Part shown: positions 1 to 64,000 of the stretch, one piece after another | Layout: each line of letters begins with the position of its first letter | How positions within the stretch are numbered: position 1 is the stretch's first letter | DNA from: Polaromonas sp. | Lineage (GTDB): Bacteria > Pseudomonadota > Gammaproteobacteria > Burkholderiales > Burkholderiaceae_C | NCBI GenBank assembly: GCA_043766985.1 | Contig: JAYUHM010000234.1 | Location: forward strand, 2,494-66,493 | Reading direction: 5' to 3' | DNA length: 64,000 nt | The notes under the pieces: model-generated | What the model saw: the letters and a program-made list of their open reading frames with translations, nothing else | Databases searched by the model: none | What the model was told of the DNA's origin: nothing | Position numbers and translations under genes: made by a program

Positions 1-89
1 TCAAATGCGGAAGTAAAATTGCGTCGTTGGCAATAGATTTAATCGTTTTAATGATTCAATTAAAAAGAATATCTGAGTAGTTGTAGACT

Positions 90-1415
90 TTGTCCATGGA
101 CATTTCTGCTTCTCTCATCTTGGGCATACTCAACACGCTGCTGCTGGTGTGGCTTTTAATTGGTCATTTCCTGCTCAAGAGCAATAAAAACACGCGGGAG
201 CAGCTACTTAAAGAAGAGCAAAACTCACGCCATACAGACATCAAAACCACGCTGCAGACCACCAACGAGCGGTTGGAGCGGGAGCTGCGGCGGGAGATTA
301 CGGAGTCGGCGCGGGGGGACAGGACGGAGCAGGCGCAGTCGTTGACTGCCATTCAAACGCATTTGACGCAGAGCCTGGCGGGCTTTCAGGGCAACTTGAC
401 GCAGCAGCTGCAGCAGATAACGGACGGCAATGCGCTGCGCATGCGCGAGGTGCGGGACACGCTGGATGTGCAACTGGCGCAGCTGCAAAAGACGAATGCC
501 GCCAAGCTGGACGAGATGCGCCAGACGGTGGATGAAAAGCTGCAGTCCACCCTGCAAACCCGCTTGGGCGAGAGTTTTAAGCAGGTGGCTGACAGGCTGG
601 AGCAAGTGCACAAGGGCCTGGGCGAGATGCAGACGCTGGCGCAGGGGGTGGGCGACTTGAAGCACCTGCTGACCAATGTGAAAACGCGCGGTATTTTTGG
701 CGAGGCGCAGCTGGGCGCGCTGCTGGAGCAGATATTCTCTAGCGAGCAATACAGCGCGCAAATAGCCACCATTCCCGGCAGCAAAAACGTGGTGGACTAC
801 GCCGTGCGCCTGCCCGGCAAGAGCGATGACGGCGTGCCGCTGTGGCTGCCGATTGACGCGAAATTTCCTAACGAAGACTACGAGCGCCTGCTGGACGCGC
901 AGGAGCGCGCCGACGTGCTGGGCGTAGAGGTGGCGGCCAAGGCGCTGGAGCAGCGCATTCGACTGGAAGCCAAGTCGATGGCCGAAAAGTATGTGCAGCC
1001 GCCGTACACCACCGACTTTGCGATTTTGTTTCTGCCTTCGGAGGGTCTGTACGCGGAGGTGCTGCGCCGCCCCGGTCTGATGGATGCGCTGCAACGCGAC
1101 TACCGCGTGACGCTGGCCGGGCCTACCACGCTGCTGGCCATGCTCAACTCGCTGCAAATGGGCTTTAGAACGCTGGCGCTAGAGCAGCGTAGCAGCGAGG
1201 TATGGCAAGTACTGGGTGCGGTAAAAACCGAGTTTGGCAAGTTTGGTGACGTGCTCACCCGCATCCGCGCGCAAACGCAAACCGTGCTGACAACGCTGGA
1301 CCAAGCGCAAACACGTACCAATGTGATGAACCGCGCGCTGAAAAAAGTAGAGGCGCTGCCAGAGACGGAAACCCAGGCCCTGCTGCCCTTGGACAAAGAG
1401 CCCGACGAAGGCTAG
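90..1415 (+). CDS. rmuC: DNA recombination protein RmuC
   Basis: 441-aa ORF with an N-terminal TM helix, a long Gln/Leu/Arg-rich coiled coil and a conserved RmuC C-terminal region (FAILFLPSEGLYAE, LAGPTTLLAMLNSLQMGF). Confidence 0.85.
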   Translation: MSMDISASLILGILNTLLLVWLLIGHFLLKSNKNTREQLLKEEQNSRHTDIKTTLQTTNERLERELRREITESARGDRTEQAQSLTAIQTHLTQSLAGFQGNLTQQLQQITDGNALRMREVRDTLDVQLAQLQKTNAAKLDEMRQTVDEKLQSTLQTRLGESFKQVADRLEQVHKGLGEMQTLAQGVGDLKHLLTNVKTRGIFGEAQLGALLEQIFSSEQYSAQIATIPGSKNVVDYAVRLPGKSDDGVPLWLPIDAKFPNEDYERLLDAQERADVLGVEVAAKALEQRIRLEAKSMAEKYVQPPYTTDFAILFLPSEGLYAEVLRRPGLMDALQRDYRVTLAGPTTLLAMLNSLQMGFRTLALEQRSSEVWQVLGAVKTEFGKFGDVLTRIRAQTQTVLTTLDQAQTRTNVMNRALKKVEALPETETQALLPLDKEPDEG

Positions 1416-1420
1416 GGCGC

Positions 1421-2569
1421 TTGAACAACTCCCTGTCCCGCCACCTGCTGCGCCTGATCATCGGGCACGTGTGCTTGCATGGCGCGATGGCGGGTATGCG
1501 CATGGCGGCGCCGCTCTGGGCGCTTAAAGAGGGTTTTAGCGCGGCCGCAGTAGGCGTGCTGTTGGCATTGTTCGCGTTGATGCAGGTGTTTTTGGCATTA
1601 CCGGCTGGACGTTATGCCGACGCGAATGGCCTTAAAAAACCGGTAGGTTTTGCCATTGTCATGGCCAGCTCGGGTGCCCTGTTGGCCACGGTTTTCCCGC
1701 ACTTCGCAACCCTGTGCATTGCGGCATTATGCGTAGGTGGGGCCACAGGCATTGCCTCTATCGCGCTGCAGCGCCACGTGGGTCGCGCAGCCGAGAACCC
1801 ATTGCAACTCAAACAGGTGTTCAGCTGGCTGTCCATAGGCCCCGCCGCATCCAATTTTTTGGGGCCTTTTTCAGCCGGTTTGTTAATTGACTTTGCAGGC
1901 TTTCGCGCCGCATTTTTCATGATGGCGCTACTGCCCTTGGTCACCTGGTTTTGGATTCGCAAAACCACAGAGCTGCCGCCCGTTGAGGTAAAAAAAGAAG
2001 CCCGAAAAGAATTCTGGGACTTATTGCGTGAGCCGCTCATGCGCCGCCTGATGCTGGTCAACTGGCTGCTGTCGTCTTGCTGGGATGTGCACACCTTTGT
2101 GGTGCCCATTTTGGGCCACGAGCGCGGCTATAGCGCCAGCGTGATTGGCACCATTTTGGGTGCCTTTGCCATCGCCGCCGCTGCCGTGCGCCTGCTATTG
2201 CCAATTTTGGCGCACAGCCTGCGCGAATGGGCCGTCATTACAGTTGCCATGGTGCTTACCGCTCTGTTGTTTGCCGTATACCCGTTGATGCCCACCGCAT
2301 TGTCGATGGGTGTGTGTTCGGTGTTTTTAGGCTTTACGCTGGGCTGCGTGCAACCCATGATCATGAGCACCTTGCACCAAATCACCCCCGAAGACCGCCA
2401 CGGCGAAGCGCTAGGCCTGCGTTTGATGGCCATTAACGGCTCTAGCGTGCTGATGCCCATGCTGTTTGGCTTGGCTGGCGCCGTGGTGGGCGTAGCAGGG
2501 CTGTTTTGGGTCACCGGCGCTTGCGTAGGGGCCGGGTCTTGGGTAGCAGCCAAGCTCAAGCTGGGCTAG
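1421..2569 (+). CDS. MFS transporter
   Basis: 382-aa polytopic membrane ORF with an MFS-like TM2-TM3 loop (LPAGRYADANGLKKP). TTG start 5 nt after the rmuC stop; the exact start is uncertain. Confidence 0.75.
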   Translation: MNNSLSRHLLRLIIGHVCLHGAMAGMRMAAPLWALKEGFSAAAVGVLLALFALMQVFLALPAGRYADANGLKKPVGFAIVMASSGALLATVFPHFATLCIAALCVGGATGIASIALQRHVGRAAENPLQLKQVFSWLSIGPAASNFLGPFSAGLLIDFAGFRAAFFMMALLPLVTWFWIRKTTELPPVEVKKEARKEFWDLLREPLMRRLMLVNWLLSSCWDVHTFVVPILGHERGYSASVIGTILGAFAIAAAAVRLLLPILAHSLREWAVITVAMVLTALLFAVYPLMPTALSMGVCSVFLGFTLGCVQPMIMSTLHQITPEDRHGEALGLRLMAINGSSVLMPMLFGLAGAVVGVAGLFWVTGACVGAGSWVAAKLKLG

Positions 2570-2700
2570 ATTGTTTTTAGTTTGAGTGGCCGTGTTGCTT
2601 CTAGCGAATCGAAGCCGCACTGGTTGGGGTCAGCGCTTTGTAGATCGCATCGAGGCAATCGATAAAATTGTCTGTTGCGCTCCCTCGGGATTTCCCTTGG

Positions 2701-2728
2701 TTGACAAGTATTACTCGCGCCTTATAAT
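2701..2728 (+). promoter_or_regulatory. Sigma-70-type promoter of the ABC/GH1 operon
   Basis: Consensus -35 TTGACA (2701-2706), 16-nt spacer, consensus -10 TATAAT (2723-2728). The LacI-type palindrome follows 4 nt downstream. Confidence 0.6.
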
Positions 2729-2732
2729 TCAA

Positions 2733-2746
2733 TGAAAGCGCTTTCA
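2733..2746. promoter_or_regulatory. LacI-family operator, perfect palindrome TGAAAGCGCTTTCA (site 1)
   Basis: Exact 14-bp palindrome with a central CG. It lies just downstream of the -10 box and about 77 nt upstream of the binding-protein gene. Confidence 0.7.
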
Positions 2747-2822
2747 AGAACCAATATGCCGATATACCAGCTCTATTTAGAGACGATGACGAACTCATTC
2801 GGTGATTTAACTGGAGAAATCG

Positions 2823-4094
2823 GTGCGATTTAAAAATCAGGCGATTTGCAAATGGCTTTCATTTGTCGCTCTGAGCTTGGTATCTGCGCTGACTATCAGC
2901 GCTCATGCGCAGCAGACACTTATCGTTGCCGCATTTCCAGCAGTAGATGAGATCGTTCGCTCGGCCATTCCACTATGGAAGCAATTGCACCCTGGCGTCG
3001 ATATCAAGGTCGTCAGTCGACAGTTCAACGACCACCATACAGCCATGACGACGGCATTATCGACATCTTTCTACCTGCCTGACGTCATGGCACTTGAAGT
3101 AGGCTACGTAGGCAGGTTTGCCCAAGGCGGTGGGCTGGAAGATTTGGCGCGTGAGCCTTACAACATTAAACGATTTCAGAGTCGTTATGTGCCTTACGCA
3201 TTTCAACAGGCAACTAATCGGAAGGGCGCTGTCGTAGCCGCGCCCGCGGACATTGGTCCAGGTACGCTGCTATACCGGATTGACATACTGAACAAGGCAG
3301 GCGTCAGCCCAGCCGAGCTAACACTATCATGGGACAGTTACGTCGAAACCGGCGCCAAGATCAAGCTGGCCACTGGCGCCTATTTAATGGCGCATGCGCG
3401 CGACATGAAGGACATCGTTATCCGCGCTGGTATCCAGCCCGGCGAGGGACTTTATTTCGACGGCCAATCCAAAGTGCTGGTCACATCGCCACGCTTCGTG
3501 CGTGCATTTGAACTGGCGCGCCGGGTACGACAGCAAAAACTGGATGCCAAAGTCGGTGCTTGGTCAAACGAGTGGTCCGAGGGTTTCAAGCGGGGCACGA
3601 TTGCCACGCAAATGACAGGGGCTTGGCTCGCCGGCCATTTGAACAACTGGCTTGCACCTGCCACAAAGGGCTTGTGGCGTGCCACGCAACTCCCTGAAGG
3701 TGCTTTTGCAGCCTATGGAGGGACGTTTTTCGCCATCCCCCGTAGCGCGCCTTCAGCGCACAGGACGCTAGCTTGGGAGTTTATTCAGATGATGACGCTT
3801 AACCGCGAAGTTCAGCTTAGCGCTTTCAAGTCGCAGGATGCTTTCCCTGCACTGCTCGAAACATACGATGACAGTTTTTTTGAACAACCCATTGATTTTT
3901 TGGGTGGCCAAAAGGCGCGGACTGGTTGGCGTAAGGCAGTCAGCGGCATCTCAGCTGTGAGCGTGCACAAGCAGGATGCGTTTGCTGACGAGGTGATCAA
4001 CACCGAGCTGGATAAAGTACTCGACCGTGGCAAGGACATTCCTACCGCATTAGCCGACGCGCAGCGCTTACTAGAGCAGCGCGCGCACCGCTAG
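2823..4094 (+). CDS. Carbohydrate ABC transporter substrate-binding protein (family 1 extracellular solute-binding protein)
   Basis: 423-aa ORF with a signal peptide (LSLVSALTISAHAQQ), a GTG start preceded by GGAG, and two permease genes immediately downstream. Confidence 0.8.
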   Translation: MRFKNQAICKWLSFVALSLVSALTISAHAQQTLIVAAFPAVDEIVRSAIPLWKQLHPGVDIKVVSRQFNDHHTAMTTALSTSFYLPDVMALEVGYVGRFAQGGGLEDLAREPYNIKRFQSRYVPYAFQQATNRKGAVVAAPADIGPGTLLYRIDILNKAGVSPAELTLSWDSYVETGAKIKLATGAYLMAHARDMKDIVIRAGIQPGEGLYFDGQSKVLVTSPRFVRAFELARRVRQQKLDAKVGAWSNEWSEGFKRGTIATQMTGAWLAGHLNNWLAPATKGLWRATQLPEGAFAAYGGTFFAIPRSAPSAHRTLAWEFIQMMTLNREVQLSAFKSQDAFPALLETYDDSFFEQPIDFLGGQKARTGWRKAVSGISAVSVHKQDAFADEVINTELDKVLDRGKDIPTALADAQRLLEQRAHR

Positions 4095-4145
4095 CGCATA
4101 GTACCAACGTCTATTCTGCTAAAAGCGTTACCGCACAACAATGCC

Positions 4146-5081
4146 ATGAAGCTACCTTCTGTATTTCGTTTATCTCCCCGGTGGGCGCCTTACGTTTTTC
4201 TTTCTCCTTTTTTAGTCCTGTTTGCAGTGTTTGGCGTATTCCCGCTGTTGTTTTCGCTGTATCTGGCCTTCCAGTCGTGGGAACCGACAAGCGGGCTTGG
4301 TGAGATGAGTTTTGTCGGACTGGATAATTACGCTTTCGCATTGAAAGACGAATGGTTTTGGAAGTCGCTTGGAAATACCGGTTGGCTTGCCCTGACTTCT
4401 GGCTTGCCTCAGCACTTGGTCGCCATTCCGTTGGCATGCTTCATTCATGTGTCGTTCAAACGGTTGCGTAATGGTGTAGTTGGGATTTACTTTATGCCGT
4501 ACATAACCTCAACTGTTGCAATTTCAATTCTTTTTAGCTCGCTGTTTTCTACTGACTTTGGATTGATCAATGCAGGTATAAATGCATTGGCTCAGCTCCC
4601 TGGCATAGGTTGGATTTTTCCGCACGGTCCTGTGGACTGGCTCAACGAGCCTGGCAATATCAAACCGGCTATATCGATAATAGTATTTTGGCGCTATGTT
4701 GGATTTAACGTTGTGCTGTATTTGGCTGCCTTGCAGACCATACCAAACGACATCTATGAGGCCGCCACCATGGATGGGGCTGGCCAGTTTCAGCAGTTTT
4801 GGTACATCACGCTACCAAGTCTAAAACCAATGATTTTCTTTGGCGTGACTCTTAGTGTGATCGGAGGATTGCAGTTATTCGAAGAGCCATTCATCTTGAC
4901 AGGTGGGCGCGGGGGCACCGATCAAGCTGGAATGACAACGGCCATTTATCTTTACCGAACGGCTTTCGACTTCAATGATTTTGGCGCGGCCAGCGCCATG
5001 TCCTGGTTACTATTCATCGTAGTGGCGTTGTTGACTTGGTTGACAAATTTAGCGTTTGCGCCGCGTGGTTCGTCGACCTGA
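4146..5081 (+). CDS. Carbohydrate ABC transporter permease (MalF/UgpA-like)
   Basis: 311-aa polytopic ORF with the EAA-type loop (YEAATMDGAGQFQQFWYITLPSLKP). Confidence 0.85.
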   Translation: MKLPSVFRLSPRWAPYVFLSPFLVLFAVFGVFPLLFSLYLAFQSWEPTSGLGEMSFVGLDNYAFALKDEWFWKSLGNTGWLALTSGLPQHLVAIPLACFIHVSFKRLRNGVVGIYFMPYITSTVAISILFSSLFSTDFGLINAGINALAQLPGIGWIFPHGPVDWLNEPGNIKPAISIIVFWRYVGFNVVLYLAALQTIPNDIYEAATMDGAGQFQQFWYITLPSLKPMIFFGVTLSVIGGLQLFEEPFILTGGRGGTDQAGMTTAIYLYRTAFDFNDFGAASAMSWLLFIVVALLTWLTNLAFAPRGSST

Positions 5082-5098
5082 ATCGAAGAGTTTTGACC

Positions 5099-5929
5099 AT
5101 GACACTACCTACTAATCGCTTAGCTCCTTGGGCGGCTTACTGTGTTGTAGGCGTTGGCGCGCTCATCATGTTGTTACCGTTCTATTTCATGTTTGTGTTT
5201 GCCACGCATTCGCGCACTGAGATATTCAGTCTGCCGCCGCCACTCTTTTTTGGCGACAACCTCGCGGAGAACTTGAAGATACTGACTGATCGGATGCCGT
5301 TCTGGCGCAACCTAGGCTGGAGCCTGTATGTTGCTATCGCTTCTACCGCATTGACATTGTTGTTTTGTTCCTTGGGCGGTTACGCCTTCGCGCTATTTGA
5401 GTTTCGGCACAAAAACGCGCTTTTTGGGCTGGTAATGGGAACCATGCTTTTACCCTCTTTTATGAACATGATCCCGACATTCATGATCATGGATTTACTG
5501 GGCTGGATCGATCAGCCACGCGCACTTTACATACCGGGTGCGGCAAGCGCATTTGGCATTTTTTTAATGCGGCAGTTCATCAGCTCATCCATCCCCAAGG
5601 ATTTGATTGAAGCGGCGCGGATGGACGGTTGTGGCGAGCTGGGAATCTTCTGGAGAATCGTACTTCCCTTGTTGAAGCCTGCGCTGGGCACCCTCGGATT
5701 GATCACATTCATCGCCTCGTGGAACAACTTTATTGGCCCTTTGGTTGTGATGCGTTCGCCTGAAATGTATACGCTACCACTTGCACTGCGCAGCCTGCAA
5801 AGTCCTGTGAATACCGAGTGGGGCGCGCTTATGACGGGCTCAGCCATCGCAACACTGCCTTTGATAGTGCTTTTCATTCTTTCGTCGCGCCAGTTGATTT
5901 CTGGTTTAACGACCGGAGCAGTGAAGTAA
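5099..5929 (+). CDS. Carbohydrate ABC transporter permease (MalG/UgpE-like)
   Basis: EAA loop (IEAARMDGCGELGIFWRIVLPLLKP). The ATG at 5099 (MTLPTNRL...) is preferred over the 5036 track start, which overlaps the upstream gene. Confidence 0.85.
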   Translation: MTLPTNRLAPWAAYCVVGVGALIMLLPFYFMFVFATHSRTEIFSLPPPLFFGDNLAENLKILTDRMPFWRNLGWSLYVAIASTALTLLFCSLGGYAFALFEFRHKNALFGLVMGTMLLPSFMNMIPTFMIMDLLGWIDQPRALYIPGAASAFGIFLMRQFISSSIPKDLIEAARMDGCGELGIFWRIVLPLLKPALGTLGLITFIASWNNFIGPLVVMRSPEMYTLPLALRSLQSPVNTEWGALMTGSAIATLPLIVLFILSSRQLISGLTTGAVK

Positions 5930-6009
5930 ATTTCCCATTCCCTTCTTTGACGCGCCTTGGCTGGTAGCGGTGCCATCGAATGCTGTAATTACTTAAAACA
6001 CCAACCCTT

Positions 6010-7419
6010 ATGACATCAATTGAACCTACTGTGCTGATCACGGACTTTCCTGCGGACTTTGTGTGGGGTGTGGCGACAAGTTCATTCCAAATTGAAGGAG
6101 CCGCCTCCAAGGACGGCAAAGGGCCATCGATCTGGGACAGCTTTTGCCGCATACCTGGTGCAGTTGCAGATAACAGCCACGGCGACGTGGCTTGCGACCA
6201 CTATCACCGGCTGTCGGAAGACCTTGACCTAATCGCCGGGCTAGGTGTCAATGCCTACCGTTTTTCGGTCTCGTGGCCACGCGTGCGCCCCACGGGTGAC
6301 GGTCCTTGGAATGAAGCGGGACTGGCTTTTTACGAGCGACTGGTTGATGGACTGATTAGCCGAGGTATCAAGCCACACGTCACTCTAAATCATTGGGATC
6401 TGCCAGATGAGCTTCAAGCTTTTGGGGGCTGGGACAACCGCAAAACCGTCGATCTTTTTGTGGAGTACGCCGTTGGTATGGCGAAGACATTGGGTGATCG
6501 GGTAGCGGCCATTACCACTCATAACGAACCTTGGGTCATGTCCGTTCTGGGCCATGAGACCGGAATTTTTGCGCCTGGAGTAAAAAATCGGTCTATCGCC
6601 ATGCAGGTTTCGCACCACCTAATGCTCAGCCACGGTTTGGCGTTGCAAGCCATGCGTGCGCAGGGTTGTAAGGCCAAGCTTGGCATAGTGCTCAATCTCG
6701 CGCCGATGCACCCTGCCACAGATACACCTGATGACTTGGCCAAGGCGCACTTGGAAGACGGAAGATTGCTACGCTGGTATATGGATCCTCTATTCAAGGG
6801 TAGTTACCCCCAGGATGTGATTGAGTACCTGGGAGCTGATGCCCCCAACGTCATGCCAGGAGACTTGCTGGCGATTTCCACCCCTATGGATTTTTTGGGG
6901 ATAAATTACTACTCACGGTCGGTTGTAAGTGCCCGCGGTCCATGGGACGTGAGCAGCAGCGGAAGAAAAATCACAGACATGGGTTGGGAGATATACCCTG
7001 AGGGACTAACGGAACTGCTATTGCGTCTGCATCACGACTACCCGGTGCCACCACTGTATGTGACCGAAAACGGTGGTGCCTTCAAGGATAGTGTTGTTGA
7101 TGGATGCATACACGATGCGCAGCGGACCGACTTTCTCGCCAGCCATATTGCTGCCGTCGCTGAGGCAATGCGCCAAGGGGTGCAAATGGAAGGTTATATG
7201 GTGTGGAGTCTGCTTGACAACTTTGAATGGGCCTCTGGCTATGAGAAGCGCTTTGGCATCGTGCATGTCGATTACAAAACTCAAAAGCGCACACTCAAAG
7301 ACAGCGCGCTGTGGTACAGGAGTTTCCTAGCAGGAAAAAACATTCTGCCGGCACATCATGCGGCGTTCGAGACGCAGGCGGCTGGTGAGAAAAATGAACT
7401 GCCAGTGAAGGAGGCTTAA
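6010..7419 (+). CDS. GH1 beta-glucosidase
   Basis: 469-aa ORF with the GH1 catalytic motifs TTHNEPWV (acid/base) and YVTENGGAF (nucleophile). No signal peptide. Confidence 0.9.
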
Positions 7420-7420
7420 C

Positions 7421-8482
7421 ATGGGACAGGTTTCACTACGAGGGGTCCGCAAAAGCTACAGCGCGGTAGACGTCATCAAAGGGGTTGATCTAGATGTAGC
7501 TGACGGTGAGTTCATGGTGTTTGTTGGGCCATCTGGCTGCGGCAAATCGACCATGCTGCGCATGATTGCAGGGCTGGAGAGTGTTACTGATGGCGACTTA
7601 CTGATTGATGGAGTGCGCGCCAACGATCTGCGCCCAGCAGATAGAGGCGCGGCAATGGTCTTTCAGAGCTACGCTCTGTATCCGCACATGACGGTAGAAG
7701 AAAATATGGGATTCGCACTGAAAATGGCTGGCGTGCAGCGCTCGCTGCGTGATGAACGGGTCAGACATGCGGCAGACATTCTGAAAATCACCGAACTGCT
7801 CGCACGCTACCCCAAGGAACTGTCGGGGGGACAGCGACAGCGCGTGGCTATAGGCCGCTCCATTGTCAGAAAACCTAAAGTATTTTTGTTTGATGAACCT
7901 TTGTCGAACCTGGATGCGGCATTGCGTGTCAACATGCGTATTGAATTATCGAGACTGCATAAAGAACTCGGTACAACCATGATTTACGTGACGCATGATC
8001 AGGTTGAAGCGATGACTCTGGGCAACCGGATCGCAGTATTTAACAAGGGAATTATTGAACAGTTGGGGCCCCCAATGGCGCTGTACAACCGTCCTGCAAA
8101 TGAGTTTGTAGCCAGCTTTATTGGTGCGCCACGCATCAACCTTATTGCCCGCCCCTCGCCGACGGGTGCAGCGGTACAGCATAAAGCGCTATGGGATGCA
8201 CTTGCCAGCCACCTGCCAGACGGTGCTGCACGTGTTGGCCTGCGTTCCGAAAACTTGCGCGTAGCACCTGCTGGAACGGGCATTGCTGCCAGTGTTGTAA
8301 TGGCTGAACATCTGGGCGACTCGTCAATTATCCATCTGCGTGTGGAGGGGATTACAGATCTTCTTTGTGCAAAGGTGGGAGCCGAACACCACATGATTGA
8401 AGCGGGGGATCAAATTGGCCTGGCTCCAGACGTTGCTTGGGCGCTGGCTTTCAGTGATGACGGTCAGTTAATGGCGAAATAA
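7421..8482 (+). CDS. Sugar ABC transporter ATP-binding protein (MalK/UgpC-like)
   Basis: Walker [10 protein letters not shown], signature LSGGQRQR, Walker B VFLFDEP, plus a C-terminal regulatory domain. The start is 1 nt after the GH1 stop. Confidence 0.9.
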
Positions 8483-8587
8483 AACAGAATTTGGACCTCT
8501 GCGCGGCAACGCATCATGGGGAAGTTTGGCAGGAGTAAAAGCTGCTAGAAAAACTGTATTTAGCTGACAAGAAAATATGCCGATAAC

Positions 8588-9937
8588 TCAACGCAGAAGC
8601 AGTGAAGAGTCTACAAAATAGGTGGCAATTGATCGCGGTGGAAGTTCAGCGACAGTGTTATAGCCTGTTGTATGCAGGTTGAATCGAATAGCTTTTTCGG
8701 TACGATTCATAACAACTATCACGGTCGAGTAGTCTGGATTGACAAAAGCAGTGGTTTCCAAATTTTGGGACGAAGCAGCGCAGAGTATGCGTTGCGCGCC
8801 TGGCTTGATGAATCGTGAAAAATGACCGATGTAGTAGAACGAACTCTGGTACAAGAGAGCATTATTTGCAGAATCAATCAATATCGGCGCACTGCAAAGA
8901 TTGCCGACATGATTGGGGCCGCCCCGTTCGTCGAGTACCAAATTCCAATCTATCCATCCCACCGTCCAGCGATTGAGATCGTTAATCATTGAGCATGCGT
9001 ACCGTTCACCCAGCTCCCACGATCCAGTGTGAGGCCCACCCTCCTGACAGCCTTCGGTAAATAGCAGTTGTTTGTCAGGCCAGGCATCGTGCACAAGTTG
9101 TACATGATCAAAATGGTTTTCACCGTACCAATGAAAACCCGTACCCCACACGTACTTTGAGGCGTCAGGGTCAGAGTAGACCACACTGGCACGTTCAACC
9201 ATCAGGTCGCGGTTATGGTCCCAAATGATGATACGTACATGACCCAAACCCGCTAACTCTAATTCTGGACCAAGAAAATCACGCACAAAATCACGCTCCT
9301 CCTCGGCGCTGTAGATACACGAATCCCAGGTTTGGGTGGCCAAAGGTTCATTTTGTACCGACACCCCCCACACGGGTACACCTTCGCTTTCGTAGGCGCG
9401 TATAAAGCGCACATAGCAGCGCGCCCATGATTGCCGGAACTCTGGCCGCAAGCTCCCGCCATGGTTCATTTGATGGTTGGTCTTCATCCAGGCGGGCGGG
9501 CTCCAGGGGGATACCAGCAGCTGAATAGACTCCCCCGCCACAGCTTGTGCTGCCTTGATAAAAGGCAGTAGAGCTTGCCCGTCGCGTTCAATCGTAAAAC
9601 TATCCAGAGCCGTGTCGCCCGGCAACTCAACATGTGCGTAATTTCCCAAGGCAAAATCGCAGCTATTCATATGCACTCGGCAAAGCCTGTAACCATGCCC
9701 CGCTTGCGTGGAGAAATAGTCCAGCAAAACCTGTTGCTGGAGATCAGTACTTAGCTTTTGCCAAGTCACCGCAGCAGCTTCGGTAAAAGCCGCGCCAAAG
9801 CCCTGAAGGCATTGAAACTGCCGGCTTGAGTCAAACCATACTGATGGCAGTGTGCTTTGCGCTGAGCACCTTTCAAGCGGTGCTTGAGCCGAAAGCCGTG
9901 CGTTAGTGCCCCGGGCTGTAAGAATGTGCCTGATCAT
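8588..9937 (-). CDS. GH30 glycoside hydrolase (glucosylceramidase-like beta-glucosidase)
   Basis: 449-aa ORF with the GH30 hallmarks FGAAFTEAAA, SPWSPPAWMKTN and WGVSVQNEP. No signal peptide. Confidence 0.8.
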   Translation of the reverse strand: MIRHILTARGTNARLSAQAPLERCSAQSTLPSVWFDSSRQFQCLQGFGAAFTEAAAVTWQKLSTDLQQQVLLDYFSTQAGHGYRLCRVHMNSCDFALGNYAHVELPGDTALDSFTIERDGQALLPFIKAAQAVAGESIQLLVSPWSPPAWMKTNHQMNHGGSLRPEFRQSWARCYVRFIRAYESEGVPVWGVSVQNEPLATQTWDSCIYSAEEERDFVRDFLGPELELAGLGHVRIIIWDHNRDLMVERASVVYSDPDASKYVWGTGFHWYGENHFDHVQLVHDAWPDKQLLFTEGCQEGGPHTGSWELGERYACSMINDLNRWTVGWIDWNLVLDERGGPNHVGNLCSAPILIDSANNALLYQSSFYYIGHFSRFIKPGAQRILCAASSQNLETTAFVNPDYSTVIVVMNRTEKAIRFNLHTTGYNTVAELPPRSIATYFVDSSLLLR

Positions 9938-9997
9938 GACACTTTTTACAAATGAAATAGTGTAGAAATGTCAAGAACTCCTGCGCCATATAAGTAC

Positions 9998-11731
9998 TTA
10001 TTTCGACCAATAAACTCCATCAATGGCAACCTCAGGCAAACCAGACGTCTGCGTGTTTTTGGTGATTGCAAAGCGATCTGCAATGATAAAGCGCGATAGA
10101 ACCAGACGAAGATCAAGCTTTGGGTTAGCCGCTAAAAAGGCTTGTACTGGTATAGAAACCTGGCACCAGCTCGCTGTATTGCAGTACCCGTATTGGCCAT
10201 TTTGAATTTGCAAAAATGCTTCCTGCGCACCGTTTTCGTCAGTATCGGTAGAAAGACCAATTTCCATCTTGCCGGCATAAGTCGTCTTGACGCTGAAATT
10301 GATATTTCCGTTCGCAAAATTCGACAAGTTGGCTGCCGCGCCGCCTGGATTAGACTGAATCAATAAACCCCAACCGTAGCCCTCCGGATTAGGACTGGCG
10401 GCAATACTTCGGATACCGTCGTTAGGTGCGGCAGATGCACTGACCTCAGGGTAGCGTGTACCGCCTCCGAAGGCATCCATGCGCACTGTACCAAACCAAG
10501 TCTCGCGCTTCTCAGATGCGACCAAGGCGGCTTCTGAATACAAGGTGTATTTGTTTTCAGTAATGGCTGCAGGGATTACTGGCGGCGTGTAATACAAGGC
10601 ATCTGTATCAGTGTATGCGCCCGGCTCATACTTCCAGGTTGCGCTGGCTGGATTAAGCGCTTGGATCACATACCGCGCTTCACGATTGACGTTGAACAAA
10701 CCCCATTTATCATCGCTCTTTTTCCAAGGCTCATCAAAGGCCTCGAAGTAGAAAATAGCCTTGGGGCCCGCACCGGTTTTGCCAGCATCGGCCCAAGCAC
10801 GCAGGCGGTCGTAATACATCTTTTGATTGACCGGATGGGCTCGAAACTTTAGGCTGCCCGTGTTGACTGCGTTCCAGCCGGTTTCACCAATTACTACGGG
10901 AAGCGTCGACATATTTTTGCTGTCGAGGTAGCTGCGCACCATAAAATATTCATTTTTAGCTGAAGCGATAGCTGCATCCATCATGGCTGTAGCACGGGAC
11001 GCCGCCGGTACCGCTTTTTGCTTCCAGTCCCAAGTGAGTGGATTGAAAACAGTGTCTAGTTCCGGATAGGTATGCATGGACACAAAATCAATTGCATCGA
11101 GCATATTTCTAGGGGCTTCAGCATAGAAAGCCCAGTTATCATCAGAAGTAACCGGTTGAGCGATCTGCCCTCTAACCTTGGTGAGGTATGCCACCATAGC
11201 GTCGGGCCGAATCGGATTAAACGACCAGTACACTTGGTTTTCATTTCCCACGCTCACGGCAAGCACAATATCGCTGTAAGTTTTGGCCAGCGCCACGCCC
11301 CGTGCAAGTTCCGCTTGGTTGAAGGCTTCGTCGCCATTTTGCATGTACATGCCCAACATGACTTTGATGTTGAGGTTGTTTTGGCGGATTACATTTAGCG
11401 TTTGACCGGCAACTTTGTTTGAGCTGTCGAATATTCGAATCAAGCCAAAGCCAGCTGCTACCAATAGCTCCAAGTCTTGTTTGATGTTGGCTTCAGGTAT
11501 TGCCTCACTCGCAAGGCCGTTTACATCTGTCGCCGTCCTGTAGGGTGAATACGCCACGGCTTTGCGGTTAGTGAATTCTGGACTCAATGCCCGAACCGGA
11601 TCGCGGTTGGAAACAATGGTTCCGCCACCCCCTCCGCCACATGCCATCACGATGCAGGCAAAAAGTGTGACTAGCAAGGCACGCGGTAGATATGTGGGGT
11701 AGCGGGACATGGTAAATCCTGTGGGTTTCAT
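9998..11731 (-). CDS. GH17-like beta-1,3-glucanase/transglycosylase lipoprotein with a C-terminal accessory (probably glycan-binding) domain
   Basis: Lipobox (IVMAC followed by a GGGGGG linker). A (beta/alpha)8-type catalytic region carries VSVGNENQ and VIGETGWN, matching the GH17 Glu motifs, followed by a roughly 200-aa beta-rich C-terminal domain. The start may instead be the ATG at 11710, which has AGGA upstream. Confidence 0.6.
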   Translation of the reverse strand: MKPTGFTMSRYPTYLPRALLVTLFACIVMACGGGGGGTIVSNRDPVRALSPEFTNRKAVAYSPYRTATDVNGLASEAIPEANIKQDLELLVAAGFGLIRIFDSSNKVAGQTLNVIRQNNLNIKVMLGMYMQNGDEAFNQAELARGVALAKTYSDIVLAVSVGNENQVYWSFNPIRPDAMVAYLTKVRGQIAQPVTSDDNWAFYAEAPRNMLDAIDFVSMHTYPELDTVFNPLTWDWKQKAVPAASRATAMMDAAIASAKNEYFMVRSYLDSKNMSTLPVVIGETGWNAVNTGSLKFRAHPVNQKMYYDRLRAWADAGKTGAGPKAIFYFEAFDEPWKKSDDKWGLFNVNREARYVIQALNPASATWKYEPGAYTDTDALYYTPPVIPAAITENKYTLYSEAALVASEKRETWFGTVRMDAFGGGTRYPEVSASAAPNDGIRSIAASPNPEGYGWGLLIQSNPGGAAANLSNFANGNINFSVKTTYAGKMEIGLSTDTDENGAQEAFLQIQNGQYGYCNTASWCQVSIPVQAFLAANPKLDLRLVLSRFIIADRFAITKNTQTSGLPEVAIDGVYWSK

Positions 11732-11756
11732 TTATAAAGTCTTAACTGCAAGGCGC

Positions 11757-13112
11757 TCAGAATACATACACTGCGCCAGCCCCAAACCAGTTTCCTCGGG
11801 TGTTTACGCGCGAGTCAACGTTGGTAAAAGCCGAGTTGCCTGGGATGGACATGGGCGATAGCCCCCGTCGCCCATAGTGAACCATTCCAGCGAGCCCGTA
11901 GACTTGGAATCCACCACCAACATCGTAGTTAAGTCCCAAGGTGTTAACCAGTGCACTGTTGCTTTGCCCGCGCTCGCTCGGGTTACTTGTCGTTGCCTTA
12001 CCGAGGTAGACCACCCCCGTCGATGCTGTCCATTTCCCCGCGCGGTAGCGCGCCCCAAGCATGATGTCGTTGGAGGTTGCAGAGTGCGCAGTATTCGTAT
12101 TCCAGTCAACGTTGAACATGCTATTCCAAAGCTGCTTTGGACCAGTTGCCGTAGTTATTGATCCAATGACAACGGGGTAGGCACCGCTCCAACGGTTACG
12201 ACGCACACCACCCGATACTTCAATTTTGGAGTCGACTTGGTAACGCCCCATGGCCATTGCTATGCTTTGTCCCGACCCTCCAAGCAAGCTGTCGTTTGCG
12301 GGGTCTGGGGTGAGCGAAGAAAAGGGCCCGTGGCCCCAAGCCTGCGGGTTACCATTACGCGCATCCTGGTACATGCCATCGATGACGAGGTCGCCTTTAT
12401 GGTACTGGGCCCAAAGCTCCCAAAACCTAGGTTTATTTCGCTTGAATTCTGTATTGCCTCTGTCGTAGGTCACCTCAAGCACCAAATCACCCTGCGCAAA
12501 ATCAATCACGCGTGAGGTATAGCGCACAGCATTTTTTAGTAAACCGTAACCAGCACCGCTGGAGCCCCAGACATCTGCCACTCCTAGGTTGGTGCCATAA
12601 GGATAGTCAGCTATGCTCCAGGCACGTGTGGTCATGCTGCCGATGGCTAGCCGACCGTAATCCTCGTGACTGAGGGCTATATTTTTATCGTACCAATAAC
12701 CGGGAATATCGACTTTGCCGTCACGCCAACGCTGGCTAACCAGCGCGGACAGTTTGATACCTTTACCTAAATCGTACTTGGCACCAAAGTACGGCTGAAA
12801 TAACGTGACATTAGACCCCTGTGTTTTGTACTCGGCTCCCGGAATTAACGCGTCTGCCCAGTATCGCTGCTTGTCTTCGCCGGCTGACCATTGACAGTCC
12901 GGGCAGTGGTTGGTGCCACTTTGCGCCTCCACTTTGGCAAAACCTGTGAGGCTGAACATGCCGTCGGGCCCGAACTCAAGGGCTTGGCTGGTCGTTGACA
13001 GCACAAACGCGGCAGCAAAAACACTCAATTTGAGCGCACTGCGCCTTGACGCTTTTGTACCCCGAGAAGCACGGCGTTGGATGGACTTGTAAGGTATAGA
13101 TTCGAGGCCCAT
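11757..13112 (-). CDS. Outer-membrane porin, probably oligosaccharide-specific
   Basis: Signal peptide (LKLSVFAAAFVLSTTSQA), beta-strand-rich and aromatic/Gly-rich sequence, and a C-terminal AVYVF typical of OM beta-barrels. It is the first gene of the porin-GH17-GH30 operon. The ATG at 13112 is preferred to the 13307 track start. Confidence 0.7.
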   Translation of the reverse strand: MGLESIPYKSIQRRASRGTKASRRSALKLSVFAAAFVLSTTSQALEFGPDGMFSLTGFAKVEAQSGTNHCPDCQWSAGEDKQRYWADALIPGAEYKTQGSNVTLFQPYFGAKYDLGKGIKLSALVSQRWRDGKVDIPGYWYDKNIALSHEDYGRLAIGSMTTRAWSIADYPYGTNLGVADVWGSSGAGYGLLKNAVRYTSRVIDFAQGDLVLEVTYDRGNTEFKRNKPRFWELWAQYHKGDLVIDGMYQDARNGNPQAWGHGPFSSLTPDPANDSLLGGSGQSIAMAMGRYQVDSKIEVSGGVRRNRWSGAYPVVIGSITTATGPKQLWNSMFNVDWNTNTAHSATSNDIMLGARYRAGKWTASTGVVYLGKATTSNPSERGQSNSALVNTLGLNYDVGGGFQVYGLAGMVHYGRRGLSPMSIPGNSAFTNVDSRVNTRGNWFGAGAVYVF

Positions 13113-13135
13113 AGGGGAATATTTCCAAAGTAATT

Positions 13136-13149
13136 TGAAAGCGCTTTCA
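13136..13149. promoter_or_regulatory. LacI-family operator TGAAAGCGCTTTCA (site 2)
   Basis: Exact copy of the 14-bp palindrome, 24 nt upstream of the porin start codon. Confidence 0.7.
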
Positions 13150-13268
13150 CAATACCGTATTATTGTGTGTTTTGCACTCTCATTTACCCGTGTTTTCCCT
13201 AAGCTGGCACCCTCGGTTTGTATATTTAGCGGGCAAAACCTTCTAGGGGTATGTCTTAGGGTGAAATT

Positions 13269-13282
13269 TGAAAGCGCTTTCA
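13269..13282. promoter_or_regulatory. LacI-family operator TGAAAGCGCTTTCA (site 3)
   Basis: Exact copy abutting a TATAAT hexamer (13284-13289), 44 nt upstream of the GH81 start. Confidence 0.7.
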
Positions 13283-13325
13283 TTATAATTTTTATTACAT
13301 TTTTCAATCACAAAGGATCTCAAAA

Positions 13326-15602
13326 ATGAGAGTACTTCAGGGTTTTGGTATCAGCGTTTTCATGGGACTGTGCTTGATTAGCAGCGCAGGCGCACAGCCG
13401 GTCAAACAAGGTGCGGGCACCTATTTTTTGTCGCCTAAAGGCAGTGACCACACGATGCCGCCAGCGGCTATGCGAACGGAAGCCTTGCAAAGAACGGCAG
13501 CGCAGACCAACCAATGGTACTCGGCGTTGATCTTCAATCCCAAGCCAGAAGTTCTATTTGTACAACCGCTGACGGTCAAAGCAACAACGCTAGGGTTTGA
13601 AATGGCGCTACCCAGCAAAGAGGTCAAGCCCACAGTGCGCCGCGACGTTGAGATTCACTATCCTCATACCGACCCCGTGGTGATCTCTCCGGTAGCCTTT
13701 GAACCAGGACCCGCAAAACTGGCAAAAGCAAGCGATTGGTCGATTGATATTTCCATGGCGCGCGGCGCGGACGATATGCTGGTAACTGTAGCGCACGGCA
13801 GCCCGTATGCTTATGTTCAACTATCGCGTGGTGATGCGCGGGTGCGCTTACCGAGTGTGGCAGAGCGCATCAACACTGCTGCCGATGCCCGCGTGCTTGC
13901 GCTGCGTATTAAGGGAAAAACCTACGCATTTTTTGGACCTGGCGGCGTGATATGGGAGCAAACCTCTCCATCTGAATGGCTGGCCCGCCTACCGGCAGGC
14001 AAAGGCTATCTCTCGGCCGCAGCATTACCTGACGATAAGGCTGACACCTTGGCGCTGTTTCTACGCCACGCTTATGCCTTTATCCAAGATACCCGTGTTG
14101 ACTGGCGCTATGACTCAGCAGCCAGTCAAGTGGAGACCACCTTTAAAGCCAGCGCACGGATTATGGAGGGTACTGACAACGGACCGCTACTTGGCTTGTA
14201 TCCGCATCAATGGTTCAAAAATGCGTCGGTTGACGACAAGCTGGGCCCTGCGTTTGAAACCGTTCGGGGAAAAATTCGTTTACTTGCTGCGACGCAATTC
14301 AAAACAACTGCCAGTTATTCCGGGTTCGTACCCTTTTGGCCAGCGCTAGGCGACTCGCCGCGCAAAGCCGATTTGGCTGACCTGATCAACAATGAAAAGC
14401 GCACAGCCCGCCGCATGATGCTGCAAGAAGGCAAAGGAGCCTATTGGCAAGGGAAAGGTCTTCAGCGAAACCTGAAGCTGATGGATGTGGCAGAACAGCA
14501 AGGCGACATCGAGGGGCGCAACCTACTGCTTGCCATGCTAAAAACGCGCGTAGAGGAATGGTTCTCTGGTGACAGTTCCAAAAACTACTTTCATTACGAC
14601 AAGTCGCTGGGCGCAGTGGCCAGCTACCCTGAAGAGTTCTTCACAGTAGAGCAAATCAACGACCACCACTTCACCTACGGCTACTGGATCAGGGTGGTGG
14701 CAGAAATTGCGTTACGCGACCCCGCATGGGCCGCCAAAGACAAATGGGGTGGTATGGTGGATCTGCTGGTTGCCGACATCGCTACTGCCCAGCGTGGCCG
14801 CGCCGACTTTCCGTTTTTGCGCAACTTTGACCCTTACGAAGGGCACTCATGGGCTTCGGGTGTGGGGCTGGGCGCCACTGGCAATAATCAGGAATCATCC
14901 TCAGAAGCGATCAATGCTTGGGCGGGTCTGATTCTTTGGGGTGAAATCAACGGCAACCGTGAACTGCGCGATTTGGGGGTTTACTTGTTCACATCCGAGG
15001 TAGAGGCTATCAATCATTACTGGTTCGATATCCACGGATTGACCCTTCCACCCGAATACAAAAATGTTGAGGTGAGCCAGCTGTTTGGCGGTGCGTTAGT
15101 ACACAACACATGGTGGACTGACGAGCCACGCCAGATCAAAGGTATCAACCTGCTACCCATTACCAGCGCATCAACTTACCTTGCACGCGACCCCAAATAC
15201 ATCAAGCGCAATCTAGATGCCTTGAAGCCAGAAATGGCCACCTATGCCGCATACGGCAAACGACCAAACTACGGCCCGCCAGCCGATGTCTGGCAAGACA
15301 TTTTCGCCAAGTACATGGGACTTGCAGACCCAGCGCTAGGCTTGTCCCAATGGGATCGCTGGGGCGCTGTTGAGCTGGGGGATACCCGTTCGCACGCGCT
15401 GCACTGGCTGCTCAGCCTGCAAGAAATGGGCACACCAGATCTTGATGTTACCGCCGACACAACGCTCTTCAGTGTGTTTAAGAAGCCAGATGGTCGCAAG
15501 ACGTACTTAGCCTACAACGCGACCAAAGCTTCTATCAACGTGAAGTTCACTGACGGGAAGACTTTGATTGTTGCTCCCGGCACCCTCGCTCGTGCGCAAT
15601 AA
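13326..15602 (+). CDS. GH81 endo-beta-1,3-glucanase (secreted)
   Basis: 758-aa ORF with a signal peptide and the GH81 signature blocks NDHHFTYGYW, FDPYEGHSWASG and NNQESSSEAINAW. Confidence 0.9.
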   Translation: MRVLQGFGISVFMGLCLISSAGAQPVKQGAGTYFLSPKGSDHTMPPAAMRTEALQRTAAQTNQWYSALIFNPKPEVLFVQPLTVKATTLGFEMALPSKEVKPTVRRDVEIHYPHTDPVVISPVAFEPGPAKLAKASDWSIDISMARGADDMLVTVAHGSPYAYVQLSRGDARVRLPSVAERINTAADARVLALRIKGKTYAFFGPGGVIWEQTSPSEWLARLPAGKGYLSAAALPDDKADTLALFLRHAYAFIQDTRVDWRYDSAASQVETTFKASARIMEGTDNGPLLGLYPHQWFKNASVDDKLGPAFETVRGKIRLLAATQFKTTASYSGFVPFWPALGDSPRKADLADLINNEKRTARRMMLQEGKGAYWQGKGLQRNLKLMDVAEQQGDIEGRNLLLAMLKTRVEEWFSGDSSKNYFHYDKSLGAVASYPEEFFTVEQINDHHFTYGYWIRVVAEIALRDPAWAAKDKWGGMVDLLVADIATAQRGRADFPFLRNFDPYEGHSWASGVGLGATGNNQESSSEAINAWAGLILWGEINGNRELRDLGVYLFTSEVEAINHYWFDIHGLTLPPEYKNVEVSQLFGGALVHNTWWTDEPRQIKGINLLPITSASTYLARDPKYIKRNLDALKPEMATYAAYGKRPNYGPPADVWQDIFAKYMGLADPALGLSQWDRWGAVELGDTRSHALHWLLSLQEMGTPDLDVTADTTLFSVFKKPDGRKTYLAYNATKASINVKFTDGKTLIVAPGTLARAQ

Positions 15603-15606
15603 AGCT

Positions 15607-16533
15607 GTGGACCAAGTGAGCTTACTGCCATACCGCTATCGCGACGCTTTGAAAGTGTGCCTTTTCTTATCGTTGAGCGGATGTGGTGGTGGCGGTGTCG
15701 ACGCACCTGCATCCATACCCGCTACCACCACCGCAAACGTCGCGCCTGCTATAGCGACAGTAGTCACACCTTCGTCCATGCCGGTTCAGGCCGCGTGGAA
15801 GCTGGTTTGGGCAGATGAGTTTGACGGCAGTGGCCTGCCAGACACCAGCAAATGGAATTACGACACGTCACGCAATCAACTTGGCTGGTTCAACAACGAA
15901 TTGCAATACTATGCCCGTGATCGCCTAGAAAACGCTCGGGTGGAAGGCGGCAAGCTCATCATTACGGCTCGCAAAGAGAGGCTGACTTCGGCCAGCGACT
16001 ACGGTAACCAAGCCTACACGTCAGCGCGGCTGATTACGCAGGGTAAGGCTGGCTGGATGTATGGTTTTTTTGAGGTGCGCGCCAAGTTGCCCTGCGGCCT
16101 CGGTACTTGGCCTGCCATTTGGATGCTGGGTAGCCAAGGCAAGTGGCCTGATGATGGTGAAATTGACATCATGGAACAAACGGGGCACAACAAGAATGAG
16201 GTCTTGGGTACCATTCATACCCGGGCCTACAATTTTTTCAATGGAACCCTGGGCGGAGGGCAGGGCGCCAAGCTGCCGCTTACGGATGCGTGCACTAGTT
16301 TTCATAATTACCAGCTAACGTGGACCGCTGAGAAAATCGTACTGGGTGTGGATGGCATCAACTATTTTGAGTACGCCAATCCAAAAAATGGAGACTATGG
16401 GCGATGGCCTTTCAGTAATCCGCAATTCCTGATTTTGAATCTTGCGATTGGTGGCGATTTGGGTGGTGCGGTTGCCCCCAATTTTGTGCCCCAACAGATG
16501 GAGGTGGATTACGTGCGGGTGTACCAACCCTAA
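15607..16533 (+). CDS. GH16 beta-glucanase (laminarinase-type) lipoprotein
   Basis: Catalytic motif GEIDIMEQ (ExDxxE), WPAIWMLG, and lipobox LSLSGC followed by a Gly linker. The start is GTG 15607 or 15616; the track start at 15568 overlaps the GH81 gene. Confidence 0.85.
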   Translation: MDQVSLLPYRYRDALKVCLFLSLSGCGGGGVDAPASIPATTTANVAPAIATVVTPSSMPVQAAWKLVWADEFDGSGLPDTSKWNYDTSRNQLGWFNNELQYYARDRLENARVEGGKLIITARKERLTSASDYGNQAYTSARLITQGKAGWMYGFFEVRAKLPCGLGTWPAIWMLGSQGKWPDDGEIDIMEQTGHNKNEVLGTIHTRAYNFFNGTLGGGQGAKLPLTDACTSFHNYQLTWTAEKIVLGVDGINYFEYANPKNGDYGRWPFSNPQFLILNLAIGGDLGGAVAPNFVPQQMEVDYVRVYQP

Positions 16534-16593
16534 GCTTTTCAGCAGGGGGCTTCATTAGCTCTTGACTAGGGGAAACTCCTAATGGTCTGTCCA

Positions 16594-16622
16594 TTGCAAA
16601 GTCTCTGTGCTATCTTTATAAT
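16594..16622 (+). promoter_or_regulatory. Sigma-70-type promoter of the Ig-like lipoprotein gene
   Basis: -35 TTGCAA (16594-16599), 17-nt spacer, -10 TATAAT (16617-16622). The operator begins 3 nt downstream, the same layout as at 2701-2746. Confidence 0.55.
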
Positions 16623-16625
16623 TTG

Positions 16626-16652
16626 TGAAAGCGCTTTCAAAAAGCGCTTTCA
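16626..16652. promoter_or_regulatory. Tandem LacI-family operators (sites 4 and 5)
   Basis: A perfect TGAAAGCGCTTTCA (16626-16639) overlaps by one base with the imperfect copy AAAAAGCGCTTTCA (16639-16652). Confidence 0.65.
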
Positions 16653-16689
16653 CATTGAAAATTCTTAACCCGCCTCTGGAGATACTGCA

Positions 16690-18237
16690 ATGATTCAAGC
16701 TTTCAAATACTTTCAATTGTCCGCGAGTGCCGTAGCCGCATGCTTGGTAGTGAGCGCCTGCGGGGGAGGGGCAGCAGAAGCTCCTCCAACAACTGGTTCC
16801 ACCGGCGGCGCACAAATCATTGCTGACACGACACCGCCGACCGTAACCATCACCGACAACGTCGCAGCGGCTAATGCAACTGGTGCAATTACTTTCACGT
16901 TCACGTTCAGTGAAGACGTAGGCACCAGCTTTACGCTGGCAGATATTGCTGTGACCGGTGGGTCTGCTGGCGCTCTCACCAAAGTCGATGCAAAACAGTA
17001 CACCCTGGTCGTCACCCCTGCGATCAACGCTATTGGATCGACAAGCGTAAGCATTGCCTCCGGCACTTTCAGTGATCTGGCATCCAACTTAAATGCCGCT
17101 GTTACAACAGCCTCGCAAAGCTACAACACCATACCTACTGGCAACACAGGAACATGCACCTCGCCTGCCTGCATAGACTTTACCGGCACGGCTATTACAT
17201 TTGGCCCGTTCGGCAATAACGGCGGAACGGTGGCTTTGGCTGACGATCCAAAAAATGCGGCTAACCGGGTGACCAAATTTGTCAAAACTCCGGCGGATGC
17301 TCCATTTTTCGGAACGACGATCAGCGGTGGGCCAAGCTCGGTCGTGCTCACCGCAGCCAACAAGACAGTGACTATGCGCGTCTTTTCGCCAACCGTCGGT
17401 ACCAACATGCTGGTCAAGTTTGAAGGTGGAACAGGCGCGGGCGTGCCAGCAACAACCGAAAAAGCTGTTCTGACGACCAAAGCCAACGAATGGGAGACTC
17501 TATCCTTTGATATGCCCGACGTAGGCACCTATTCAACGATTGTGGTTTTTCCAAGTTTTAACGACGTCTTGACGGTATCCAAAGATGTCTACATCGACGA
17601 ACTGAAGTTTCCCCCTGTGGGTGCTGTCGTCATTACGCCGACTGCGCTTAAGTGGGCCAGCGCCTACTCTGGTGCGCAGACAGTAGAAGGCGGAGACTTT
17701 GGGCACTTTGTTGACACCGCAGCACCGACTGAATATGTTGATGGCGGCGCGGCAAGCCCTACAAACGCTGCTGATCCAAACTTCTATTTTGGCTACGGAT
17801 TCAACGACTCGACCAAGAAAGCAAACTATCTGGGTGCCTATGTGAAGGCACCGGGGAATGGAAATATCAATCTTGGCGCTTACACGACTCTGAACCTGTT
17901 CTCATGGGGCAACGCCGAGTGGTTAAACCTGTCACCGACCTTTACAGTGATTATGCAGGGAGCGCCTGTTGCTCTTTGCGGTTCTAATTCAGGCGCATCT
18001 GAGGTCAAGATAACGTTTGTAGCAAATAGTGCAGCACCTAAGGCATACGCTTTAACGCTTGCAAATGCGACTGTGAATTTTGCCTGCAAAGGAGAAGCGA
18101 ACGCAGCAGCTATCCTGACCGCAGGCATTTCGCAAATCAACGTGATCGCGGATGGCTCTGCAAATATTAACTATACAACCAAAGCGGGAACTGCCTGGCC
18201 AAGCTTTATGAACGTTGGCAAGATGACGTTCAACTAA
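16690..18237 (+). CDS. Secreted lipoprotein with a bacterial Ig-like domain and a beta-rich C-terminal region, candidate surface glycan-binding protein
   Basis: Lipobox LVVSACGG. An Ig-like segment (TPPTVTITDNVAAANATGAITFTFTFSEDV...YTLVVTP) is followed by Thr/Gly/Asn-rich beta-sandwich-like sequence. No catalytic motif was recognised. Confidence 0.5.
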   Translation: MIQAFKYFQLSASAVAACLVVSACGGGAAEAPPTTGSTGGAQIIADTTPPTVTITDNVAAANATGAITFTFTFSEDVGTSFTLADIAVTGGSAGALTKVDAKQYTLVVTPAINAIGSTSVSIASGTFSDLASNLNAAVTTASQSYNTIPTGNTGTCTSPACIDFTGTAITFGPFGNNGGTVALADDPKNAANRVTKFVKTPADAPFFGTTISGGPSSVVLTAANKTVTMRVFSPTVGTNMLVKFEGGTGAGVPATTEKAVLTTKANEWETLSFDMPDVGTYSTIVVFPSFNDVLTVSKDVYIDELKFPPVGAVVITPTALKWASAYSGAQTVEGGDFGHFVDTAAPTEYVDGGAASPTNAADPNFYFGYGFNDSTKKANYLGAYVKAPGNGNINLGAYTTLNLFSWGNAEWLNLSPTFTVIMQGAPVALCGSNSGASEVKITFVANSAAPKAYALTLANATVNFACKGEANAAAILTAGISQINVIADGSANINYTTKAGTAWPSFMNVGKMTFN

Positions 18238-18259
18238 AGGTTCCTCGGTTTGCAAATTC

Positions 18260-18286
18260 GCAGTGGTGCCAATATTGCACCACTGC
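18260..18286 (+). terminator. Stem-loop downstream of the Ig-like lipoprotein gene
   Basis: Perfect 10-bp stem GCAGTGGTGC/GCACCACTGC with a 7-nt loop. No clear U-tract follows, so it may be a weak terminator or an mRNA-stabilising hairpin. Confidence 0.4.
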
Positions 18287-18353
18287 GGAATGCAGAAACA
18301 CTCTATCAATAGCCGCGCGCCTCATTGGTGCGTGGCTATTTTTACTTAAGCAA

Positions 18354-19379
18354 ATGAAAACAGACGAATTTCCCCGATTACTCGGCGATATCGGAGGCAC
18401 CCATGCCCGTTTTGCTTGGCAAGTGCGGCGTGGCGACCCGCTAACTGCAGCTACTACGTATGCGTGCGCCAATCACGTTTCACTGACAGATGCCATACAG
18501 TATTACCTCGCAGATCATTCCAAATCTGCTCCCAGTTGCGCTGGCATCGGCATAGCAACTCCCATTACTGGCAACCATGTGCAAATGACCAATCACCACT
18601 GGTCTTTTTCGATTACCGGGTTGCAGCAGACGCTCGGTCTAAAGCGTTTGGTGGTTATTAACGACTTCACTGCTTTGGCGCTGGCATTGCCCGCTTTAAA
18701 GTCCAGCGAAATACATCAAATTGGCTCCGGTATTGCGGCGCCCGAAGCTGCCTTGGCCGTGATAGGTCCGGGTACCGGGCTTGGTGTTGCAGGCCTGATG
18801 CCAACGGATGCTGGAAATTTAGTTCCAATTACCGGTGAAGGTGGGCATGTTAGCTTGGCGGCCAGTGATGCATTGGAGGCTAAGGTGGTAGACCGATTGA
18901 AACAGCGGTTTGGTCATGCCTCAGCTGAACGGGCGTTGTCAGGCCCTGGCCTGGTCAACCTCTACGAAGCAGCGTGCTCGCTGTCCGGGCAGGTGGTGCA
19001 GGCGCTTGGCCCTGCAGATGTGATTGCGCTTGGGCGCAGCGCGCAGGATTCTAGCTGTGTGATGGCCTTGGATCTCTTTTTCAAATTTCTTGGGGGCGTG
19101 GCGGGTGATCTGGCACTGACGTTTGGTGCGCGTGGCGGCGTCTACGTAGGTGGCGGTATTGCGCCACGCCTGCTGCCTGAGCTGCAGTGTTCCGCTTTTC
19201 GAGAGCGCTTTGAATCCAAAGGCCGCTTTCAAGGCTACTTGAGTAAAATTCCAACTTTCGTCATCGATACTGAGGTTTCTCCCGCCTTTATCGGTGTGAA
19301 CTGTGCGCTCGATTTGAACCAGAACAGCTTTGTTCACAGCCGGGATAGAGCTGGCCCACCAGGGGTCGGCAGTGCCTAA
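18354..19379 (+). CDS. glk: Glucokinase
   Basis: N-terminal ATP-binding motif LLGDIGGTHARFA and ROK-less Glk-family length and collinearity. Confidence 0.85.
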   Translation: MKTDEFPRLLGDIGGTHARFAWQVRRGDPLTAATTYACANHVSLTDAIQYYLADHSKSAPSCAGIGIATPITGNHVQMTNHHWSFSITGLQQTLGLKRLVVINDFTALALALPALKSSEIHQIGSGIAAPEAALAVIGPGTGLGVAGLMPTDAGNLVPITGEGGHVSLAASDALEAKVVDRLKQRFGHASAERALSGPGLVNLYEAACSLSGQVVQALGPADVIALGRSAQDSSCVMALDLFFKFLGGVAGDLALTFGARGGVYVGGGIAPRLLPELQCSAFRERFESKGRFQGYLSKIPTFVIDTEVSPAFIGVNCALDLNQNSFVHSRDRAGPPGVGSA

Positions 19380-19478
19380 CGTGTGTCCAGGCGCCAGGCA
19401 CGTCTCTTTTGGCCTAGCTCAGCGCTTACGCCGACCATATTTACGCGTACACTTATTAAATAATCCGTCTATCTGCGT

Positions 19479-20543
19479 ATGAAACACACAATGGCCTCGG
19501 CCTTGAAATCAAAACTACCTGCAGGTCAGCGATTAGGCCCAGTGACGCTGGAAATGGTGGCACAGATTGCCGGCGTATCACCTAGCACGGTATCGCGCAT
19601 CCTTAACGGGACGGCCGTGGTGAGCGATGCCAAAAAGCAATCTGTCGATGCTGCTATCGCGCAGCTAGGCTTTGTTCCAAATCCGATTGCCCGCGGGCTG
19701 GCTGGTGGACGCACGCACAGTATCGGCGTCATTACGCAGGCAATAGACAGCCCGTTTTACGGTGCAACGCTGCGCGGCATTGAGGATGTGTTGGATCCTG
19801 CTGGGTACAGCCCGCTTTTTATCAGTGGGCACTGGGACGCCGACAAAGAGGCTCGCTGCATAGACGTGCTTCGATCGCGCAGGGTCGATGGCATTATCGT
19901 GCTGACTGGTCGATTAAGCGATCAGGCCTTGAAGACCTGCGCTAAATCACTTCCCGTAGTGGTTACAGGACGAACACTGAAAGCAGCGAACCTTTTTGCC
20001 TTGAACTTTGACAACTTTGAAGGTGGCAAGCTGGCAACCCAGCATTTGATCGAACTTGGCCACAAGCACATTGCATTTATTGCGGGTGCCCCAGAGCACC
20101 CCGATTCGGACGAGCGTATGCGCGGCTATCAATCAGCATTAGCGGCAGCTGGTATTGCCTATGACCCGACGCTCAGCGTTACTGGTGAGTACCATGAGGG
20201 CAGCGGCCTTTCGGCCGTAAACCTGCTACTCAAAGGGCGGCAGCCTTTCACCGCAATTTTTGCGGCCAACGACCAGATGGCGATGGGAGCAGCGCTCGGG
20301 TTGTACCGCAACGGCATTCGGATTCCTGATGATGTATCTCTCGTGGGTTTTGACGATTTGCATATGTCAAGCTATGCAACCCCTCCGCTCAGCACAGTCC
20401 ATCACCCATCACAAGAGCTGGGGCGCCTGGCTGCACTGGCCATGCTGGAGCTACTGGCCGGCACAAAACCTAAGACCGAAATGCCCGCCCCAAGTTTGAT
20501 TGCCCGAGAATCCAGTAGTGTGAATATGCGCCAGCCAGCATAA
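19479..20543 (+). CDS. LacI-family transcriptional regulator
   Basis: N-terminal HTH (VTLEMVAQIAGVSPSTVSRILNG) plus a periplasmic-binding-protein-like sugar-binding core. Confidence 0.9.
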   Translation: MKHTMASALKSKLPAGQRLGPVTLEMVAQIAGVSPSTVSRILNGTAVVSDAKKQSVDAAIAQLGFVPNPIARGLAGGRTHSIGVITQAIDSPFYGATLRGIEDVLDPAGYSPLFISGHWDADKEARCIDVLRSRRVDGIIVLTGRLSDQALKTCAKSLPVVVTGRTLKAANLFALNFDNFEGGKLATQHLIELGHKHIAFIAGAPEHPDSDERMRGYQSALAAAGIAYDPTLSVTGEYHEGSGLSAVNLLLKGRQPFTAIFAANDQMAMGAALGLYRNGIRIPDDVSLVGFDDLHMSSYATPPLSTVHHPSQELGRLAALAMLELLAGTKPKTEMPAPSLIARESSSVNMRQPA

Positions 20544-20590
20544 TTGGTGCTACCAAGACAAAGTCGCTACAGCCGCAGAGCCGGGATGTT

Positions 20591-20624
20591 AACGACAAAG
20601 CCCAATAATGTAGACAGCGCAGAC
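20591..20624 (-). repeat. Dispersed repeat, degenerate copy J (intergenic)
   Basis: The minus strand reads GTCTGCGCTGTCTACATTATTGGGCTTTGTCGTT. Confidence 0.45.
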
Positions 20625-20631
20625 AACAAAA

Positions 20632-20666
20632 AAGCCCATCAAGAACTTTAAGTTATTGATGGGCTT
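20632..20666. terminator. Bidirectional rho-independent terminator
   Basis: 11-bp stem AAGCCCATCAA/TTGATGGGCTT flanked by an A-run (left) and a T-rich run (right). It lies between the LacI gene and tRNA-Asn. Confidence 0.7.
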
Positions 20667-20674
20667 GATATTTT

Positions 20675-20750
20675 TGGCTCCTCGACCTGGGCTCGAACCA
20701 GGGACCTACGGATTAACAGTCCGGCGCTCTACCAACTGAGCTATCGAGGA
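20675..20750 (-). tRNA. tRNA-Asn (anticodon GTT)
   Basis: 76-nt cloverleaf read on the minus strand: TCCTCGATAGCTCAGTTGGTAGAGCGCCGGACTGTTAATCCGTAGGTCCCTGGTTCGAGCCCAGGTCGAGGAGCCA. Anticodon loop CTGTTAA, encoded CCA. Confidence 0.95.
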
Positions 20751-20788
20751 ACATAAGCCCTAAATTATAGCTTGGAAATGGCCACTTT

Positions 20789-22951
20789 TTAAAGGCTAAC
20801 GTTCAAACCGACGCGAACAGTGCGCTCTTGCTGGGGGAACAGGTACACATGGCCGAACTGGAAAGGCGATTCTTTGAAGAATTGCTTGTTGAGCAGGTTG
20901 TCAATACCCAGCGTCCAGGTGGCCTGGGCTGTGCCCATTTTGTGGCCATAGCTCAGGCCAGCGTCTACGCGCGTCCAGGCGGGCAGGGTGATGCTGCCGT
21001 CGGGCAGCACGCTGCGCTTGCCTTCGTGCGAGAGGTGGGCGTTTGCGGCCAGGCCGGGCAAGCTGGCGAAGCGGTAGCCTGCGTTCAGGCGGGCAATCGC
21101 GTTGGGCACGTTGGTGGGGCGTTGGCCGTTCAGCGCCGTGTTAACAACGGCATCTTGCTGCGTGGCGCGGATGGTCGATACAGAGCCGCCTAGCTGCCAA
21201 GAGCCTAGCTGGCACTGGGCGGTGGCTTCCAGGCCTTGGTGGCGCTGTTGGCCGTCAAACTCAACGGTGCCGCCCGAGTCGACGGCCAGTGGTCGAGTGA
21301 TACTGAACCATGCCAGGCTCCACTGCACATCAGCCATGTTGGACTTGATGCCCAGCTCGGTTTGGCGGCTGCGCAAAGCAGGCAATGGCTGACCCGCTTT
21401 GGCACCGTAAGCCGGCAAATTAGGCACTACACGCGACTCAATACCATGGCCGTGGCTGGCGTAGAGCAACGTGTTAGGCGCTGCCTGAAAGCCGATGGCT
21501 GCCCATGGCGTGTTGATGCTCTGGCTGTACTGGGTGCTAACGGTGGGGTTGCTGGTAGCGCGGTTAAGTGCGGTGTGGCGCAGGCCTAGCCAGGTGCTGA
21601 ACTGGGTGTTCCACTGGATGGCGTCTGATACTGATAGCTCGGTGGAGCGGTTGTCGCGTTGGGTGTAATCGGCTAAGGGGCTCGGGTCGGCAGCAACTTG
21701 CGTGGGCGTGAACAGATTGAGGGTGCCTACAGGGTTGAAGGCGTTCATTTCGCCGCGCTCTTTGTAGTTGCTGCGCAATATGCCTAAGCTGAGGTCGTGC
21801 TTGATGCCTGCAGTGTCCAGCTTGCCTCTCAGTTGCAATTGCAGGGCGTTGGTCGTGCGGCGTTCGTTTTCGCTGCGGAAGTCATAGAGGTCGTAGTCGC
21901 CGTTGGCGGCGTATCTGTCACATGCACCTACGCCATAACAGTCAGCGCCAAACGGAAAAGCCACGCGGTCTTGCGACTTCAGCCGCTGCGTACCCACTTG
22001 CGCAGACCAGCGCCAGTCATTGCTCAGCGCCTGCTCAAAGCGCAAACTGGCCGTGGTGCCTTGCAGCTCTACAGGCAAGCTCCAAGGCTGGGTGTTGATG
22101 TTGATGCGCGGGTTGGCTGCTGGCAATGTGTTGCCTAGCAGGCTCAGGCCGGGCACGCTGGGCTGGCTGCGCCTGGAGTATTCCACCTCGGCCTCCAGCA
22201 GGCTGTCTTTGCCGATGCGCCAGTCCATGGCCAAGGCGGCAAGCTCGCGATTGCCTTTGGTGCTGGGGGTGGGTGTATTGAGTTTTTCAGCCGCTACGTT
22301 AAAGCGGTAGCCAAACACGTCGTCATTGCCAAATCTGCCGCCTAAATCGGCAGAAGCCCCTAATGCGCCGCCACTGGCCGCTTCAATTTTGATAGTGCGT
22401 AGTGGCTGTGCCGTGGGCCGCTTAACAGCATAGTTAACCAAACCACCGGGCGCGCTGGTGCCGGCCTGGATACCGCTGGTGCCTTTGAGAATTTCTACGC
22501 GCTCTTTGTTGTCCAGCGGGATAAAGGTCTCGGCGCTGATGGGCAAACCCTCGCGGCGGTAGTTAAATTTGTTGTCCAGTACAAAGCCGCGTACCGTGGC
22601 GTAGTCCCAGTAACCGATGGCGTTGTAGGCGTCAGACGTGGAGGCGTCCAGTTTGATGACGTCGGCCAAACGCTTGGCACCCAGGGCGTTGATCTGCTGC
22701 GCGCCAATGACGGTGGTGCTGATAGGTGTGCGCTGCAACGGCGCGTCGCCAAAGCCCGTAATGTCGCTTTGCGCGTTGGCCGTGGGTGCGGAGATGGTGA
22801 CGGGTTTAAGCGTCGCCTCGTTGGCCGCTGCCGGGCTGGCGGGGGCTGCAGGCGTGGTTTGCGCTGAGGCTGTGTTGGCTATTAAAATAATAGCAGCTTG
22901 TGCTATTAAACAGAGGGCAGGAGCCTTGTTTGGTTTATAAAAATGTGTCAT
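20789..22951 (-). CDS. TonB-dependent outer-membrane receptor, probably for thiamine or a thiamine precursor
   Basis: 720-aa ORF with a signal peptide, a plug domain (VEILKGTSGIQAGTSAPGGLVNY), a beta-barrel and a terminal aromatic-type end. A TPP riboswitch lies in its leader. Confidence 0.85.
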   Translation of the reverse strand: MTHFYKPNKAPALCLIAQAAIILIANTASAQTTPAAPASPAAANEATLKPVTISAPTANAQSDITGFGDAPLQRTPISTTVIGAQQINALGAKRLADVIKLDASTSDAYNAIGYWDYATVRGFVLDNKFNYRREGLPISAETFIPLDNKERVEILKGTSGIQAGTSAPGGLVNYAVKRPTAQPLRTIKIEAASGGALGASADLGGRFGNDDVFGYRFNVAAEKLNTPTPSTKGNRELAALAMDWRIGKDSLLEAEVEYSRRSQPSVPGLSLLGNTLPAANPRININTQPWSLPVELQGTTASLRFEQALSNDWRWSAQVGTQRLKSQDRVAFPFGADCYGVGACDRYAANGDYDLYDFRSENERRTTNALQLQLRGKLDTAGIKHDLSLGILRSNYKERGEMNAFNPVGTLNLFTPTQVAADPSPLADYTQRDNRSTELSVSDAIQWNTQFSTWLGLRHTALNRATSNPTVSTQYSQSINTPWAAIGFQAAPNTLLYASHGHGIESRVVPNLPAYGAKAGQPLPALRSRQTELGIKSNMADVQWSLAWFSITRPLAVDSGGTVEFDGQQRHQGLEATAQCQLGSWQLGGSVSTIRATQQDAVVNTALNGQRPTNVPNAIARLNAGYRFASLPGLAANAHLSHEGKRSVLPDGSITLPAWTRVDAGLSYGHKMGTAQATWTLGIDNLLNKQFFKESPFQFGHVYLFPQQERTVRVGLNVSL
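22886..22926 (+). repeat. Dispersed repeat, copy A (inside the TonB receptor signal-peptide codons)
   Basis: AATAATAGCAGCTTGTGCTATTAAACAGAGGGCAGGAGCC, read on the gene strand as LIAQAAIILIA. Confidence 0.7.
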
Positions 22952-23061
22952 AACGTGCTTTCAAGGCGTTACAACAGGTCGGCATGCGGAGCGGCTACCC
23001 CAGACAGCTACGAGAATGCGGCTGCGCGGGTGCGAGCGGTAGAGAAACCACCCAACTCATA

Positions 23062-23152
23062 TACAAGCTTCCCTGCGCGAGGATTACCTCAGTCAGGTTC
23101 AAAGGGACTTTCTCAGTCGCACACCTCTCGATGCACAACACCCCTAGCGGTT
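23062..23152 (-). promoter_or_regulatory. TPP (THI-element) riboswitch
   Basis: The minus strand reads CUAGGGGUG...GCGACUGAGAAAGUCCCUUUGAACCUGACUGAGGUAAUCCUCGCGCAGGGAAGC. This matches the conserved GGGGUG, CUGAGA, CCCUUUGAACCUGA, GGUAAU-CC-GCG and AGGGAA blocks, and sits about 110 nt upstream of the receptor ATG. Confidence 0.85.
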
Positions 23153-23191
23153 GCTTTGTTGCCAAAGCAGCGTGTATTTTAAAGGGAAAAT

Positions 23192-23224
23192 AAAAAAGGC
23201 CGACTTATAGATCGGCCTTTTTTT
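23192..23224. terminator. Bidirectional rho-independent terminator
   Basis: 8-bp stem AAGGCCGA/TCGGCCTT with A- and T-runs on either side, directly downstream of the reductase gene. Confidence 0.75.
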
Positions 23225-23241
23225 GCAACACTAAAGCAGGT

Positions 23242-24342
23242 TCAATCAAACACCGGCGACTCCACACCCAGCACCTTGTGCAGCTTGGGCGAGGTGGTGG
23301 TGTATTGCAAATGCACCTTCTTGTCCGGGAAGATGAACGGCATGGAGCCAAAAGCGGCCAACGCGCATTCGTGGAAGCCACTCAGGATGAGCTTCTTTTT
23401 GCCGGGGTAGGTGTTGATGTCGCCCACGGCGAAGATGCCGGGGGTGTTGGTGCTGAACTTCTCGGTGTCCACCTTGAGCTGCTTACGCTCGATCTCCAGG
23501 CTCCAGTGGGCAATCGGGCCCAGCTTGGGGGACAGGCCGAAGAAGACCAGCAGCATGTCTAGCGGCATCAGGCGGGTTACGCCATCGCCGCCGGTTACTT
23601 TCACGCCGGTCATCTTGCCGTCTTTTTCTTCGATGTCGGTGATCTGGCCGACGGTAAACTGCATTTCGTGCGCGTCGCACATGGCTTTCATTTTGGCTAC
23701 GCTGGCTGGCGCGGCCTTGAAGCCATCGCGGCGGTGCAGCAAGATGACGGATTCGGCTTTGTTCGGGCCTTCCTGCGCAAAGTTCAGCGCCCAGTCCAGG
23801 GCCGAGTCGCCACCGCCGACGATGACGAGGTTTTTGTCTTTAAACTGCTCTGGGCTGCGCACGCGGTAATGCAACTGCGTGTCTTGGTAAGCCTCAATAC
23901 CATCGACCTTGAGTGTGCGCGGCTGAAAGGCACCTACGCCAGCGGCGATGAAAATGGTTTTGGTGAGAAACTTGGTGCCCTTGCTGGTCTCGACGAAGAA
24001 GCGGCCATCAGTTTGCTTTTCTACCGTGGTGACTTCTTGGCCATAGTGAAAGGTCGCGCCAAAAGGGGCGATCTGCTTGAGCAGGCTGTCGGTCAGCTCT
24101 TTGCCAGTGCACACCGGCACGGCAGGAATGTCGTAGATGGGCTTGTCAGGGTACAGCTCTATGCACTGGCCACCGGGGTAGGCCAGGCTGTCGATGACGT
24201 GGGCCTTCACCTCCAGCAATCCCAGTTCAAACACCTGAAACAAGCCGACCGGGCCTGCACCTATGATGACCGCATCGGTCTCGATAGGGCCGTCATGCTG
24301 CGCGGCGGTGTTGATGACTTCTTGATTCAATTGTGGTTCCAT
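23242..24342 (-). CDS. Ferredoxin-NADP(+) reductase, thioredoxin-reductase-like type
   Basis: 366-aa ORF with an FAD motif ([10 protein letters not shown]), an NADPH motif ([11 protein letters not shown]) and [19 protein letters not shown], typical of TrxR-like FNRs. Confidence 0.75.
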
Positions 24343-24362
24343 AATGTCTTATTACCTAAATC

Positions 24363-24692
24363 TCAGCGCTCCAGCAATGCCAGCTTAGGCATCACGTCTT
24401 TCCATTCATCCGCATCAGCGGGTGCAGGTTTGCGCTTGGTGATGCTTTTCCAGCCCGCTTTTTGCGACAACTCAACGTTGAGCTTGATAAAGTGCAACTG
24501 GTCTGGCGGTGCGTCTTCTTCGGCGTAAATGGCGTTGACGGGGCACTCGGGGATGCACACGGCGCAGTCGATGCATTCATCGGGGTCGATGACAAGCATG
24601 TTGGGGCCTTCGCGGAAGCAGTCTACGGGGCATACATCGACGCAGTCGGTGTATTTGCATTTGATACAGGCTTCAGTAACGATGTGGGTCAT
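24363..24692 (-). CDS. fdxA: 7Fe ferredoxin
   Basis: 109-aa ORF with [18 protein letters not shown] and [12 protein letters not shown] cluster motifs (Azotobacter-type ferredoxin I). Confidence 0.9.
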
Positions 24693-24790
24693 TTTTTAGC
24701 TTCGTGAGGTCAGTCAGGGTGAATACACCGAGCGCGGCAGGTGTAAACCCTTGATTTTATTGGGTTTTGGCTATCTTTTGCAGGAGGGGC

Positions 24791-26047
24791 TTAACTAATC
24801 AACACTGCGCCTGATGTTTTATGGCTGGCGGTGTCTACCAAGATCAGCGCACCCAGGGTTTTGGACTGCGCATAGGGCAGGGTGGCCAGCGGCTCTTGCA
24901 GGCTGATCTCGATGTCGCCAATCTCGTTGGGGGCCAGCTCAGTAGCATCTTCCTCAGCCAAGGTGTTGACGTTGAGCCGGTGCGTGATGCGCGCCACTTT
25001 GGCCTTGACCCAGCGGTGGCCGTGCAGGGCCCAGTAGGTGCGGCCCGCCACCAGGGGCACGTCGTCCATCCAGGCAATAGTGCCGCTGATATTGCGGCTA
25101 GGCTCAAAAGCGCCGGGTGCCAGCAGCCAGTCGCCACGCGAGACGTCTACCTCGCGGTCCAGCACAATGCCTGCACTTAGGCCAGCCTGCACGCCTTTGG
25201 GGATGCGGGCGTGGTCTAGCACCTGGGCTACCTTGGCGGTTTGGCCGCTGGGCAGCACGGTAACTTCTTGGCCCACCTGCACGCCACCGGTAGCCACACG
25301 GCCCCAGAAGACGCGGCGGCCTTGGGAGGTGTCGGATGAACTGGAGAACTTCTCTACCCACTGCACGGGGAAGCTTAAGGGTAACTGCGCTTCGTTACTG
25401 GCATTGGGTAGTTGCTCTAATATAGATAGCAAACTATCGCCATGGTATGTGGGGAAAGCATCGTTTTTTTCTACCACATTGCTGCCGTGCAGCGCCGAGA
25501 TAGGCACGGTGGCGGCCACGTCAATGCCTGCGTGGCTGGCAAACGCGGCCAGCGCAGCGCTGATGTTTTTGAACGCCAGGGCAGAGTCGTCCACCGCGTC
25601 CAGCTTGTTGATGGCAAACACCACGCTGGGCACGCGCAGCAGGTGCACCAGCAGGCTGTGGCGGCGGGTTTGTGGCAGTAGTTGCAGGGCAGGGTTTTTC
25701 CAGTCCAGCTTGGTGGCGTCCACCAGCACCACAGCGGCATCGGCACTGCTGGCCGCGGTAACCATGTTGCGGGTGTACTGCTCATGCCCAGGGGCGTCCC
25801 CAATGATGAACTTGCGGCTGGGCGTTGAAAAATAGCGGTAGGCCACGTCAATGGTGATGCATTGCTCACGTTCAGCGCTCAGGCCATCGGTGAACAGCGC
25901 CAAGTCAGCGGTGCCGCTTTTGGACACTCCAGCCAGTTGGTCTTGCAACACGGCTTTGCTGTCGATCAACAATCTGCCGATGAGGGTGGACTTGCCATCG
26001 TCTACGCTGCCGCAGGTGATGAATTTCAAAGTGGAAAGGTTATTCAT
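24791..26047 (-). CDS. cysN: Sulfate adenylyltransferase subunit 1 (GTPase), without a fused APS-kinase domain
   Basis: G1 GSVDDGKST, G3 DAPGHEQY and G4 NKLD motifs; 418 aa. Confidence 0.9.
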   Translation of the reverse strand: MNNLSTLKFITCGSVDDGKSTLIGRLLIDSKAVLQDQLAGVSKSGTADLALFTDGLSAEREQCITIDVAYRYFSTPSRKFIIGDAPGHEQYTRNMVTAASSADAAVVLVDATKLDWKNPALQLLPQTRRHSLLVHLLRVPSVVFAINKLDAVDDSALAFKNISAALAAFASHAGIDVAATVPISALHGSNVVEKNDAFPTYHGDSLLSILEQLPNASNEAQLPLSFPVQWVEKFSSSSDTSQGRRVFWGRVATGGVQVGQEVTVLPSGQTAKVAQVLDHARIPKGVQAGLSAGIVLDREVDVSRGDWLLAPGAFEPSRNISGTIAWMDDVPLVAGRTYWALHGHRWVKAKVARITHRLNVNTLAEEDATELAPNEIGDIEISLQEPLATLPYAQSKTLGALILVDTASHKTSGAVLIS

Positions 26048-26076
26048 AGTGAATGTCTTTTAAGTCGGACTTCCGG

Positions 26077-26115
26077 TACGCGAAGGACGCGAAAGTTACG
26101 CGAAGGACGCGAAAG
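26077..26115. repeat. Direct tandem repeat in the cysD-cysN spacer
   Basis: TACGCGAAGGACGCGAAAG occurs twice (26077-26095 and 26097-26115). Each copy is itself built from two ACGCGAARG units. Confidence 0.8.
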
Positions 26116-26126
26116 GAATAAAAAAA

Positions 26127-27074
26127 TTAAAAATAGCCTTCTTTTTTACGCTTTTCCATCGAAGCCTCGGAAGTTTTGTCGTCCATACGGGTAGCGCCGC
26201 GCTCGCTCACGTCTACGGTCAGCGTTTCAATCACAATTTCAGCGGCTGTAGCAGCCAGGCTTTCTACCGGGCAGGTGCAGGTAATGTCGCCTACGGTGCG
26301 AAAGCGCACGTCTTTGGTCACTACCGTTTCGCCATCACGCGGCGGGGTCAGGTGCGTTACCGGCACCAATAGGCCTTTGCGTTCGATCACTTCACGCGGG
26401 TGCGAGTAGTAGATGGAAGGCAGGGCGATTTTTTCGCGTTCGATGTATTGCCACACGTCCAGCTCGGTCCAGTTGCTGATGGGGAACACGCGGAAGTGCT
26501 CACCCTGCTGCAAGCGGGTATTAAAGGCAGTCCACAGCTCGGGGCGCTGGCTTTTGGGTTGCCATTGGCCAAAGCTGTCGCGGTGGCTGAAAATGCGCTC
26601 TTTGGCGCGGGCTTTTTCTTCGTCGCGGCGGGCGCCGCCGATGAGCGCGTCAAACTGGAATTCTTCAATGGCCTCCAGCAAGGTCACGCTTTGGTGCACA
26701 TTGCGCGACTCGCCTTCATGGGCCAGGCGCACGGTGCCACGCGCCATGCTGTCTTCTACGCTGCGCACAATCAGTTTGGCTTGCAGCTCGGCAGCGCGGC
26801 TGTCTCGAAAATCGGTCACTTCGGTAAAGTTGTGGCCCGTGTCGATCATCAAGAGCGGGTAGGGAATGCGGCCTGCACCAAAGGCTTTCTCAGCGCACTT
26901 GAGCATGACCAGCGAGTCTTTGCCGCCAGAGAACAGCAGCGTAGGGCGCTCAAACGCGGCGGCGACTTCGCGCAGGATGAAGATGGTTTCTTCTTCCAGC
27001 GCGTCAAGGTGGTGGTTAGACAGGTGGGCTAGCAAATCAGGCTCTAAAAGTTGTTTTTCGGTACGTGCGTTCAT
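26127..27074 (-). CDS. cysD: Sulfate adenylyltransferase subunit 2
   Basis: PAPS-reductase-fold motif LLFSGGKDS. The ATG at 27074 overlaps the cysH stop (ATGA coupling); the track start at 27161 is an upstream extension. Confidence 0.9.
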   Translation of the reverse strand: MNARTEKQLLEPDLLAHLSNHHLDALEEETIFILREVAAAFERPTLLFSGGKDSLVMLKCAEKAFGAGRIPYPLLMIDTGHNFTEVTDFRDSRAAELQAKLIVRSVEDSMARGTVRLAHEGESRNVHQSVTLLEAIEEFQFDALIGGARRDEEKARAKERIFSHRDSFGQWQPKSQRPELWTAFNTRLQQGEHFRVFPISNWTELDVWQYIEREKIALPSIYYSHPREVIERKGLLVPVTHLTPPRDGETVVTKDVRFRTVGDITCTCPVESLAATAAEIVIETLTVDVSERGATRMDDKTSEASMEKRKKEGYF

Positions 27075-27823
27075 GCGGCCTCCGCAATGGGAATTATCTT
27101 TGATGTCTTGGCGGAGTCTACGTGCAGGCCACATTCTTTGGCAGCCTCTTGCTCCCACCACCAGCGGCCAGAGCGAATGTCTTCACCTAGGGTAACGGCG
27201 CGCGTGCAGGGCGCGCAGCCGATGCTGGGGTAAAACTGGTCGTGCAGCGCGTTATAGGGCACTTTGCGGGTGGCGATGTAGTGCCACACGTCGCCGTTGG
27301 TCCAATCGACCAAGGGGTTGACTTTGGCGCGCAACGGTTGCTCTTCGATACCCAGCACTTCGGCCCGGGCGTTGGACTGCTCGCGGCGCAGGCCGGTGAT
27401 CCAGGCTTTTTTGCCCTCCAGGGCAATGTCCAGCGGTACCATTTTGCGGATGTCGCAGCAGGCTTTGCGCAGTTCGATGGTTTTGTACATCGCCTCAGGG
27501 CCGTTAGCCGCTTCAAACGCTTGGGCCACTGCAGCTTCGGGTTCATACACGCGCACCACGCGGTCGATGCCGTAGGTGGTTTGCACTGTGGCGAGTAAGG
27601 CCAAGGTTTCTGCATGCAATTTTCCGGTTTGCAACACAAACACTTCACTGTCCAGCTGCAAGGCGTGCAGCAAATCGGTGATGACCATGTCCTCGGCGCC
27701 CAGGCTGGAGGCTTGGGTGATGGGTTGAAACCGTTCGGTCGCGCTGCGCAGCAGGGCCTCAGTGGCGGCCAGCTTGGCTGCAAAATCTGCCGATGGTTTG
27801 GCGTACAGGCTGATGGCGCTCAT
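27071..27823 (-). CDS. cysH: Adenylyl-sulfate (APS) / PAPS reductase, Fe-S-cluster type
   Basis: ECGLH motif plus the CC (KACCDIRK) and CxxC (GCAPCTRA) cysteines typical of 4Fe-4S APS reductases. Confidence 0.85.
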   Translation of the reverse strand: MSAISLYAKPSADFAAKLAATEALLRSATERFQPITQASSLGAEDMVITDLLHALQLDSEVFVLQTGKLHAETLALLATVQTTYGIDRVVRVYEPEAAVAQAFEAANGPEAMYKTIELRKACCDIRKMVPLDIALEGKKAWITGLRREQSNARAEVLGIEEQPLRAKVNPLVDWTNGDVWHYIATRKVPYNALHDQFYPSIGCAPCTRAVTLGEDIRSGRWWWEQEAAKECGLHVDSAKTSKIIPIAEAA

Positions 27824-28221
27824 GCTGCAGCCCTCGCAAACCCGGGCTGTGCGTGTGCGGCATCGCCTTGGTAAAAGCCTGCGTACTGGGTTAAGAGTGC
27901 TTGGCCATGCGCCGCGTCTTGGTCATCGCGCAGCACTGCACTGCTAAAGCCAGTGCGCTGCATTTGCACCAGCTGGTCAATCAGCACGTCGCCGGTAGCG
28001 CGAATCTCACCTTTGAAGCCATGGCGACGGCGCAGTTGCACGGCCTGGCTGTAGGCGCGGCCATCGCTGAACTTGGGGAAGTGCAGCTCAACCGCCTGCG
28101 CGCTGGCAAGCTGCTCTTGCAGGGTGTCTACATCGGTGTCATTGCTGATTGTTATGGTATTTTGGCCTGCAGCCGCCTGTTCAACAGCACAAGCTGCTAT
28201 TAAATTTATAGTTTGTGACAT
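27820..28221 (-). CDS. DUF934 protein associated with sulfite reduction
   Basis: Conserved FPKFSDGRAYSQAVQLRRRHGFKGEIRATGDVLIDQL block and an AAGGAG RBS. The first ~20 codons are encoded by a copy of the dispersed repeat. Confidence 0.75.
   Translation of the reverse strand: MSQTINLIAACAVEQAAAGQNTITISNDTDVDTLQEQLASAQAVELHFPKFSDGRAYSQAVQLRRRHGFKGEIRATGDVLIDQLVQMQRTGFSSAVLRDDQDAAHGQALLTQYAGFYQGDAAHAQPGFARAAA
28164..28205 (-). repeat. Dispersed repeat, copy B (first codons of the DUF934 gene)
   Basis: The minus strand reads AATAGCAGCTTGTGCTGTTGAACAGGCGGCTGCAGGCC, encoding LIAACAVEQAAAGQ. Confidence 0.7.
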
Positions 28222-28233
28222 GCGGTTAACTCC

Positions 28234-30096
28234 TTAAACTGCCAGCGCTTCTTCATGGGTTTTGGCAAAGCGGGCGCTGTTGGCGGCTGCTTTGAACGGC
28301 TCCATGCCTACGCGGCGCAGGGTGTCGATGAAGGTTTCGTAGGCCGCGTGGGCGCTAGCAGACTCTTTGACCACACGTTGCTTTTTGTACTCGGTAAGCA
28401 CGGCGTCTATCACTTCCACCACTTCGGCAGCGCTGAACGACGGGCCCACCACTTTGCCCGCTACGGGCGCACCGCTCAGGGCAGAACCGTCGGAGCCGCC
28501 CAAGGTAATTTGGTACCACTCTTTGCCGTCCTTATCGACACCCAAGATGCCAATATGGCCGCTGTGGTGGTGGCCGCAGGAGTTGATGCAACCACTCATG
28601 TGCAGGTCAATCTGCCCCAGGTCGTCCAGCTCGTCCAGGTCTTGGTAGCGGGCGGTGATAGCTTCAGCTATCGGCAGGCTGCGGGCATTGGCCAGGGCGC
28701 AAAAATCACCGCCGGGGCAGGCGATCATGTCGCTCAGCAAGTGGATGTTGGGTTTGGCAAAACCCGCCTTGCGCGCAGCCAGCCACAGGGCGGGCAGTTG
28801 GTCGCAGTTCACCCAAGGCAGCAGCAGGTTTTGGTCATGGGTAACGCGCACTTCTCCTTCGCTGAACTGGTCCGCCAGATCGGCTGCGGCCAGCAGTTGC
28901 TCGGCAGTGGCGTCGCCGGGGGCGTAGCACAGGCGTTTAAACGACAGCGTGACGGCGCGCAGGTTGGGGTTGGCGTGCGCGGTAACGTTGCGGGTGATCC
29001 AGCGGGTGAACTCGGTGTCGTCTTCAGCGGCGGCTTTGAGCACGTTGCTCACCTTGGCAGCTACTTTATCAATAGCTGGCTGTGCACACTCTGCATGGGC
29101 TGGTGGCACAAAAGAGGCTGCAACGCGATCAAACTCGGCCTGGGTGATGGTGTGCGGCGCGCCGTCGTCCTTGAGGATGCGGGCAAACTCGGCCTCGACA
29201 TCGTCAATGTACTTTTGGCCTTCGGCCTTGACCAAAATCTTGATGCGTGCTTTGTAGATGTTGTCACGACGGCCGTACAGGTTGTAGACGCGGATGATGG
29301 CCTCGGAGTAATTGAGAATTTGGTTCCACGGCAAAAACTCCCGTACCACGGTGCCGATGATGGGCGTGCGGCCCATGCCGCCGCCCACTAGCACTTTAAA
29401 GCCAATGTCACCAGGAGCGACACCTTGCGCCGGGTCACCCTCTGTAGCGCGCACCAGATGCAAGCCCACGTCGTGCCACGCGGTGGCAGCGCGGTCTTCT
29501 TTAGCGCCTGTTACGGCAAACTTGAACTTGCGCGGCAGAAATGCAAACTCAGGGTGCAGGGTGCTCCACTGGCGCAAGATTTCGCAAAACGGGCGCGGGT
29601 CGGCAATCTCGTCCACAGCAATACCGGCCAGCTCGTCGCTGGTGATGTTGCGGATGCAGTTGCCGCTGGTTTGAATGCCGTGCATGTTGACGCTGGCCAG
29701 CAAGTCCATCACATCGGCGCTTTTGTCCAAAGGAATCCAGTTGAACTGCACGTTTTGGCGGGTAGTGAAGTGGCCGTAACCCTTGGTGAGCTGAACGCCT
29801 TTGCCTGAGAGTTTGGCTTGGCCATCGACAGCGGCTTTGAACACCTCGTTCGAGGGTTGGTCGTATTCCGCCGCTATTTTGGCCATTACGCGCAGTTGCG
29901 CGGCCGACATTTCGCCATAAGGCACGGCCACACGTAGCATGGGCGCGTAGCGCTGCACGTACCAGCCGTTTTGCAGGCGCAGGGGGCGAAACTCGTCATC
30001 GCCCAGCTTGCCTGCCAGGTTACGTTCAAGCTGGTCGCGGTACTGCGCGGCGCGTTGTTTAACGAACTGTTTGTCGAAGTCGGTGTATTGGTACAT
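28234..30096 (-). CDS. cysI: Sulfite reductase hemoprotein (nitrite/sulfite reductase family)
   Basis: 620-aa ORF with siroheme/4Fe-4S cysteines (ACPGGDFC ... MSGCINSCGHHH) and two NIR_SIR ferredoxin-like repeats. Confidence 0.85.
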   Translation of the reverse strand: MYQYTDFDKQFVKQRAAQYRDQLERNLAGKLGDDEFRPLRLQNGWYVQRYAPMLRVAVPYGEMSAAQLRVMAKIAAEYDQPSNEVFKAAVDGQAKLSGKGVQLTKGYGHFTTRQNVQFNWIPLDKSADVMDLLASVNMHGIQTSGNCIRNITSDELAGIAVDEIADPRPFCEILRQWSTLHPEFAFLPRKFKFAVTGAKEDRAATAWHDVGLHLVRATEGDPAQGVAPGDIGFKVLVGGGMGRTPIIGTVVREFLPWNQILNYSEAIIRVYNLYGRRDNIYKARIKILVKAEGQKYIDDVEAEFARILKDDGAPHTITQAEFDRVAASFVPPAHAECAQPAIDKVAAKVSNVLKAAAEDDTEFTRWITRNVTAHANPNLRAVTLSFKRLCYAPGDATAEQLLAAADLADQFSEGEVRVTHDQNLLLPWVNCDQLPALWLAARKAGFAKPNIHLLSDMIACPGGDFCALANARSLPIAEAITARYQDLDELDDLGQIDLHMSGCINSCGHHHSGHIGILGVDKDGKEWYQITLGGSDGSALSGAPVAGKVVGPSFSAAEVVEVIDAVLTEYKKQRVVKESASAHAAYETFIDTLRRVGMEPFKAAANSARFAKTHEEALAV

Positions 30097-30120
30097 GGTT
30101 GGTTTCTTTTAATCAGTTGA

Positions 30121-30151
30121 GGACAGAGCAACGCTTTGCGTTGGTCTGTCC
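30121..30151. other. Intercistronic stem-loop between tauE-like and cysI genes
   Basis: GGACAGAGCAACGC-TTT-GCGTTGGTCTGTCC, a 14-bp stem with one mismatch and no U-tract. Confidence 0.5.
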
Positions 30152-30161
30152 CGCAAGGTAT

Positions 30162-30962
30162 TCAAATTGCAATCAGCTTGATGCCAGCGTAGGCCAGCAA
30201 GAAAGACAATAAGGAGCGCAAAGCGCGCTCAGGCACTTTGGAGCTGAACTGGGTGCCCAGCCAAATGCCCGGTAGCGACCCGACCAGCAGTTTGGCCAGC
30301 AAGGCCCAGTCTACCGAGCCTATGGACGCATGGCCCAAGCCGGCCACCAGTGTCAAGGGCACGGCATAGGCCAGATCAGCTGCCACAATGCGCGGCAGGG
30401 GCAGGGCGGGGTAGAGCAGCATCAGCACCGTCACGCCAATCGCGCCAGCGCCTACCGAGGTAACGGACACCAGCGCACCAATCAGCGCGCCAAACAGCAC
30501 CGGCAGTGCCCAATGGCGCGGCCGCGTGGCATGGGCCAGCTGCGCAGCGCTCAGGTTGCGTGGGCCAGCCTTGCCTTTGATGGCTTTGTACAGCGTGGCC
30601 AAAGCAGTAAGCAGCAGCGCAAAGCCCAGGGTAGTGGTCATCAGCTTTTGAACGGCGGGGTCGGTGGTGCCTACGCTGTGCAGCAGGTAAATGGAGGTGA
30701 GCGCGGCGGGGATGGAGCCAGCGCACAGCAGGCCCACAATGCGCCAGTCCACAGTTTTGCTACGGGCCAGATTGATGGTGCCGCCCAGCTTGGTGAACGC
30801 GGCAAACAGCAAGTCGGTACCAATGGCGAGATACGGCTTGATACCAAAACCAAAAATCAAAATAGGCGTCATCAGGGAACCGCCGCCCACACCTGTCAGG
30901 CCCACGACAAGCCCAACGACAAAACCTGCAAAAACAAAAGCAAAATCAATCATGGAACGCAC
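30162..30962 (-). CDS. TauE/SafE-family sulfite/anion exporter-like membrane protein
   Basis: 266-aa ORF with about 8 TM helices and the typical GVGGGSLMTP N-terminal motif. Confidence 0.8.
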   Translation of the reverse strand: MRSMIDFAFVFAGFVVGLVVGLTGVGGGSLMTPILIFGFGIKPYLAIGTDLLFAAFTKLGGTINLARSKTVDWRIVGLLCAGSIPAALTSIYLLHSVGTTDPAVQKLMTTTLGFALLLTALATLYKAIKGKAGPRNLSAAQLAHATRPRHWALPVLFGALIGALVSVTSVGAGAIGVTVLMLLYPALPLPRIVAADLAYAVPLTLVAGLGHASIGSVDWALLAKLLVGSLPGIWLGTQFSSKVPERALRSLLSFLLAYAGIKLIAI

Positions 30963-31007
30963 TGTATTCGCCCTCTGTACAAAACCAAACTACTTTTTTG
31001 TTGGTGA

Positions 31008-31021
31008 CTTATGCGCATAAG
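31008..31021. promoter_or_regulatory. Perfect 14-bp palindrome upstream of the cys operon
   Basis: CTTATGCGCATAAG lies 46 nt upstream of the tauE-like start in the divergent intergenic region. It is a candidate regulator site, but no cognate regulator was identified. Confidence 0.35.
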
Positions 31022-31208
31022 CATATTCACCAGTGTTTATGCGGGTTTGCGGGGGTACGGCTGGTTTTTCCCGGTGCCACCGGTGCGGCCAGCTTGACGC
31101 GCGCGGCCACACAGGTAGGATGGTGCCTGAACGTGATGCCGATGTGACTGCCCGCCAGTCGGTAGACGCTATAAAATAGATAGTTGTAACAATCCTAAAC
31201 CCGAGCAG

Positions 31209-31811
31209 ATGCCCCCAAGCCCCACGGACGGATACCAGCATACCCAGCCAATGGACTGGCAGCCAGCCCCCACGGCGGGACAGGGCATTGCTGCGCCGGC
31301 CACTGGCGCGCAAATGCAGGCCAACCATTTTGATGCAACCCAGCCGCTGGACTGGGAGCAACAAGCCCTGGTACCCGACTACGACCAGGTGATTGCCGCC
31401 ATGGCTACGGGTGAGGTGGTCGTCGAGCCCGACCACACCGGCCGCCGCCGGGTGCTGGTCGTAGACGACGACGTGACCGCGCGCATGTACCTGCGTGCCA
31501 AGCTGTGCTTGATGGACCATGTAGATGTGTACGAGGCAGCCAGCGGCGATGAGGCAGTGCAGATCAGCCAATTTACCCCTTTTGACGGCGTGCTGCTGGA
31601 CGTCAATATGACTGGCCAAGACGGCTACGCGGTGTGCCGCGCCATCAAGCGCAACAGCCGAAGCCTGGGCTCCAAGCCGCCCAAAATTTATATCGTTACC
31701 AGTCGCAGTGGGGTGGTTGAGCGCCTGCGCGCTACCCTGGCGGGCGCTGACGCCTTTATGTCCAAGCCGCCGCACCCCGCGCACTTGAATGCGCTGCTGG
31801 CATCGCTGTAG
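31209..31811 (+). CDS. Stand-alone response regulator (receiver domain with a Pro/Gln-rich N-terminal extension)
   Basis: The receiver carries all key residues: VVDDD, LLDVNM (phospho-acceptor Asp), IVTS and MSKP. Confidence 0.75.
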   Translation: MPPSPTDGYQHTQPMDWQPAPTAGQGIAAPATGAQMQANHFDATQPLDWEQQALVPDYDQVIAAMATGEVVVEPDHTGRRRVLVVDDDVTARMYLRAKLCLMDHVDVYEAASGDEAVQISQFTPFDGVLLDVNMTGQDGYAVCRAIKRNSRSLGSKPPKIYIVTSRSGVVERLRATLAGADAFMSKPPHPAHLNALLASL

Positions 31812-31868
31812 CTTTTTTAGCGACTTGGCCGTGCAGTTTTTCGCGCAATTGCACTTATCATTACTGCA

Positions 31869-32633
31869 ATGGTGAAACGCATATTTATTCGGGTTGTGGG
31901 CTTTACAGGCGCCGAGCGCCATGCCCTCAATACGGTATTCAGGCTTTCGCAAGAACCTCAATCAGGCCGTAGTTTTAGCTTCGAGCCGTGGCTACCGGGC
32001 AACCCGGAAACAGCCAGCTTGGCACTGATCGACGGCGCCAACGGGTCTGCATCGCAAGAGCTGACTGACCTGCACCACAACCATGGCATGGGCTTGATTT
32101 GGGTGGGCGCCGTATCGCCCTCCAAAGCCTGGCGCACGTTTCGCCGCCCGCTGCGCTGGCCCGAGGTACTGACCGCCATGGACATGTACTTTGAGCCAAA
32201 AACCGAGCCTGATTATCAACAGACCGATGCCGCACTGCCTGCGCAGACGGACAACGCCACCGAGCCCGCCGCATGGCCAGCCGCTGGCACCGGCAACCGC
32301 GCTTTGGTGGCCGATCCAGACCCCCAAGCGCGCCTTTACCTGCGCAGCGCATTGGCCTCAATGGGTGTTACCCACGTAGATGAAGCCTCCAGCGTGGCCG
32401 AAACCCAGGCCTTACTGGGCCAACACGGTTACCAATTGGTCAGCGTTGACCTTGACCTGCCCGACGTTAGCCCGTGGCTCGCCCTGGACGCGGCCCACTT
32501 GGCCCCGCTACGCATAGTGACCGGCCAGAGCATCAGTTTGCGCACCAGGTTCAAAGCCAAAATGCATGACTGCATCGCCATGCAAAAGCCATTGGATACT
32601 GACAAGTTAGGTGATTTGCTACTAAATTTATAG
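31869..32633 (+). CDS. Response-regulator-like protein (N-terminal pseudo-receiver plus C-terminal receiver domain)
   Basis: The C-terminal half has LVADPDP, VSVDLDLP, IVTG and MQKP motifs. The N-terminal ~120 aa are receiver-like but lack the acidic pocket. The last codons and stop lie in a copy of the dispersed repeat. Confidence 0.6.
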   Translation: MVKRIFIRVVGFTGAERHALNTVFRLSQEPQSGRSFSFEPWLPGNPETASLALIDGANGSASQELTDLHHNHGMGLIWVGAVSPSKAWRTFRRPLRWPEVLTAMDMYFEPKTEPDYQQTDAALPAQTDNATEPAAWPAAGTGNRALVADPDPQARLYLRSALASMGVTHVDEASSVAETQALLGQHGYQLVSVDLDLPDVSPWLALDAAHLAPLRIVTGQSISLRTRFKAKMHDCIAMQKPLDTDKLGDLLLNL

Positions 32634-32668
32634 CTTACTGTGCCCTGCTCTATTGGGCTTTTGGCATA
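32624..32668 (+). repeat. Dispersed repeat, copy C (stop codon and 3' flank of the second response-regulator gene)
   Basis: AAATTTATAGCTTACTGTGCCCTGCTCTATTGGGCTTTTGGCATA. Confidence 0.65.
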
Positions 32669-32685
32669 AACGATAGAGAAATACG

Positions 32686-33132
32686 TCAAAACTCTCCTGC
32701 CAGCAACTCCCAAAGCCCCACGGCGTGCACAACGCCAATGCCAAGGCAGATCAACGAGCTGATGACGACAAAGCCTGTGCTGTGGCTGCGCTGTGGCACC
32801 AGCAAGAGCGCAAAACCCGCTATGCCGCGCAGCAAATACACGGCGGTGACTAAACTGAGGACGATTTTGTAGCCGGGTAGCGGTGCAAGTACCCCAAAGT
32901 CTGCCACCGAGAGCGCATAAGCCGCCCATACTGCCAACACCACGGCAATACCGAAAGTGACCACATCGTGCCAGCCATGCCCTTGCTCGGCGGCGTGGAC
33001 AAACTTCTTGCCTGCGCCAAAAAATTGGTACCACTTGGCACCGCCTGCAATGATGGCGATGTGCAGCACAGACGCCGTGGCGCTCAAGACAGCGCCGTAG
33101 AAGAATGCGTCGCTTTGGGGGCCGTGGGACAT
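32686..33132 (-). CDS. Hypothetical membrane protein (4 TM)
   Basis: 148-aa hydrophobic ORF, last gene of the DCC-SDR cluster. No family recognised. Confidence 0.5.
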   Translation of the reverse strand: MSHGPQSDAFFYGAVLSATASVLHIAIIAGGAKWYQFFGAGKKFVHAAEQGHGWHDVVTFGIAVVLAVWAAYALSVADFGVLAPLPGYKIVLSLVTAVYLLRGIAGFALLLVPQRSHSTGFVVISSLICLGIGVVHAVGLWELLAGEF

Positions 33133-33148
33133 GGTGAGTTCAACTTCT

Positions 33149-34039
33149 TTAGATTGCTACACTTGTAATAGCTGCTCGTGCTACATTCTGTTGGGCTAGC
33201 AAGGGTTTTGGCATATGACGCAACCAGTATAAGGCTTCGTTGCAATCGGTCGTGCCACCGGCTTGCAACATGCGCATGGTGTCGACGCTGACCACGGTTT
33301 GCGGCAAATAGGCTGCGGCAAGGGCGCTGAGTTTCATCAACCACCAGGGTAGCGGTAGCCACAGCGCGGCGCCTTTGCCAGCGGCGTGGCGGTAGCGTGC
33401 CAGCATCTCGCGGTAAGTCATGTCTTCTGGCCCGGCCAGCTCGATGGTGCGGCGCAGGGCTTTGGGGTGTTCGCAAATGCGGGTGACGGCTTCGGCCACG
33501 TCTTGCACTTGCATGGGCGCCAACTGAGATGCGCCGGGGTGCAGCAAGCCGGGCAGGGCGATGATGGGCAGCTTGGCCAGCCATTGCAGTAGCTGGGTGC
33601 TGGGGCATTGCGCGTCGGCTACCAGGCCGGGGCGCACGATGGCGTAGTCCACCGGGCTGGCCTGCAAGGCTTGCTCGCACGCCAACTTGCTGGCGGTGTA
33701 TTTGCCAGGTATGCCGCCCCCCATACCCAGGCCAGACAAGTGCACAATGCGCGCCACCCGCTCGGTGGCGCAGGCGGCAAACAAGGCCGTGGGCGCTTTT
33801 ACGTAGACGGCATCAAAGGTGTTGCCGCCGCGCTCTATCAAAATGCCCGCAGCGTTAACGACAATATCGGCCCCGCGCACAATGGCTGCAAACAGCTCTG
33901 GCGTGTTGTCGTAGCGGTAGTCCACCACCACATCGCAGTTTTTGCGGCCCGCGGTAACTACCTGGTGGCCGTGGCTGCGTAGCTCTGCGGCAATAGCGCG
34001 GCCCAACAGGCCTGCACCGCCAAAGACGATGACTTTCAT
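33149..34039 (-). CDS. NAD(P)H-binding atypical SDR (NDUFA9/YbjT-like)
   Basis: Rossmann motif MKVIVFGGAGLLGRAI; 296 aa. The C-terminal ~20 codons are encoded by a copy of the dispersed repeat. Confidence 0.75.
   Translation of the reverse strand: MKVIVFGGAGLLGRAIAAELRSHGHQVVTAGRKNCDVVVDYRYDNTPELFAAIVRGADIVVNAAGILIERGGNTFDAVYVKAPTALFAACATERVARIVHLSGLGMGGGIPGKYTASKLACEQALQASPVDYAIVRPGLVADAQCPSTQLLQWLAKLPIIALPGLLHPGASQLAPMQVQDVAEAVTRICEHPKALRRTIELAGPEDMTYREMLARYRHAAGKGAALWLPLPWWLMKLSALAAAYLPQTVVSVDTMRMLQAGGTTDCNEALYWLRHMPKPLLAQQNVARAAITSVAI
33165..33214 (+). repeat. Dispersed repeat, copy D (C-terminal codons of the SDR gene)
   Basis: GTAATAGCTGCTCGTGCTACATTCTGTTGGGCTAGCAAGGGTTTTGGCATA. It is 29/32 identical to copy F over the core and is read on the gene strand as LLAQQNVARAAITSVAI-stop. 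Confidence 0.8.
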
Positions 34040-34090
34040 GATGTGCTCCTTGCGTTAAAAAGCGGGTACATTTAGCCAGCGTTGGGTGCG

Positions 34091-34465
34091 TCAAGCCTGC
34101 AAGGCGTAGAGCACCAGCAGGGTGATTGCGAAAAATGCAATCCACGACAGGTGCTTGCCGCGCGATGCAATCAACGCGACTGCGCCGTGCATAAAAAAGG
34201 TGATGCCTATGACCAAGCCGATAGCGTAGGGTGTGGCGCTGCCCAAGGCCAGCAGTGCCAGTACCGCCGCAAAACCCAGCCACGCTACAGAGGTGATGTG
34301 CCAGGCAAAGCGCAGTGTGCGTCCCGCAAATTCGCTTCCACCCACTACCTTGGGCAAGTCGTTGCGTTTAAAAAGGCGCTTGAGCAGGTAGCGCTCGCCC
34401 AAATACGAGTGCGCCATGCACACCAAAACCACCAGAGCGGCTGCGATAGAAAGGGCGATGGTCAT
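34091..34465 (-). CDS. Hypothetical membrane protein (4 TM)
   Basis: 124-aa hydrophobic ORF abutting the DCC gene (stop/start contiguous at 34465/34466). Confidence 0.5.
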   Translation of the reverse strand: MTIALSIAAALVVLVCMAHSYLGERYLLKRLFKRNDLPKVVGGSEFAGRTLRFAWHITSVAWLGFAAVLALLALGSATPYAIGLVIGITFFMHGAVALIASRGKHLSWIAFFAITLLVLYALQA

Positions 34466-34936
34466 TTAAGATTCTCCTTGAGTGGGGTGGGTCGTTGTGT
34501 TGCAGGTGCCCTCAGCGCAGGCTTGCGAGCGCCGGTGTGCGCGCAAGGCGGCGATGCGGATGAGCAGGGGGCCGAGAGCCGCGGAGACGCCGTAGCGATT
34601 GCGCGCAAACACTTTGTAGGCTGCGTCAAACGCGGGCTTGAGCAGCGGCCAGCCCGTGGGCGCGGCCAAGTGCCCCAAGCCTACTGCGCCATAGGCCAAG
34701 CGAAACACCTCTACGCCAATCACCAGTGATCCATCGGGCCGGGCAGCGTGGATCAATCCGTTCATGGCCTCCAGCGTGGCGCCGTAGGGTGTGGGGTCAA
34801 ACAACGGCGCCGAGATATCTACAAACTGCAACTGGCCAGCGGTGTTGCGCGCCTTCAGGTTGTCCATTTCCAGATTGCAAACCGGGCATGCGCCGTCGAA
34901 CAGCAGGGTGAGAGGGAAGTTGCTAGTCATACACAT
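34466..34936 (-). CDS. Thiol-disulfide oxidoreductase DCC-family protein (DUF393)
   Basis: N-terminal LLFDGACPVCNLEM motif (DxxCxxC) characteristic of the DCC family. Confidence 0.8.
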   Translation of the reverse strand: MCMTSNFPLTLLFDGACPVCNLEMDNLKARNTAGQLQFVDISAPLFDPTPYGATLEAMNGLIHAARPDGSLVIGVEVFRLAYGAVGLGHLAAPTGWPLLKPAFDAAYKVFARNRYGVSAALGPLLIRIAALRAHRRSQACAEGTCNTTTHPTQGES

Positions 34937-34958
34937 GTTCCTTTGTTTTTTATTACTG

Positions 34959-34982
34959 TTATTTCAGTCTAAACAGAAATAA
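34959..34982. promoter_or_regulatory. Candidate GbsR/MarR operator X1
   Basis: TTATTTCAGTCTAAACAGAAATAA, an inverted repeat TTATTTC-N10-GAAATAA, lies 23 nt upstream of the DCC start. It is 20/24 identical to site X2. Confidence 0.55.
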
Positions 34983-35002
34983 ATGATTAAAAAAATGCCG
35001 TA

Positions 35003-35611
35003 TCAAGGCCCAATCACCGAGCCCATGGCTTGCATATCGGCTTGGGCTTTGCTGGTTTTTTTGCCAGCGGCGGCGTCTGCGGGCGGTGCCTCCCCGCGTA
35101 TCAGTTTTTGAATTTTGGCGCCCAGTTTTAGCACCTTGGTCAGGGTCTCGGTGTCCAGGCGCAGCATCTCGTCGCTCCACACCGTCATGGTCTGCAGCAT
35201 GGTCAGCATCTCGCGCATACGGTTGGCGCGCTCCACGCCGTCCAGCATGATCTCGGGGTGGTTCAGCAGTTCGCGCAGCATGTCAATCGTGGGCATGATC
35301 TCGCGCTCTTTCCGCTCGCGCACCACCGTGCGCGACAGCTCCCAAATATCGGTGCTGGCCTCAAAATGGTCGCGCCGGTCACCCATCACATGCACCAGCT
35401 TCACCAGGTTCCACGCCTTCAGCTCGCTGATCGAATTGCTCACATTGCTACGCGCCACACCCAGCGTGTCGGCTATCTCGTCTGCAGGCAGCGGCTTGCC
35501 AGTCAGGTACAGCAGCGCATGGATCTGCGCCACCGTGCGGTTAACGCCCCAGCGCGTGCCCATCTCTCCCCAGTGGAGGATGAATTTTTGGCTGGTTTGG
35601 CTGAGCTGCAT
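35003..35611 (-). CDS. GbsR/MarR-family transcriptional regulator
   Basis: Winged-helix region (QIHALLYLTGKPLPADEIADTLGVARSNVSNSISELKAWNLV). The ATG at 35611 is preferred; the track start at 35665 is a TTG lying inside the operator. Confidence 0.75.
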   Translation of the reverse strand: MQLSQTSQKFILHWGEMGTRWGVNRTVAQIHALLYLTGKPLPADEIADTLGVARSNVSNSISELKAWNLVKLVHVMGDRRDHFEASTDIWELSRTVVRERKEREIMPTIDMLRELLNHPEIMLDGVERANRMREMLTMLQTMTVWSDEMLRLDTETLTKVLKLGAKIQKLIRGEAPPADAAAGKKTSKAQADMQAMGSVIGP

Positions 35612-35652
35612 GGTTTTTGGCTGTCTCTTGGGTATGAATATAATTCCGTCTT

Positions 35653-35676
35653 TTATTTCTGTCAATAGAGAAATAA
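35653..35676. promoter_or_regulatory. Candidate GbsR/MarR operator X2
   Basis: TTATTTCTGTCAATAGAGAAATAA, with perfect 8-bp arms, lies in the divergent region between the regulator gene and the DUF2867 gene. Confidence 0.55.
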
Positions 35677-35742
35677 AAGAAATACAATGTGCTCAACACC
35701 ATCTGGCCCAGGTTGCTTTCAGTACCCTCTTCAGGACAAGCC

Positions 35743-36264
35743 ATGACCGTTATGACATGCGACATTCCCTCCACCAGCGTGCTAGACCGCCGTTGGGTGG
35801 AAGCGGCTTATTTTCGAGATGCCTACCGCGCACCGCTGCACCACACGCAGGCCAGAGTGGTTGATATTTTTATGGCCATCTTCGCGCATCACCCCCTGTG
35901 GATGAAGTCCATTTTGATAGTCCGCAACCGAATCGCCTCCGTCTGCGGGCTAGACGCGCCCACAGCGGTTGAAATCCTGCATCCACAATTCAAGACCAGC
36001 TACGCGATCGGCGACAAGATTGGCGTATGGCCCATCTTTGCGTTGACTGCGACCGAACTGGTCGCAGGCCGTGACAACAAGCACCTGGACTTCAGGCTCT
36101 CGGTGTTAAAAGTAAGGCAGGGCGAGACGACCAGCGTGGTTGTCTCTACGGTCTGCAGCGTACACAACGTGTTTGGCAAAATCTATCTATTCTTCATCGT
36201 GCCGTTTCACAAATGGGGTGTACGGTGGTTGATTGCTCAGGCCATCAAGGCAGGGCGGCTATAG
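35743..36264 (+). CDS. DUF2867 domain protein
   Basis: The region YFRDAYRAPL...IFAHHPLWMKSILIVRN is typical of DUF2867, a domain often fused or adjacent to NAD(P)-binding SDRs. The ATG at 35743 has AGGA upstream. Confidence 0.65.
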   Translation: MTVMTCDIPSTSVLDRRWVEAAYFRDAYRAPLHHTQARVVDIFMAIFAHHPLWMKSILIVRNRIASVCGLDAPTAVEILHPQFKTSYAIGDKIGVWPIFALTATELVAGRDNKHLDFRLSVLKVRQGETTSVVVSTVCSVHNVFGKIYLFFIVPFHKWGVRWLIAQAIKAGRL

Positions 36265-36269
36265 TGTTT

Positions 36270-36289
36270 TACAAATATCATAATTTGTA
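36270..36289. promoter_or_regulatory. Inverted repeat upstream of the antitoxin gene (candidate autoregulatory operator)
   Basis: TACAAAT-ATCATA-ATTTGTA, 14 nt upstream of the antitoxin start. Confidence 0.4.
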
Positions 36290-36302
36290 GTACGCTGAGT
36301 AG

Positions 36303-36596
36303 ATGATGAGTGCTGCAGCAACCAACAACGACCAATTCCTCAGCCTGCGCCTGGGCGCAAGCGACTCTGCGCTCATGCAGCAGTTGCATGAGCGCATGGG
36401 GCTGAGCAAGACGGATATTGTGAAACACGCCTTGCGCCAGCTGGCCATCAGCACCGAGGCGCAGGCGGATGTGAGCTTGTACGATTTGGGTAAACCCATC
36501 TTTGGTAAGCATGGCGATGCATCGCGTCAGTCGGCAGACATCAAGTCTGTGGTGCGCGAGCGGCTGGCCGCCAAGCGCCTCGTTAACGCACTGTAA
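36303..36596 (+). CDS. Type II antitoxin, ribbon-helix-helix (VapB-like)
   Basis: 97-aa ORF whose N-terminal LSLRLGASDSALMQQLHERMGLSKTDIVKHALRQL is RHH-like. It sits immediately upstream of a PIN gene. Confidence 0.7.
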   Translation: MMSAAATNNDQFLSLRLGASDSALMQQLHERMGLSKTDIVKHALRQLAISTEAQADVSLYDLGKPIFGKHGDASRQSADIKSVVRERLAAKRLVNAL

Positions 36597-36605
36597 GCGC
36601 CGCGC

Positions 36606-37055
36606 GTGAAAACCATTGGCCTGCGTGACGTGCTGTGCGACAGCGGCCCACTAGCGGCGCTGTTTAACCGCAGCGACAGCTACCACGCGCAAGCGCTGGC
36701 CTACTTTAAACGCCACGGCACGCACGTGCGCCTGCTCACCACCTGGGAAGTCGTGTCTGAAGTCATGTATTTTCTGGACTTTAGCGCCCACGCGCAGGCT
36801 GACCTGCTGCTGTGGCTGCACGAAGGCACCATACGCGACCGAATTCGCATTGCATCACTGCAAACAGACGATCTGCTGGGCCTGTCAGCCATGATGCGCA
36901 AATACGCAGCCCGCCCCATGGATTTAGCTGACGCCTCGCTCGTATGGCTGGCTAACAGCACAGGCGTGACGGACATCATTACCGTTGACCGCGCAGACTT
37001 TGCGGTTTATCGTACGAATAAGCGCAAGGCGTTCAAGCGCGTTTTTTTGGATTGA
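36606..37055 (+). CDS. Type II toxin, PIN-domain ribonuclease (VapC-like)
   Basis: 149-aa ORF with PIN acidic residues (VLCDSGPL ... EVVSEV ... DLADASLVWLA ... TVDRADF). GTG start 10 nt after the antitoxin stop. Confidence 0.7.
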   Translation: MKTIGLRDVLCDSGPLAALFNRSDSYHAQALAYFKRHGTHVRLLTTWEVVSEVMYFLDFSAHAQADLLLWLHEGTIRDRIRIASLQTDDLLGLSAMMRKYAARPMDLADASLVWLANSTGVTDIITVDRADFAVYRTNKRKAFKRVFLD

Positions 37056-37106
37056 GTGTCAACATGTCGTGACACTGAAAATGCCAGCCTTTAAGGAGTT
37101 CACCCC

Positions 37107-37499
37107 ATGACCCAGCAAGCCGCAGGCACCTTTGAAGTGTCCATGAAGCCATTGTCTTCGCCTGAAGACCCGCCAGGTGCAATCCCGGGGCGTATGTCAC
37201 TGGACAAGCAGTTTTCTGGCGACTTGGTAGCGGTAGGCCAAGGCCAGATGCTGACCGCCGTGACGCCTACCCAAGGCTCTGCGGCCTATGTGGCGATTGA
37301 GCGGGTGACGGGCGCGCTGCACGGGCGTGCGGGCAGCTTTGTGTTGCAGCACAGCGGCACCATGAACCGGGGCGCGCAGCAATTGTCGGTGACGGTGGTG
37401 CCCGATTCTGGTACCGATGCGCTTGCCGGTATCAGCGGGCAGCTGACGATCCGCATTGCGGATGGCAAGCACTTTTATGTGCTGGAGTACAGCGTGTAG
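37107..37499 (+). CDS. DUF3224 domain protein
   Basis: 130-aa ORF. The pattern AGTFEV...G...GQ...AYVAIE...G.L.GR.GSF.LQH.G is typical of DUF3224. Confidence 0.6.
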   Translation: MTQQAAGTFEVSMKPLSSPEDPPGAIPGRMSLDKQFSGDLVAVGQGQMLTAVTPTQGSAAYVAIERVTGALHGRAGSFVLQHSGTMNRGAQQLSVTVVPDSGTDALAGISGQLTIRIADGKHFYVLEYSV

Positions 37500-37540
37500 G
37501 CATGGGTAGGCGCAAAATTAACGCAATGCATATGCTATAT

Positions 37541-37590
37541 ATAAAATAGCACCTTGTGCTTTGCTCTATTGGGCTGGTGCCGTATTTTTA
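37541..37590 (+). repeat. Dispersed repeat, copy E (intergenic)
   Basis: ATAAAATAGCACCTTGTGCTTTGCTCTATTGGGCTGGTGCCGTATTTTTA. Confidence 0.7.
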
Positions 37591-37614
37591 TATAAATTCG
37601 GGTTTATTGCCGCT

Positions 37615-38553
37615 TTAGAACACTTTTTGCACCGTGTACCCGCGCCTCTCCATTAAAGCGGGCAGGCCCTCGGGGCCAACCATGTGCAGCGCGCCTACTG
37701 CGGCAAAAATACGGCGCCCATCGCCGTGCAGGGTGTCGATGCGTGCGGCCATGGCGGGGTTGCGGTCGTCCAGCAGGCGCTTGAGGTCAGCGCGCTCTTT
37801 GGCGGTGTTCAGGCACTTGCACCAGCTCGCATAGCTGCTCATGGTGGGGTAGTCGCTGTCGGCCCATGATTGGGCCAGCTTGGCCAATAGCACTTGCGCC
37901 GTGCCGTCCTCCAGCTGCACCAGCCCTTCGTCCACTGCCGCCAAGGCTTCTTCCCTGCTGGACACCCGCATCAGGCGCAATTGGTCTTCTACGCTTTCGA
38001 TGGCTTCGACAGATTTCTTGCTGCTGCTGGCCACCCCTGCAAGCACCAGGTCGGCACCGTAGGCGGGGCTAAGGCCCTGCTTCATCAGGGCCATGACGGT
38101 TAACGTGACAATTTGGAATTCAGGCCGCAGTGGCGCTAACTGCGCTACCGGAACGCAGCTTACTTGGGCCTGGCGCGCAACCCTGGCCCCGAGCGCTTGG
38201 GGTAGCGGTTTTGCTGGGGTATCCAGCATGCCTTGGCTCAGTTGGTGCATGGCCTGTGGGTCTAGCGGGTTCAGCTCCAAGGCGATGCTGTCGCTTTGCC
38301 GGATAGCCTGAATCAACTGCGGGCCGGGTAAAGCCCACTCTAGCTTGGACACATGGATGGTGCCGTACAAATACGAGCTGCGCCCGTCTTTGGTAACGCG
38401 CCACAAAAACCCACGGTCTTTGGCTGATTTTTGCAGTTCTTTCAGCTGCGATGGGGTAGGCGCACTGTCAGGTGCCGGGCAGCCGTCTTGTGCGTATGCG
38501 CTGCCGAGTAACGCAGCCAGAACCAGAACAACCAAGTGGCGTAGATGAAGCAT
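37615..38553 (-). CDS. TraB/GumN-family protein (secreted)
   Basis: Signal peptide and the family motif GFLWRVTKDGRSSYLYGTIHV, with a late AVGALHMVGPEGL block. Confidence 0.75.
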   Translation of the reverse strand: MLHLRHLVVLVLAALLGSAYAQDGCPAPDSAPTPSQLKELQKSAKDRGFLWRVTKDGRSSYLYGTIHVSKLEWALPGPQLIQAIRQSDSIALELNPLDPQAMHQLSQGMLDTPAKPLPQALGARVARQAQVSCVPVAQLAPLRPEFQIVTLTVMALMKQGLSPAYGADLVLAGVASSSKKSVEAIESVEDQLRLMRVSSREEALAAVDEGLVQLEDGTAQVLLAKLAQSWADSDYPTMSSYASWCKCLNTAKERADLKRLLDDRNPAMAARIDTLHGDGRRIFAAVGALHMVGPEGLPALMERRGYTVQKVF

Positions 38554-38617
38554 TGCCAGATGCTAGCAGAGTCGGGCAGTGATGGCGATGGCTTTAGCCG
38601 CTTACCCGGCCCAGGGC

Positions 38618-39616
38618 TCATTCCATTTTGATACTGCGCATCATGATAATGCCGCCAAACAGTGCCGTGTCGGACTTGATCCGTTTTGCCAGACCCTCGG
38701 CCGTCGAGGGGGAGGGCTGCCAGCCTACGGTGACCAGTCGGGCACGGCCCTCGGGACTTTTGATGGCTTCGATGACGGCGGCGCTGAGCTTGGCGGCGAT
38801 GGCTTTGGGCATGCTGGCTGGGGCGGCCATGGCCGTCCACAGATCCATCTCGGTGTTGTACACGCCCAGCTCGGCCATGCTGGGCAGTTCAGCAGCTTGG
38901 GTGCTGCGCACCGACGTGGTAACCGCAATGCCTTTGAGTTTGCCGCCGCGGATATGTGACATCACCAAGCCGGGCGGCAGCAGGGCAGCTTGCAGTTGCC
39001 CTGCCAGCAGTGCGTTGATAACCTGCGGGTTGCCAGGGTAGGGAATATGCACGCCAGCGGAGCTGATTTTGCCCTTGATAAGCTCCATGCCCAGATGGCC
39101 AGGGGTGCCCGCACCAGGAGAGCCGTAGCTGGCCTTGTTGCCCAGGTCGCGCAGCCATTGCAGCCATTGCTGCGGCGTGGTACCGGAAGCGCTGGCGTTG
39201 ACGACCAGAACCAGCGGCTGGGTGCCGATGAGTGCGATGGGCTGAAAATCACGCGCCGGGTCAAACGGGGTGGCGGGGTTGAGCATTTTCACCACGGTCA
39301 AGGTGGTGTTGTTCATGATGCCCACGGTGTGCTCATCGGTGGCCTTGGCTACCAAGTCGCCCGCGATGCTGCCGGAGGCACCGGCTTTGTTTTCAATAAT
39401 GACGGGTTGGCCTAAAATTTTGGCTAACGACTCTGACAGTGCCCGGGCCGACAAGTCTTGCACTGAGCCCGCTGGAAATCCCACCACGATACGCAAGGGC
39501 TTGGTGGGCCAGTTCGCTGCTTGCGCGCTGGCGCTGCCGGCTCTGGTTTGGGCGAACGCGCTGGGCCACAGCGCCAGTTGGCCTGCAGAAAGCAAAATGG
39601 AGCGACGAATATTCAT
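38618..39616 (-). CDS. Bug-family (TctC-like) tripartite tricarboxylate transporter substrate-binding protein
   Basis: 332-aa ORF with a signal peptide, WPTKPLRIVVGFPAGS and YGSPGAGTPGHL motifs. Confidence 0.85.
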   Translation of the reverse strand: MNIRRSILLSAGQLALWPSAFAQTRAGSASAQAANWPTKPLRIVVGFPAGSVQDLSARALSESLAKILGQPVIIENKAGASGSIAGDLVAKATDEHTVGIMNNTTLTVVKMLNPATPFDPARDFQPIALIGTQPLVLVVNASASGTTPQQWLQWLRDLGNKASYGSPGAGTPGHLGMELIKGKISSAGVHIPYPGNPQVINALLAGQLQAALLPPGLVMSHIRGGKLKGIAVTTSVRSTQAAELPSMAELGVYNTEMDLWTAMAAPASMPKAIAAKLSAAVIEAIKSPEGRARLVTVGWQPSPSTAEGLAKRIKSDTALFGGIIMMRSIKME

Positions 39617-39929
39617 GGGGGATTACCGGGTGAGGTTGCGAGAGATGTGCCCTGCGCAGGGTGCGCGGCGTGCAGCTGGTGCAGGTGAAAATTATAGATG
39701 CTTTTACAGTGCCGTCTCTGTGCTTGAAAAAATTAAACGCCTCGTATCCAATGTATTTACTATGTATAACGCTTCTAAATTAATAGCAAACGCGTCTTGG
39801 AATTTACAAAAACGTGATTTTTTACACACGCTTTTTGCTGTCGGGTGTCGTCGCTTGGCGCGATGGGGCGGGACTGATGTTGACGTTACGCAAACACCTT
39901 GCCAGTGCTGCCCCCACCTAACGCACCAT

Positions 39930-41108
39930 TCACCCGCGCATTGCGCGCTCCGGGGTGCCGGGGCTGATGGCGCGCTGCAAATGGGCGGGCAGTGGCGAGC
40001 CATCGGAATGCAGCACCAAGCTGGCTATGTGCTGACCACACAGTGCTGCAAAACTCAAACCGCGTGAGCCCATGGCGGTGCAGGCGTACAAGCCGGGATA
40101 GCTGGCAGGGGACACCGCGCCCACCCACGGCAAGCGCTCGCGCGTGGTGCAGCGTGTGCCCGCCCAGGCTTGCAGTTGGCCGCTGCCGTGCTGGGCCGCC
40201 AGCAGGTCGGCGGCAGCGGGGATGAGCCGCTGCAAACGCTGCAGGTTGGCCGCAATGCCTTGGGCGCTCACCCGAGGGTGCTGGGGCGTGTCGTGCTCAT
40301 AGGTGGAGCCACTCAGCCATATCTGCGCGCCGTGGGGGCCCCAAGGTATAGCAGGGATAAAGTGGCCGTTGCCATTGATGGCGCAAAACTGGTTGTCTTG
40401 CGGCGCTGGCGCCATGCCATGGGAGGGGCGGTACTGCGCCAACTCGGGCAGCAGTGCGGGCCACAGCGCTTGCCACTGGGCAGTCCACGGGCCGTACAGC
40501 ACTTGACCGGCTACGGGGTGCAGTGGGGCGGCTATGGCTTGTGCGGTGGCATGGGGCACCTCGCTGGCACGCCCCAAGCCTGCCAACAATGCCTTGGCGG
40601 CGTAGGCGTTGGCCAGCACGCAGGCGTCTGCTTGGGCCAGCTCTGTGCCCACGGCGTCAAACGCTTGCCATACCGGCGCATGGCCCACGGCGCATTGCAG
40701 GCGATGCACGTGCGTACCTGCGCTGACGGTGATACGTGGATGCGCCAGCCATGCTGCCACCAGCGCGGCGGGTTTGACCCAGGCGGCGTCGGCAAACCAC
40801 TGGGCCCGTGGGCCGAGTTTGCCTGCGCGCTGCAGTGCACCGCAGCGCGACCAGTCTTGGCCGCCCACCAGCAAGGTGCGGGCGGCTTGGGTGGTTGCCG
40901 CCACACCCAAGCGGCTGAGCTGGGAGACCAGGCTGTCGTCGACCGAGTGGTGTGGTGCCATCAAAGCAACGGGCAAACCAGCCGATGGTGCCGTGCTGGC
41001 CACGGCAACCGCGCTGGCCTCTAGCACCGTCACGTTACAGCCTTGCAGAGCCAGTGCGTGGGCCGTAGCGGCCCCCGCCAGGCCAGCACCAATAACTATG
41101 ATTTTCAT
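39930..41108 (-). CDS. FAD-dependent oxidoreductase (DAO family, resembles the MnmC C-terminal domain)
   Basis: Dinucleotide motif MKIIVIGAGLAGAATAH. The ATG at 41108 is preferred to the track start at 41204. Confidence 0.6.
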   Translation of the reverse strand: MKIIVIGAGLAGAATAHALALQGCNVTVLEASAVAVASTAPSAGLPVALMAPHHSVDDSLVSQLSRLGVAATTQAARTLLVGGQDWSRCGALQRAGKLGPRAQWFADAAWVKPAALVAAWLAHPRITVSAGTHVHRLQCAVGHAPVWQAFDAVGTELAQADACVLANAYAAKALLAGLGRASEVPHATAQAIAAPLHPVAGQVLYGPWTAQWQALWPALLPELAQYRPSHGMAPAPQDNQFCAINGNGHFIPAIPWGPHGAQIWLSGSTYEHDTPQHPRVSAQGIAANLQRLQRLIPAAADLLAAQHGSGQLQAWAGTRCTTRERLPWVGAVSPASYPGLYACTAMGSRGLSFAALCGQHIASLVLHSDGSPLPAHLQRAISPGTPERAMRG

Positions 41109-41154
41109 AGCTGCTACCGCAATGCTATAAAGGGCAGCAAAGGTAGTCGACGGC

Positions 41155-41427
41155 TTATTCTGTGGGCGGCACGTAGCCTTGCACCGCGTCGGCACCGGCG
41201 CCAAAAAAGTGCGCTTCCATCTGGCGGGCCAGGTACTGGCGGGCGCGCTGGTCGGCCAGGTTCAGGCGGTTCTCGTTCACCAGCATGGTTTGCTGCTTCA
41301 TCCACGCGGCCCATGCCTCTTTGCTTACCTGCTGCCACAGCTTTTTGCCCAGCTCGCCCGGGTAGGGCGGAAAGTCCATGCCCTCGGCTTCTTTGCCCAG
41401 TTTGATACAGTTAACCATGCGTGCCAT
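41155..41427 (-). CDS. yggX: Fe(2+)-trafficking / oxidative-damage protection protein YggX
   Basis: 90-aa protein [31 protein letters not shown]...NENRLN, nearly invariant YggX sequence. Confidence 0.9.
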
Positions 41428-41543
41428 GTTGGTGTCCTTCGTCTTGAATAGGAATAAAGTGATTACAAAATGTTCAATGCGCAAGCGAACCCTTGCGGGG
41501 TTTGCGTGTCCAATACCCGTATTGTCTCTTACCGGAAAACCTG

Positions 41544-42077
41544 ATGTTTAATTTTTGGAAAAACCTCACCCTCAGCAGCGGCGCTGGCCTGATAGCCCTG
41601 GCCTGCATAGGCATGCTGGTTTTTGGCCTGTACCTGCAACATGTGGTTGGTTTGGAGCCTTGCCCAATGTGTATTGTGCAGCGATACGCTCTTATTTTAG
41701 TAGCAGCTTGTGCTATATTCTGTTGGGCTAGCGGCCTAAAAGCCTCTAAAAAGCAGGGTAAAAGTACCATGCAAGCCGTGTGGGCCGGCGTGGCCGTGCT
41801 GTTTGCAGGGGGCGGCGCCTTTGTAGCAGCGCGGCAGAGTTTTTTGCAGTGGTACCCGCCCGAGGTTGTGTCGTGCGGGCGCGACTTTTACGGCATGGTC
41901 GAGACCTTCCCCCTCAAACGCGCCATTCCGATGATTTTCAAAGGCGGCGGCGACTGCTCCAAGGTGGACTGGACCTTTCTAGGCGGCTCTATTGCCAACT
42001 GGTCATTTGTGGCGTTTGTGGGAATGGGCTTGGTATTGGTTACCTTGCTGCTCAGGCGCAGAGCGGCCGCGGGCTGA
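41544..42077 (+). CDS. dsbB: Disulfide bond formation protein B
   Basis: 4-TM protein with the CxxC pair ([11 protein letters not shown]) and a second Cys pair (SCGRD...GDCSKV). TM2 and the cytoplasmic loop are encoded by a copy of the dispersed repeat. Confidence 0.85.
41694..41745 (+). repeat. Dispersed repeat, copy F (inside dsbB)
   Basis: ATTTTAGTAGCAGCTTGTGCTATATTCTGTTGGGCTAGCGGCCTAAAAGCC, encoding [17 protein letters not shown]. Confidence 0.85.
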
Positions 42078-42119
42078 GCGTTGCCTCGCGGCAAGCACAC
42101 AGGCCCTGCTGCCAAGGGC

Positions 42120-42989
42120 TTACGCTTCGTCCACCACGGTATTGGCCAGCGTGCCAATGCCTTCAATCTCTACCTCAATGCGGTCACCCGCCTTCATAAA
42201 CACCGGCGGTGTGCGCGCATAGCCCACACCAGACGGCGTACCCATGGCAATCACGTCGCCGGACTCCAGCGTCATCACTTCACTGAGCCAGCACAGGGTT
42301 TGAATCACCGGGAACATCTTGTTGCCGGTGTTATCACTCTGCATGACCTTGCCATTCAGGCGCGATTCGATGTGCAAACCCGCAGCGCCAGCGGGCAGGG
42401 CGCTGGCAGGCACCATGCCGGGGCCAAAAGCGCCGGTGCCGTCAAAGTTTTTGCCAATCGTCCACTGCGTGGTTTTGCGCTGGTAGTCGCGCAGCGAGCC
42501 ATCGTTAAAGCACGAGTAGCCAGCCACGGCTTGCAAGGCGTTGGCGGGTGTGAGGTGGCGTGCGCGTTTGCCGATGATGACGGCCAGCTCGGCTTCGTAA
42601 TCCAGTTTGTCTGACACCCTGGGGCGCAGCATGGGGGCCTCATGCGCGATGAGGGACGAGCTGACGCGCAGGAAAAAGCTGGGGTAGGTAGGCGGTGCGT
42701 TGCCGCCTTCTTTGGCGTGTTCGGCGTAGTTCAGGCCCAGGCAGATGATCTTCCCGGGGCTATGGATGGGCATGAGCCATTGCACGGCGTTCAGTGCCAG
42801 GTGGGCCGAGGCGGGGGCTGATTGGGCGGCCTGCACTGCGCTGGTCATGGCGCTTTCGCCGAGCTTGATCAGGGCGAGCAGGTCGCGCGGCAAGACGGGT
42901 GCGGCGATGCTCAGGTCGATCAGTTGCTTGGCTATGACAAAGCCGAGGCGGGGTTGGGAGTCATCGGGTTTAAGAAATTGGACAAACAT
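42120..42989 (-). CDS. Fumarylacetoacetate hydrolase (FAH)-family protein
   Basis: 289-aa ORF with the FAH-fold motifs KIICLGLNYAEHA, DYEAELAVIIGK and GDVIAMGTPSGVG. Confidence 0.85.
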   Translation of the reverse strand: MFVQFLKPDDSQPRLGFVIAKQLIDLSIAAPVLPRDLLALIKLGESAMTSAVQAAQSAPASAHLALNAVQWLMPIHSPGKIICLGLNYAEHAKEGGNAPPTYPSFFLRVSSSLIAHEAPMLRPRVSDKLDYEAELAVIIGKRARHLTPANALQAVAGYSCFNDGSLRDYQRKTTQWTIGKNFDGTGAFGPGMVPASALPAGAAGLHIESRLNGKVMQSDNTGNKMFPVIQTLCWLSEVMTLESGDVIAMGTPSGVGYARTPPVFMKAGDRIEVEIEGIGTLANTVVDEA

Positions 42990-43160
42990 GTTGATCGGAT
43001 GATAAGTTGAAGGTCAATAAGCTTGTTGAGTATCAGGCCGCGCGCGGCAGGGGTTGATCGTAAAAACCCCTAGGTGTGCCGCAAAACGAATGCACAGGGG
43101 GTTGGGCTGCACTGGCGTTATTGCCTTTGCTGGGCCTGCTGGGCCTGCTGGAGCTGCGGC

Positions 43161-43925
43161 TCAGGGTGCGGGTGCGCTGATCCAGTCGGTGATTGTTTTT
43201 ACCGCTTGCGCTTCCATGCCAATAAAGCCGTGCCAGTGCATGGCCTCGCATTCGTCGCCGCGCGGGTCGCTGCCGCCCCGCAAGATCAGCAGCTTTTTTA
43301 CACGCGCTTCTTTCAAGCCGTCGATGATATTGCTCGCCTCGTGAGGGCGCGTTACTCTGCAACTGTCATTGGCGTGTGATACCACCAGCACGGGTTGGGT
43401 GATGTCGGCAATCCTCTGGCGCGGCACGCTGGTGGGCGTGTTGTAGGCGGTATACGCTGCGGTCAGCACAACGCCATCAACCTCAGCGCCCAAGGCTATG
43501 GCCGCCGCAGCTGCGGAGATGGTGCCCTGGCTGGTGCCCAGTAGCCACATTGGCAGGCCGTTACGCGCCTTGAGGTGGCGAATCACCGCCGCAATGTCTT
43601 GTACATGCTCGGCGCTGGCGCGTTTGGTCGGGTCAAGCTGGCGCATGTCGCTGGCGTTGCCGAGCAGAGCCACGTGAAACCCTGCCTGGGCAAAATAATC
43701 GCGGCTGCGAATCAAAAAATTGTTGGACTGCGGCGCGCCGCCCTTCAAACCAATGCCGCCCGCGCCGCCACTAAACAGCAGCAGATTGGCCTTGGCGTTG
43801 TCCCGCTGCATCCACCAATAGCCCGAGGTGATGCCAGAGCGGGTGCTGATGCTTACATAGTCGTCTGCTGCTGCAGCCAGGCTGCACGCCAGCGCTAAAG
43901 TAAATGCGAGAACCCGTTTGAGCAT
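43161..43925 (-). CDS. Secreted alpha/beta-hydrolase-fold protein
   Basis: Signal peptide (LALACSLAAAADD), nucleophile-elbow-like LLGTSQGT and a late HANDS/His region. Confidence 0.6.
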   Translation of the reverse strand: MLKRVLAFTLALACSLAAAADDYVSISTRSGITSGYWWMQRDNAKANLLLFSGGAGGIGLKGGAPQSNNFLIRSRDYFAQAGFHVALLGNASDMRQLDPTKRASAEHVQDIAAVIRHLKARNGLPMWLLGTSQGTISAAAAAIALGAEVDGVVLTAAYTAYNTPTSVPRQRIADITQPVLVVSHANDSCRVTRPHEASNIIDGLKEARVKKLLILRGGSDPRGDECEAMHWHGFIGMEAQAVKTITDWISAPAP

Positions 43926-43929
43926 AGGC

Positions 43930-45276
43930 TTAAAGCTTCTTCACCAACACCTGGCTCTTGCGGTCCCAGTTGTACTTGCGCTTACGCGCCTCGGGCAACC
44001 AGTCGGGGTCTACCTGCGCAAAACCGCGTTTGATAAACCAGTGCATGGTGCGGGTGGTCAGCACAAACATGCTGTCCAGCCCCGCAGCTTTGGCGCGCTG
44101 TTCAACGCGTTTTAGCAACTTTTCACCATCGCCTTGCGACTGCGACTGTGGCGACACCGTCAGCGCTGCCATCTCAGCGGTGCGCGCCTCGGGGTAGGGG
44201 TACAGCGCCGCGCAGCCAAAAATCACACCGTCGTGTTCGATGATGCTGTAGTTGGTAATGTCGCGCTCAATCTCGGTACGGTCGCGCTTGACCAAGGTGC
44301 CGTCGCGTTCAAACGGCTCGATCAGTTGCAGCACGCCGCCCACGTCGTCGGGTGTGGCTTCTCTGAGCGATTCGAGTTTTTCGTCCACCACCATGGTGCC
44401 GATGCCATCGTGCACATACACCTCCAGCAGCAGCGCGCCGTCGGTGGCAAAGGGCAATATGTGGCTGCGTTCTACGCCACTTTTGCAGGCCTTAACGCAG
44501 TGCTGCAAATAAAACGCGGTGTCGGTGGGTAGCTGCGCGCTGGGCAGGGCGGCCAGCATTTTTTCGGCGGCAGCCAGCGGCAGTTCGGTGTCAATCGGGT
44601 TATCTTCACTCAGGGGTTGAGAGGTGTCCAATGCCAGGCCGGGAATTTCCGTTAAAAATATCAGCTTGTCAGCCTGCAAAGCCGTGGCAACCGAGGTGGC
44701 CACTTCTTCCATCGTCAGGTTAAACGCCTCGCCCGTGGGGGAGAAGCCAAACGGCGACAGAAGCACCATGGCGCCCATGTCCAGCGTGCGCATAATGCCC
44801 GCCGTGTCTACCTTGCGCACCAGTCCGCTGTGCATAAAATCCACGCCATCCACAATGCCCACAGGCCGGGCGGTAATAAAGTTGCCGCTCATTACGCGTA
44901 CCGTAGCGCCAGCCATAGGCGTGTTGGGCAGGCCCTGGCTAAACGCGGCCTCAATCTCGTAGCGCAGTTGGCCCGCAGCTTCTTGCGCGCAGTCCAGCGC
45001 CACGCTGTCGGTAATGCGAATGCCGTGCGAATATTTAGGGGTGTGGCCCTTGGCGGCCAACTGCTCATTTACCTGCGGCCTAAAGCCATGCACCAGCACA
45101 ATCTTCACGCCCATGCTCTGGATCAGCGCCAAGTCTTGCGCAATGGTCGTCAGCTTGCCCGCCGCTATCGCCTCGCCACACACCGCCACCACAAAGGTTT
45201 TGCCACGGTGCATGTGAATGTAGGGCGCAACAGAGCGAAACCAGGGAACGAAGGTGAAGTTGAAGACGGTGGACAT
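43930..45276 (-). CDS. argA: Amino-acid N-acetyltransferase (N-acetylglutamate synthase)
   Basis: 448-aa ORF with an N-terminal amino-acid-kinase fold (FVVAVCGEA...VLVHGFRPQ) and a C-terminal GNAT domain. Confidence 0.9.
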   Translation of the reverse strand: MSTVFNFTFVPWFRSVAPYIHMHRGKTFVVAVCGEAIAAGKLTTIAQDLALIQSMGVKIVLVHGFRPQVNEQLAAKGHTPKYSHGIRITDSVALDCAQEAAGQLRYEIEAAFSQGLPNTPMAGATVRVMSGNFITARPVGIVDGVDFMHSGLVRKVDTAGIMRTLDMGAMVLLSPFGFSPTGEAFNLTMEEVATSVATALQADKLIFLTEIPGLALDTSQPLSEDNPIDTELPLAAAEKMLAALPSAQLPTDTAFYLQHCVKACKSGVERSHILPFATDGALLLEVYVHDGIGTMVVDEKLESLREATPDDVGGVLQLIEPFERDGTLVKRDRTEIERDITNYSIIEHDGVIFGCAALYPYPEARTAEMAALTVSPQSQSQGDGEKLLKRVEQRAKAAGLDSMFVLTTRTMHWFIKRGFAQVDPDWLPEARKRKYNWDRKSQVLVKKL

Positions 45277-45473
45277 GCGGTTTTACTAAAAAATTAGGGC
45301 GGCTCAAAACAGACTAGCCTTAACTGTAACCTAGCTCTTTGTGTTGCACCATAAGCACGGGTGCCAGCGGCTAATTCCGACTGTTGCGTACGATTATTGC
45401 AAGGTAGGCCGCGCGCCCCGGCAAGCGCCGCCATAATTGGTCTTAACTAACAACACACAGATGGGGTGACAGT

Positions 45474-46376
45474 ATGAACGCAGGGGTTTTCAAGTCAATC
45501 ATGCCAGCATGCGCGGCGCTGCTGCTCATTACCGGGTGCAGCTCCATGCCGCTGCCAAAAGGTGCCGCCAGCCAGGCTGAAGCCCTTGCGCTGTTAGAGC
45601 AATCACAGCAAGCACACGGTAAAGCCGCATTTGCGGCCATCAAAGACATCAACGTCAGCTACACTGGCAAGTGGTTTGACCTGATTACGCGTATTCAACC
45701 CGCCATCACTGACACCGCGTTTCGCCAGACTTCGCAAGAGCGTATGCTGATGGGCGACAGCCTGATTGCACAAATCCACAGCGGCAAGGGTGGTGAAAAA
45801 ACGGTGATGGAAGACCGGCGCCAAGTAGCCATCTGGTACAACCAACAGCCGCATACCAGCCCAGGGCAAATGGCAGCGTCGCACCTGGTGCTGCATGCAT
45901 ACCAAATATTTTTATACCCCGCGTTTTATGTGCAGCGTGCTAGCGTGCTAGAACTGGCAGGGAGCAGTGTGGTGGGTGGGCGCGACTGCGACAACCTGCT
46001 GGCGGTGTTGCGCCCTAGCATAGGCAACTCGGTGGAGGACAAGGCGCTACTGTGCATTGACCGACAAGACAAGCTGGTGCGCCGCGTGTGGATCACGCTT
46101 GAAGGCTCTGAGCCCAGCAAGGGCGCGGTGGTGAGCGTGGTGCACGACAAATTTGTCGAAGTGGGCGGGGTAAAGTGGCCAACGCACTTTTATGAAACGG
46201 TGGTCAAGCCGTTTGCAGGCTTGCCAGCGCATGATTTTTCTTTGTCGGGCCTGGATATTAACCGTGGCCTGAGCAAAGCGGATTTTAAAGATGGCAAGTG
46301 GTCTGACAAAGCGGCCAAGCCAGCGGCTACGCTGCCTACTCTCCCTACTCGGGATACTTATCTCTCGGTTGACTAG
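45474..46376 (+). CDS. Hypothetical lipoprotein
   Basis: Lipobox LLLITGCSS; 300 aa. No family recognised. Confidence 0.5.
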   Translation: MNAGVFKSIMPACAALLLITGCSSMPLPKGAASQAEALALLEQSQQAHGKAAFAAIKDINVSYTGKWFDLITRIQPAITDTAFRQTSQERMLMGDSLIAQIHSGKGGEKTVMEDRRQVAIWYNQQPHTSPGQMAASHLVLHAYQIFLYPAFYVQRASVLELAGSSVVGGRDCDNLLAVLRPSIGNSVEDKALLCIDRQDKLVRRVWITLEGSEPSKGAVVSVVHDKFVEVGGVKWPTHFYETVVKPFAGLPAHDFSLSGLDINRGLSKADFKDGKWSDKAAKPAATLPTLPTRDTYLSVD

Positions 46377-46401
46377 CGCGGCGAAAACACTGCCAGATCA
46401 A

Positions 46402-47373
46402 TTATTCGGCTTTGATATTGGCCGATTTAGCCAGCTGTGCGTAGCGTGCCAGATCGGTCTTGATCAGGTTGGCCAAATCGGTGGCGTTGCCGCTCAGTGG
46501 CTCAATGCCCGCCGTGGAGAGTATTTCTTTGGTCGCGGGGTCGGCCATCACTTTTTGCACATCGGCGTAGATGCGTGTCACCACGTCGGCGGGCATATTG
46601 GCCGGGCCCATCAGGGCGTACCAGATAGAGAAATTGAGCGGCTTGAGGCCTTGCTCCTCAAAGCTGGCGGCGTTGGGAAGCAGTGCGTAACGGCTGGCGG
46701 TAGACACACCCACCGCATTGAGCTTGTCCGATTTTACGTGCGGTGCCGCCAGATTGGCGCTCAAAATAGCCAACTGCACCTGGCCGCCCAACACATCAGT
46801 TAGCCCTGGTGCGCAGCCTTTGTAGCCCACATGCGCGGCACTTACCTTGGCCTGCTGCTTTACCAGCTCCATCACAAAGTGCTGCGGTGTGCCCTGGCCG
46901 CAGGAGCCGTAGTTGAGCGCGTTGGGGTTGGCGTTGGAATAGTTCACCAAGTCTTTGAGGTTCTTGATGTCGGTAGCCGGGTGCGCCACCAAGGCAATCG
47001 GCGTCAGGCCCAGCAGCATGATGGGTGTGAGGTCTTTTTCGGGCGAATAGTTCAGCTTGCCCGATACCGCAGGGTTGACCACCATGGTGCTGTTTTGCAG
47101 CAGAAGGGTGTAGCCATCAGCGGGTGATTTGACTACCGCCTCGGTGCCAATATTGCCCGAAGCCCCTGCGCGGTTGTCCACGGCAATGCCCTGGCCCCAC
47201 AGCGTTTGCAGGCGTGCGCCTATCTGCCGCGCCAGCACGTCAGACCCGCCGCCGCTGCCATAAGGCACAATAATTTTGACAGGGCGCGAAGGGTAGGCCT
47301 GCGCCCACGCGATAGAGGTTACGCAACTTGCAGCCAACACACTGGCATGTAAAAGTGATGATAATAATTTCAT
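46402..47373 (-). CDS. Bug-family (TctC-like) substrate-binding protein
   Basis: Signal peptide, YPSRPVKIIVPYGSGGGSD and YGSCGQGTPQH motifs. The ATG at 47373 lies 2 nt after the upstream stop. Confidence 0.85.
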   Translation of the reverse strand: MKLLSSLLHASVLAASCVTSIAWAQAYPSRPVKIIVPYGSGGGSDVLARQIGARLQTLWGQGIAVDNRAGASGNIGTEAVVKSPADGYTLLLQNSTMVVNPAVSGKLNYSPEKDLTPIMLLGLTPIALVAHPATDIKNLKDLVNYSNANPNALNYGSCGQGTPQHFVMELVKQQAKVSAAHVGYKGCAPGLTDVLGGQVQLAILSANLAAPHVKSDKLNAVGVSTASRYALLPNAASFEEQGLKPLNFSIWYALMGPANMPADVVTRIYADVQKVMADPATKEILSTAGIEPLSGNATDLANLIKTDLARYAQLAKSANIKAE

Positions 47374-47375
47374 GA

Positions 47376-48095
47376 TTAAGCGGTTTGTAAAGTCAATTCT
47401 TGCACCCACAGGTCCCACGCGCGCACCACTTGCCCTTCGGTAGACGCTTGTGCCAATGCGGCTTCCTCGTCGTTTAAAAAGTTAACATCGTCCAGTACGG
47501 CTGCCTGCAATTGCAGCTTGGCGTTCACCTCGGCGTATATGGCGCGGTATACCGCCAGTTCAATCGACTCCGCCACGGTGGTCGAGCCGTGACCGCGCAT
47601 CAGCACGCAGGGGTGCTTGCCCAAGGCTTGCGCCAGCGAACGGCCAATGTTGGCATCGCGGATCAGCATGTCTGTGTTGCCATGCGCCTGCCGTATGTCA
47701 AACAAGGACACCCCGGCGCCCAAAAAGCCGCTCATGTGAAAGATGGGCCGCAGCCGCTGGCCACTCACACCAAACGGAATCACACTTTGCGAATGGCTAT
47801 GCACAATCGACACCACATCGGGCCGCGCTTTGTAAATCTCGCTGTGGATAAACCGTTCCAGATACGGCCGCTGGCCCGACGTACTCGCGTCAGTACCGTC
47901 CATGTCATAGGTTTGTATGTCCTGCGCCCGCACCAAGCCGGGCGCACGGTTGCACGAGAGTAAAAAATGCGCAGGCGACGCGCTGTGCCGCACACTGATA
48001 TGGCCAAAACCATCCACTATGCCATGCTTGTACAGGATGTGGTTCGCGGTTACCAGCTTATCTATTAACGTTTTATCAGCTTGGGGTATTGTCAT
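47376..48095 (-). CDS. Class II aldolase/adducin-family protein
   Basis: Motifs GFGHISVR, HSEIYKARPDV..VHSH and MRGHGSTTV. The ATG at 48095 is preferred. Confidence 0.8.
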   Translation of the reverse strand: MTIPQADKTLIDKLVTANHILYKHGIVDGFGHISVRHSASPAHFLLSCNRAPGLVRAQDIQTYDMDGTDASTSGQRPYLERFIHSEIYKARPDVVSIVHSHSQSVIPFGVSGQRLRPIFHMSGFLGAGVSLFDIRQAHGNTDMLIRDANIGRSLAQALGKHPCVLMRGHGSTTVAESIELAVYRAIYAEVNAKLQLQAAVLDDVNFLNDEEAALAQASTEGQVVRAWDLWVQELTLQTA

Positions 48096-48211
48096 GCGGT
48101 GGTGCCTAATGCTTGTATACAGCAAGCATAGCACTGGCCAAAAATCGCAGCTTGCCCCACCCCATGCCAGGCCGAATCACTTTGGCAGTCACGCCCAACC
48201 GCCGCGCTCTG

Positions 48212-48568
48212 CTAGCGTGTGGGCACTGGCTCCCACCAGTGCGTGAAGGTAGGCTCCGCGCTGGTGCGCAGCGAGCGAAGGTATGCGGTGAGGTTTTGTA
48301 TGTCAAGGGTTGTCAGCTTTGGATAGGCCGGCATGCCCTTTTCTTTTCCTTGGCGTATGGCTTCGCTGACGTCTCCAAGATCGGCGCCCTCGCGCCTGAA
48401 AGCGGGACCCATGCCGCCTCCGCCGCGGCCACCGTGGCAGCCGTAGCAATTTTGCTCAAGGTAAACGCGCCGCCCCTCTTCAGCTGGGCCCAATGCCGAT
48501 GCCATCGTTGTAGTCAGCACCAGGCCGAGGCCAGCCACCGATTGAAAAATTCTTAACTTGACTTGCAT
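48212..48568 (-). CDS. c-type cytochrome (dehydrogenase-associated)
   Basis: 118-aa ORF with a signal peptide and a single CYGCH heme-binding motif. It is the last gene of the PQQ dehydrogenase operon. Confidence 0.8.
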   Translation of the reverse strand: MQVKLRIFQSVAGLGLVLTTTMASALGPAEEGRRVYLEQNCYGCHGGRGGGGMGPAFRREGADLGDVSEAIRQGKEKGMPAYPKLTTLDIQNLTAYLRSLRTSAEPTFTHWWEPVPTR

Positions 48569-48617
48569 TTCAAACTCCTTTTGATGTCATGGTATTACCC
48601 GGCAGTTCAGGCACCGC

Positions 48618-49538
48618 CTATTGCCTAAGCGCAGCAACTGGCGCCTTGTCGATGAGAGGTACGCCAAAGGCTTCTAAAACCTGTCGGATTTCCCCGCGTT
48701 TGCGATCCAGTACGCCTTCCAGCTCCTCTTTGAATGGCGCGTCGTCGCGCCTTACCCCCAGCGACACATCGAAGGTAAACGGCAGCGGAACCCGATCAGC
48801 GCCTGCCGAGACCGGTACCACGGCCAGTTCGACCGGTTGCCGTTTGACGAAATACCCGGCGAACGGTCCCCATACGATAGCCACGTCAATCTCGCCGCTC
48901 GCCACAGCGTCGATGATTTTTCCGGATGGGCTGTCGGCCGTATCCAGCATGGAAAAGCCGACGACGTTGTTAGCGATTCCGCGGCGCGCCAGCGCATGCG
49001 CTGGAGGCAGGTTCGCGCCATCGTCGCCAAAGGCCTGCAAGCCGATCTTGATGTTTTGCAGCACCGGGTCATCAAACGAGCGCAGACCGTCCAGCTTCTT
49101 GTTCTTCGCGTACACAAAAACGTAAGTGGAGCTGTAGTAAGCCTTGGTCGTCAGCACGGGTTCGAACCCGCTTGGGACACCTATGATGAGGTCGCAGTGC
49201 TTCGCCGCGAGCGTCTGGCGTATGAACCCGCGGCGTTGTGGATGCCACGTGTACCTTACGGAGGCTTGCAGGTCGCGGGCGATGACGTCGGCAATCTTGT
49301 TTTCGAATCCTTCAAGCTGCCGGTTCGAGAACGGGAAGTTGTCCGGGTCTGCGCACACTCGCAACTCCCGCACTTTATCCGCCGCGGCGGCTCCGCTCGA
49401 CCACACTGCCACAGCCAAGGCTAGTGCGAACCATGGCAACCTGCGCGCGCTGCCAGAGTGACGCGATCCGCTAGGGGATTGCGTGACCCGCCTATTAATG
49501 CGGGTCGCAAAAAGTGTATGGGCGTCGCTCATGGTCAC
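48618..49538 (-). CDS. Quinoprotein-dehydrogenase-associated periplasmic binding protein (MoxJ/XoxJ-like)
   Basis: LRVCADPDNFPFSN motif and type-2 PBP fold, between the PQQ dehydrogenase and the cytochrome c gene. Confidence 0.75.
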   Translation of the reverse strand: MTMSDAHTLFATRINRRVTQSPSGSRHSGSARRLPWFALALAVAVWSSGAAAADKVRELRVCADPDNFPFSNRQLEGFENKIADVIARDLQASVRYTWHPQRRGFIRQTLAAKHCDLIIGVPSGFEPVLTTKAYYSSTYVFVYAKNKKLDGLRSFDDPVLQNIKIGLQAFGDDGANLPPAHALARRGIANNVVGFSMLDTADSPSGKIIDAVASGEIDVAIVWGPFAGYFVKRQPVELAVVPVSAGADRVPLPFTFDVSLGVRRDDAPFKEELEGVLDRKRGEIRQVLEAFGVPLIDKAPVAALRQ

Positions 49539-49562
49539 CTTTCGTCCAGTACTTGGGCAGGG

Positions 49563-51368
49563 CTAGGGGAGCTTGAACACATGGACAGCACCACCCTTCG
49601 CGGTGAACTTTGGTAGATCTGCGGTCACGCCAGGAATGCCGAATGCTGCGTAGGGATCGTCTACATCAAGGTTTCCGGACACTACAGCACCCAGCAGGCC
49701 GCCGACACCCGAGTAAACGGCCACACGCTGCTTGCCATCAGGGCCGGTGAAAGTTATCGGGCTGCCGATGATGCCCGATGGCAGCTGCGTTTGGAAAAGC
49801 ACCTTGCCGCTCGTCGCATCCACCGCCTTCAGCCACCGGTCCAACGTGCCGTAGAACACCAGATTACCAGCCGTTGCGAGGACGCCGCTGTACAGTGGGA
49901 AGCGCTCTGGGATGCTCCAAATTTTTGTACCCTTCACGGCATCCCAGGCGATGAGCTCGCCACGAACGCCGCTGGGCCCCGTCTTCATCGTTGTGCTGGC
50001 CCCAACATAGGGCGTGCCCTGGATGTAGTTGACTTTCAGCGGCTCGGTGTCGGCACATACGTCCATGCTGGGAATGTAGAACAGGCCCGTGGAAGGCGAG
50101 AAAGCAGCAGGTTCAATATCTTTGCCTCCCGGAGGTGCGGGGCAGATGTCCTTGGTGACCTCGCCCTCACGGGGGATCTTGGCCGGGTTTAAAACCGGCG
50201 ATCCACTCACCAAGTCGATGCGATCAGCCCAGTTCACCGGAACGAATGGTTTGGCTACCAACACCTCACCTGTTCTGCGGTCCATCGTGTAGGCAAACCC
50301 GTTCTTGTTGAAATGCACGATAAGCTGACGTACCGCGCCATTGAATGGCAGGTCGACCACGATGTTCTCGTTGACGGTGTCGTAGTCCCATGCGTCGTGA
50401 GGTGTCATCTGGTACGCCCAGACGGCTTGGCCCGTATCGGGATTGCGCGCAAAGATGGTCGATGACCATTTGTTGTCACCGGGCCGGATGTCCGGGTTCC
50501 AGGGAGCGGGGTTGGATGTACCTTCAAACAGCAGGTTGAGCTGAGGATCGTAAGTTAACCATCCCCAGCGCGTGCCGCCCCCTTGCGTCCACAATGTGCC
50601 GGGCCATGTCGTCTGGCCCAGATTGGTTCCCCTATCCTTGGCGTAGAAAGGGTGGAAGCCGTTGCCGATCAACACGTCGGCATCCGGGCCGGTACCCCAG
50701 GCGCGCCATACCTCGCGCCCCGTGTCAACGTTCAATGCGGCAAGCCAACCACGCACGCCCAGTTCGGCGCCGCTGTTGCCAACGAACACTTTGTCGCCGA
50801 CCACGAGCGGAGCCATCACCATGGTCTGCCCCGAGCGCGGGTCTCCCAGATTGGTTCGCCACACTTGGCGCCCGGTTGCCGCATCGACGGCAACGGTTGT
50901 GTTGTTAAGCGCGTTGTAGATAATCTTGCCGTTGGCAAAGACGGCACCGCGGTTGACGATATCGCAGCACGCTTGGCCTATCGCGAACTGGTTTGGTGCG
51001 GGACTGAAGACCCAGCGGGTCTGGCCGGGGCGGGTCAGGTCCAGTGCGAACAGCCTGTTGGGAAACGGACCCACGACATACATGGTGTTCCCCACCACCA
51101 GGGGCGCGCCTTGATGCCCCGCCCTGACACCCGTGGTGAACTGGAACTCGTGGGTGATGCCAGCGACATTGCTGGCGTTGATCTGCGAGAGCGAACTGAA
51201 ACGCGTACCTTGGGCAGTTCCCGCGGGCGTTGTCCATTCGGCGCCTGCGGCCTGCGCCCATGCGGGGCCGTGCGGCACTAAGCTGGCCGCGAGCAGCAGC
51301 ATGGGGCCGAGAAGTCTTGCACTGCGAAGACTGGAAAGCAGTTTGAGCGTGATCACATGAGCCTCCAT
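49563..51368 (-). CDS. PQQ-dependent methanol/ethanol-family dehydrogenase, lanthanide-type (XoxF/PedH-like)
   Basis: Eight-bladed propeller repeats, vicinal Cys pair (GQACCDIVNRG) and HDAWDYD with the extra Asp (codons at 50379-50387). Signal peptide follows the ATG at 51368 (or 51380); the track start at 51497 is a spurious extension. Confidence 0.85.
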   Translation of the reverse strand: MEAHVITLKLLSSLRSARLLGPMLLLAASLVPHGPAWAQAAGAEWTTPAGTAQGTRFSSLSQINASNVAGITHEFQFTTGVRAGHQGAPLVVGNTMYVVGPFPNRLFALDLTRPGQTRWVFSPAPNQFAIGQACCDIVNRGAVFANGKIIYNALNNTTVAVDAATGRQVWRTNLGDPRSGQTMVMAPLVVGDKVFVGNSGAELGVRGWLAALNVDTGREVWRAWGTGPDADVLIGNGFHPFYAKDRGTNLGQTTWPGTLWTQGGGTRWGWLTYDPQLNLLFEGTSNPAPWNPDIRPGDNKWSSTIFARNPDTGQAVWAYQMTPHDAWDYDTVNENIVVDLPFNGAVRQLIVHFNKNGFAYTMDRRTGEVLVAKPFVPVNWADRIDLVSGSPVLNPAKIPREGEVTKDICPAPPGGKDIEPAAFSPSTGLFYIPSMDVCADTEPLKVNYIQGTPYVGASTTMKTGPSGVRGELIAWDAVKGTKIWSIPERFPLYSGVLATAGNLVFYGTLDRWLKAVDATSGKVLFQTQLPSGIIGSPITFTGPDGKQRVAVYSGVGGLLGAVVSGNLDVDDPYAAFGIPGVTADLPKFTAKGGAVHVFKLP

Positions 51369-51437
51369 AAAAAACCTCATGCTGCGCCGCTGGCTTCCTG
51401 GGGTATGTGCAGTAACCCACATAATCTGGTAACAGTT

Positions 51438-51482
51438 TGCAAAGAAAAGGAGTGCAAAGAAAGGGAGTGCAAAGACAACTGG
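51438..51482. promoter_or_regulatory. Three tandem 15-bp direct repeats upstream of the PQQ dehydrogenase gene
   Basis: TGCAAAGAAAAGGAG / TGCAAAGAAAGGGAG / TGCAAAGACAACTGG, located 70-115 nt upstream of the start codon. Confidence 0.5.
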
Positions 51483-51547
51483 GGCGGACTTAATCAAACG
51501 AAAGAAAGTAGCGTCAATCTTGCTAGGCGGGCGTAATTTTTACTACG

Positions 51548-51597
51548 AATTAAATAGCTGCTTGTGTAATATTCCATAGGCTCTTCAAACGATTTTT
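51548..51597 (+). repeat. Dispersed repeat, copy G (intergenic)
   Basis: AATTAAATAGCTGCTTGTGTAATATTCCATAGGCTCTTCAAACGATTTTT. Confidence 0.65.
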
Positions 51598-51653
51598 CTT
51601 AACTGAGTGCACTCAGTCATTTCATAGTTACGCAGTCAACTGCCCGACGGGTA

Positions 51654-53645
51654 CTAGACTGTATGCGGCAAAAAAGCAGGCATCGCGCGCAGGCGCTGCA
51701 TCAGGCCATGCTGCAGCGCAAACACCGTCAATTGTTCGGCGTAGGGCACCAGCATCTGGTCGTCTTGCGCCAGGGGCACGCCTAGCAGCTGGGCCATTTG
51801 CTCTTTGGCAATCTGGCCGTGAGCCAGCAGTGCGTCGGTGATGTGCAGCAGCAAGCCGGCATCGGCTTTGAGCAAGGCCTGCGCACGCGCGTACTGCTGC
51901 ACCAGCAAGGCCTCGATTTCGGCATTGGAGGGGACGACATTGGTGTTGATGTCTCCCTCGGTTTCATGCGTTACATCGGTGCGGCTCAGGCGGCTGCCAA
52001 AACCGTAGTAGCGCACATAGCGCGCGGCCAGGGCGGTGGCGCTTTTAAAGTCGCTCTCGCTGCCGGTCGTGCAGGCCCCTTCGTTAAACACCAAGGCTTC
52101 GGCGGCGCGGCCCGCCAGGCTCACGCACATGCGGTCCAGGCAGTTTTGCTGCGACATGGTCTTCATGCGCACGTAGCTGTTGTAGCCGCCCTCAAACGAG
52201 GCCACGTTGATCTTTACCTCTTGCGGCGCGTGCCCAAACAAGCGGCCATACACCAGGCCATGGCCGGCTTCGTGCACCGCCAGCAGAGCCCGAAAGTCCG
52301 GGCTTGCGCGCTGCTTGAGCTGGTTCAGATCCAGCGGCACAGGGTAGGCCGTGCTGTGCGGGCCGCAGCGCACATGCAAGTGCTGGGTGTTAATGTCCAG
52401 CGACACCTGCAGCGTAGAGCCCGCCTCGATGCCGTGCTCCAGTGCCCATAGCACGGCGTTGACCAGGGGCGCGCTCAAAATGGCGTGTACCGACGAGAAC
52501 AGCGGGCGCGTGCCTTGGGCCGGGAAGACGGCGTTGGCATAAATGCCCGCATAGACCGACTCATCCAACGCAAAGCTCAGGCCGGAGCTGGCCTGCACTT
52601 CATGCACATACTTGCCGCAGGCGCTGCGGATCAAGCGCTCATACGTCGCTTGGTTGAGCGAGGGGTAAATCACATGGTTGTTGCCCATGCGCGCTACCTG
52701 CTCAGGTTTGAAGCGCTCGGCCAGGGCTTTTTTGACGTCAATCACCGACAGCTTTTTCGTCATGGCGTGAAAGATATCGGCATCGGTGTCGCAGTCTTCC
52801 ACCCGGCTGGCCATGCCTTGGTACATTTCGTCCAGGTTGCCCGAGACGATGATCAGCAAACGGCTGTAGTCTGTCTCCCAGGCCTCGCTGGAGGCTTTGA
52901 AGGTCAGCATGCGCTCTTGCAGTTGCTCGGCGCTCCAAGCCATCACTTCTTGCAACGGCTCTTTGAGCTTGAGGCTGTGCTTGAACTCTTGCGCCTGGTA
53001 GGGCGAGAGGTTGAATTTGAGTTTTTTGCTTGCCCCGCCTTCTTTGGAGGAATCGTCTTTGTCTTCACGCTCATCGTCGTAGAGCGACATCGCCAAGGAC
53101 GACTCCAGTTCTTGCAGGAACGACAGCGAGGGCGGCAAACGCCCGTCGGACAGCAACTGCCAAACATCCTGGTAGCGCTTGACCGGCGCGTCTTTGCCTT
53201 GCTCGCTCACCGTGCGAAAGCGCTGGAATTCGTCCAGTACCAGCATGCCGGGCTCGCCTTCTTGCACACCAGACTCGCTCAGCATCGCGCTGATCGAGTC
53301 GGCACTGCGCCTGCTGCTGCCGTTGCTAAAGCCGTCCATTTGCACTTCAACAAAGCGGTCATAAAACCCCAGCTTGTGTGCCAGGCTGCGGGTGAGCTGC
53401 GTTTTACCGGTGCCGGTCAGGCCCCACAGGCACACAATCACCGGGCGGTGAATGATGTGCGGCAGCACATACCAGGCGCGGATAGATTCGATCACGCGGT
53501 CAATGATCTCGTCAATACCAAACAGCTCGGTTTTCAGCTCGGCTGCCACGCTGGCCAGGTGGGCGCTGCGCTGGCGCAGCAGCTCGGCTTGCACCATGGG
53601 CATAGCCATAGAGGTCGTATTCAAATCGTTCTTCATGCTAATCAT
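51654..53645 (-). CDS. Soluble AAA+ ATPase (ClpA/B D2-like) fused to an FtsH-type M41 zinc-metallopeptidase domain
   Basis: Walker A GLTGTGKT (53400-53423), Walker B MLVLDEF, Clp-D2-like blocks (LLIIVSGN, RFKPEQVARMGNNHVIYPSL). The C-terminus has HEAGH (52260-52274) and TGSESDFKSATALAARYV, collinear with the FtsH protease domain. No TM segment. Confidence 0.8.
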   Translation of the reverse strand: MISMKNDLNTTSMAMPMVQAELLRQRSAHLASVAAELKTELFGIDEIIDRVIESIRAWYVLPHIIHRPVIVCLWGLTGTGKTQLTRSLAHKLGFYDRFVEVQMDGFSNGSSRRSADSISAMLSESGVQEGEPGMLVLDEFQRFRTVSEQGKDAPVKRYQDVWQLLSDGRLPPSLSFLQELESSLAMSLYDDEREDKDDSSKEGGASKKLKFNLSPYQAQEFKHSLKLKEPLQEVMAWSAEQLQERMLTFKASSEAWETDYSRLLIIVSGNLDEMYQGMASRVEDCDTDADIFHAMTKKLSVIDVKKALAERFKPEQVARMGNNHVIYPSLNQATYERLIRSACGKYVHEVQASSGLSFALDESVYAGIYANAVFPAQGTRPLFSSVHAILSAPLVNAVLWALEHGIEAGSTLQVSLDINTQHLHVRCGPHSTAYPVPLDLNQLKQRASPDFRALLAVHEAGHGLVYGRLFGHAPQEVKINVASFEGGYNSYVRMKTMSQQNCLDRMCVSLAGRAAEALVFNEGACTTGSESDFKSATALAARYVRYYGFGSRLSRTDVTHETEGDINTNVVPSNAEIEALLVQQYARAQALLKADAGLLLHITDALLAHGQIAKEQMAQLLGVPLAQDDQMLVPYAEQLTVFALQHGLMQRLRAMPAFLPHTV

Positions 53646-53880
53646 TCAAAGTGTTCACGGCCTTTTGTAGGGCCATGTGTTCAGCGCGGCGTTGTGCGCC
53701 GCGTGAGCGAATATGCTTGCCCGCGCCAGAGGTGATGGCGCGGTGGGCGAGGGCCTGCACCACGCGGTTGCGCGGGGCAGACAGTTGCAAAGTCAAGGTC
53801 AAGGCCAGCGGCTGTTTGATACTGCGCAGGTGCTTTACTTTGCCTTGCGCAAAGTCACGGGAAAATAGTTTGGCACTCAT
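53638..53880 (-). CDS. Small basic hypothetical protein (80 aa) translationally coupled to the AAA+/M41 gene
   Basis: GGAG lies 8 nt upstream of the ATG. Its stop overlaps the downstream start (AATGATTAG). No family recognised. Confidence 0.55.
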   Translation of the reverse strand: MSAKLFSRDFAQGKVKHLRSIKQPLALTLTLQLSAPRNRVVQALAHRAITSGAGKHIRSRGAQRRAEHMALQKAVNTLND

Positions 53881-53975
53881 GGTGCACGCTCCAGATACAA
53901 AAACCTCAGCAAAGTAAAACAGTCTGGGGCTTGTGGAGCGTGCGTCTCAATAGAACGCGCAGCACCTTGCCGCAA

Positions 53976-54005
53976 AGCTGGTGTGGTGTGGCACCACATC
54001 CAGCT
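53976..54005. other. Stem-loop S1 in the non-coding spacer
   Basis: AGCTGGTGTGGTG-TGG-CACCACATCCAGCT, a 13-bp stem with one bulge. Confidence 0.6.
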
Positions 54006-54060
54006 GGGGGGCAGTGGAGGGTGCGTCAGGTGTGAGTGAAACAAGTCATGGGTTTAATGT

Positions 54061-54110
54061 GCTTTAAGGGTTGGCTGCACAAGGATATTCGTTGTGCAGC
54101 GGCTTAAAGC
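54061..54110. other. Compound stem-loop S2 in the non-coding spacer
   Basis: Outer stem GCTTTAA/TTAAAGC and inner stem GCTGCACAA/TTGTGCAGC around a 9-nt loop. Confidence 0.6.
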
Positions 54111-54281
54111 AGGAAAAGGATTGTGCTGAAGCGCACTCGGTTTGACAAGTATTTTGCGCAGCTTTTTTTCATGGCGTTGTAAAAAAACAATCACAGCAGT
54201 GCCTCACTGATGGGGCGACTGCGGATGCAACCGGAAGTGCCTGAGCCGACCTGTTGCCTGCGAGACCAGGGCAGGGCTGGC

Positions 54282-54355
54282 GCATTCAGCTACGCGGCTG
54301 TCCCCCGTGGTGGCTTATGGCCGCCGACTCCTTGTATGCCGCTACGCTGAATGCA
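54282..54355. other. Long imperfect hairpin S3 in the non-coding spacer
   Basis: GCATTCAGC...CGGC pairs with GCCG...GCTGAATGC (9 bp plus 5 bp around a 3x3 internal loop). It is enclosed by AGGGCAGG (54268-54275) / CCTGCCCT (54403-54410). Confidence 0.5.
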
Positions 54356-54438
54356 GCATCGGCCAGCTCTTGCTGCCATGGCGAGTGCTCCACCGTCGCG
54401 CGCCTGCCCTATTTGCCGCCGTGGCGCTTGGAATGTGA

Positions 54439-54523
54439 GCTATTGGGGTCAGATCAAAATTCAGGAAAGCAATGCCCCCGAAGCGCGCAACCTCGAACGA
54501 AATTTTGCTCTGACCCCAATAGC
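54439..54523. repeat. 85-bp palindromic element with 23-bp inverted-repeat arms (MITE/REP-like)
   Basis: GCTATTGGGGTCAGATCAAAATT (54439-54461) and AATTTTGCTCTGACCCCAATAGC (54501-54523): 22/23 complementary, with a 39-bp centre. Confidence 0.7.
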
Positions 54524-54560
54524 GGACTATCCGGCGACTACTGCTTCTACGCATGCATTC

Positions 54561-54605
54561 AGGCGGTAGCCCAATAAAATACTGCGTAAGCAGCTCCTAA
54601 ATAAG
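54561..54605 (-). repeat. Dispersed repeat, degenerate copy K (just upstream of the chimeric ORF)
   Basis: The minus strand reads CTTATTTAGGAGCTGCTTACGCAGTATTTTATTGGGCTACCGCCT. Confidence 0.5.
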
Positions 54606-54682
54606 TAGTGAATAAATCGCACCACGGATACCATAAACTATCCCCACAACGCAACCGCACCAAGCCCCAACACAGCCCCACC

Positions 54683-55771
54683 ATGAGTTACGTCATCCAC
54701 ATCTGGCAAACCCCCATCCCCACCAGCGTGCTGCAAGCCGACAAAATTTGCGACCGCCTGCAAGACAAAGAGGGGCGGCAAAACCCCAAGTTCATCGAAC
54801 TGGCCAAACGGCTGAGCCAGCGCTATCCCTGTCGCGGCCAAATGACCGGGGACGAAGACGATGAAGAAGGCGTATGGTTGGATGAGCCCTTAGACGGCAT
54901 CAGCCCCAGCCCAGTGCTTGCCCTGGGTATACGCAGCGACTATGTGATAGAGGTGATGCCCTTCGTTGCCGTGACCGCCAATGCACTGGGGCTGACCGTG
55001 TATGACACCCAAGTAGGCGAATGTTACTTACCCAGTGGCCAAGTGCTGACCATGCCAGGACAGGCATCAGTGGGCTTGCAGGAGGAGGTAGACCCTGAGC
55101 TCATTTATTCTTCTGACCAGATTATCAAAATAGCCGCTGAGCACAGTATTGAGTTCTATAAAAAATACGGGTACAAGTATTCTCGTAAAGGCAATTGCTT
55201 TGTGAAAAAGCACGATGGTTTTTATCATTCAATTACATTGCAGGGCGGGGGGGGCGTTGCTGCAAGCCACACCATCTGCATTACAAAAGGATTGCACCTT
55301 GTTTCGCACATAGCAAATCTAAGCTATGTAAAACCTGAGCCTGCGCAGGTGATTGAGCTACGTTATGATCAGGACAATTATCCAAAAACATGGCCCAAAG
55401 TGAATTGCCCTTACCGAGCTGAGCGGGGTGATATTGCGGTGCGTTCAGTGTCTGAAGTTAGGTCTGCCATGGATAAAATAATGGTTTATGAAGAGCAAAC
55501 CTTCATGCCTCTCATGAGTGAAATTCAAACGCTTGAAAGTGTTCATAAGTTTCTGCACAATCCTGCCTTTAAGATATTGTCGAATTCAAGGGTGGTAAAC
55601 TATTATGGGCAATTGCTGATTGCTTATTTGGTAAAACCAGACAATTTGGATGCACTCATTGTCAAAATTCGAGCTTCAATTTCGAAAGACGAAATGCCAC
55701 AAATGGCTCTTTCATTTTTCGACAAAACAGTAGAATTGATCAAACTTGAACTTGCGTCTGCATCGGTCTAG
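54683..55771 (+). CDS. Hypothetical two-domain protein with a sharp internal GC shift
   Basis: The ATG at 54683 (MSYVIHIWQTPIP...) is preferred to the GTG at 54608. The first ~140 codons are GC-rich and the last ~225 codons are about 35-40% GC. The C-terminal KKYGYKYSRKGNCFVKKHDGFYHSITLQ pattern resembles DUF4304-like immunity-type domains, which is a weak call. Confidence 0.55.
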   Translation: MSYVIHIWQTPIPTSVLQADKICDRLQDKEGRQNPKFIELAKRLSQRYPCRGQMTGDEDDEEGVWLDEPLDGISPSPVLALGIRSDYVIEVMPFVAVTANALGLTVYDTQVGECYLPSGQVLTMPGQASVGLQEEVDPELIYSSDQIIKIAAEHSIEFYKKYGYKYSRKGNCFVKKHDGFYHSITLQGGGGVAASHTICITKGLHLVSHIANLSYVKPEPAQVIELRYDQDNYPKTWPKVNCPYRAERGDIAVRSVSEVRSAMDKIMVYEEQTFMPLMSEIQTLESVHKFLHNPAFKILSNSRVVNYYGQLLIAYLVKPDNLDALIVKIRASISKDEMPQMALSFFDKTVELIKLELASASV

Positions 55772-56031
55772 GTAAAGACCGAACGGTAACTATGCTTACT
55801 CTAAAGGCAACCACTCCCCATTTAGTCGGTGACAAGGTCTCCGTCAGCAAATGCTCGCCCTTGGGTGTGATGCGCCTGACCAACTGCTTGAGCTCTACAA
55901 TGCCTTGCAGCGATTTGGCATCACAAAACGCAAGCACATCCCGCGCTGGCAGTGCCACGATGGCTCCGTTAGGTGAGTGCGGTGTCTGGTCGCAGAAGGG
56001 TATGACGAGCAGGAGCTTGCCCGGGTCGTTT
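55740..56031 (-). pseudogene. Possible 3'-terminal gene remnant
   Basis: A 97-codon open frame lacks an ATG (only an internal GTG at 55958) and reads ...LLLVIPFCDQTPHSPNGAIVALPARDVLAFCDAKSLQGIVELKQLVRRITPKGEHLL.... It has no RBS and no recognised family. Confidence 0.25.
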
Positions 56032-56052
56032 TACTTCTGCACAATAGGGCTT

Positions 56053-56625
56053 ATGACAAACGCGCCTCAAAATACCACTCCGGGCGATTACCTCGTGTGG
56101 GAAAACGAGCAAGCCGAGCGGCATGAATTTTACCGTGGCGAGGTTTTTGCCATGACGGGGGCGCGGCGGGCGCACGGCGAGGTGGTTGGCAATGTGTTTG
56201 CCGCCCTCAAGCGGCAGCTCAAAGGGACACCATGCCGGGTGTATTTGGAGGGCATGAAGGTGCGTGTGGCCGACGACGCTATTTTTTACCCGGACGTGTT
56301 TGTGACCTGCGATGCCCAAGACTTGCGCACCGAGATGATTTTCACTGCACCCACCCTTGTGGTGGAAGTGCTTTCACCGTCCACTGCCGGGTTCGACCAA
56401 GGCTTGAAGTTCACGCAATACCGCCGTATTGCCAGTCTGAAAGAGTACGTGTTGGTATCTCCAGATGGGCAGCGTGTTGAGGTGTATCGGCGCAATGCAG
56501 AGGGTTTGTTTGTGCTGCATGACTACACCGCCGGGCCCAGTTTGCTGCTGGCCAGCGTGGAGGCCGAGATTTCCCTACAAGACCTTTTTGAGGGAGTTGA
56601 TCCGGATCGACGGTCAGCGTCCTAA
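56053..56625 (+). CDS. Uma2-family (DUF820) endonuclease
   Basis: Typical Uma2 pattern: Y..WE......EF..GEV..M.G....H ... PDVFV ... P.LVVEVLSPST...D...K...Y......EY.LV. The ATG at 56053 is preferred to the track start at 55792. Confidence 0.8.
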   Translation: MTNAPQNTTPGDYLVWENEQAERHEFYRGEVFAMTGARRAHGEVVGNVFAALKRQLKGTPCRVYLEGMKVRVADDAIFYPDVFVTCDAQDLRTEMIFTAPTLVVEVLSPSTAGFDQGLKFTQYRRIASLKEYVLVSPDGQRVEVYRRNAEGLFVLHDYTAGPSLLLASVEAEISLQDLFEGVDPDRRSAS

Positions 56626-56695
56626 TTCAAGAACCTTGGGGCGTGTCCAAATAGGACACGGCGATTAGCGATAATCACGGGTTGCCCCACGCCCC

Positions 56696-59600
56696 ATGCT
56701 AGACATTACCTTCCCCGAATCCCTGCCCGTATCCGCTCGCCGTGACGAGATTGCCACCGCTATCCGAGACCACCAAGTGGTGATTGTGTGTGGCGAGACG
56801 GGGTCGGGCAAGACCACACAGTTGCCCAAGATTGCTTTGGCTTTAGGCCGCGGCAAATTGAATTACCCGCCTGGAAGGGGCAAGCTGATTGGCCACACCC
56901 AGCCGCGCCGCATTGCTGCTACCTCGGTGGCCAAGCGGATTGCGGAGGAACTGAAGACACCGCTGGGCGATGTGGTGGGCTACAAGGTGCGCTTCCAGGA
57001 CCGGCTCTCGCGGGACGCGTCTGTCAAGCTGATGACCGACGGTATTTTGCTGGCCGAGACGCAGGGCGACCCGGATTTGAAGGCGTACGACACGCTGATC
57101 ATTGACGAGGCGCATGAGCGGTCTTTGAACATTGACTTTCTGCTAGGGTATTTGAAGCAGTTGTTGCCGCGCAGGCCAGACCTCAAAATCATCGTGACCT
57201 CGGCCACCATTGATGCGGATCGGTTTGCCCGGCATTTTGAATCCAGGAATGGCCCGGCTCCGGTCATCATGGTCAGTGGCCGCATGTTCCCGGTGGAGCA
57301 GCGCTACAGGCCGTTTGAAGAATCGCGTGACTACGATTTGAACTGTGCGATAGCCGACGCAACCGATGAGCTGTGGATGGGCGGCGGTGGCGGCGACATC
57401 CTGGTCTTTCTCCCCGGCGAGCGCGAAATCCGTGAGGCAGCCGACCATTTGCGCAAGCACCTGGCGCACCAGCCATTGCACCGCAATGCGGATGTGATCC
57501 CGCTGTTTGCGCGGCTTAGTCAGCAAGAGCAAGACCGCGTGTTCGAAGTGGGCAACGGCAAACGTATCGTGCTGTCTACCAATGTGGCCGAAACTTCGCT
57601 CACGGTGCCGGGTATCCGCTACGTGATTGACGCAGGCACAGCGCGCGTGAAGCGCTATAGTTTCAGGAATAAAGTAGAGCAGCTGCTGGTCGAGCCAATT
57701 GCGCAGGCGGCCGCTAACCAGCGCTCGGGCCGGTGCGGGCGGGTGGCGGATGGTATTTGCATTCGCCTGTATGAGCAGAAAGACTTTGACGCACGGCCTA
57801 AATTTACCGACCCGGAGATTCTGCGTTCATCGCTAGCCGGCGTGATCTTGCGCATGAAGGCGCTGCGCCTGGGCCATGTGGAAGACTTCCCCTTTATCGA
57901 GCCCCCGCAGCGCCGCGCCATTGCCGATGGCTATGACCTGCTGCAAGAGCTGGGCGCGGTGGACGAGTACAACGAGCTGACCGCCCTGGGCGCGGAGCTA
58001 TCGCGCCTGCCGCTAGACCCGCGGGTGGGCCGCATGATCATCGAGGCACGCAGCCGCAATGCGCTGGACGAGGTGCTGATCATCGCCAGCGCGCTGAGCG
58101 TGCAAGATGTGCGCGACCGCCCGATGGAGGCGCAGCAGCAGGCCGATGAAGCGCACAAGAAGTTTGACGATGAGAAGAGTGAATTTACCGGCTACCTGAA
58201 GCTGTGGAAATGGATCAACGCAGCGCGGGGTGGCGACGGCAAAGAGCACAAACTCAGCAACCGCCAATACGAACAACTCCTACGCCAAAACTTCGTCAAT
58301 ATCCGCCGCGTGCGCGAATGGCGCGATATTTATTCGCAGTTGCACACCGTCGTCACCGAACACAAATGGCAGCTCAATTCTCAGCCTGCGAGTTACGAGC
58401 AACTGCACCTGTCCATGCTGGCAGGCCTGCTGGGCAACATCGGCTGGAAGCTGGAAGACGAAGACGTGTATCTGGGCGCGCGGGCGATCAAGTTTTACCG
58501 CCATCCGGGGGCGAATCTGAGCAAAAAGCCGGGCCGCTGGATTGTGGCGGCTGAGCTGGTGGATACGTCGCGCCTCTTTGGAAGGGGCATCGCCGCGATA
58601 GAGCCGCAGTGGATTGAACAAGTAGCCGGCCACCTTTTAAAGAAGCAATTGCTCGACCCGCATTGGGAAAAGAAGAGCGCCGAGGTCATCGCGCTGGAGC
58701 GCGCCACGCTGTACGGCATCGTCATCTACAGTGGCCGCCGCGTCAACTACAGCAAGGTAGACCCCGTGGCCGCGCGCGAGGTGTTTATCCGCGAAGCGCT
58801 GGTAGGCAACGAGTGGGAGACCAAGCTGCCCTTCCTGGCGCAGAACGAAAAACTGCTCAAACAGGTGGAAGACATCGAGCACAAATCGCGCCGCCAAGAC
58901 GTGCTGGTAGATGACGAGCTGATCTTTGCCTACTACGACCAGCAGATTCCTGCCGTGGTGTGCAGTGGCTATCTGCTGGAGCAGTGGTACCGCGAGGAGA
59001 GCAAAAAGAACCCCAAGCTCTTGATGCTCACCCGCGAAGAGCTGATGCGCCACGAGGCCGCTGGCATTACCACCCAGGCCTTTCCCAAAGTGGTGCGTTT
59101 GGGCGGCGTAGACTGCCGCGCCACCTACCTGCACGAGCCGGGCGATGCCAAAGACGGCCTGACGGTGGAGGTGCCACTGTTTGCGCTGAACCAGGTTCAT
59201 GATGAGCGCTGCGAATGGCTGGTGCCCGGCATGCTGCAAGGCAAAATTTTTGCGTTGATTAAAAGCCTGCACCAGAGGCCCCGCTCGCGCCTGGTGCCAC
59301 TGCCCGACAGCGCGGCGCGTTTCTACGCGGTGCTCAGTGAGCCAACGGCCTTTGGTGCCAGCGGTTTGGTAGATGCGCTGCTCAAGCTGTGCCGCGATGC
59401 CACTGCCGTAGACATCAAGCGCGGCGACTTCAAGCTGGACATGCTGCCGCCCCATTTGTTCATGAACTTCAGAGTGGTAGACGAGCATGGCCGCCAGATG
59501 GGCACGGGGCGCAACCTGGCCGCGCTCAAAGCCGAGCTGGGTGTGCAGGCGCGCGGTGCATTTGCATCGCTGGCGGCTCTGTCTAGTGCGGCCAGCAAAG

Positions 59601-60592
59601 TGCCTAAGGTACTTCTTGATGATGACAATAACCAGCCAAATCAGCCGCAAGCCCAACAGGATATAGCACAAGCTGCTATTAAACATGTAGCAAATGCTAA
59701 TACCCCTGCGTTTCAAGCGGATGCGCGCTACACCGCCTGGACGTTTGGCGAGCTGCCCGAGCTGCTGGAGATCTCTCGCCAATCGGGGCGCGGTGCCAAC
59801 GCCCAAGTGCAAACCTTGATCGGTTTTCCGGCGCTGATAGACCATGGCGATGCCGTGAGCGTAGAAGTGTTTGACGAGCCCGACGTAGCCGCTGCCAAAC
59901 ACCGCGCTGGCCTGCGCCGCCTGTTTGCCTTGCAGATCAAAGACGCGCTCAAATACCTGGAAAAAAATATCCCCGATCTGCAAAAAATGAGCGTCGCTTA
60001 CATGCCGCTCGGCACCAGCGAGGAGCTGAAAAGCCAGATCATTGACGTAGCGCTGGACAAAGCCTTCTTGTTGGACCCGCTGCCAACCAACGCCGACGAC
60101 TTCAAACGCCGCGTCGACGAAGGCCGTGGCCGCCTGACCTTGATAGCCAACGAAGTGGCACGTTTGTGCGGCACTATTTTGACGGAATATGCCGCCGCGG
60201 CCCGCAAGATCAAAGACACCAAAAACGCCCCCGAGGCCACGGCGGACGCGGCCCAGCAGCTGCAGCGCCTGATGCCCAAGCGCTTTTTGACGGCTACTAC
60301 CTTCATCCAGCTGCAGCACTTCCCGCGCTACCTGAAAGCCATCACCCTGCGCCTGGAAAAACACCGCACCGACCCCGTACGCGATGCTTTGCGCCTGAGT
60401 GAGCTAAGACCCCAAGAGCAGCGTTTTGTCCGTCTGCTGGCTGAACGCAAAGGTGTGCTGGATGTTCGCTTGGCCGAGCTGCGCTGGTTGCTGGAAGAGC
60501 TGCGTGTCAGCTTTTTCGCCCAAGAGTTGCGTACGCCGCAGCCTGTCAGCACCAAGCGGCTGGATAAGGTGTGGGCGCAGTTGATGCAGTGA
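56696..60592 (+). CDS. hrpA: ATP-dependent RNA helicase HrpA
   Basis: 1298-aa DEAH-box helicase (GETGSGKTTQ, DEAHERS, SATID, TNVAETSLT, QRSGRCGR) with HA2/OB and HrpA C-terminal regions. It carries an AT-rich in-frame insertion at about 59607-59705. Confidence 0.95.
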   Translation: MLDITFPESLPVSARRDEIATAIRDHQVVIVCGETGSGKTTQLPKIALALGRGKLNYPPGRGKLIGHTQPRRIAATSVAKRIAEELKTPLGDVVGYKVRFQDRLSRDASVKLMTDGILLAETQGDPDLKAYDTLIIDEAHERSLNIDFLLGYLKQLLPRRPDLKIIVTSATIDADRFARHFESRNGPAPVIMVSGRMFPVEQRYRPFEESRDYDLNCAIADATDELWMGGGGGDILVFLPGEREIREAADHLRKHLAHQPLHRNADVIPLFARLSQQEQDRVFEVGNGKRIVLSTNVAETSLTVPGIRYVIDAGTARVKRYSFRNKVEQLLVEPIAQAAANQRSGRCGRVADGICIRLYEQKDFDARPKFTDPEILRSSLAGVILRMKALRLGHVEDFPFIEPPQRRAIADGYDLLQELGAVDEYNELTALGAELSRLPLDPRVGRMIIEARSRNALDEVLIIASALSVQDVRDRPMEAQQQADEAHKKFDDEKSEFTGYLKLWKWINAARGGDGKEHKLSNRQYEQLLRQNFVNIRRVREWRDIYSQLHTVVTEHKWQLNSQPASYEQLHLSMLAGLLGNIGWKLEDEDVYLGARAIKFYRHPGANLSKKPGRWIVAAELVDTSRLFGRGIAAIEPQWIEQVAGHLLKKQLLDPHWEKKSAEVIALERATLYGIVIYSGRRVNYSKVDPVAAREVFIREALVGNEWETKLPFLAQNEKLLKQVEDIEHKSRRQDVLVDDELIFAYYDQQIPAVVCSGYLLEQWYREESKKNPKLLMLTREELMRHEAAGITTQAFPKVVRLGGVDCRATYLHEPGDAKDGLTVEVPLFALNQVHDERCEWLVPGMLQGKIFALIKSLHQRPRSRLVPLPDSAARFYAVLSEPTAFGASGLVDALLKLCRDATAVDIKRGDFKLDMLPPHLFMNFRVVDEHGRQMGTGRNLAALKAELGVQARGAFASLAALSSAASKVPKVLLDDDNNQPNQPQAQQDIAQAAIKHVANANTPAFQADARYTAWTFGELPELLEISRQSGRGANAQVQTLIGFPALIDHGDAVSVEVFDEPDVAAAKHRAGLRRLFALQIKDALKYLEKNIPDLQKMSVAYMPLGTSEELKSQIIDVALDKAFLLDPLPTNADDFKRRVDEGRGRLTLIANEVARLCGTILTEYAAAARKIKDTKNAPEATADAAQQLQRLMPKRFLTATTFIQLQHFPRYLKAITLRLEKHRTDPVRDALRLSELRPQEQRFVRLLAERKGVLDVRLAELRWLLEELRVSFFAQELRTPQPVSTKRLDKVWAQLMQ
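59635..59686 (-). repeat. Dispersed repeat, copy H (inside hrpA)
   Basis: The minus strand reads TTTAATAGCAGCTTGTGCTATATCCTGTTGGGCTTGCGGCTGATTTGGC. It is 33/35 identical to copy F (59644-59678 versus 41701-41735) and is read on the gene strand as QPQAQQDIAQAAIKH. Confidence 0.85.
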
Positions 60593-60810
60593 ATGGTGCG
60601 TTGGCTGTTTGAAGATTACGCATCTTGTTTTTTGTAGCGTTGCGGCGGTTGAAGAATTTGCGCTGCAAAATACTCCGAAATTTCAGCGCTTGTAAACCGT
60701 TTGGGTTGCAATCCGAGACATCATGCCCCCGCGGCATCTTCAAACGCCCAAAGCAATGTGATTAAGGTAGCTGGCAATCTTCAAGCCCCCGCCGAAAAAC
60801 ACAGAGCCAC

Positions 60811-61635
60811 CTACCCCGGAACCTGCTCCTGCCCACAAGCCACCTGCACCAGCTCACGCCGCCCACCATCCACTCGCATAGCCGACAAACAACCGCCCCA
60901 CACACAGCCCGTGTCCAAGCCAATCAACCCAGGCAGATTGCGCAAACCCAAAGTAGACCAATGCCCAAACGCCACTGTCACATCAGCGGTTTTGCGCCCC
61001 GGCACATCAAACCACGGCATAACGCCAGCAGGTGCGGCGCCTGCGCCTTCTTTGGTGGCAAACTCCATCTCGCCCGCTGCACTGCAAAAACGCAAACGGG
61101 TAAGCGCATTGACGACCACCCGCAGGCGCTCGGTGCCTTGCAGGGTATCGCTCCACTGCGCGGGCTGGTTACCGTACATGCTCTGCAAAAAATCTGCATG
61201 GGTGTCGGCGCGCAAGGCGGCACATACCTCGTTGCTTAAAGCCAAGGTTTGCGCCGCGCTCCACTGGGGCAGCACACCGGCGTGCACCATCAGCAAGCCA
61301 TCTTGCAGCAAGGCCAGGGGGCGATGGCGCAGCCAATGCAGTAGGGCGGCTGCGTCGGGGGCAGCCAGCAGCTGGGCCAGTGTGTCGCTGCGGTGCGCGG
61401 GCCGCGCGCCAGTGGCTACGGCCAAGGCGTGCAGGTCGTGGTTGCCTAGCAAGCACTGCGCGGCGTCGCCCAGCGCCACCAGGCGGCGCAGTACGGCCAG
61501 CGAGGCCGGGCCACGGTTTACCAGGTCGCCCAGCAGCACCAGCTGGTCGCGGCTAGGCGAGAAGCCAATTTCGGCCAGCAACGCGCCCAAAGCGTCGTCG
61601 CAGCCCTGCACATCGCCAATCAGATACAGTCCCAT
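60811..61635 (-). CDS. apaH: Bis(5'-nucleosyl)-tetraphosphatase (symmetrical)
   Basis: Metallophosphoesterase motifs [21 protein letters not shown] and HAG; 274 aa. Confidence 0.9.
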
Positions 61636-61660
61636 GGTGTACTTTCAATTTTCTTGATTT

Positions 61661-62959
61661 ATGGACTTTATCCTGATTGCCGTGTTGACCTTGCTGAACG
61701 CGGCTTTTGCCATGAGCGAAATGGCGTTAACCGCCAGCCGCAAAACGCGGCTGATGGCCATGGCCGAGAGTGGTGATGCAGGGGCCATAGCGGCGCTGGA
61801 GCTGAACGCGCACCCTACACAAATGCTGTCAACCGTACAGGTGGGCATCACCTCTATTGGCATGCTTAACGGCATTGTGGGGGAGGCGGCCTTTAGCGAG
61901 GGGGTGTCGCAGTCCTTGCAACAGATGGGTTTGGCCGCCAAATTTGCGGCCCCAGCGGCCACTACGTTTGTGGTGGCCCTCATTACCTTCATCACCCTGA
62001 TTTTTGGCGAACTGGTGCCCAAACGCATTGGTTTGCTCTACCCCGAGGCGGTGGCCCGGGTAATGGCCCGGCCCATGGCCTGGCTGGCCAAGGTGGCCAA
62101 CCCGTTTGTCAAGCTGCTGACCATGTGCACCCAAGGTGTGCTCAAGCTGATGCGCATCAACACCAACCACGCCCGCTCGGTCACCGAGGCTGAGATTTCT
62201 GCCAGCCTGGACGAGGGGCTGGATGCGGGCGTGATAGAAGCCCACGAGCGGCAAATGGTGCAAAACCTGTTTCACCTGGACGACCGCCCGCTGACCTCCA
62301 TCATGGCGCCCCGCCTGGATATTGTGTGGCTGGACGCTTCGCTTACCGTAGCACAAGGCTTGGAGAAGGCCGGCGGCACCAAAGATGCCAGCATCAAAAC
62401 ATCGCACAGCTGGTTTCCGGTATGCCGTGGCGGGCTGGACGACGTGATTGGCCTGGTAAGCACAGCCCGCATGCTGCGCACTGACACCACTGCCACGCTG
62501 GACAGCCTGGTCAGCCCGGCGATTTTTATCCCCGAGACCTTAAGCGGCATGGAGCTGCTGGAGCAGTTTCGCGCCCAGTCGGCGCGCCTGGTGTTTGTGG
62601 TGGACGAGTACGGTGTGGTGCAAGGCCTGCTGACGCCGCGCGACCTGCTGGAGGCCATTACTGGCGAGCTGAAACCGCAAGCCTCTGCCGACGCATGGGC
62701 GACGCACCAGGCCGATGGCTCGTGGCTGCTGGACGGCCTGATGCCGATTGCCGAGCTAAAGGCGCGGCTGGGGATTGACGACGATCTGCCAGAAGAAGAC
62801 AAAAACCGTTACAACACCCTGGCTGGCCTGCTGATGGCGGTGGCTGGCGAGTTGCCCCAGCAAGGCGACACCATCGAATGCGCCAGCTGGCAATTTCAGG
62901 TGCAGGCGCTGGAAGGTCGGCGTTTAGACCGCATCAGGGCGTTAAAAGCAGCCAATTAG
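61661..62959 (+). CDS. Hemolysin/CNNM-family protein (DUF21-CBS-CorC_HlyC)
   Basis: N-terminal 4-TM DUF21 domain (AFAMSEMAL), a CBS pair and a C-terminal transporter-associated domain. Confidence 0.85.
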   Translation: MDFILIAVLTLLNAAFAMSEMALTASRKTRLMAMAESGDAGAIAALELNAHPTQMLSTVQVGITSIGMLNGIVGEAAFSEGVSQSLQQMGLAAKFAAPAATTFVVALITFITLIFGELVPKRIGLLYPEAVARVMARPMAWLAKVANPFVKLLTMCTQGVLKLMRINTNHARSVTEAEISASLDEGLDAGVIEAHERQMVQNLFHLDDRPLTSIMAPRLDIVWLDASLTVAQGLEKAGGTKDASIKTSHSWFPVCRGGLDDVIGLVSTARMLRTDTTATLDSLVSPAIFIPETLSGMELLEQFRAQSARLVFVVDEYGVVQGLLTPRDLLEAITGELKPQASADAWATHQADGSWLLDGLMPIAELKARLGIDDDLPEEDKNRYNTLAGLLMAVAGELPQQGDTIECASWQFQVQALEGRRLDRIRALKAAN

Positions 62960-63137
62960 CAGAATTTGGTTAGAAAAGTGAGCTAGCAATGGCCGTTACA
63001 TGGGCAGATGCTCGCGGTAAAACCTTGTAAAGCAAACTTTACACGCCCAGTTTGAACATGTTCTGACCAAAACGGTCTACCATTTGGTTACCGGTAGCGT
63101 TATAGCCATATCGCTGGTGTTTTAGCAAGGTGTTGTC

Positions 63138-63926
63138 ATGAAAAACCGTCAATTATTGAGTCGTTCATTTATCCCGTCGTCGCTGGTTTGCGCCACTTTG
63201 GGCTTGGCCAGTATGGTTGCCCATGGGCAAGCCTTTGCGCAAGACGTAGGCCGTGTCATCTCTAGCACCGCCATCATCAGCCAGGTGAGTGTGCCGCGCC
63301 AAGTGTGCGCCCAAGAGCAAGTGCAAGTGCAAACCCAAACACCGGCTAGCAAGTCGGGCGCTGGCGCTCTGATGGGCGGTATTGCCGGTGGCGCCATGGG
63401 TAACGCCGTAGGCCAGGGCAGTGGCCGCGCGGCAGCCACCATACTGGGCATCTTTGGGGGAGCCATTTTGGGCGACCGCATCGAAGGCGGCAGCCCAGCG
63501 CAAGCGGCTACCACGCAGCAAACCGTTAACCGCTGCTCCACACAAAACTTCCTGGAAAACCGTACTTCGGGCTACCAAGTGGTGTATGAGTACGCTGGCA
63601 AGCAATACACCGTGCAAATGCCCAATGACCCGGGCCCCACGATACAGCTACAAGTAGTGCCCGCTGGGGCCACCGTACCCGTTGCGCCAGCCCCTGCCGC
63701 ACCAGCCCCGCGCGTGATGTCGCAAGTGGAGCCGCAGGTGGTTGTGCAGGAGCCGGTTTATAACGCTACTGTCATTACCTCGGGTACCGTCTACCAGCCT
63801 TATGTAGTGGCGGCGCCTTACCCTTACTACTACCCTGGCCCGGTTTTTGGCACATCGCTCATTATTCGAGGCGGGTCTGGTTACGGCCATCGCCATGGTG
63901 GGCATTACGGCCAAGGCCGCTGGTAA
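63138..63926 (+). CDS. Glycine-zipper 2TM domain protein with a Pro/Val/Tyr-rich C-terminus
   Basis: Signal peptide, glycine zipper (GAGALMGGIAGGAMGNAVGQGSGRAAATILGIFGGAILG) and a low-complexity tail. Confidence 0.7.
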   Translation: MKNRQLLSRSFIPSSLVCATLGLASMVAHGQAFAQDVGRVISSTAIISQVSVPRQVCAQEQVQVQTQTPASKSGAGALMGGIAGGAMGNAVGQGSGRAAATILGIFGGAILGDRIEGGSPAQAATTQQTVNRCSTQNFLENRTSGYQVVYEYAGKQYTVQMPNDPGPTIQLQVVPAGATVPVAPAPAAPAPRVMSQVEPQVVVQEPVYNATVITSGTVYQPYVVAAPYPYYYPGPVFGTSLIIRGGSGYGHRHGGHYGQGRW

Positions 63927-63970
63927 TTGGTAGCAAGGCACAGCAACTGCTCTGCTGGACCAAAAGAAAA

Positions 63971-64000
63971 AGCCGCTTGAAACGTGAGTTTCAAGCGGCT
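63971..64000 (+). terminator. Stem-loop downstream of the glycine-zipper gene, truncated by the window end
   Basis: Perfect 13-bp stem AGCCGCTTGAAAC/GTTTCAAGCGGCT with a GTGA loop. The U-tract cannot be seen because the window ends. Confidence 0.55.

Follow-up and report, generated by a model that had tools for sequence, protein, structure and literature searches.

The window, that is, the whole 64-kb stretch of Polaromonas DNA that was analysed, holds twelve copies of an approximately 55-base DNA motif that is scattered genome-wide and lies mostly in genes. An earlier note on this DNA had claimed a dispersed repeat family whose copies, in either orientation, lie between genes or read in frame within well-supported ones. 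This was borne out: the family is real, and Pfam confirmed the hosts named there (TonB receptor, DUF934, NAD-binding/SDR, DsbB and HrpA). The copies are listed below with their E-values; each is also matched by the metagenome profile described further on, whose own E-value is added where given.

157..227, minus strand: weak copy, antisense in the N-terminal region of RmuC (ORF 90..1415, plus strand, assigned by Pfam); E = 0.0038, metagenome profile E = 0.0083.
22870..22940, plus strand: antisense in the signal-peptide region of a TonB-dependent receptor (20789..22951, minus strand); E = 1.3e-10, also found in the core-motif, seven-copy-profile and metagenome-profile searches.
28150..28220, minus strand: sense, encoding residues ~4-22 of a DUF934 protein (27820..28221, minus strand), N-terminal to the DUF934 Pfam domain; E = 2.7e-10.
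29052..29122, plus strand: degenerate, antisense in the inter-domain linker of a CysI-like sulfite/nitrite reductase (28234..30096, minus strand), encoding ...CAQPAIDKVA...; E = 3.3e-8, metagenome profile E = 5e-8.
32610..32680, plus strand: spans the stop codon of a response-regulator-like gene (31869..32633, plus strand); E = 4.4e-9, metagenome profile E = 0.0035 (5' half only).
33148..33218, plus strand: antisense, encoding the C-terminal tail ...QQNVARAAITSVAI-stop of an NAD-binding/SDR-like protein (33149..34039, minus strand); E = 5.3e-11.
37526..37596, plus strand: intergenic, between the convergent neighbours DUF3224 (37107..37499, plus strand) and TraB/GumN (37615..38553, minus strand); E = 2.5e-10.
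41087..41157, plus strand: degenerate, between an Iron_traffic gene and the start of an FAD oxidoreductase (ORF 39930..41204, minus strand, whose true start probably lies further downstream); E = 8.5e-8.
41680..41750, plus strand: sense, encoding DsbB transmembrane helix 2 (TM2), directly after the CPMC motif; E = 1.9e-15.
51534..51604, plus strand: intergenic, between a PQQ dehydrogenase (49563..51497, minus strand) and an AAA/M41 protease-like gene (51654..53645, minus strand), antisense to both; 3' half degenerate; E = 1.6e-7.
54547..54617, minus strand: intergenic, just upstream of ORF 54608..55771; E = 1.1e-11.
59629..59699, minus strand: antisense within HrpA (56696..60592, plus strand), in its hypervariable linker, where it encodes ...QAQQDIAQAAIKHVANA...; E = 2.2e-13.

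The CysI linker with its copy is unaligned to solved structures. A TPP riboswitch lies upstream of the copy at 22870..22940.

The core AATAGCAGCTTGTGCTAT was matched, with at most three mismatches, seven times in the window against 0.03 matches expected. A first profile was built from these seven copies, and it retrieved two more copies, 54558-54614 and 32613-32669, besides the weak matches 41091-41142 and 29059-29107; the copy at 54547..54617 scored E = 2e-6 although it lay outside the training set. An independent profile was made from 195 metagenome copies only, without any window sequence. It regained all 12 window copies with E-values from 2e-10, for its best window match at 54547..54617, to 8e-3 (all E <= 0.008), and 20 shuffled windows searched with the same profile gave a mean of 0.8 matches at E <= 1. 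The profile searches recovered all eight copies (A-H) that the earlier note had called clear and three beyond its list (29052-29122, 41087-41157 and 157-227). Among its degenerate candidates, the one near 54561 held up, those at 20591 and 24751-24775 were not found, and 39775-39800 reached only E = 0.76-7.8 in the profile searches.

The family consensus is TTGCTAT-N7-ATAGCTGCTTGCGCA-N9-GGGGCTAGAGGCC, and single copies are ~55-70 nt long. The boxes follow in the order GCTAY, RTAGCTGCT together with a central box that reads TTGCGCA in most lineages, and GGGCTAGAGGCC. Conservation is box-wise, with the boxes ~12 bp apart and the AT-rich spacers between them free. The motif logo amounts to ~59 bits, a figure inflated by ascertainment. 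The dyad formed by boxes 1 and 2, GCTAY-N7-RTAGC, was matched 18 times against 0.78 expected, a 23-fold excess. Two window copies carry a different central block: that at 157..227 (CTCCCGCG) resembles the dialect of another relative, genome B, and that at 54547..54617 (TTACGCAGT) is nearer the family-wide consensus than this genome's dialect.

A wider search of relatives and metagenomes showed that the family is present well beyond this genome. The relatives and the whole family Comamonadaceae carry the motif, and it was also found on 120 metagenome contigs (GC 52-72%) and on Rhodoferax and Polaromonas plasmids. Its density is about one copy per 4-5 kb, both in this genome and across the Comamonadaceae. 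All window copies lie outside the interval from 2.8 to 20.6 kb; the 18-kb low-GC glycan-utilisation island has none where ~4.7 are expected (Poisson P ~0.009). A relative's Rhs/T6SS accessory island has many, largely via segmental duplication. One copy is held by the clinical integron cassette orfF (DUF1010). The earlier note knew of no description of the motif for this lineage, and none was found in the literature; Rfam gave no match even at E <= 1.

Gene tables place 32 copies in coding sequence and 16 between genes, so that ORFs contain about two thirds of them. Both orientations occur: sense and antisense sites are equal in number (11:11), and relative to GC skew the copies split 28:21. 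Of 236 copies, 61% have a core that is traversed by an open frame of 150 codons or more. The host segments are permissive ones, namely signal peptides, transmembrane helices, linkers and termini. That only stop-free frames are used, as the earlier note stated, is forced by the consensus, which carries TAG or TAA in forward frame 1 and reverse frame 0 in all six genomes checked; some dialects have such stops in additional frames. In one relative, the P450 copy uses a different frame after loss of the TAG. Antisense coding copies have CTGTTGGG where intergenic copies have CTATTGGG, which removes the in-frame TAG. The encoded peptides have the look of by-products whose only adjustments are the avoidance of stop codons and a fit to the surrounding protein.

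Five proteins were compared in length with their homologues, and in none of them was a clean insertion found at the repeat-encoded segment. Such an insertion would add 16-23 aa; the gains were 4 aa in DsbB TM2, 4 in the CysI linker, 8 in PepN, 3 in NadD and an appreciable 11 in P450. When DsbB is aligned with its E. coli counterpart, the segment falls on TM2 and the length differs by these 4 aa only, and the CysI linkers of relatives likewise differ by only 4 aa. The motif is superimposed on coding sequence that was already present and is not an insertion into it. There is also no consensus fold (consensus structure energy -0.31 kcal/mol), and none of the candidate helices in the motif alignment shows covariation. 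The quasi-palindrome TTGCGCA...GGGCTA forms a perfect hairpin of 6-7 bp in ~20% of copies, and the majority form keeps two mismatches. The 7-bp hairpin AATAGCA/TGCTATT, proposed earlier as the family core, occurs in only some copies of this genome, is not in the consensus ATAGCTGCTTGCGCA and has no covariation support. The motif is a DNA-level sequence element, neither a structured RNA nor a cleanly inserted cassette.

Copies occupy fixed sites, many of them orthologous across genera. The TonB copy has its counterpart in relative L023 (19378-19448), the DUF934 copy in L023, L024 and L025, and the DsbB copy in L018 with a relic in Rhodoferax L026; the HrpA site is orthologous in L018, L020, L021, L022 and L026. 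Copies in L018, L071 and L073 share the 5' flank of the copy at 41087..41157 and were treated as orthologous; that of L018 lies 6 nt upstream of the oxidoreductase gene's called start. Orthologues in other genera do encode the segments concerned, but the repeat is also present in their genomes.

The outer parts (5' flank, box 1 and spacer 1) follow site ancestry, with an identity of 0.62-0.93 for the same site in different genomes against 0.32-0.77 for different sites in the same genome. The central box follows the genome instead (0.71 within a genome against 0.60 for the same site; permutation p <= 0.0005), and the central ~20 nt change together in almost every copy that a genome carries. This genome effect was replicated for spacer 2 and box 4 in 47 independent metagenome contigs. 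In this clade, GTGC has replaced GCGC in 16 of 19 copies, and a T stands at column 32 in 9/12 and 7/7 copies, against 3/73 elsewhere. All six full-length aligned copies of genome B have CC at columns 30-31 (0/73 elsewhere), as has its seventh, truncated copy. The hallmark substitutions also occur at the identical hrpA, DUF934 and TonB sites, where they alter the peptide (AACA, AAPA or AGCA), and orthologous cores diverge at the flank rate or faster. No two paralogues of this genome have the same spacer 1, which indicates that whole elements have not been copied recently. Copying or conversion is suggested by the 3' variant ATTAAACAG, an unusual one that is common to the TonB and DUF934 copies, which are near neighbours. 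We did not find such concerted change of a central block described for this lineage.

Parallel change at many dispersed sites would need a factor that recognises the motif in trans and shifts in specificity from lineage to lineage, together with a genome-wide directional force. The most likely force would be that known for DNA uptake signal sequences: competent cells would preferentially take up and recombine motif-bearing DNA, and each site would be driven to the sequence preferred at the time, as far as the protein allows it. We therefore tentatively favour a DNA-level recognition motif held by a genome-wide drive and most like the uptake signals. Such signals likewise have dialects, occur on both strands and have coding-region copies at permissive places. 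The presence of a real and widespread family without a fold, on both strands and mostly in ORFs, with small length gains, speaks for this reading, as do the site-inherited flanks, the genome-following centre, the shared hallmark substitutions, the unique spacer 1 and the copy-free 18-kb island. Known uptake signals have cores of 10-12 bp, extended to 30 bp at most, and the far greater length and information content of the motif argue against it; so much common sequence is better explained by copying from a common source than by convergence site by site. The lower density, the ATTAAACAG variant, the populated Rhs/T6SS island and the lack of competence genes in the 64-kb window also count against it. 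In its favour, natural transformation is documented in the Comamonadaceae, in Acidovorax and Verminephrobacter, and the same study detected no transformation with DNA of another Acidovorax species (PMC4212676).

A selfish, non-autonomous repeat of the REP/MITE type, mobilised in trans, is rather unlikely. Genic copies would then be old insertions, later trimmed, and a genome's copies would be uniform because the currently active variant replaces them or converts short patches of them. The high information content and discrete boundaries are what common descent predicts, and the rTAGC head followed by the quasi-palindrome is a REP-like layout. Intergenic copies are enriched about threefold (16/48 against an assumed ~11% of the genome), their presence varies in the intergenic regions of relatives, and the subvariant of the two neighbouring copies and the P450 gain point the same way. 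However, terminal inverted repeats and target-site duplications are absent, the sole presence/absence case is no clean insertion, and the hairpin lacks covariation and has two mismatches in its majority form; a two-thirds share in ORFs is unlike REP, BIME and MITE families. Spacer 1 is unique to its site and inherited with it, so that elements are not being copied as wholes, and any conversion tracts would be limited to ~20 nt and end 6 nt from a site-specific spacer. A RAYT/IS200-like gene was not found in ~1 Mb of repeat-bearing loci, which is a weak test.

The box-wise conservation, the over-represented dyad and an orientation independent of genes and replication direction could also reflect an array of sites bound by a chromosomal protein of the host, for example one for nucleoid organisation, segregation or global regulation, with ordinary selection acting at each site. 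Some copies are indeed fixed across genera, and one lies just before a called gene start. This is nevertheless unlikely: the sites are at arbitrary spots inside unrelated genes, no candidate protein was identified, orthologous cores are no more conserved than their flanks, and hundreds of sites should freeze specificity, yet the dialects of close relatives shift.

Templated overwriting, in which a retron-like ssDNA or guide RNA carrying the current centre anneals via the conserved boxes and rewrites the central ~20-35 nt at every copy, would account for concerted change confined to the centre, since the boxes could serve as homology arms. It would also suit copies that overlay genes rather than lengthen them, and a NadD copy close to its own genome's consensus even inside a conserved enzyme strand. 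We consider this purely inferential idea decidedly improbable, as such arms would be short, we know of no precedent at hundreds of sites, and neither a reverse transcriptase nor a retron or guide locus was seen.

The earlier note had likened the family to the Rickettsia palindromic elements (RPEs). The likeness holds for an in-frame dispersed repeat, found in many genes and both orientations; a strict RPE-like element, palindromic, mobile and adding a peptide module, is very improbable, as the copies are shorter than RPEs, no covarying hairpin exists and the insertion tests contradict it in 5/5 proteins. Nor would we expect orthologous copies of inherited RPE-type insertions to track their own genome's central variant. 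A structured small RNA or cis-regulatory RNA family has almost no probability, given the missing fold, covariation and Rfam match, the two orientations and the ORFs that hold most copies, even though 5' regions and intergenic stretches contain some of the copies and two are overlapped by weak terminator-like hairpins.

Among known systems, HIP1 (highly iterated palindrome) of cyanobacteria is likewise a hyper-abundant DNA-level motif inside coding regions, but it is an 8-bp perfect palindrome with more than one copy per gene, whereas the present motif is ~55 bp, non-palindromic overall and far rarer. RPEs are also dispersed in frame in unrelated genes and between genes, at tolerated places; they are palindromic insertions of 100-150 bp that make the host protein longer and are passed on in that form, in contrast to a central block that evolves in concert per genome. 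REP, BIME and REPIN sequences share a short repeat with a GTAG-like head and an imperfect palindrome, genome-specific variants and hundreds of copies per genome, a number implied for the motif. REPs, however, lie nearly always outside genes, frequently in pairs, and are linked to a RAYT gene, whereas the motif occurs as single copies. Compared with the uptake signals of Neisseriaceae (DUS) and Pasteurellaceae (USS), to which we tentatively liken it, the motif is longer (~50-60 bp in several boxes against a 10-12-bp core, ~30 bp extended) and about four times less dense. Like them, it has many copies on both strands, a large share of them in genes, at tolerant places and without indels, conserved blocks with AT-rich flanks, lineage dialects that copies at orthologous sites follow, and no copies in an island that looks recently acquired.

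The repeat described in the earlier note is real. Its core, AATAGCAGCTTGTGCTAT, occurs seven times in the window with up to three mismatches, against 0.03 occurrences expected. An ungapped element of 71 columns was defined by iterated nhmmer profiles (alignment A1), and the profile search found 12 copies in the window. A profile built from 195 metagenome copies alone recovered all 12, with E-values of 2e-10 to 8e-3; in the control, shuffled windows yield about 0.8 hits at E <= 1. The eight copies first called clear and the one near 54561 are all among those recovered, and the candidates at 20591, 24751 and 39775 were not confirmed by the profile searches.

Repeat copies in the window (profile search): coordinates, strand, host gene where named
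157-227 (-), repeat copy, RmuC
22870-22940 (+), repeat copy, TonB receptor
28150-28220 (-), repeat copy, DUF934
29052-29122 (+), repeat copy, CysI
32610-32680 (+), repeat copy
33148-33218 (+), repeat copy, SDR
37526-37596 (+), repeat copy
41087-41157 (+), repeat copy
41680-41750 (+), repeat copy, DsbB
51534-51604 (+), repeat copy
54547-54617 (-), repeat copy
59629-59699 (-), repeat copy, HrpA

The hosts originally named (TonB receptor, DUF934, NAD-binding/SDR, DsbB and HrpA) were borne out by Pfam, which for the newly found copies names a CysI-like reductase, RmuC and an FAD oxidoreductase. A possible thirteenth, partial copy at 23477-23514 (+) covers profile columns 23-60 (E = 0.008) and falls within a pyridine-nucleotide oxidoreductase gene (23242..24342, -).

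By its HrpA and CysI homologues, the window falls in the Comamonadaceae; the nearest named relatives are Rhodoferax, Hylemonella, Variovorax and Ramlibacter (75-79% amino-acid identity), and many metagenome relatives reach 85-96%. The repeat family is present in seven of seven relatives (contigs L018, L020+L023, L021, L022, L024, L025 and L026), the last of which holds relics only. A metagenome scan with CTAYN7RTAGCTGCTTGCGCA returned at least 120 loci (788 kb, GC 52-72%) with at least 195 copies. The repeat was also found on PLSDB plasmids of Rhodoferax antarcticus, a Polaromonas sp. and a Comamonadaceae bacterium. The metagenome scan with the window genome's own sequence variant gave no hits, and an exact 18-mer search of genome contigs, in a collection without the window's genome, gave 17 single matches in unrelated taxa, which is chance level. 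The search of the phage collection returned the orfF cassette discussed below and chance matches, and nothing else. No Rfam family matches the repeat, and in the literature searched the family is neither printed nor described. Its behaviour appears to be undescribed so far.

The repeat is about 55-70 nt long, with a conserved span of about 50 bp that carries about 59 bits, and the family consensus is TTGCTAT-N7-ATAGCTGCTTGCGCA-N9-GGGGCTAGAGGCC-nATTTG. Variation is absent or almost absent at CTA (columns 10-12), TAGC (columns 22-25, within an rTAGC head) and GC (columns 33-34), and the spacers are rich in AT. RNAalifold found no structure in the alignment (-0.31 kcal/mol). No covariation was found in the GCTAY/RTAGC dyad, the 3' tail hairpin or the TTGCGCA/GGGCTA pairing, where Watson-Crick counts equal the independence expectation; the last of these is a quasi-palindrome with two mismatches fixed in the majority form and is perfect in about 20% of copies. 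The 7-bp hairpin proposed from the sequence is confined to some copies of the window genome and is not conserved in the family. The apparent preference for stop-free frames is forced: in the consensus, forward frame 1 and reverse frame 0 contain stops in all six genomes checked, and more frames do so in some variants. Where intergenic copies read CTATTGGG, antisense coding copies read CTGTTGGG, a difference that eliminates a TAG. A sigma-70/sigma-54 promoter reading was rejected as a misfit across variants (judged by eye alone); a scan for promoter consensus gave counts near the shuffled expectation, with trivial overlaps with copies. A search for half-motif 'proto-sites' gave three dyad-only matches beyond the known copies, which is near chance.

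Gene tables place 32 of 48 copies in coding sequence and 16 in intergenic DNA; intergenic DNA is enriched about threefold for copies, though two thirds fall in ORFs. Independent coding sites are divided evenly between sense (11) and antisense (11), and in 61% of 236 copies the core is spanned by an open frame of 150 codons or more. Together with the Pfam hosts, this upholds the claim that copies lie in frame within protein genes and also in non-coding DNA. The host segments include signal peptides and transmembrane helices (TonB receptor, a periplasmic binding protein, RmuC, DsbB TM2), linkers (HrpA, CysI, AmiC, a penicillin-amidase spacer), protein termini and some enzyme cores (PepN, P450, NadD). 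A Chi/KOPS-like polarity to replication was rejected, as orientation relative to GC skew is 28:21, without bias. The copy in the TonB receptor occupies the signal-peptide region, between the receptor plug domain and a TPP riboswitch at 23053-23155 (-) (57.5 bits, above the gathering score), which lies directly upstream of the receptor gene (20789..22951).

At L018 1578-5339 (HrpA 96% identical), dsbB, an IS5-like transposase, argA and hrpA adjoin, and in the window about 11 kb (45400-56600) separates argA from hrpA, encoding TctC, an aldolase, a PQQ dehydrogenase, an AAA/M41 protease-like protein and Uma2; this stretch carries two repeat copies, one with a non-native central block. An Rhs/T6SS effector-immunity island at L024 2236-8806 (RHS repeats, TseH, Imm58, PIN) holds about 10 copies, which sit in a composite repeat of 113-115 nt (GGGACTCAGGGTCAGGTCTCCC... 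plus the element) between small cassettes. The island also has 300-nt segmental duplications at 94-96% identity, and this dense array was excluded from the independent-copy counts.

The earlier note had likened the repeat to elements that insert in frame into genes. An element of 49-71 nt would add 16-23 residues. Five proteins were compared with homologues of solved structure or with relatives; the residues encoded by the repeat align to homologous ones, and the length differences are +4 aa in DsbB, +4 aa in CysI, +8 aa in PepN, +3 aa in NadD and +11 aa in P450, which contradicts clean insertion. Only one intergenic copy is polymorphic (L018 9401); it lies within a large unalignable indel of about 240 nt, and no target-site duplication was found at this presence/absence polymorphism; at the remaining covered sites the copy is present in both genomes compared. 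No terminal inverted repeats were found at the ends of the 71-column alignment. A tblastn search with RAYT/IS200 query sequences over about 1 Mb of repeat-bearing loci found no such genes, its lone match being spurious and within an EAL-domain gene.

Orthologous positions carry copies in different genera: six genomes share the hrpA site and four the DUF934 site, and further sites lie in the TonB receptor, dsbB, CysI, a GST gene and beside an Iron_traffic gene. Between genomes, the orthologous cores diverge as fast as or faster than their coding flanks, and the copies nonetheless match the variant of their own genome, here called its dialect. In the 5' flank, box 1 and spacer 1, identity is 0.62-0.93 for the same site in different genomes and 0.32-0.77 for different sites in the same genome; in the central box (columns 26-36) the values are 0.60 and 0.71. 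The outer regions thus track the site and the central box tracks the genome (permutation p <= 0.0005), with a genome effect also in spacer 2 and box 4 (47 independent contigs). At column 32, 9/12 and 7/7 copies of the window clade have T, against 3/73 elsewhere. Genome B, a relative with its own dialect, has CC at columns 30-31 in each of its six full-length aligned copies and in a truncated seventh; elsewhere the count is 0/73. The dialect changes alter the peptide at the DUF934 site, which reads AACA, AAPA or AGCA. Two window copies lack the dialect: the central block of the RmuC copy at 157-227 (-), CTCCCGCG, resembles genome B, and that of the copy at 54547-54617 (-), TTACGCAGT, resembles the general consensus. 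Both could be due to coding constraint at the site or to import of DNA from relatives.

The earlier observation is confirmed and considerably widened. The evidence does not support its RPE-like mechanism. The explanation preferred here, offered tentatively and at somewhat less than an even chance, is an uptake-signal-like DNA motif maintained by drive. The data are consistent with a DNA recognition motif whose positions would be preserved by a directional process acting genome-wide, tied to a trans-acting specificity that would drift between lineages. Natural transformation is documented in the Comamonadaceae, and no transformation was detected with DNA from another Acidovorax species (PMC4212676). 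The beta-glucan island at 2.8-20.6 kb of the window has no repeat copies, against about 4.7 expected. This island (2823-20543) is bounded by tRNA-Asn at 20675-20750 (-), has a GC content of 51-53% against 58-60%, and carries genes for the utilisation of beta-glucan (ABC transporter, GH1, GH30, GH81, GH16, glucokinase and a LacI regulator). The 18-kb low-GC stretch beside a tRNA gene looks like an acquired island.

Against the uptake-signal reading count the motif's length and information content, both much greater than in any known uptake signal, and its lower density. A subvariant common to two neighbouring window copies hints at copying and also counts against it. One rival is a REP/MITE-like selfish element with short-patch conversion. 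Spacer 1 differs between all sites within a genome, so there is no present whole-element copying, and any conversion tract would span only about 20 nt. Another rival is an array of binding sites for a host protein. A templated overwriting system, which would rewrite the central 20-35 nt or so at hundreds of dispersed sites, including essential genes, is improbable; in it, the conserved boxes would be bound by a trans-acting nucleic acid bearing the central sequence that the genome has at present. Such a system would account for the small length change in the overlaid coding sequence and for concerted change confined to the centre. The strict model of a Rickettsia palindromic element (RPE) is contradicted by the length differences of +3 to +11 aa; genic in-frame and non-coding copies stand as its likeness, and insertion and palindrome fall with the length and covariation tests. 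A structured RNA is contradicted by the negative fold and covariation tests, and no Rfam family matches.

A copy of the repeat is also present in a globally spread integron cassette, orfF/gcuF (Pfam DUF1010), part of the common dfrA12-orfF-aadA2 array. Of the 1,748 plasmid records hit, about 1,745 matched through this cassette, and almost all were enterobacterial. The cassette holds a full repeat copy, CACTGCAAAAACGATAGCTGCTTGCGC...AAGGGCTAGAGGCCAAAAAGACT, antisense to the annotated ORF:

L147 (NC_004464.2, pCTX-M3) 2488-2552, antisense to the ORF, orfF repeat copy in a class 1 integron cassette

Residues of about 30-52 (DUF1010 profile positions 1-22) are translated repeat, and unrelated genomic copies, when translated, give sub-threshold DUF1010 matches. 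This suggests a Comamonadaceae-type genome as the origin of the cassette, and DUF1010 may in part stem from the repeat. The copy would then serve as a host-specific watermark, bearing on where integron cassettes originate. Translated in the reverse frame, a copy at L077 3327 matches Pfam DUF7056 below threshold (E = 0.014) in addition to DUF1010, and other Pfam DUFs may be partly built on translations of the repeat.

If the uptake-signal reading is true, this would be an unusually long, multi-box signal with clear dialects in an abundant freshwater/soil family, and the species barriers to gene exchange in the Comamonadaceae would be open to direct testing. In that case the repeat would also be, to our knowledge, the first uptake-signal-type system outside the Neisseriaceae and Pasteurellaceae. 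Whatever the mechanism, conserved proteins are open to partial overwriting by a DNA motif of about 55 bp, as in TM2 of DsbB, a strand of NadD and signal peptides, and the motif can force genome-wide amino-acid changes in step; both points bear on the interpretation of protein variation, on gene calling and on Pfam families built on repeat sequence (DUF1010).

Among known systems, RPEs are palindromic, form a stable hairpin and measure about 100-150 bp. The repeat resembles them in its in-frame copies in protein genes and its copies in non-coding DNA; unlike them, it is about 55-70 nt long and has no supported hairpin. REP/REPIN sequences are extragenic, with an imperfect palindrome, a GTAG-type head and a RAYT (Y1 transposase) gene flanked by repeats. 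Here, an rTAGC head and the TTGCGCA/GGGCTA quasi-palindrome are present without covariation, and, unlike REP/REPIN, two thirds of the copies (32/48) are coding and 61% of 236 lie in a long open frame. Unlike a MITE, the repeat has no terminal inverted repeats and no duplication at the one polymorphic site. The closest parallel in behaviour comes from DNA uptake signal sequences (DUS/USS), which enhance DNA uptake or transformation by way of a specific receptor. They occur as dialects, sit on either strand at permissive places in coding sequence with no indels, and are flanked by AT-rich DNA; foreign DNA has few of them. Their core measures about 9-12 bp, or no more than 30 bp when extended; the repeat's conserved span is far longer and more information-rich, and its density is lower. 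Like DUS/USS, the repeat is highly over-represented on both strands, also inside genes, where length differences are +3 to +8 aa in DsbB, CysI, PepN and NadD, and its lineage-specific dialects are followed at orthologous sites.

Follow-up and report, generated by a model that had tools for sequence, protein, structure and literature searches.

Background

Energy-dependent proteolysis in bacteria is usually the work of five machines, ClpXP, ClpAP/CP, HslUV, Lon and FtsH. In FtsH, YME1 and AFG3L2 (MEROPS M41), an AAA+ module is followed by an M41 metalloprotease in one chain, and FtsH carries two transmembrane helices. Small proteins act on some of these machines: ClpS, encoded just upstream of ClpA, adapts it, and lambda CIII and SpoVM are inhibitor/substrate of FtsH. 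Short upstream open reading frames (uORFs) combined with alternative antiterminator and terminator helices, the terminator lying between promoter and gene, are found in the trpL, pheL, ermCL and cat leaders.

The current study concerns a two-gene operon in a stretch of 64,000 nucleotides from Polaromonas sp. (GCA_043766985.1, contig JAYUHM010000234.1, positions 2,494 to 66,493), referred to below as the window. The larger gene joins parts of two known machines, a Clp-type motor and an FtsH protease, in one soluble chain of 663 residues, and the smaller gene encodes an 80-residue basic protein. An earlier note on this DNA had likened the pair to a defence or toxin-antitoxin module in a variable island. 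The reading put forward here, to which we give an even chance of being correct, is that a translation-sensing attenuator governs the production of the basic protein and of a translationally coupled cytosolic AAA+ metalloprotease.

Domain structure of the 663-residue protein

The C-terminal part of the large protein was recognized as an M41 peptidase by Pfam Peptidase_M41 (PF01434), which matched residues 451-620 over model positions 7-191 of 191 with an E value of 9e-21 and a score of 75 bits against a gathering threshold of 29.9. The FtsH C-terminal region was also matched in NCBIfam (residues 448-616), at a score far below the family cut-off, and a sequence search of the PDB returned the FtsH protease domain (E 1.6e-12). 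The zinc-site residues, H458-E459-xx-H462 (HEAGH, 458-462) and D532 in the TTGSESD block, were invariant in alignments reaching down to 30% identity.

The ATPase is of the Clp/Hsp100 D2 type, with an AAA_2-like core, sensor-1, an Arg finger, a GxRP sensor-2 and a D2-small lid. In the same alignments Walker A (G75-T82), Walker B (D138/E139), sensor-1 N270, the Arg finger R319 and sensor-2 R380 were invariant. Partial matches to the D2 region of ClpA, ClpB and ClpV, far below the family cut-offs, were found in NCBIfam at residues 20-94 and 301-417, ClpB NBD2 was matched in the PDB (E 9e-5), and precomputed matches to PF07724 (AAA_2) and PF10431 (ClpB_D2-small) were found on relatives of the protein. 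Pfam AAA (PF00004) aligned only through its P-loop part (residues 71-153, E 1.7e-7, model positions 1-79 of 131), and the best matches of the ATPase were to ClpB NBD2, in agreement with the earlier note, which had seen no classical FtsH AAA context. The AlphaFold model (pLDDT 82.7) matched both full-length FtsH cytosolic regions and ClpB NBD2 in Foldseek, with TM-scores relative to the target of 0.64-0.71. The fusion of a ClpB-D2-like ATPase to a complete M41 domain, read by the earlier note from the letters, was thus borne out by Pfam, NCBIfam, PDB and Foldseek.

The absence of a membrane anchor was likewise confirmed. No transmembrane segment was found, the highest Kyte-Doolittle mean over 19 residues being 1.52, inside the AAA lid, and the AlphaFold model had no N-terminal hydrophobic helices. 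The charged insertion noted after Walker B was present, although it was estimated at about 90 residues (approximately 170-258). It lies between the LLSDG helix, a motif that we take to be the equivalent of the Clp LDDG, and the sensor-1 strand, is variable among the aligned relatives, contains 17 D/E and 11 K/R and was modeled as short helices with a pLDDT of 50-79. A beta-rich linker of about 40 residues (404-440) was also seen. The canonical Clp pore-1 motif GYVG was absent; the loop at residues 103-117 reads MDGFSNGSSRRSADS and had a pLDDT below 50. The pore-loop aromatic is partly conserved, with F106 in 89 of 150 sequences and Y or W at position 112 in 80 of the 150; the protein of the window has F106 but R112.

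Taken together, the alignments and the model suggest that the 663-residue protein is an FtsH-like zinc protease that is free of the membrane and driven by ATP through a Clp-type motor. Most likely it would work as FtsH minus the membrane anchor, with unfolded polypeptides of the cytosol passed by a hexameric Clp/Hsp100-D2-type ATPase ring to a hexameric chamber of M41 domains.

Organization of the operon and the 80-residue protein

Both genes are on the minus strand (Table 1) and overlap by 8 nt at the junction AATGATTAGCATG, where the TAG of the small ORF overlaps the first ATG of the protease gene and a second ATG lies 1 nt past the TAG. No separate Shine-Dalgarno sequence precedes the protease gene. 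The small ORF does have one, a GGAG 9 nt before its ATG, and this position was GGAG or GGAA in all aligned loci. The ribosome-binding site and the stop/start overlap described previously were therefore confirmed from the sequence, and the junction proved to be tight in 57 loci, the ORFs overlapping by up to 8 nt or standing up to 30 nt apart.

Table 1. Positions in the window of the operon, its leader, the protein domains and neighboring insertions
Feature	Position	Strand	Basis or remark
Putative sigma-70-like promoter of the operon, TTGTCA-17-CACAAT	54120..54148	(-)	Consensus scan
5' UTR hairpin CTGCACA/TGTGCAG, conserved loop ACGA...CCTT	54075..54099	(-)	Read from sequence
Putative leader uORF, 7 codons + TGA (MTCFTHT*)	54026..54049	(-)	Pattern search
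Switch region (segment 1, anchor, segment 2, hairpin 2)	53976..54025	(-)	Covariation, RNAalifold
Segment 1	54024-54015	(-)	Immediately 3' of uORF stop
Anchor CCCCCCAGCT	54011-54002	(-)	Complementary to terminator 3' arm
Segment 2	54002-53991	(-)	Pairs with segment 1
Hairpin 2	about 54006-53976	(-)	Outer stem predicted by RNAalifold
Intrinsic terminator (AAGCCCCAG...CTGAGG + T-run)	53899..53932	(-)	RNAalifold; between promoter and small ORF; T-run at 53903-53899
GGAG ribosome-binding site of the 80-aa ORF	53889..53892	(-)	Read from sequence
80-aa basic protein gene	53638..53880	(-)	ORF list, conservation, dN/dS
663-aa soluble AAA+/M41 protease gene	51654..53645	(-)	ORF list, domain and structure matches, conserved junction
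Clp/Hsp100-D2-type AAA+ module, about aa 20-420	52386..53588	(-)	NCBIfam, PDB, Foldseek, invariant columns
Charged insert, about 90 aa (about aa 170-258)	52872..53138	(-)	Gap-rich alignment region, pLDDT, composition
M41 zinc-metalloprotease domain, aa 447-628	51762..52307	(-)	PF01434, T. thermophilus FtsH alignment, invariant residues
Low-GC ORF, GC 0.45	54608-55771		Lineage-specific insertion between operon and hrpA
Uma2 gene	55792-56625		Lineage-specific insertion between operon and hrpA

The 80-residue protein has a pI of 12.0, with 15 K/R against 3 D/E, and carries the motifs MSAKxFSR...KQP...PRNPV..AL..R...GAGKHIRSxGAQRRA. Its homologues fell into 54 protein clusters with 16-17 invariant residues, and a dN/dS of 0.22-0.33 indicated purifying selection; judged by this conservation, the small ORF is a genuine gene and not a chance reading frame. 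No relatives were found in Pfam, NCBIfam, PADLOC, PHROG or the PDB, and AlphaFold gave a helical model of low confidence (pLDDT 65.8, pTM 0.29). By eye the protein resembles ArfA, both being small and basic with a G-x-G-K/S-H/Y-x-R patch, but an identity with ArfA (PF03889) was rejected at an hhalign probability of 0.2%, with no match in the PDB or Pfam.

The co-occurrence of the two genes, which the earlier note proposed to check, was found to be common but not obligatory. In 59 of 82 genome loci, about three in four, the small ORF was directly upstream of the protease gene. Each gene also occurred alone: about 15 metagenomic loci had an intact small ORF and leader with no protease gene at the syntenic place, and all 15 Variovorax loci had the protease gene without the small ORF. 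It is the structure of the operon that suggests a functional or physical link between the two proteins.

One form that such a link could take is that the 80-residue protein serves only the protease, as an adaptor or activator or as a competitive inhibitor and substrate, its positive charge docking on the acidic insert in the ATPase. The conserved tight junction, the missing Shine-Dalgarno sequence of the large gene, the complementary charge of the two partners, the lack of a confident fold, as expected of a peptide that folds on binding, and the ClpS-ClpA, CIII-FtsH and SpoVM-FtsH precedents are all consistent with this arrangement. However, the small ORF and its leader persist in the metagenomic loci without a syntenic protease gene, while the acidic insert is retained in Variovorax and all of the viral relatives, where the small ORF is missing, and we consider an exclusive partnership unlikely.

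The conserved leader

The DNA upstream of the small ORF was conserved across genera, a feature that had not been mentioned in the earlier note. It contains, in order, a promoter, a uORF of 7-11 codons, covarying and mutually exclusive hairpins and an intrinsic terminator. The promoter recurs as the motif TTGnCA-N17-CAnAAT at the equivalent place in other genera, and the 5' UTR hairpin showed, by eye, compensatory changes in the stem with the loop kept in Polaromonas, Rhodoferax, Xenophilus, Ottowia and Comamonas. The small ORF was never seen without the leader, which stays in place where the protease gene is missing, and none of the 85 viral or other loci examined carried the leader.

Of 61 loci searched for the pattern of the uORF, at least 50 contained it. 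The stop codon is UGA in most cases, followed by C or A, and lies 12-17 nt ahead of an invariant CCCCGGC anchor; insertions and deletions in the uORF are whole codons. The Shine-Dalgarno sequence of the uORF is weak in the clade to which the window belongs, with no clear one in the window itself, and is GGAG in others. The encoded peptides vary between clades and have no evident run of regulatory codons.

The helix formed by segments 1 and 2 had compensatory changes at three of seven pairs, 54-80 (GC/AU/UA), 56-78 and 57-77 (CG/UA). When this helix and the terminator were scored jointly, 94% of the cells paired, 6 of 15 pairs were compensatory and none of 500 shuffles was equal; for the terminator by itself, 92.5% of the cells paired, with four compensatory pairs, and again none of 500 shuffles reached the same values. 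The antiterminator, in which the anchor pairs with the 3' arm of the terminator, had 98.1% pairing, two compensated pairs and a covariation score above those of all 500 shuffles. The terminator stem of the window contains one mismatch and is weaker than the stems of its relatives. Equilibrium folding with a simulated ribosome footprint gave no consistent terminator-antiterminator switch across clades; under every footprint condition one group of clades kept the terminator fold and another the antiterminator fold. There was no Rfam match at E ≤ 1 in positions 51000-57000 of the window, and the leaders of 14 further loci gave none that reached the gathering threshold.

Several observations indicate that the leader is an attenuator, 1) a putative uORF is present, 2) an intrinsic terminator precedes the gene and 3) a mutually exclusive antiterminator is backed by covariation. 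On these comparative grounds it is a candidate for a previously undescribed leader-peptide switch and new cis-regulatory RNA.

With the uORF stop abutting the first switch helix, the behavior of the ribosome on the uORF would set the extent of transcription past the terminator. Disturbed translation of the leader would thus switch on both proteins, presumably when the cell suffers translation or proteotoxic stress. Of the two, the small protein would be the primary cargo of the switch, because it was never found without the leader, and would have a role of its own, in which it probably binds ribosomes, nucleic acid or acidic partners. It would also be made, in most lineages, in fixed proportion with the protease, to which it may be a client, an adaptor or a regulator.

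Distribution and genomic neighborhood

The protease family comprised 875 clusters at 50% identity (E ≤ 1e-30), nearly all of them 600-720 residues long with full-length matches. Annotation calls its members no more than 'AAA family ATPase', and no study of the family was found among the open-access papers searched. The best 80 genome loci were all from Burkholderiales, and the operon is spread over the Comamonadaceae and Sphaerotilaceae. Outside the Burkholderiales, most copies of the protease gene were on viral contigs, the longest about 550 kb, and lacked the accompanying small ORF. There were 171 IMG/VR loci, many of them on contigs of 200-550 kb, and the viral relatives had phage-type neighbors, namely T4 portal, Acb1, T4 RNA ligase, NAD-salvage genes and a clamp loader. 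In a quick neighbor-joining distance tree, built without support values, all 83 Burkholderiales sequences were in one clade, with L119 and L121 also inside, and the sister clade consisted of phage-like contigs. No full-length homologue was found on plasmids or in cultured phages. Judged by this tree, the Burkholderiales have a chromosomal branch of a family that otherwise resides mostly in very large phages.

In 35 loci the divergent neighbor of the operon was hrpA. The adjacency was limited to one sub-clade and was missing in Rhodoferax and in those Sphaerotilaceae and other loci that were examined, which had unrelated neighbors, and it therefore counts as one ancestral arrangement. Collided ribosomes are split by HrpA in E. 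coli (PMC11419001); what becomes of the 50S-peptidyl-tRNA left behind has been described as unclear (bioRxiv 10.64898/2026.04.23.720132). The operon might accordingly be imagined to act alongside HrpA in ribosome quality control, stalling on the uORF inducing both a basic protein, to bind 50S-peptidyl-tRNA complexes or stalled ribosomes, and a soluble AAA+ protease, to extract the nascent chains and degrade them. A leader-peptide attenuator does make the ribosome the sensor, and the preponderance of UGA-C and UGA-A at the uORF stop, the extreme basicity of the small protein and the neighboring hrpA would fit. But the small protein is unlike ArfA, any solved ribosome factor or any Pfam family, hrpA adjacency reduces to the single arrangement just described, and leader-peptide attenuators govern many non-ribosomal functions too, so that this role has a slim chance of being the true one. 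The fuller proposal of a new translation-stress module, in which the uORF reports slow or stalled ribosomes, the basic protein binds the ribosome or RNA, and a soluble Clp-D2/M41 unfoldase-protease, recruited from the mostly very-large-phage family, clears what stalled translation leaves downstream of HrpA, has a chance that is slimmer still.

The placement in a variable island stood for the low-GC ORF and the Uma2 gene, which are insertions, and fell for the operon itself, which lies outside them and is a self-contained, vertically inherited two-gene operon. The earlier note had also said that homologues in a conserved context without the small ORF would speak against a defence module; this is largely what was found, with hrpA as neighbor in the 35 loci and the small ORF missing in some.

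In a defence or toxin-antitoxin pair, the protease would either serve as effector of abortive infection or control a toxic small protein. The pairing of a small basic partner with an ATPase-protease, the wealth of protease relatives in phage genomes and the adjoining insertion hotspot, whose Uma2 gene matches the PADLOC candidate PDC-S03 (E 7e-31), could be taken to favor such a role. In PADLOC-DB 2.0, however, the 663-residue protein gave only weak matches confined to the P-loop region, at residues 20-113 (PDC-M37B, E 9e-6; DolB, 6e-5), and the 80-residue protein gave none. The grouping of all 83 Burkholderiales sequences in one clade and the absence of full-length homologues from plasmids and cultured phages also argue against it, as does the separability of the genes; an addictive pair is disfavored because either gene occurs without the other. 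In Acidovorax kalamii the same junction holds a 644-residue ORF that reads, by eye, as a serine hydrolase and not as a defence gene. The proposal that the operon is a defence or toxin-antitoxin island was not supported, and we regard it as very improbable.

Least probable of all is that the 80-codon ORF is a SecM/MifM-like arrest peptide, relieved by the pull of the downstream unfoldase in a feedback on the protease: the ORF lies upstream of a gene that encodes a pulling machine, overlaps its start and has conserved GAGKHIRSxGAQRRA and MSAKxFSR motifs near its C- and N-terminus, but about 15 variable residues follow the C-proximal motif, no structure sequesters the downstream start, the ORFs merely overlapping, the small ORF persists without the protease gene, and its full-length conservation exceeds the usual need of an arrest peptide.

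Significance

The protease of the proposed attenuator-controlled operon belongs to an abundant family, with hundreds of clusters at 50% identity, a widespread chromosomal clade in the Burkholderiales and many very large phages. An active enzyme would be an M41 protease of the cytosol, whose substrates in phage infection and bacterial stress are directly testable. The leader, as a candidate cis-regulatory RNA with a tiny uORF, may link expression to the behavior of the ribosome, and offers an experimental handle on the trigger of the operon through reporter fusions and antibiotic induction. The locus also corrects a tempting misreading, in that a small ORF and an ATPase-protease beside an island are here not a defence system.

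Comparison with known systems

The 663-residue protein resembles FtsH, YME1 and AFG3L2 in the order of AAA+ and M41 modules in one chain, the HExxH motif with a downstream Asp and an AGRAAE-type helix, and the whole model superposes on FtsH cytosolic regions. It differs in lacking the N-terminal transmembrane and periplasmic region, in having a Clp/Hsp100 D2-type ATPase and not a classical-clade AAA with the second region of homology, and in the added charged insert and beta-rich linker. It scored 65.8 bits against a cut-off of 600 for TIGR01241 and 27 against 1008 for PRK10733, and only the C-terminal protease aligned.

With the NBD2 of ClpB, ClpA, ClpC and ClpV the ATPase shares the helix before Walker A, the sensor-1 SGN, the RFxPEQxxR Arg finger, the GTRP sensor-2 and a D2-small-like lid, as well as the structural match to ClpB NBD2; Torsin is a distant cousin of this module. 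Unlike the Clp proteins it has one ATPase ring, with no N-domain, D1 or M-domain and no GYVG pore loop, and it reached 25-40 bits against NCBIfam cut-offs of 885-1232 for ClpA, ClpB and ClpV. The protease is fused in the same chain, and the motor is therefore predicted to have no need to dock on ClpP.

The operon recalls clpS-clpA, and CIII and SpoVM with FtsH, where the activity or choice of substrates of an AAA+ protease is tuned by a small protein that acts on it or, as here, has its gene directly upstream. The 80-residue protein has no sequence or fold relation to these and, in contrast to them, also occurs without the protease. The leader shares its overall design with trpL, pheL, ermCL and cat. 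It belongs to no Rfam family and differs from them in a uORF of only 7-11 codons that varies between clades and has no run of a single amino acid, and in a first switch helix that starts 1-2 nt after the uORF stop.

Architecture of the large protein

The earlier note had read the minus-strand operon as a gene for an 80-residue basic protein (small ORF) followed by one for a 663-residue fusion of a Clp-type AAA+ module with a complete FtsH-like M41 protease domain (large ORF). The coordinates and lengths of both frames matched the ORF list exactly (table), and the sequence description was right in every detail checked. The fusion itself was borne out by Pfam, NCBIfam, structure matches and invariant motifs. 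In Pfam, Peptidase_M41 was matched completely at residues 451-620 of the large protein (model positions 7-191 of 191, E 9e-21), and the generic AAA model was matched in its P-loop half only. NCBIfam aligned residues 20-94 and about 301-417 with parts of the D2 rings of ClpA, ClpB and ClpV, and also matched the C-terminal part of FtsH; all these scores were far under the family cut-offs. A sequence search of solved structures identified the protease part as FtsH (E 1.6e-12) and the N-terminal part as ClpB NBD2 (E 9e-5), and distant family members had precomputed AAA_2 and ClpB_D2-small matches. An AlphaFold2 model built on 42 family members (pLDDT 82.7, pTM 0.74) matched full-length cytosolic FtsH chains and ClpB NBD2 with TM-scores, relative to the target, of 0.64-0.71, and in a BFVD fold search the only matches were generic proteins, FtsH-like from giant viruses and ClpA-like from phages, with 11-17% identity.

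The charged insert in the AAA+ part, also recognized earlier, was placed by alignments, model and composition at residues about 170-258, a variable stretch of about 90 residues between the LLSDG helix and the sensor-1 strand. A hydrophobicity check of the large protein found no segment of transmembrane strength, in agreement with the claim that a membrane anchor is missing. The GYVG pore loop of Clp was not present, and the aromatic residue at that place was conserved only partly in the family. Judged by its residues, the large protein is a soluble, catalytically intact Clp-D2/M41 fusion.

Features of the operon, its leader, its surroundings and the large protein. Positions are those of the window unless a locus or residue is named; "invariant" refers to alignments down to 30% identity.
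Feature	Location	Strand	Remarks
Large ORF, 663 aa	51654..53645	-	ORF list
Small ORF, 80 aa	53638..53880	-	ORF list
Intrinsic terminator	53932-53899	-	ends about 7 nt ahead of the small ORF's GGAG
Switch region (alternative helices)	54025-53976	-	
uORF, 7 codons	54049-54026	-	MTCFTHT-TGA
Hairpin in 5' UTR	54099-54075	-	conserved loop ACGA...CCUU
Sigma-70-like promoter	54148-54120	-	consensus scan
Low-GC ORF, 387 aa	54608-55771	+	GC about 0.45 vs about 0.58-0.60 in flanks
Uma2-family putative endonuclease gene	55792-56625	+	Pfam; PADLOC candidate PDC-S03, E 7e-31
hrpA (helicase gene)	56696-60592		divergent from operon
Variovorax long uORF	L001 5721-5813		equivalent in L017, L025, L036
Walker A	residues G75..K81-T82		invariant
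Walker B	residues D138-E139		invariant
Sensor-1	residue N270		invariant
Arginine finger	residue R319		invariant
Sensor-2	residue R380		invariant
HEAGH	residues 458-462		invariant
Third zinc ligand	residue D532		invariant

The junction and the small basic protein

At the junction, AATGATTAGCATG, the two frames share 8 nt, from the first ATG of the large ORF to the TAG of the small one, and 1 nt past this stop comes another ATG. The small ORF has its own ribosome binding site, a GGAG 9 nt 5' of its ATG, and no Shine-Dalgarno sequence was found ahead of the start of the large ORF; the ribosome binding site and the overlap are thus as first described. Among the loci, the distance between stop and start ranged from an 8-nt overlap to a gap of at most 30 nt, the overlap found in the window being the commonest arrangement.

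The small ORF is a real gene, conserved and under selection. It formed 54 protein clusters at 90% identity, with pairwise dN/dS values of 0.22-0.33, and 16-17 residues were invariant (MSA, S7-R8, K16, P24 and the block A53-G54-x-H56-x-R58-xx-G61-A62-x-R64-R65-A66). The protein has a pI of 12.0, with 15 K/R against 3 D/E; searches of Pfam, NCBIfam, PADLOC, PHROGs and the PDB brought up no relative. AlphaFold gave a four-helix model of low confidence (pLDDT 65.8, pTM 0.29), which is consistent with a protein that may need a partner to fold. A likeness to ArfA seen by eye (N-x-V-x-x-A-L...G-x-G-K-H-x-R) was rejected: the hhalign probability was 0.2%, and neither a PDB profile search nor a Pfam scan of 24 members returned anything.

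The leader

The first reading of the upstream region had picked out the GGAG but missed a conserved leader: the 150-250 nt upstream of the small ORF were conserved at the DNA level across genera. The leader consists of a uORF and covarying alternative helices. In the hairpin of the 5' UTR, inspection by eye of seven homologous loci (L002, L004, L035, L058, L076, L079 and L082) found compensatory changes in the stem and a retained loop, AACGA(A/G)nnnCCUU, and a Sphaerotilaceae version, GGCGCC...ACGA...GGCGCC, was likewise recognized by eye; this hairpin may serve as a binding site for a protein or an RNA. In at least 50 of 61 loci there was a uORF of 7-11 codons, with its stop 12-17 nt before an invariant CCCCGGC anchor. 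Its length changed among loci by whole codons; most loci used TGA as the stop, Rhodoferax and loci related to it TAA, and a single locus TAG. The encoded peptides, such as MTLFTHT, MLFLTFT, MFVPLFAPA, MSAFYTAPV, MSSLFISTID and MSYLFNTFL, were hydrophobic, aromatic and Ser/Thr-rich and varied among clades. In the window, the uORF is without a clear Shine-Dalgarno sequence and the terminator stem has a mismatch.

The segment right after the uORF stop pairs with the segment after the anchor in a 7-bp helix with compensatory changes (pair 54-80: GC in 14, AU in 7 and UA in 1 of the sequences; pair 57-77: CG in 13, UA in 13), and the second of these segments alternatively closes a longer hairpin, GGCUG...CAGCC. 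For the 7-bp helix and the terminator jointly, 94% of cells paired and 6 pairs were double-changed, which none of 500 shuffles reached; slid controls paired in 21-53% of cells. In a second alignment, which included loci having the small ORF but no protease gene (small-only loci), the terminator paired in 92.5% of cells with four compensated pairs, and the anchor paired with the 3' arm of the terminator in 98.1% of cells with two, C-G to G-C in L200 and L218 and G-C to A-U in L003, a covariation score above 500 of 500 shuffles. Since the anchor and the 5' arm of the terminator compete, in the same sense, for one complementary strand, the arrangement follows the logic of an attenuator. A duplex swap test lent support, though not a clean one (cognate -15.8, non-cognate -12.1, shuffled -10.3 kcal/mol), and equilibrium folds with a masked ribosome footprint gave no consistent switch among clades. 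A search of Rfam found nothing for the leader, whether in the window (E <= 1) or, with the gathering scores applied, in 14 other loci.

A simple pattern found the leader with the small ORF at 54 of 60 genome loci; the strictness of the pattern visibly explains several of the 6 misses, including that of the window. The leader was present in 11 of 15 small-only loci and stood before the protease gene alone once only, in L076. In Variovorax the attenuator is absent and a conserved uORF of about 30 codons, MTSFLAP...GGVKATRPA*, precedes the protease gene instead; it starts with residues like those of the Acidovorax leader peptides, and the leader has thus apparently been remodelled. The small-only locus L192 has an attenuator with different wiring. 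Roughly 150 nt ahead of its small ORF, a single GACCCUGG stands between two copies of CCCAGGGUC of the same sense, with the competition directed at the 5' arm of the terminator and not at the 3' arm. The principle of the switch is kept there, with its sequences replaced.

Distribution of the family

An exhaustive HMMER scan of 1.84 billion cluster representatives yielded 875 clusters at 50% identity (E <= 1e-30), and nearly all of the matches listed were 600-720 residues long and aligned full-length. The source names were only "AAA family ATPase", "cell division protease FtsH" and "hypothetical", and no cluster name of a distant member was informative. The best 80 cellular loci, taken with one genome per species, all belonged to Burkholderiales, among them Polaromonas, Rhodoferax, Variovorax, Acidovorax, Delftia, Comamonas, Ottowia, Xenophilus, Roseateles, Mitsuaria, Ideonella, Aquabacterium and Methylibium. 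Outside this clade, most contexts of the protease gene that could be read were of viral or phage-like kind. A contig of 379 kb encoded a T4-type portal and Acb1; a second carried NAD-salvage genes and genes for dCMP deaminase and T4 RNA ligase; a third, a clamp loader together with a fragment of DNA polymerase III alpha; and a Tara contig, an HNH endonuclease along with a nucleoside deoxyribosyltransferase. The exception was one bacterial-looking context with LpxC nearby. From IMG/VR came 171 protease loci; many were on contigs 200-550 kb long, and one belonged to a giant-virus MAG. Searches of GenBank phages and PLSDB plasmids gave matches at the level of the M41 domain only and no full-length member. 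An FtsH-like gene has been reported in jumbo phage MIJ3 (PMC6892783); it was absent from the phage matches and hence gave no sign of belonging to the family.

In a quick neighbour-joining tree, drawn without support values, all 83 Burkholderiales sequences fell in one clade together with two GC-rich IMG/VR contigs, L119 and L121, and the sister clade consisted of phage-like contigs. The operon is inherited vertically in Burkholderiales, and the family is abundant on large viral contigs. By eye, L119 and L121 carry an IHF-beta-like gene and phage-structural-looking ORFs (L121 1145-2331 and 4820-5299), and may represent a prophage edge or misclassified bacterial contigs.

Co-occurrence and gene neighbourhood

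The small and protease genes are usually coupled, yet separable both ways. Of 82 Burkholderiales genome loci, 59 had the small ORF directly in front of the protease gene, and a divergent copy precedes that gene in L119 and L121; the small ORF was found in none of 85 viral or other loci. It was missing from all 15 Variovorax loci and from a few others, including the sub-clade L010, L013 and L016, which has neither small ORF nor leader and shares a different conserved element, ATG(T)GCGACACnnnTTGACGCA, about 60-100 nt upstream of the protease gene. In the reverse test, a small-protein profile retrieved 62 metagenomic loci; the protease gene followed directly in 40-41, a few ran off the contig, and about 15 had an intact small ORF without the protease gene. 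In three of these (L192, L201, L225) the N-terminal sequence of the next gene reads, by eye, as N-acetylglutamate synthase; in Variovorax the protease gene is followed by one that encodes AA_kinase and acetyltransferase domains, so the protease gene has apparently been deleted in place. The MAG locus L014 has the small ORF twice: some 1 kb ahead of the intact copy lies a frameshifted one (2367-2861), which is a pseudogenised duplicate or else an artefact of the assembly.

hrpA was the divergent neighbour in 35 loci, from Variovorax, Acidovorax, Xenophilus and Paracidovorax; the scanned Albitalea, Ideonella, Polaromonas, Ottowia and Comamonas loci had no other conserved neighbour. In the window, the low-GC ORF and the Uma2 gene are wedged between hrpA and the operon, and neither occurs in any other locus compared. 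The former matched nothing in Pfam, NCBIfam, PADLOC or PHROGs and was probably brought in as cargo by horizontal transfer; the latter, the only defence-like gene in the operon region, probably starts internally, since its Pfam match begins at residue 99. Acidovorax kalamii has a different insertion at the same site. The "variable island" of the earlier note therefore exists as an insertion beside the operon but is not its home, the operon itself being conserved and outside it. Between the operon promoter and the low-GC ORF lies a 32-nt inverted repeat (54430-54532, GGAATGTGAGCTATTGGGGTCAGATCAAAATT / AATTTTGCTCTGACCCCAATAGCGGACTATCC, 84% complementary, arms 39 nt apart) that looks like a REP/MITE-type element or an insertion end. 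Downstream of the operon in the MAG locus L043, an unrelated tandem glycine riboswitch (RF00504, 33.7 and 50.7 bits) was found at 7732-7938.

Proposed mechanism and alternatives

All functional statements on the operon are computational. The protease would form FtsH-like stacked hexamers that degrade cytosolic proteins in an ATP-dependent manner. The leader would act as a ribosome-mediated transcription attenuator, so that the operon responds to the state of translation, and the large gene would rely for its translation on coupling to the small gene. The small protein, which is kept with the leader where the protease gene has been lost and hence appears to have a function of its own, would take part in the same response as client, adaptor or regulator of the protease. 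Taken as one package, this scheme is given an even chance.

The coupling of the two genes and their charge complementarity would also suit a small protein that is a dedicated adaptor or inhibitor of the protease, like ClpS, CIII or SpoVM, an unlikely reading given that small-only loci exist and that the acidic insert is present where there is no small ORF. A ribosome quality-control module linked to HrpA, which splits collided ribosomes (PMC11419001), would account for a ribosome as sensor and for a very basic small protein; it has no homology to support it, the adjacency of hrpA is one ancestral arrangement, and we consider it improbable. The defence or toxin-antitoxin module proposed at first is more doubtful still, being disfavoured by distribution, co-occurrence and synteny: the operon belongs to one Burkholderiales clade, its genes are separable, and no full-length member was found on plasmids or in cultured phages. 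PADLOC returned only P-loop noise for the operon, and PHROGs gave partial matches to an "ATP-dependent protease" family and one family of unknown function. A SecM/MifM-like monitoring peptide encoded by the small ORF is possible but fits poorly and is given the least credence.

Comparison with known systems

The protease family is already deposited in databases under automatic annotation, and a literature search on soluble or cytosolic FtsH and on M41 proteases in huge phages found no description of it. The family and its distribution should surprise specialists in AAA+ proteases or huge phages, and the leader offers an immediate experimental handle. The locus is proposed to work as FtsH does, although it lacks three defining features of FtsH: the membrane anchor, an ATPase of the classical AAA clade and a score above the family cut-off. 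The motor is a Clp D2 module, but one without GYVG, D1 and the N-domain. The system is best filed as an AAA+ protease that combines its motor and protease in a new way and has a new regulatory leader.
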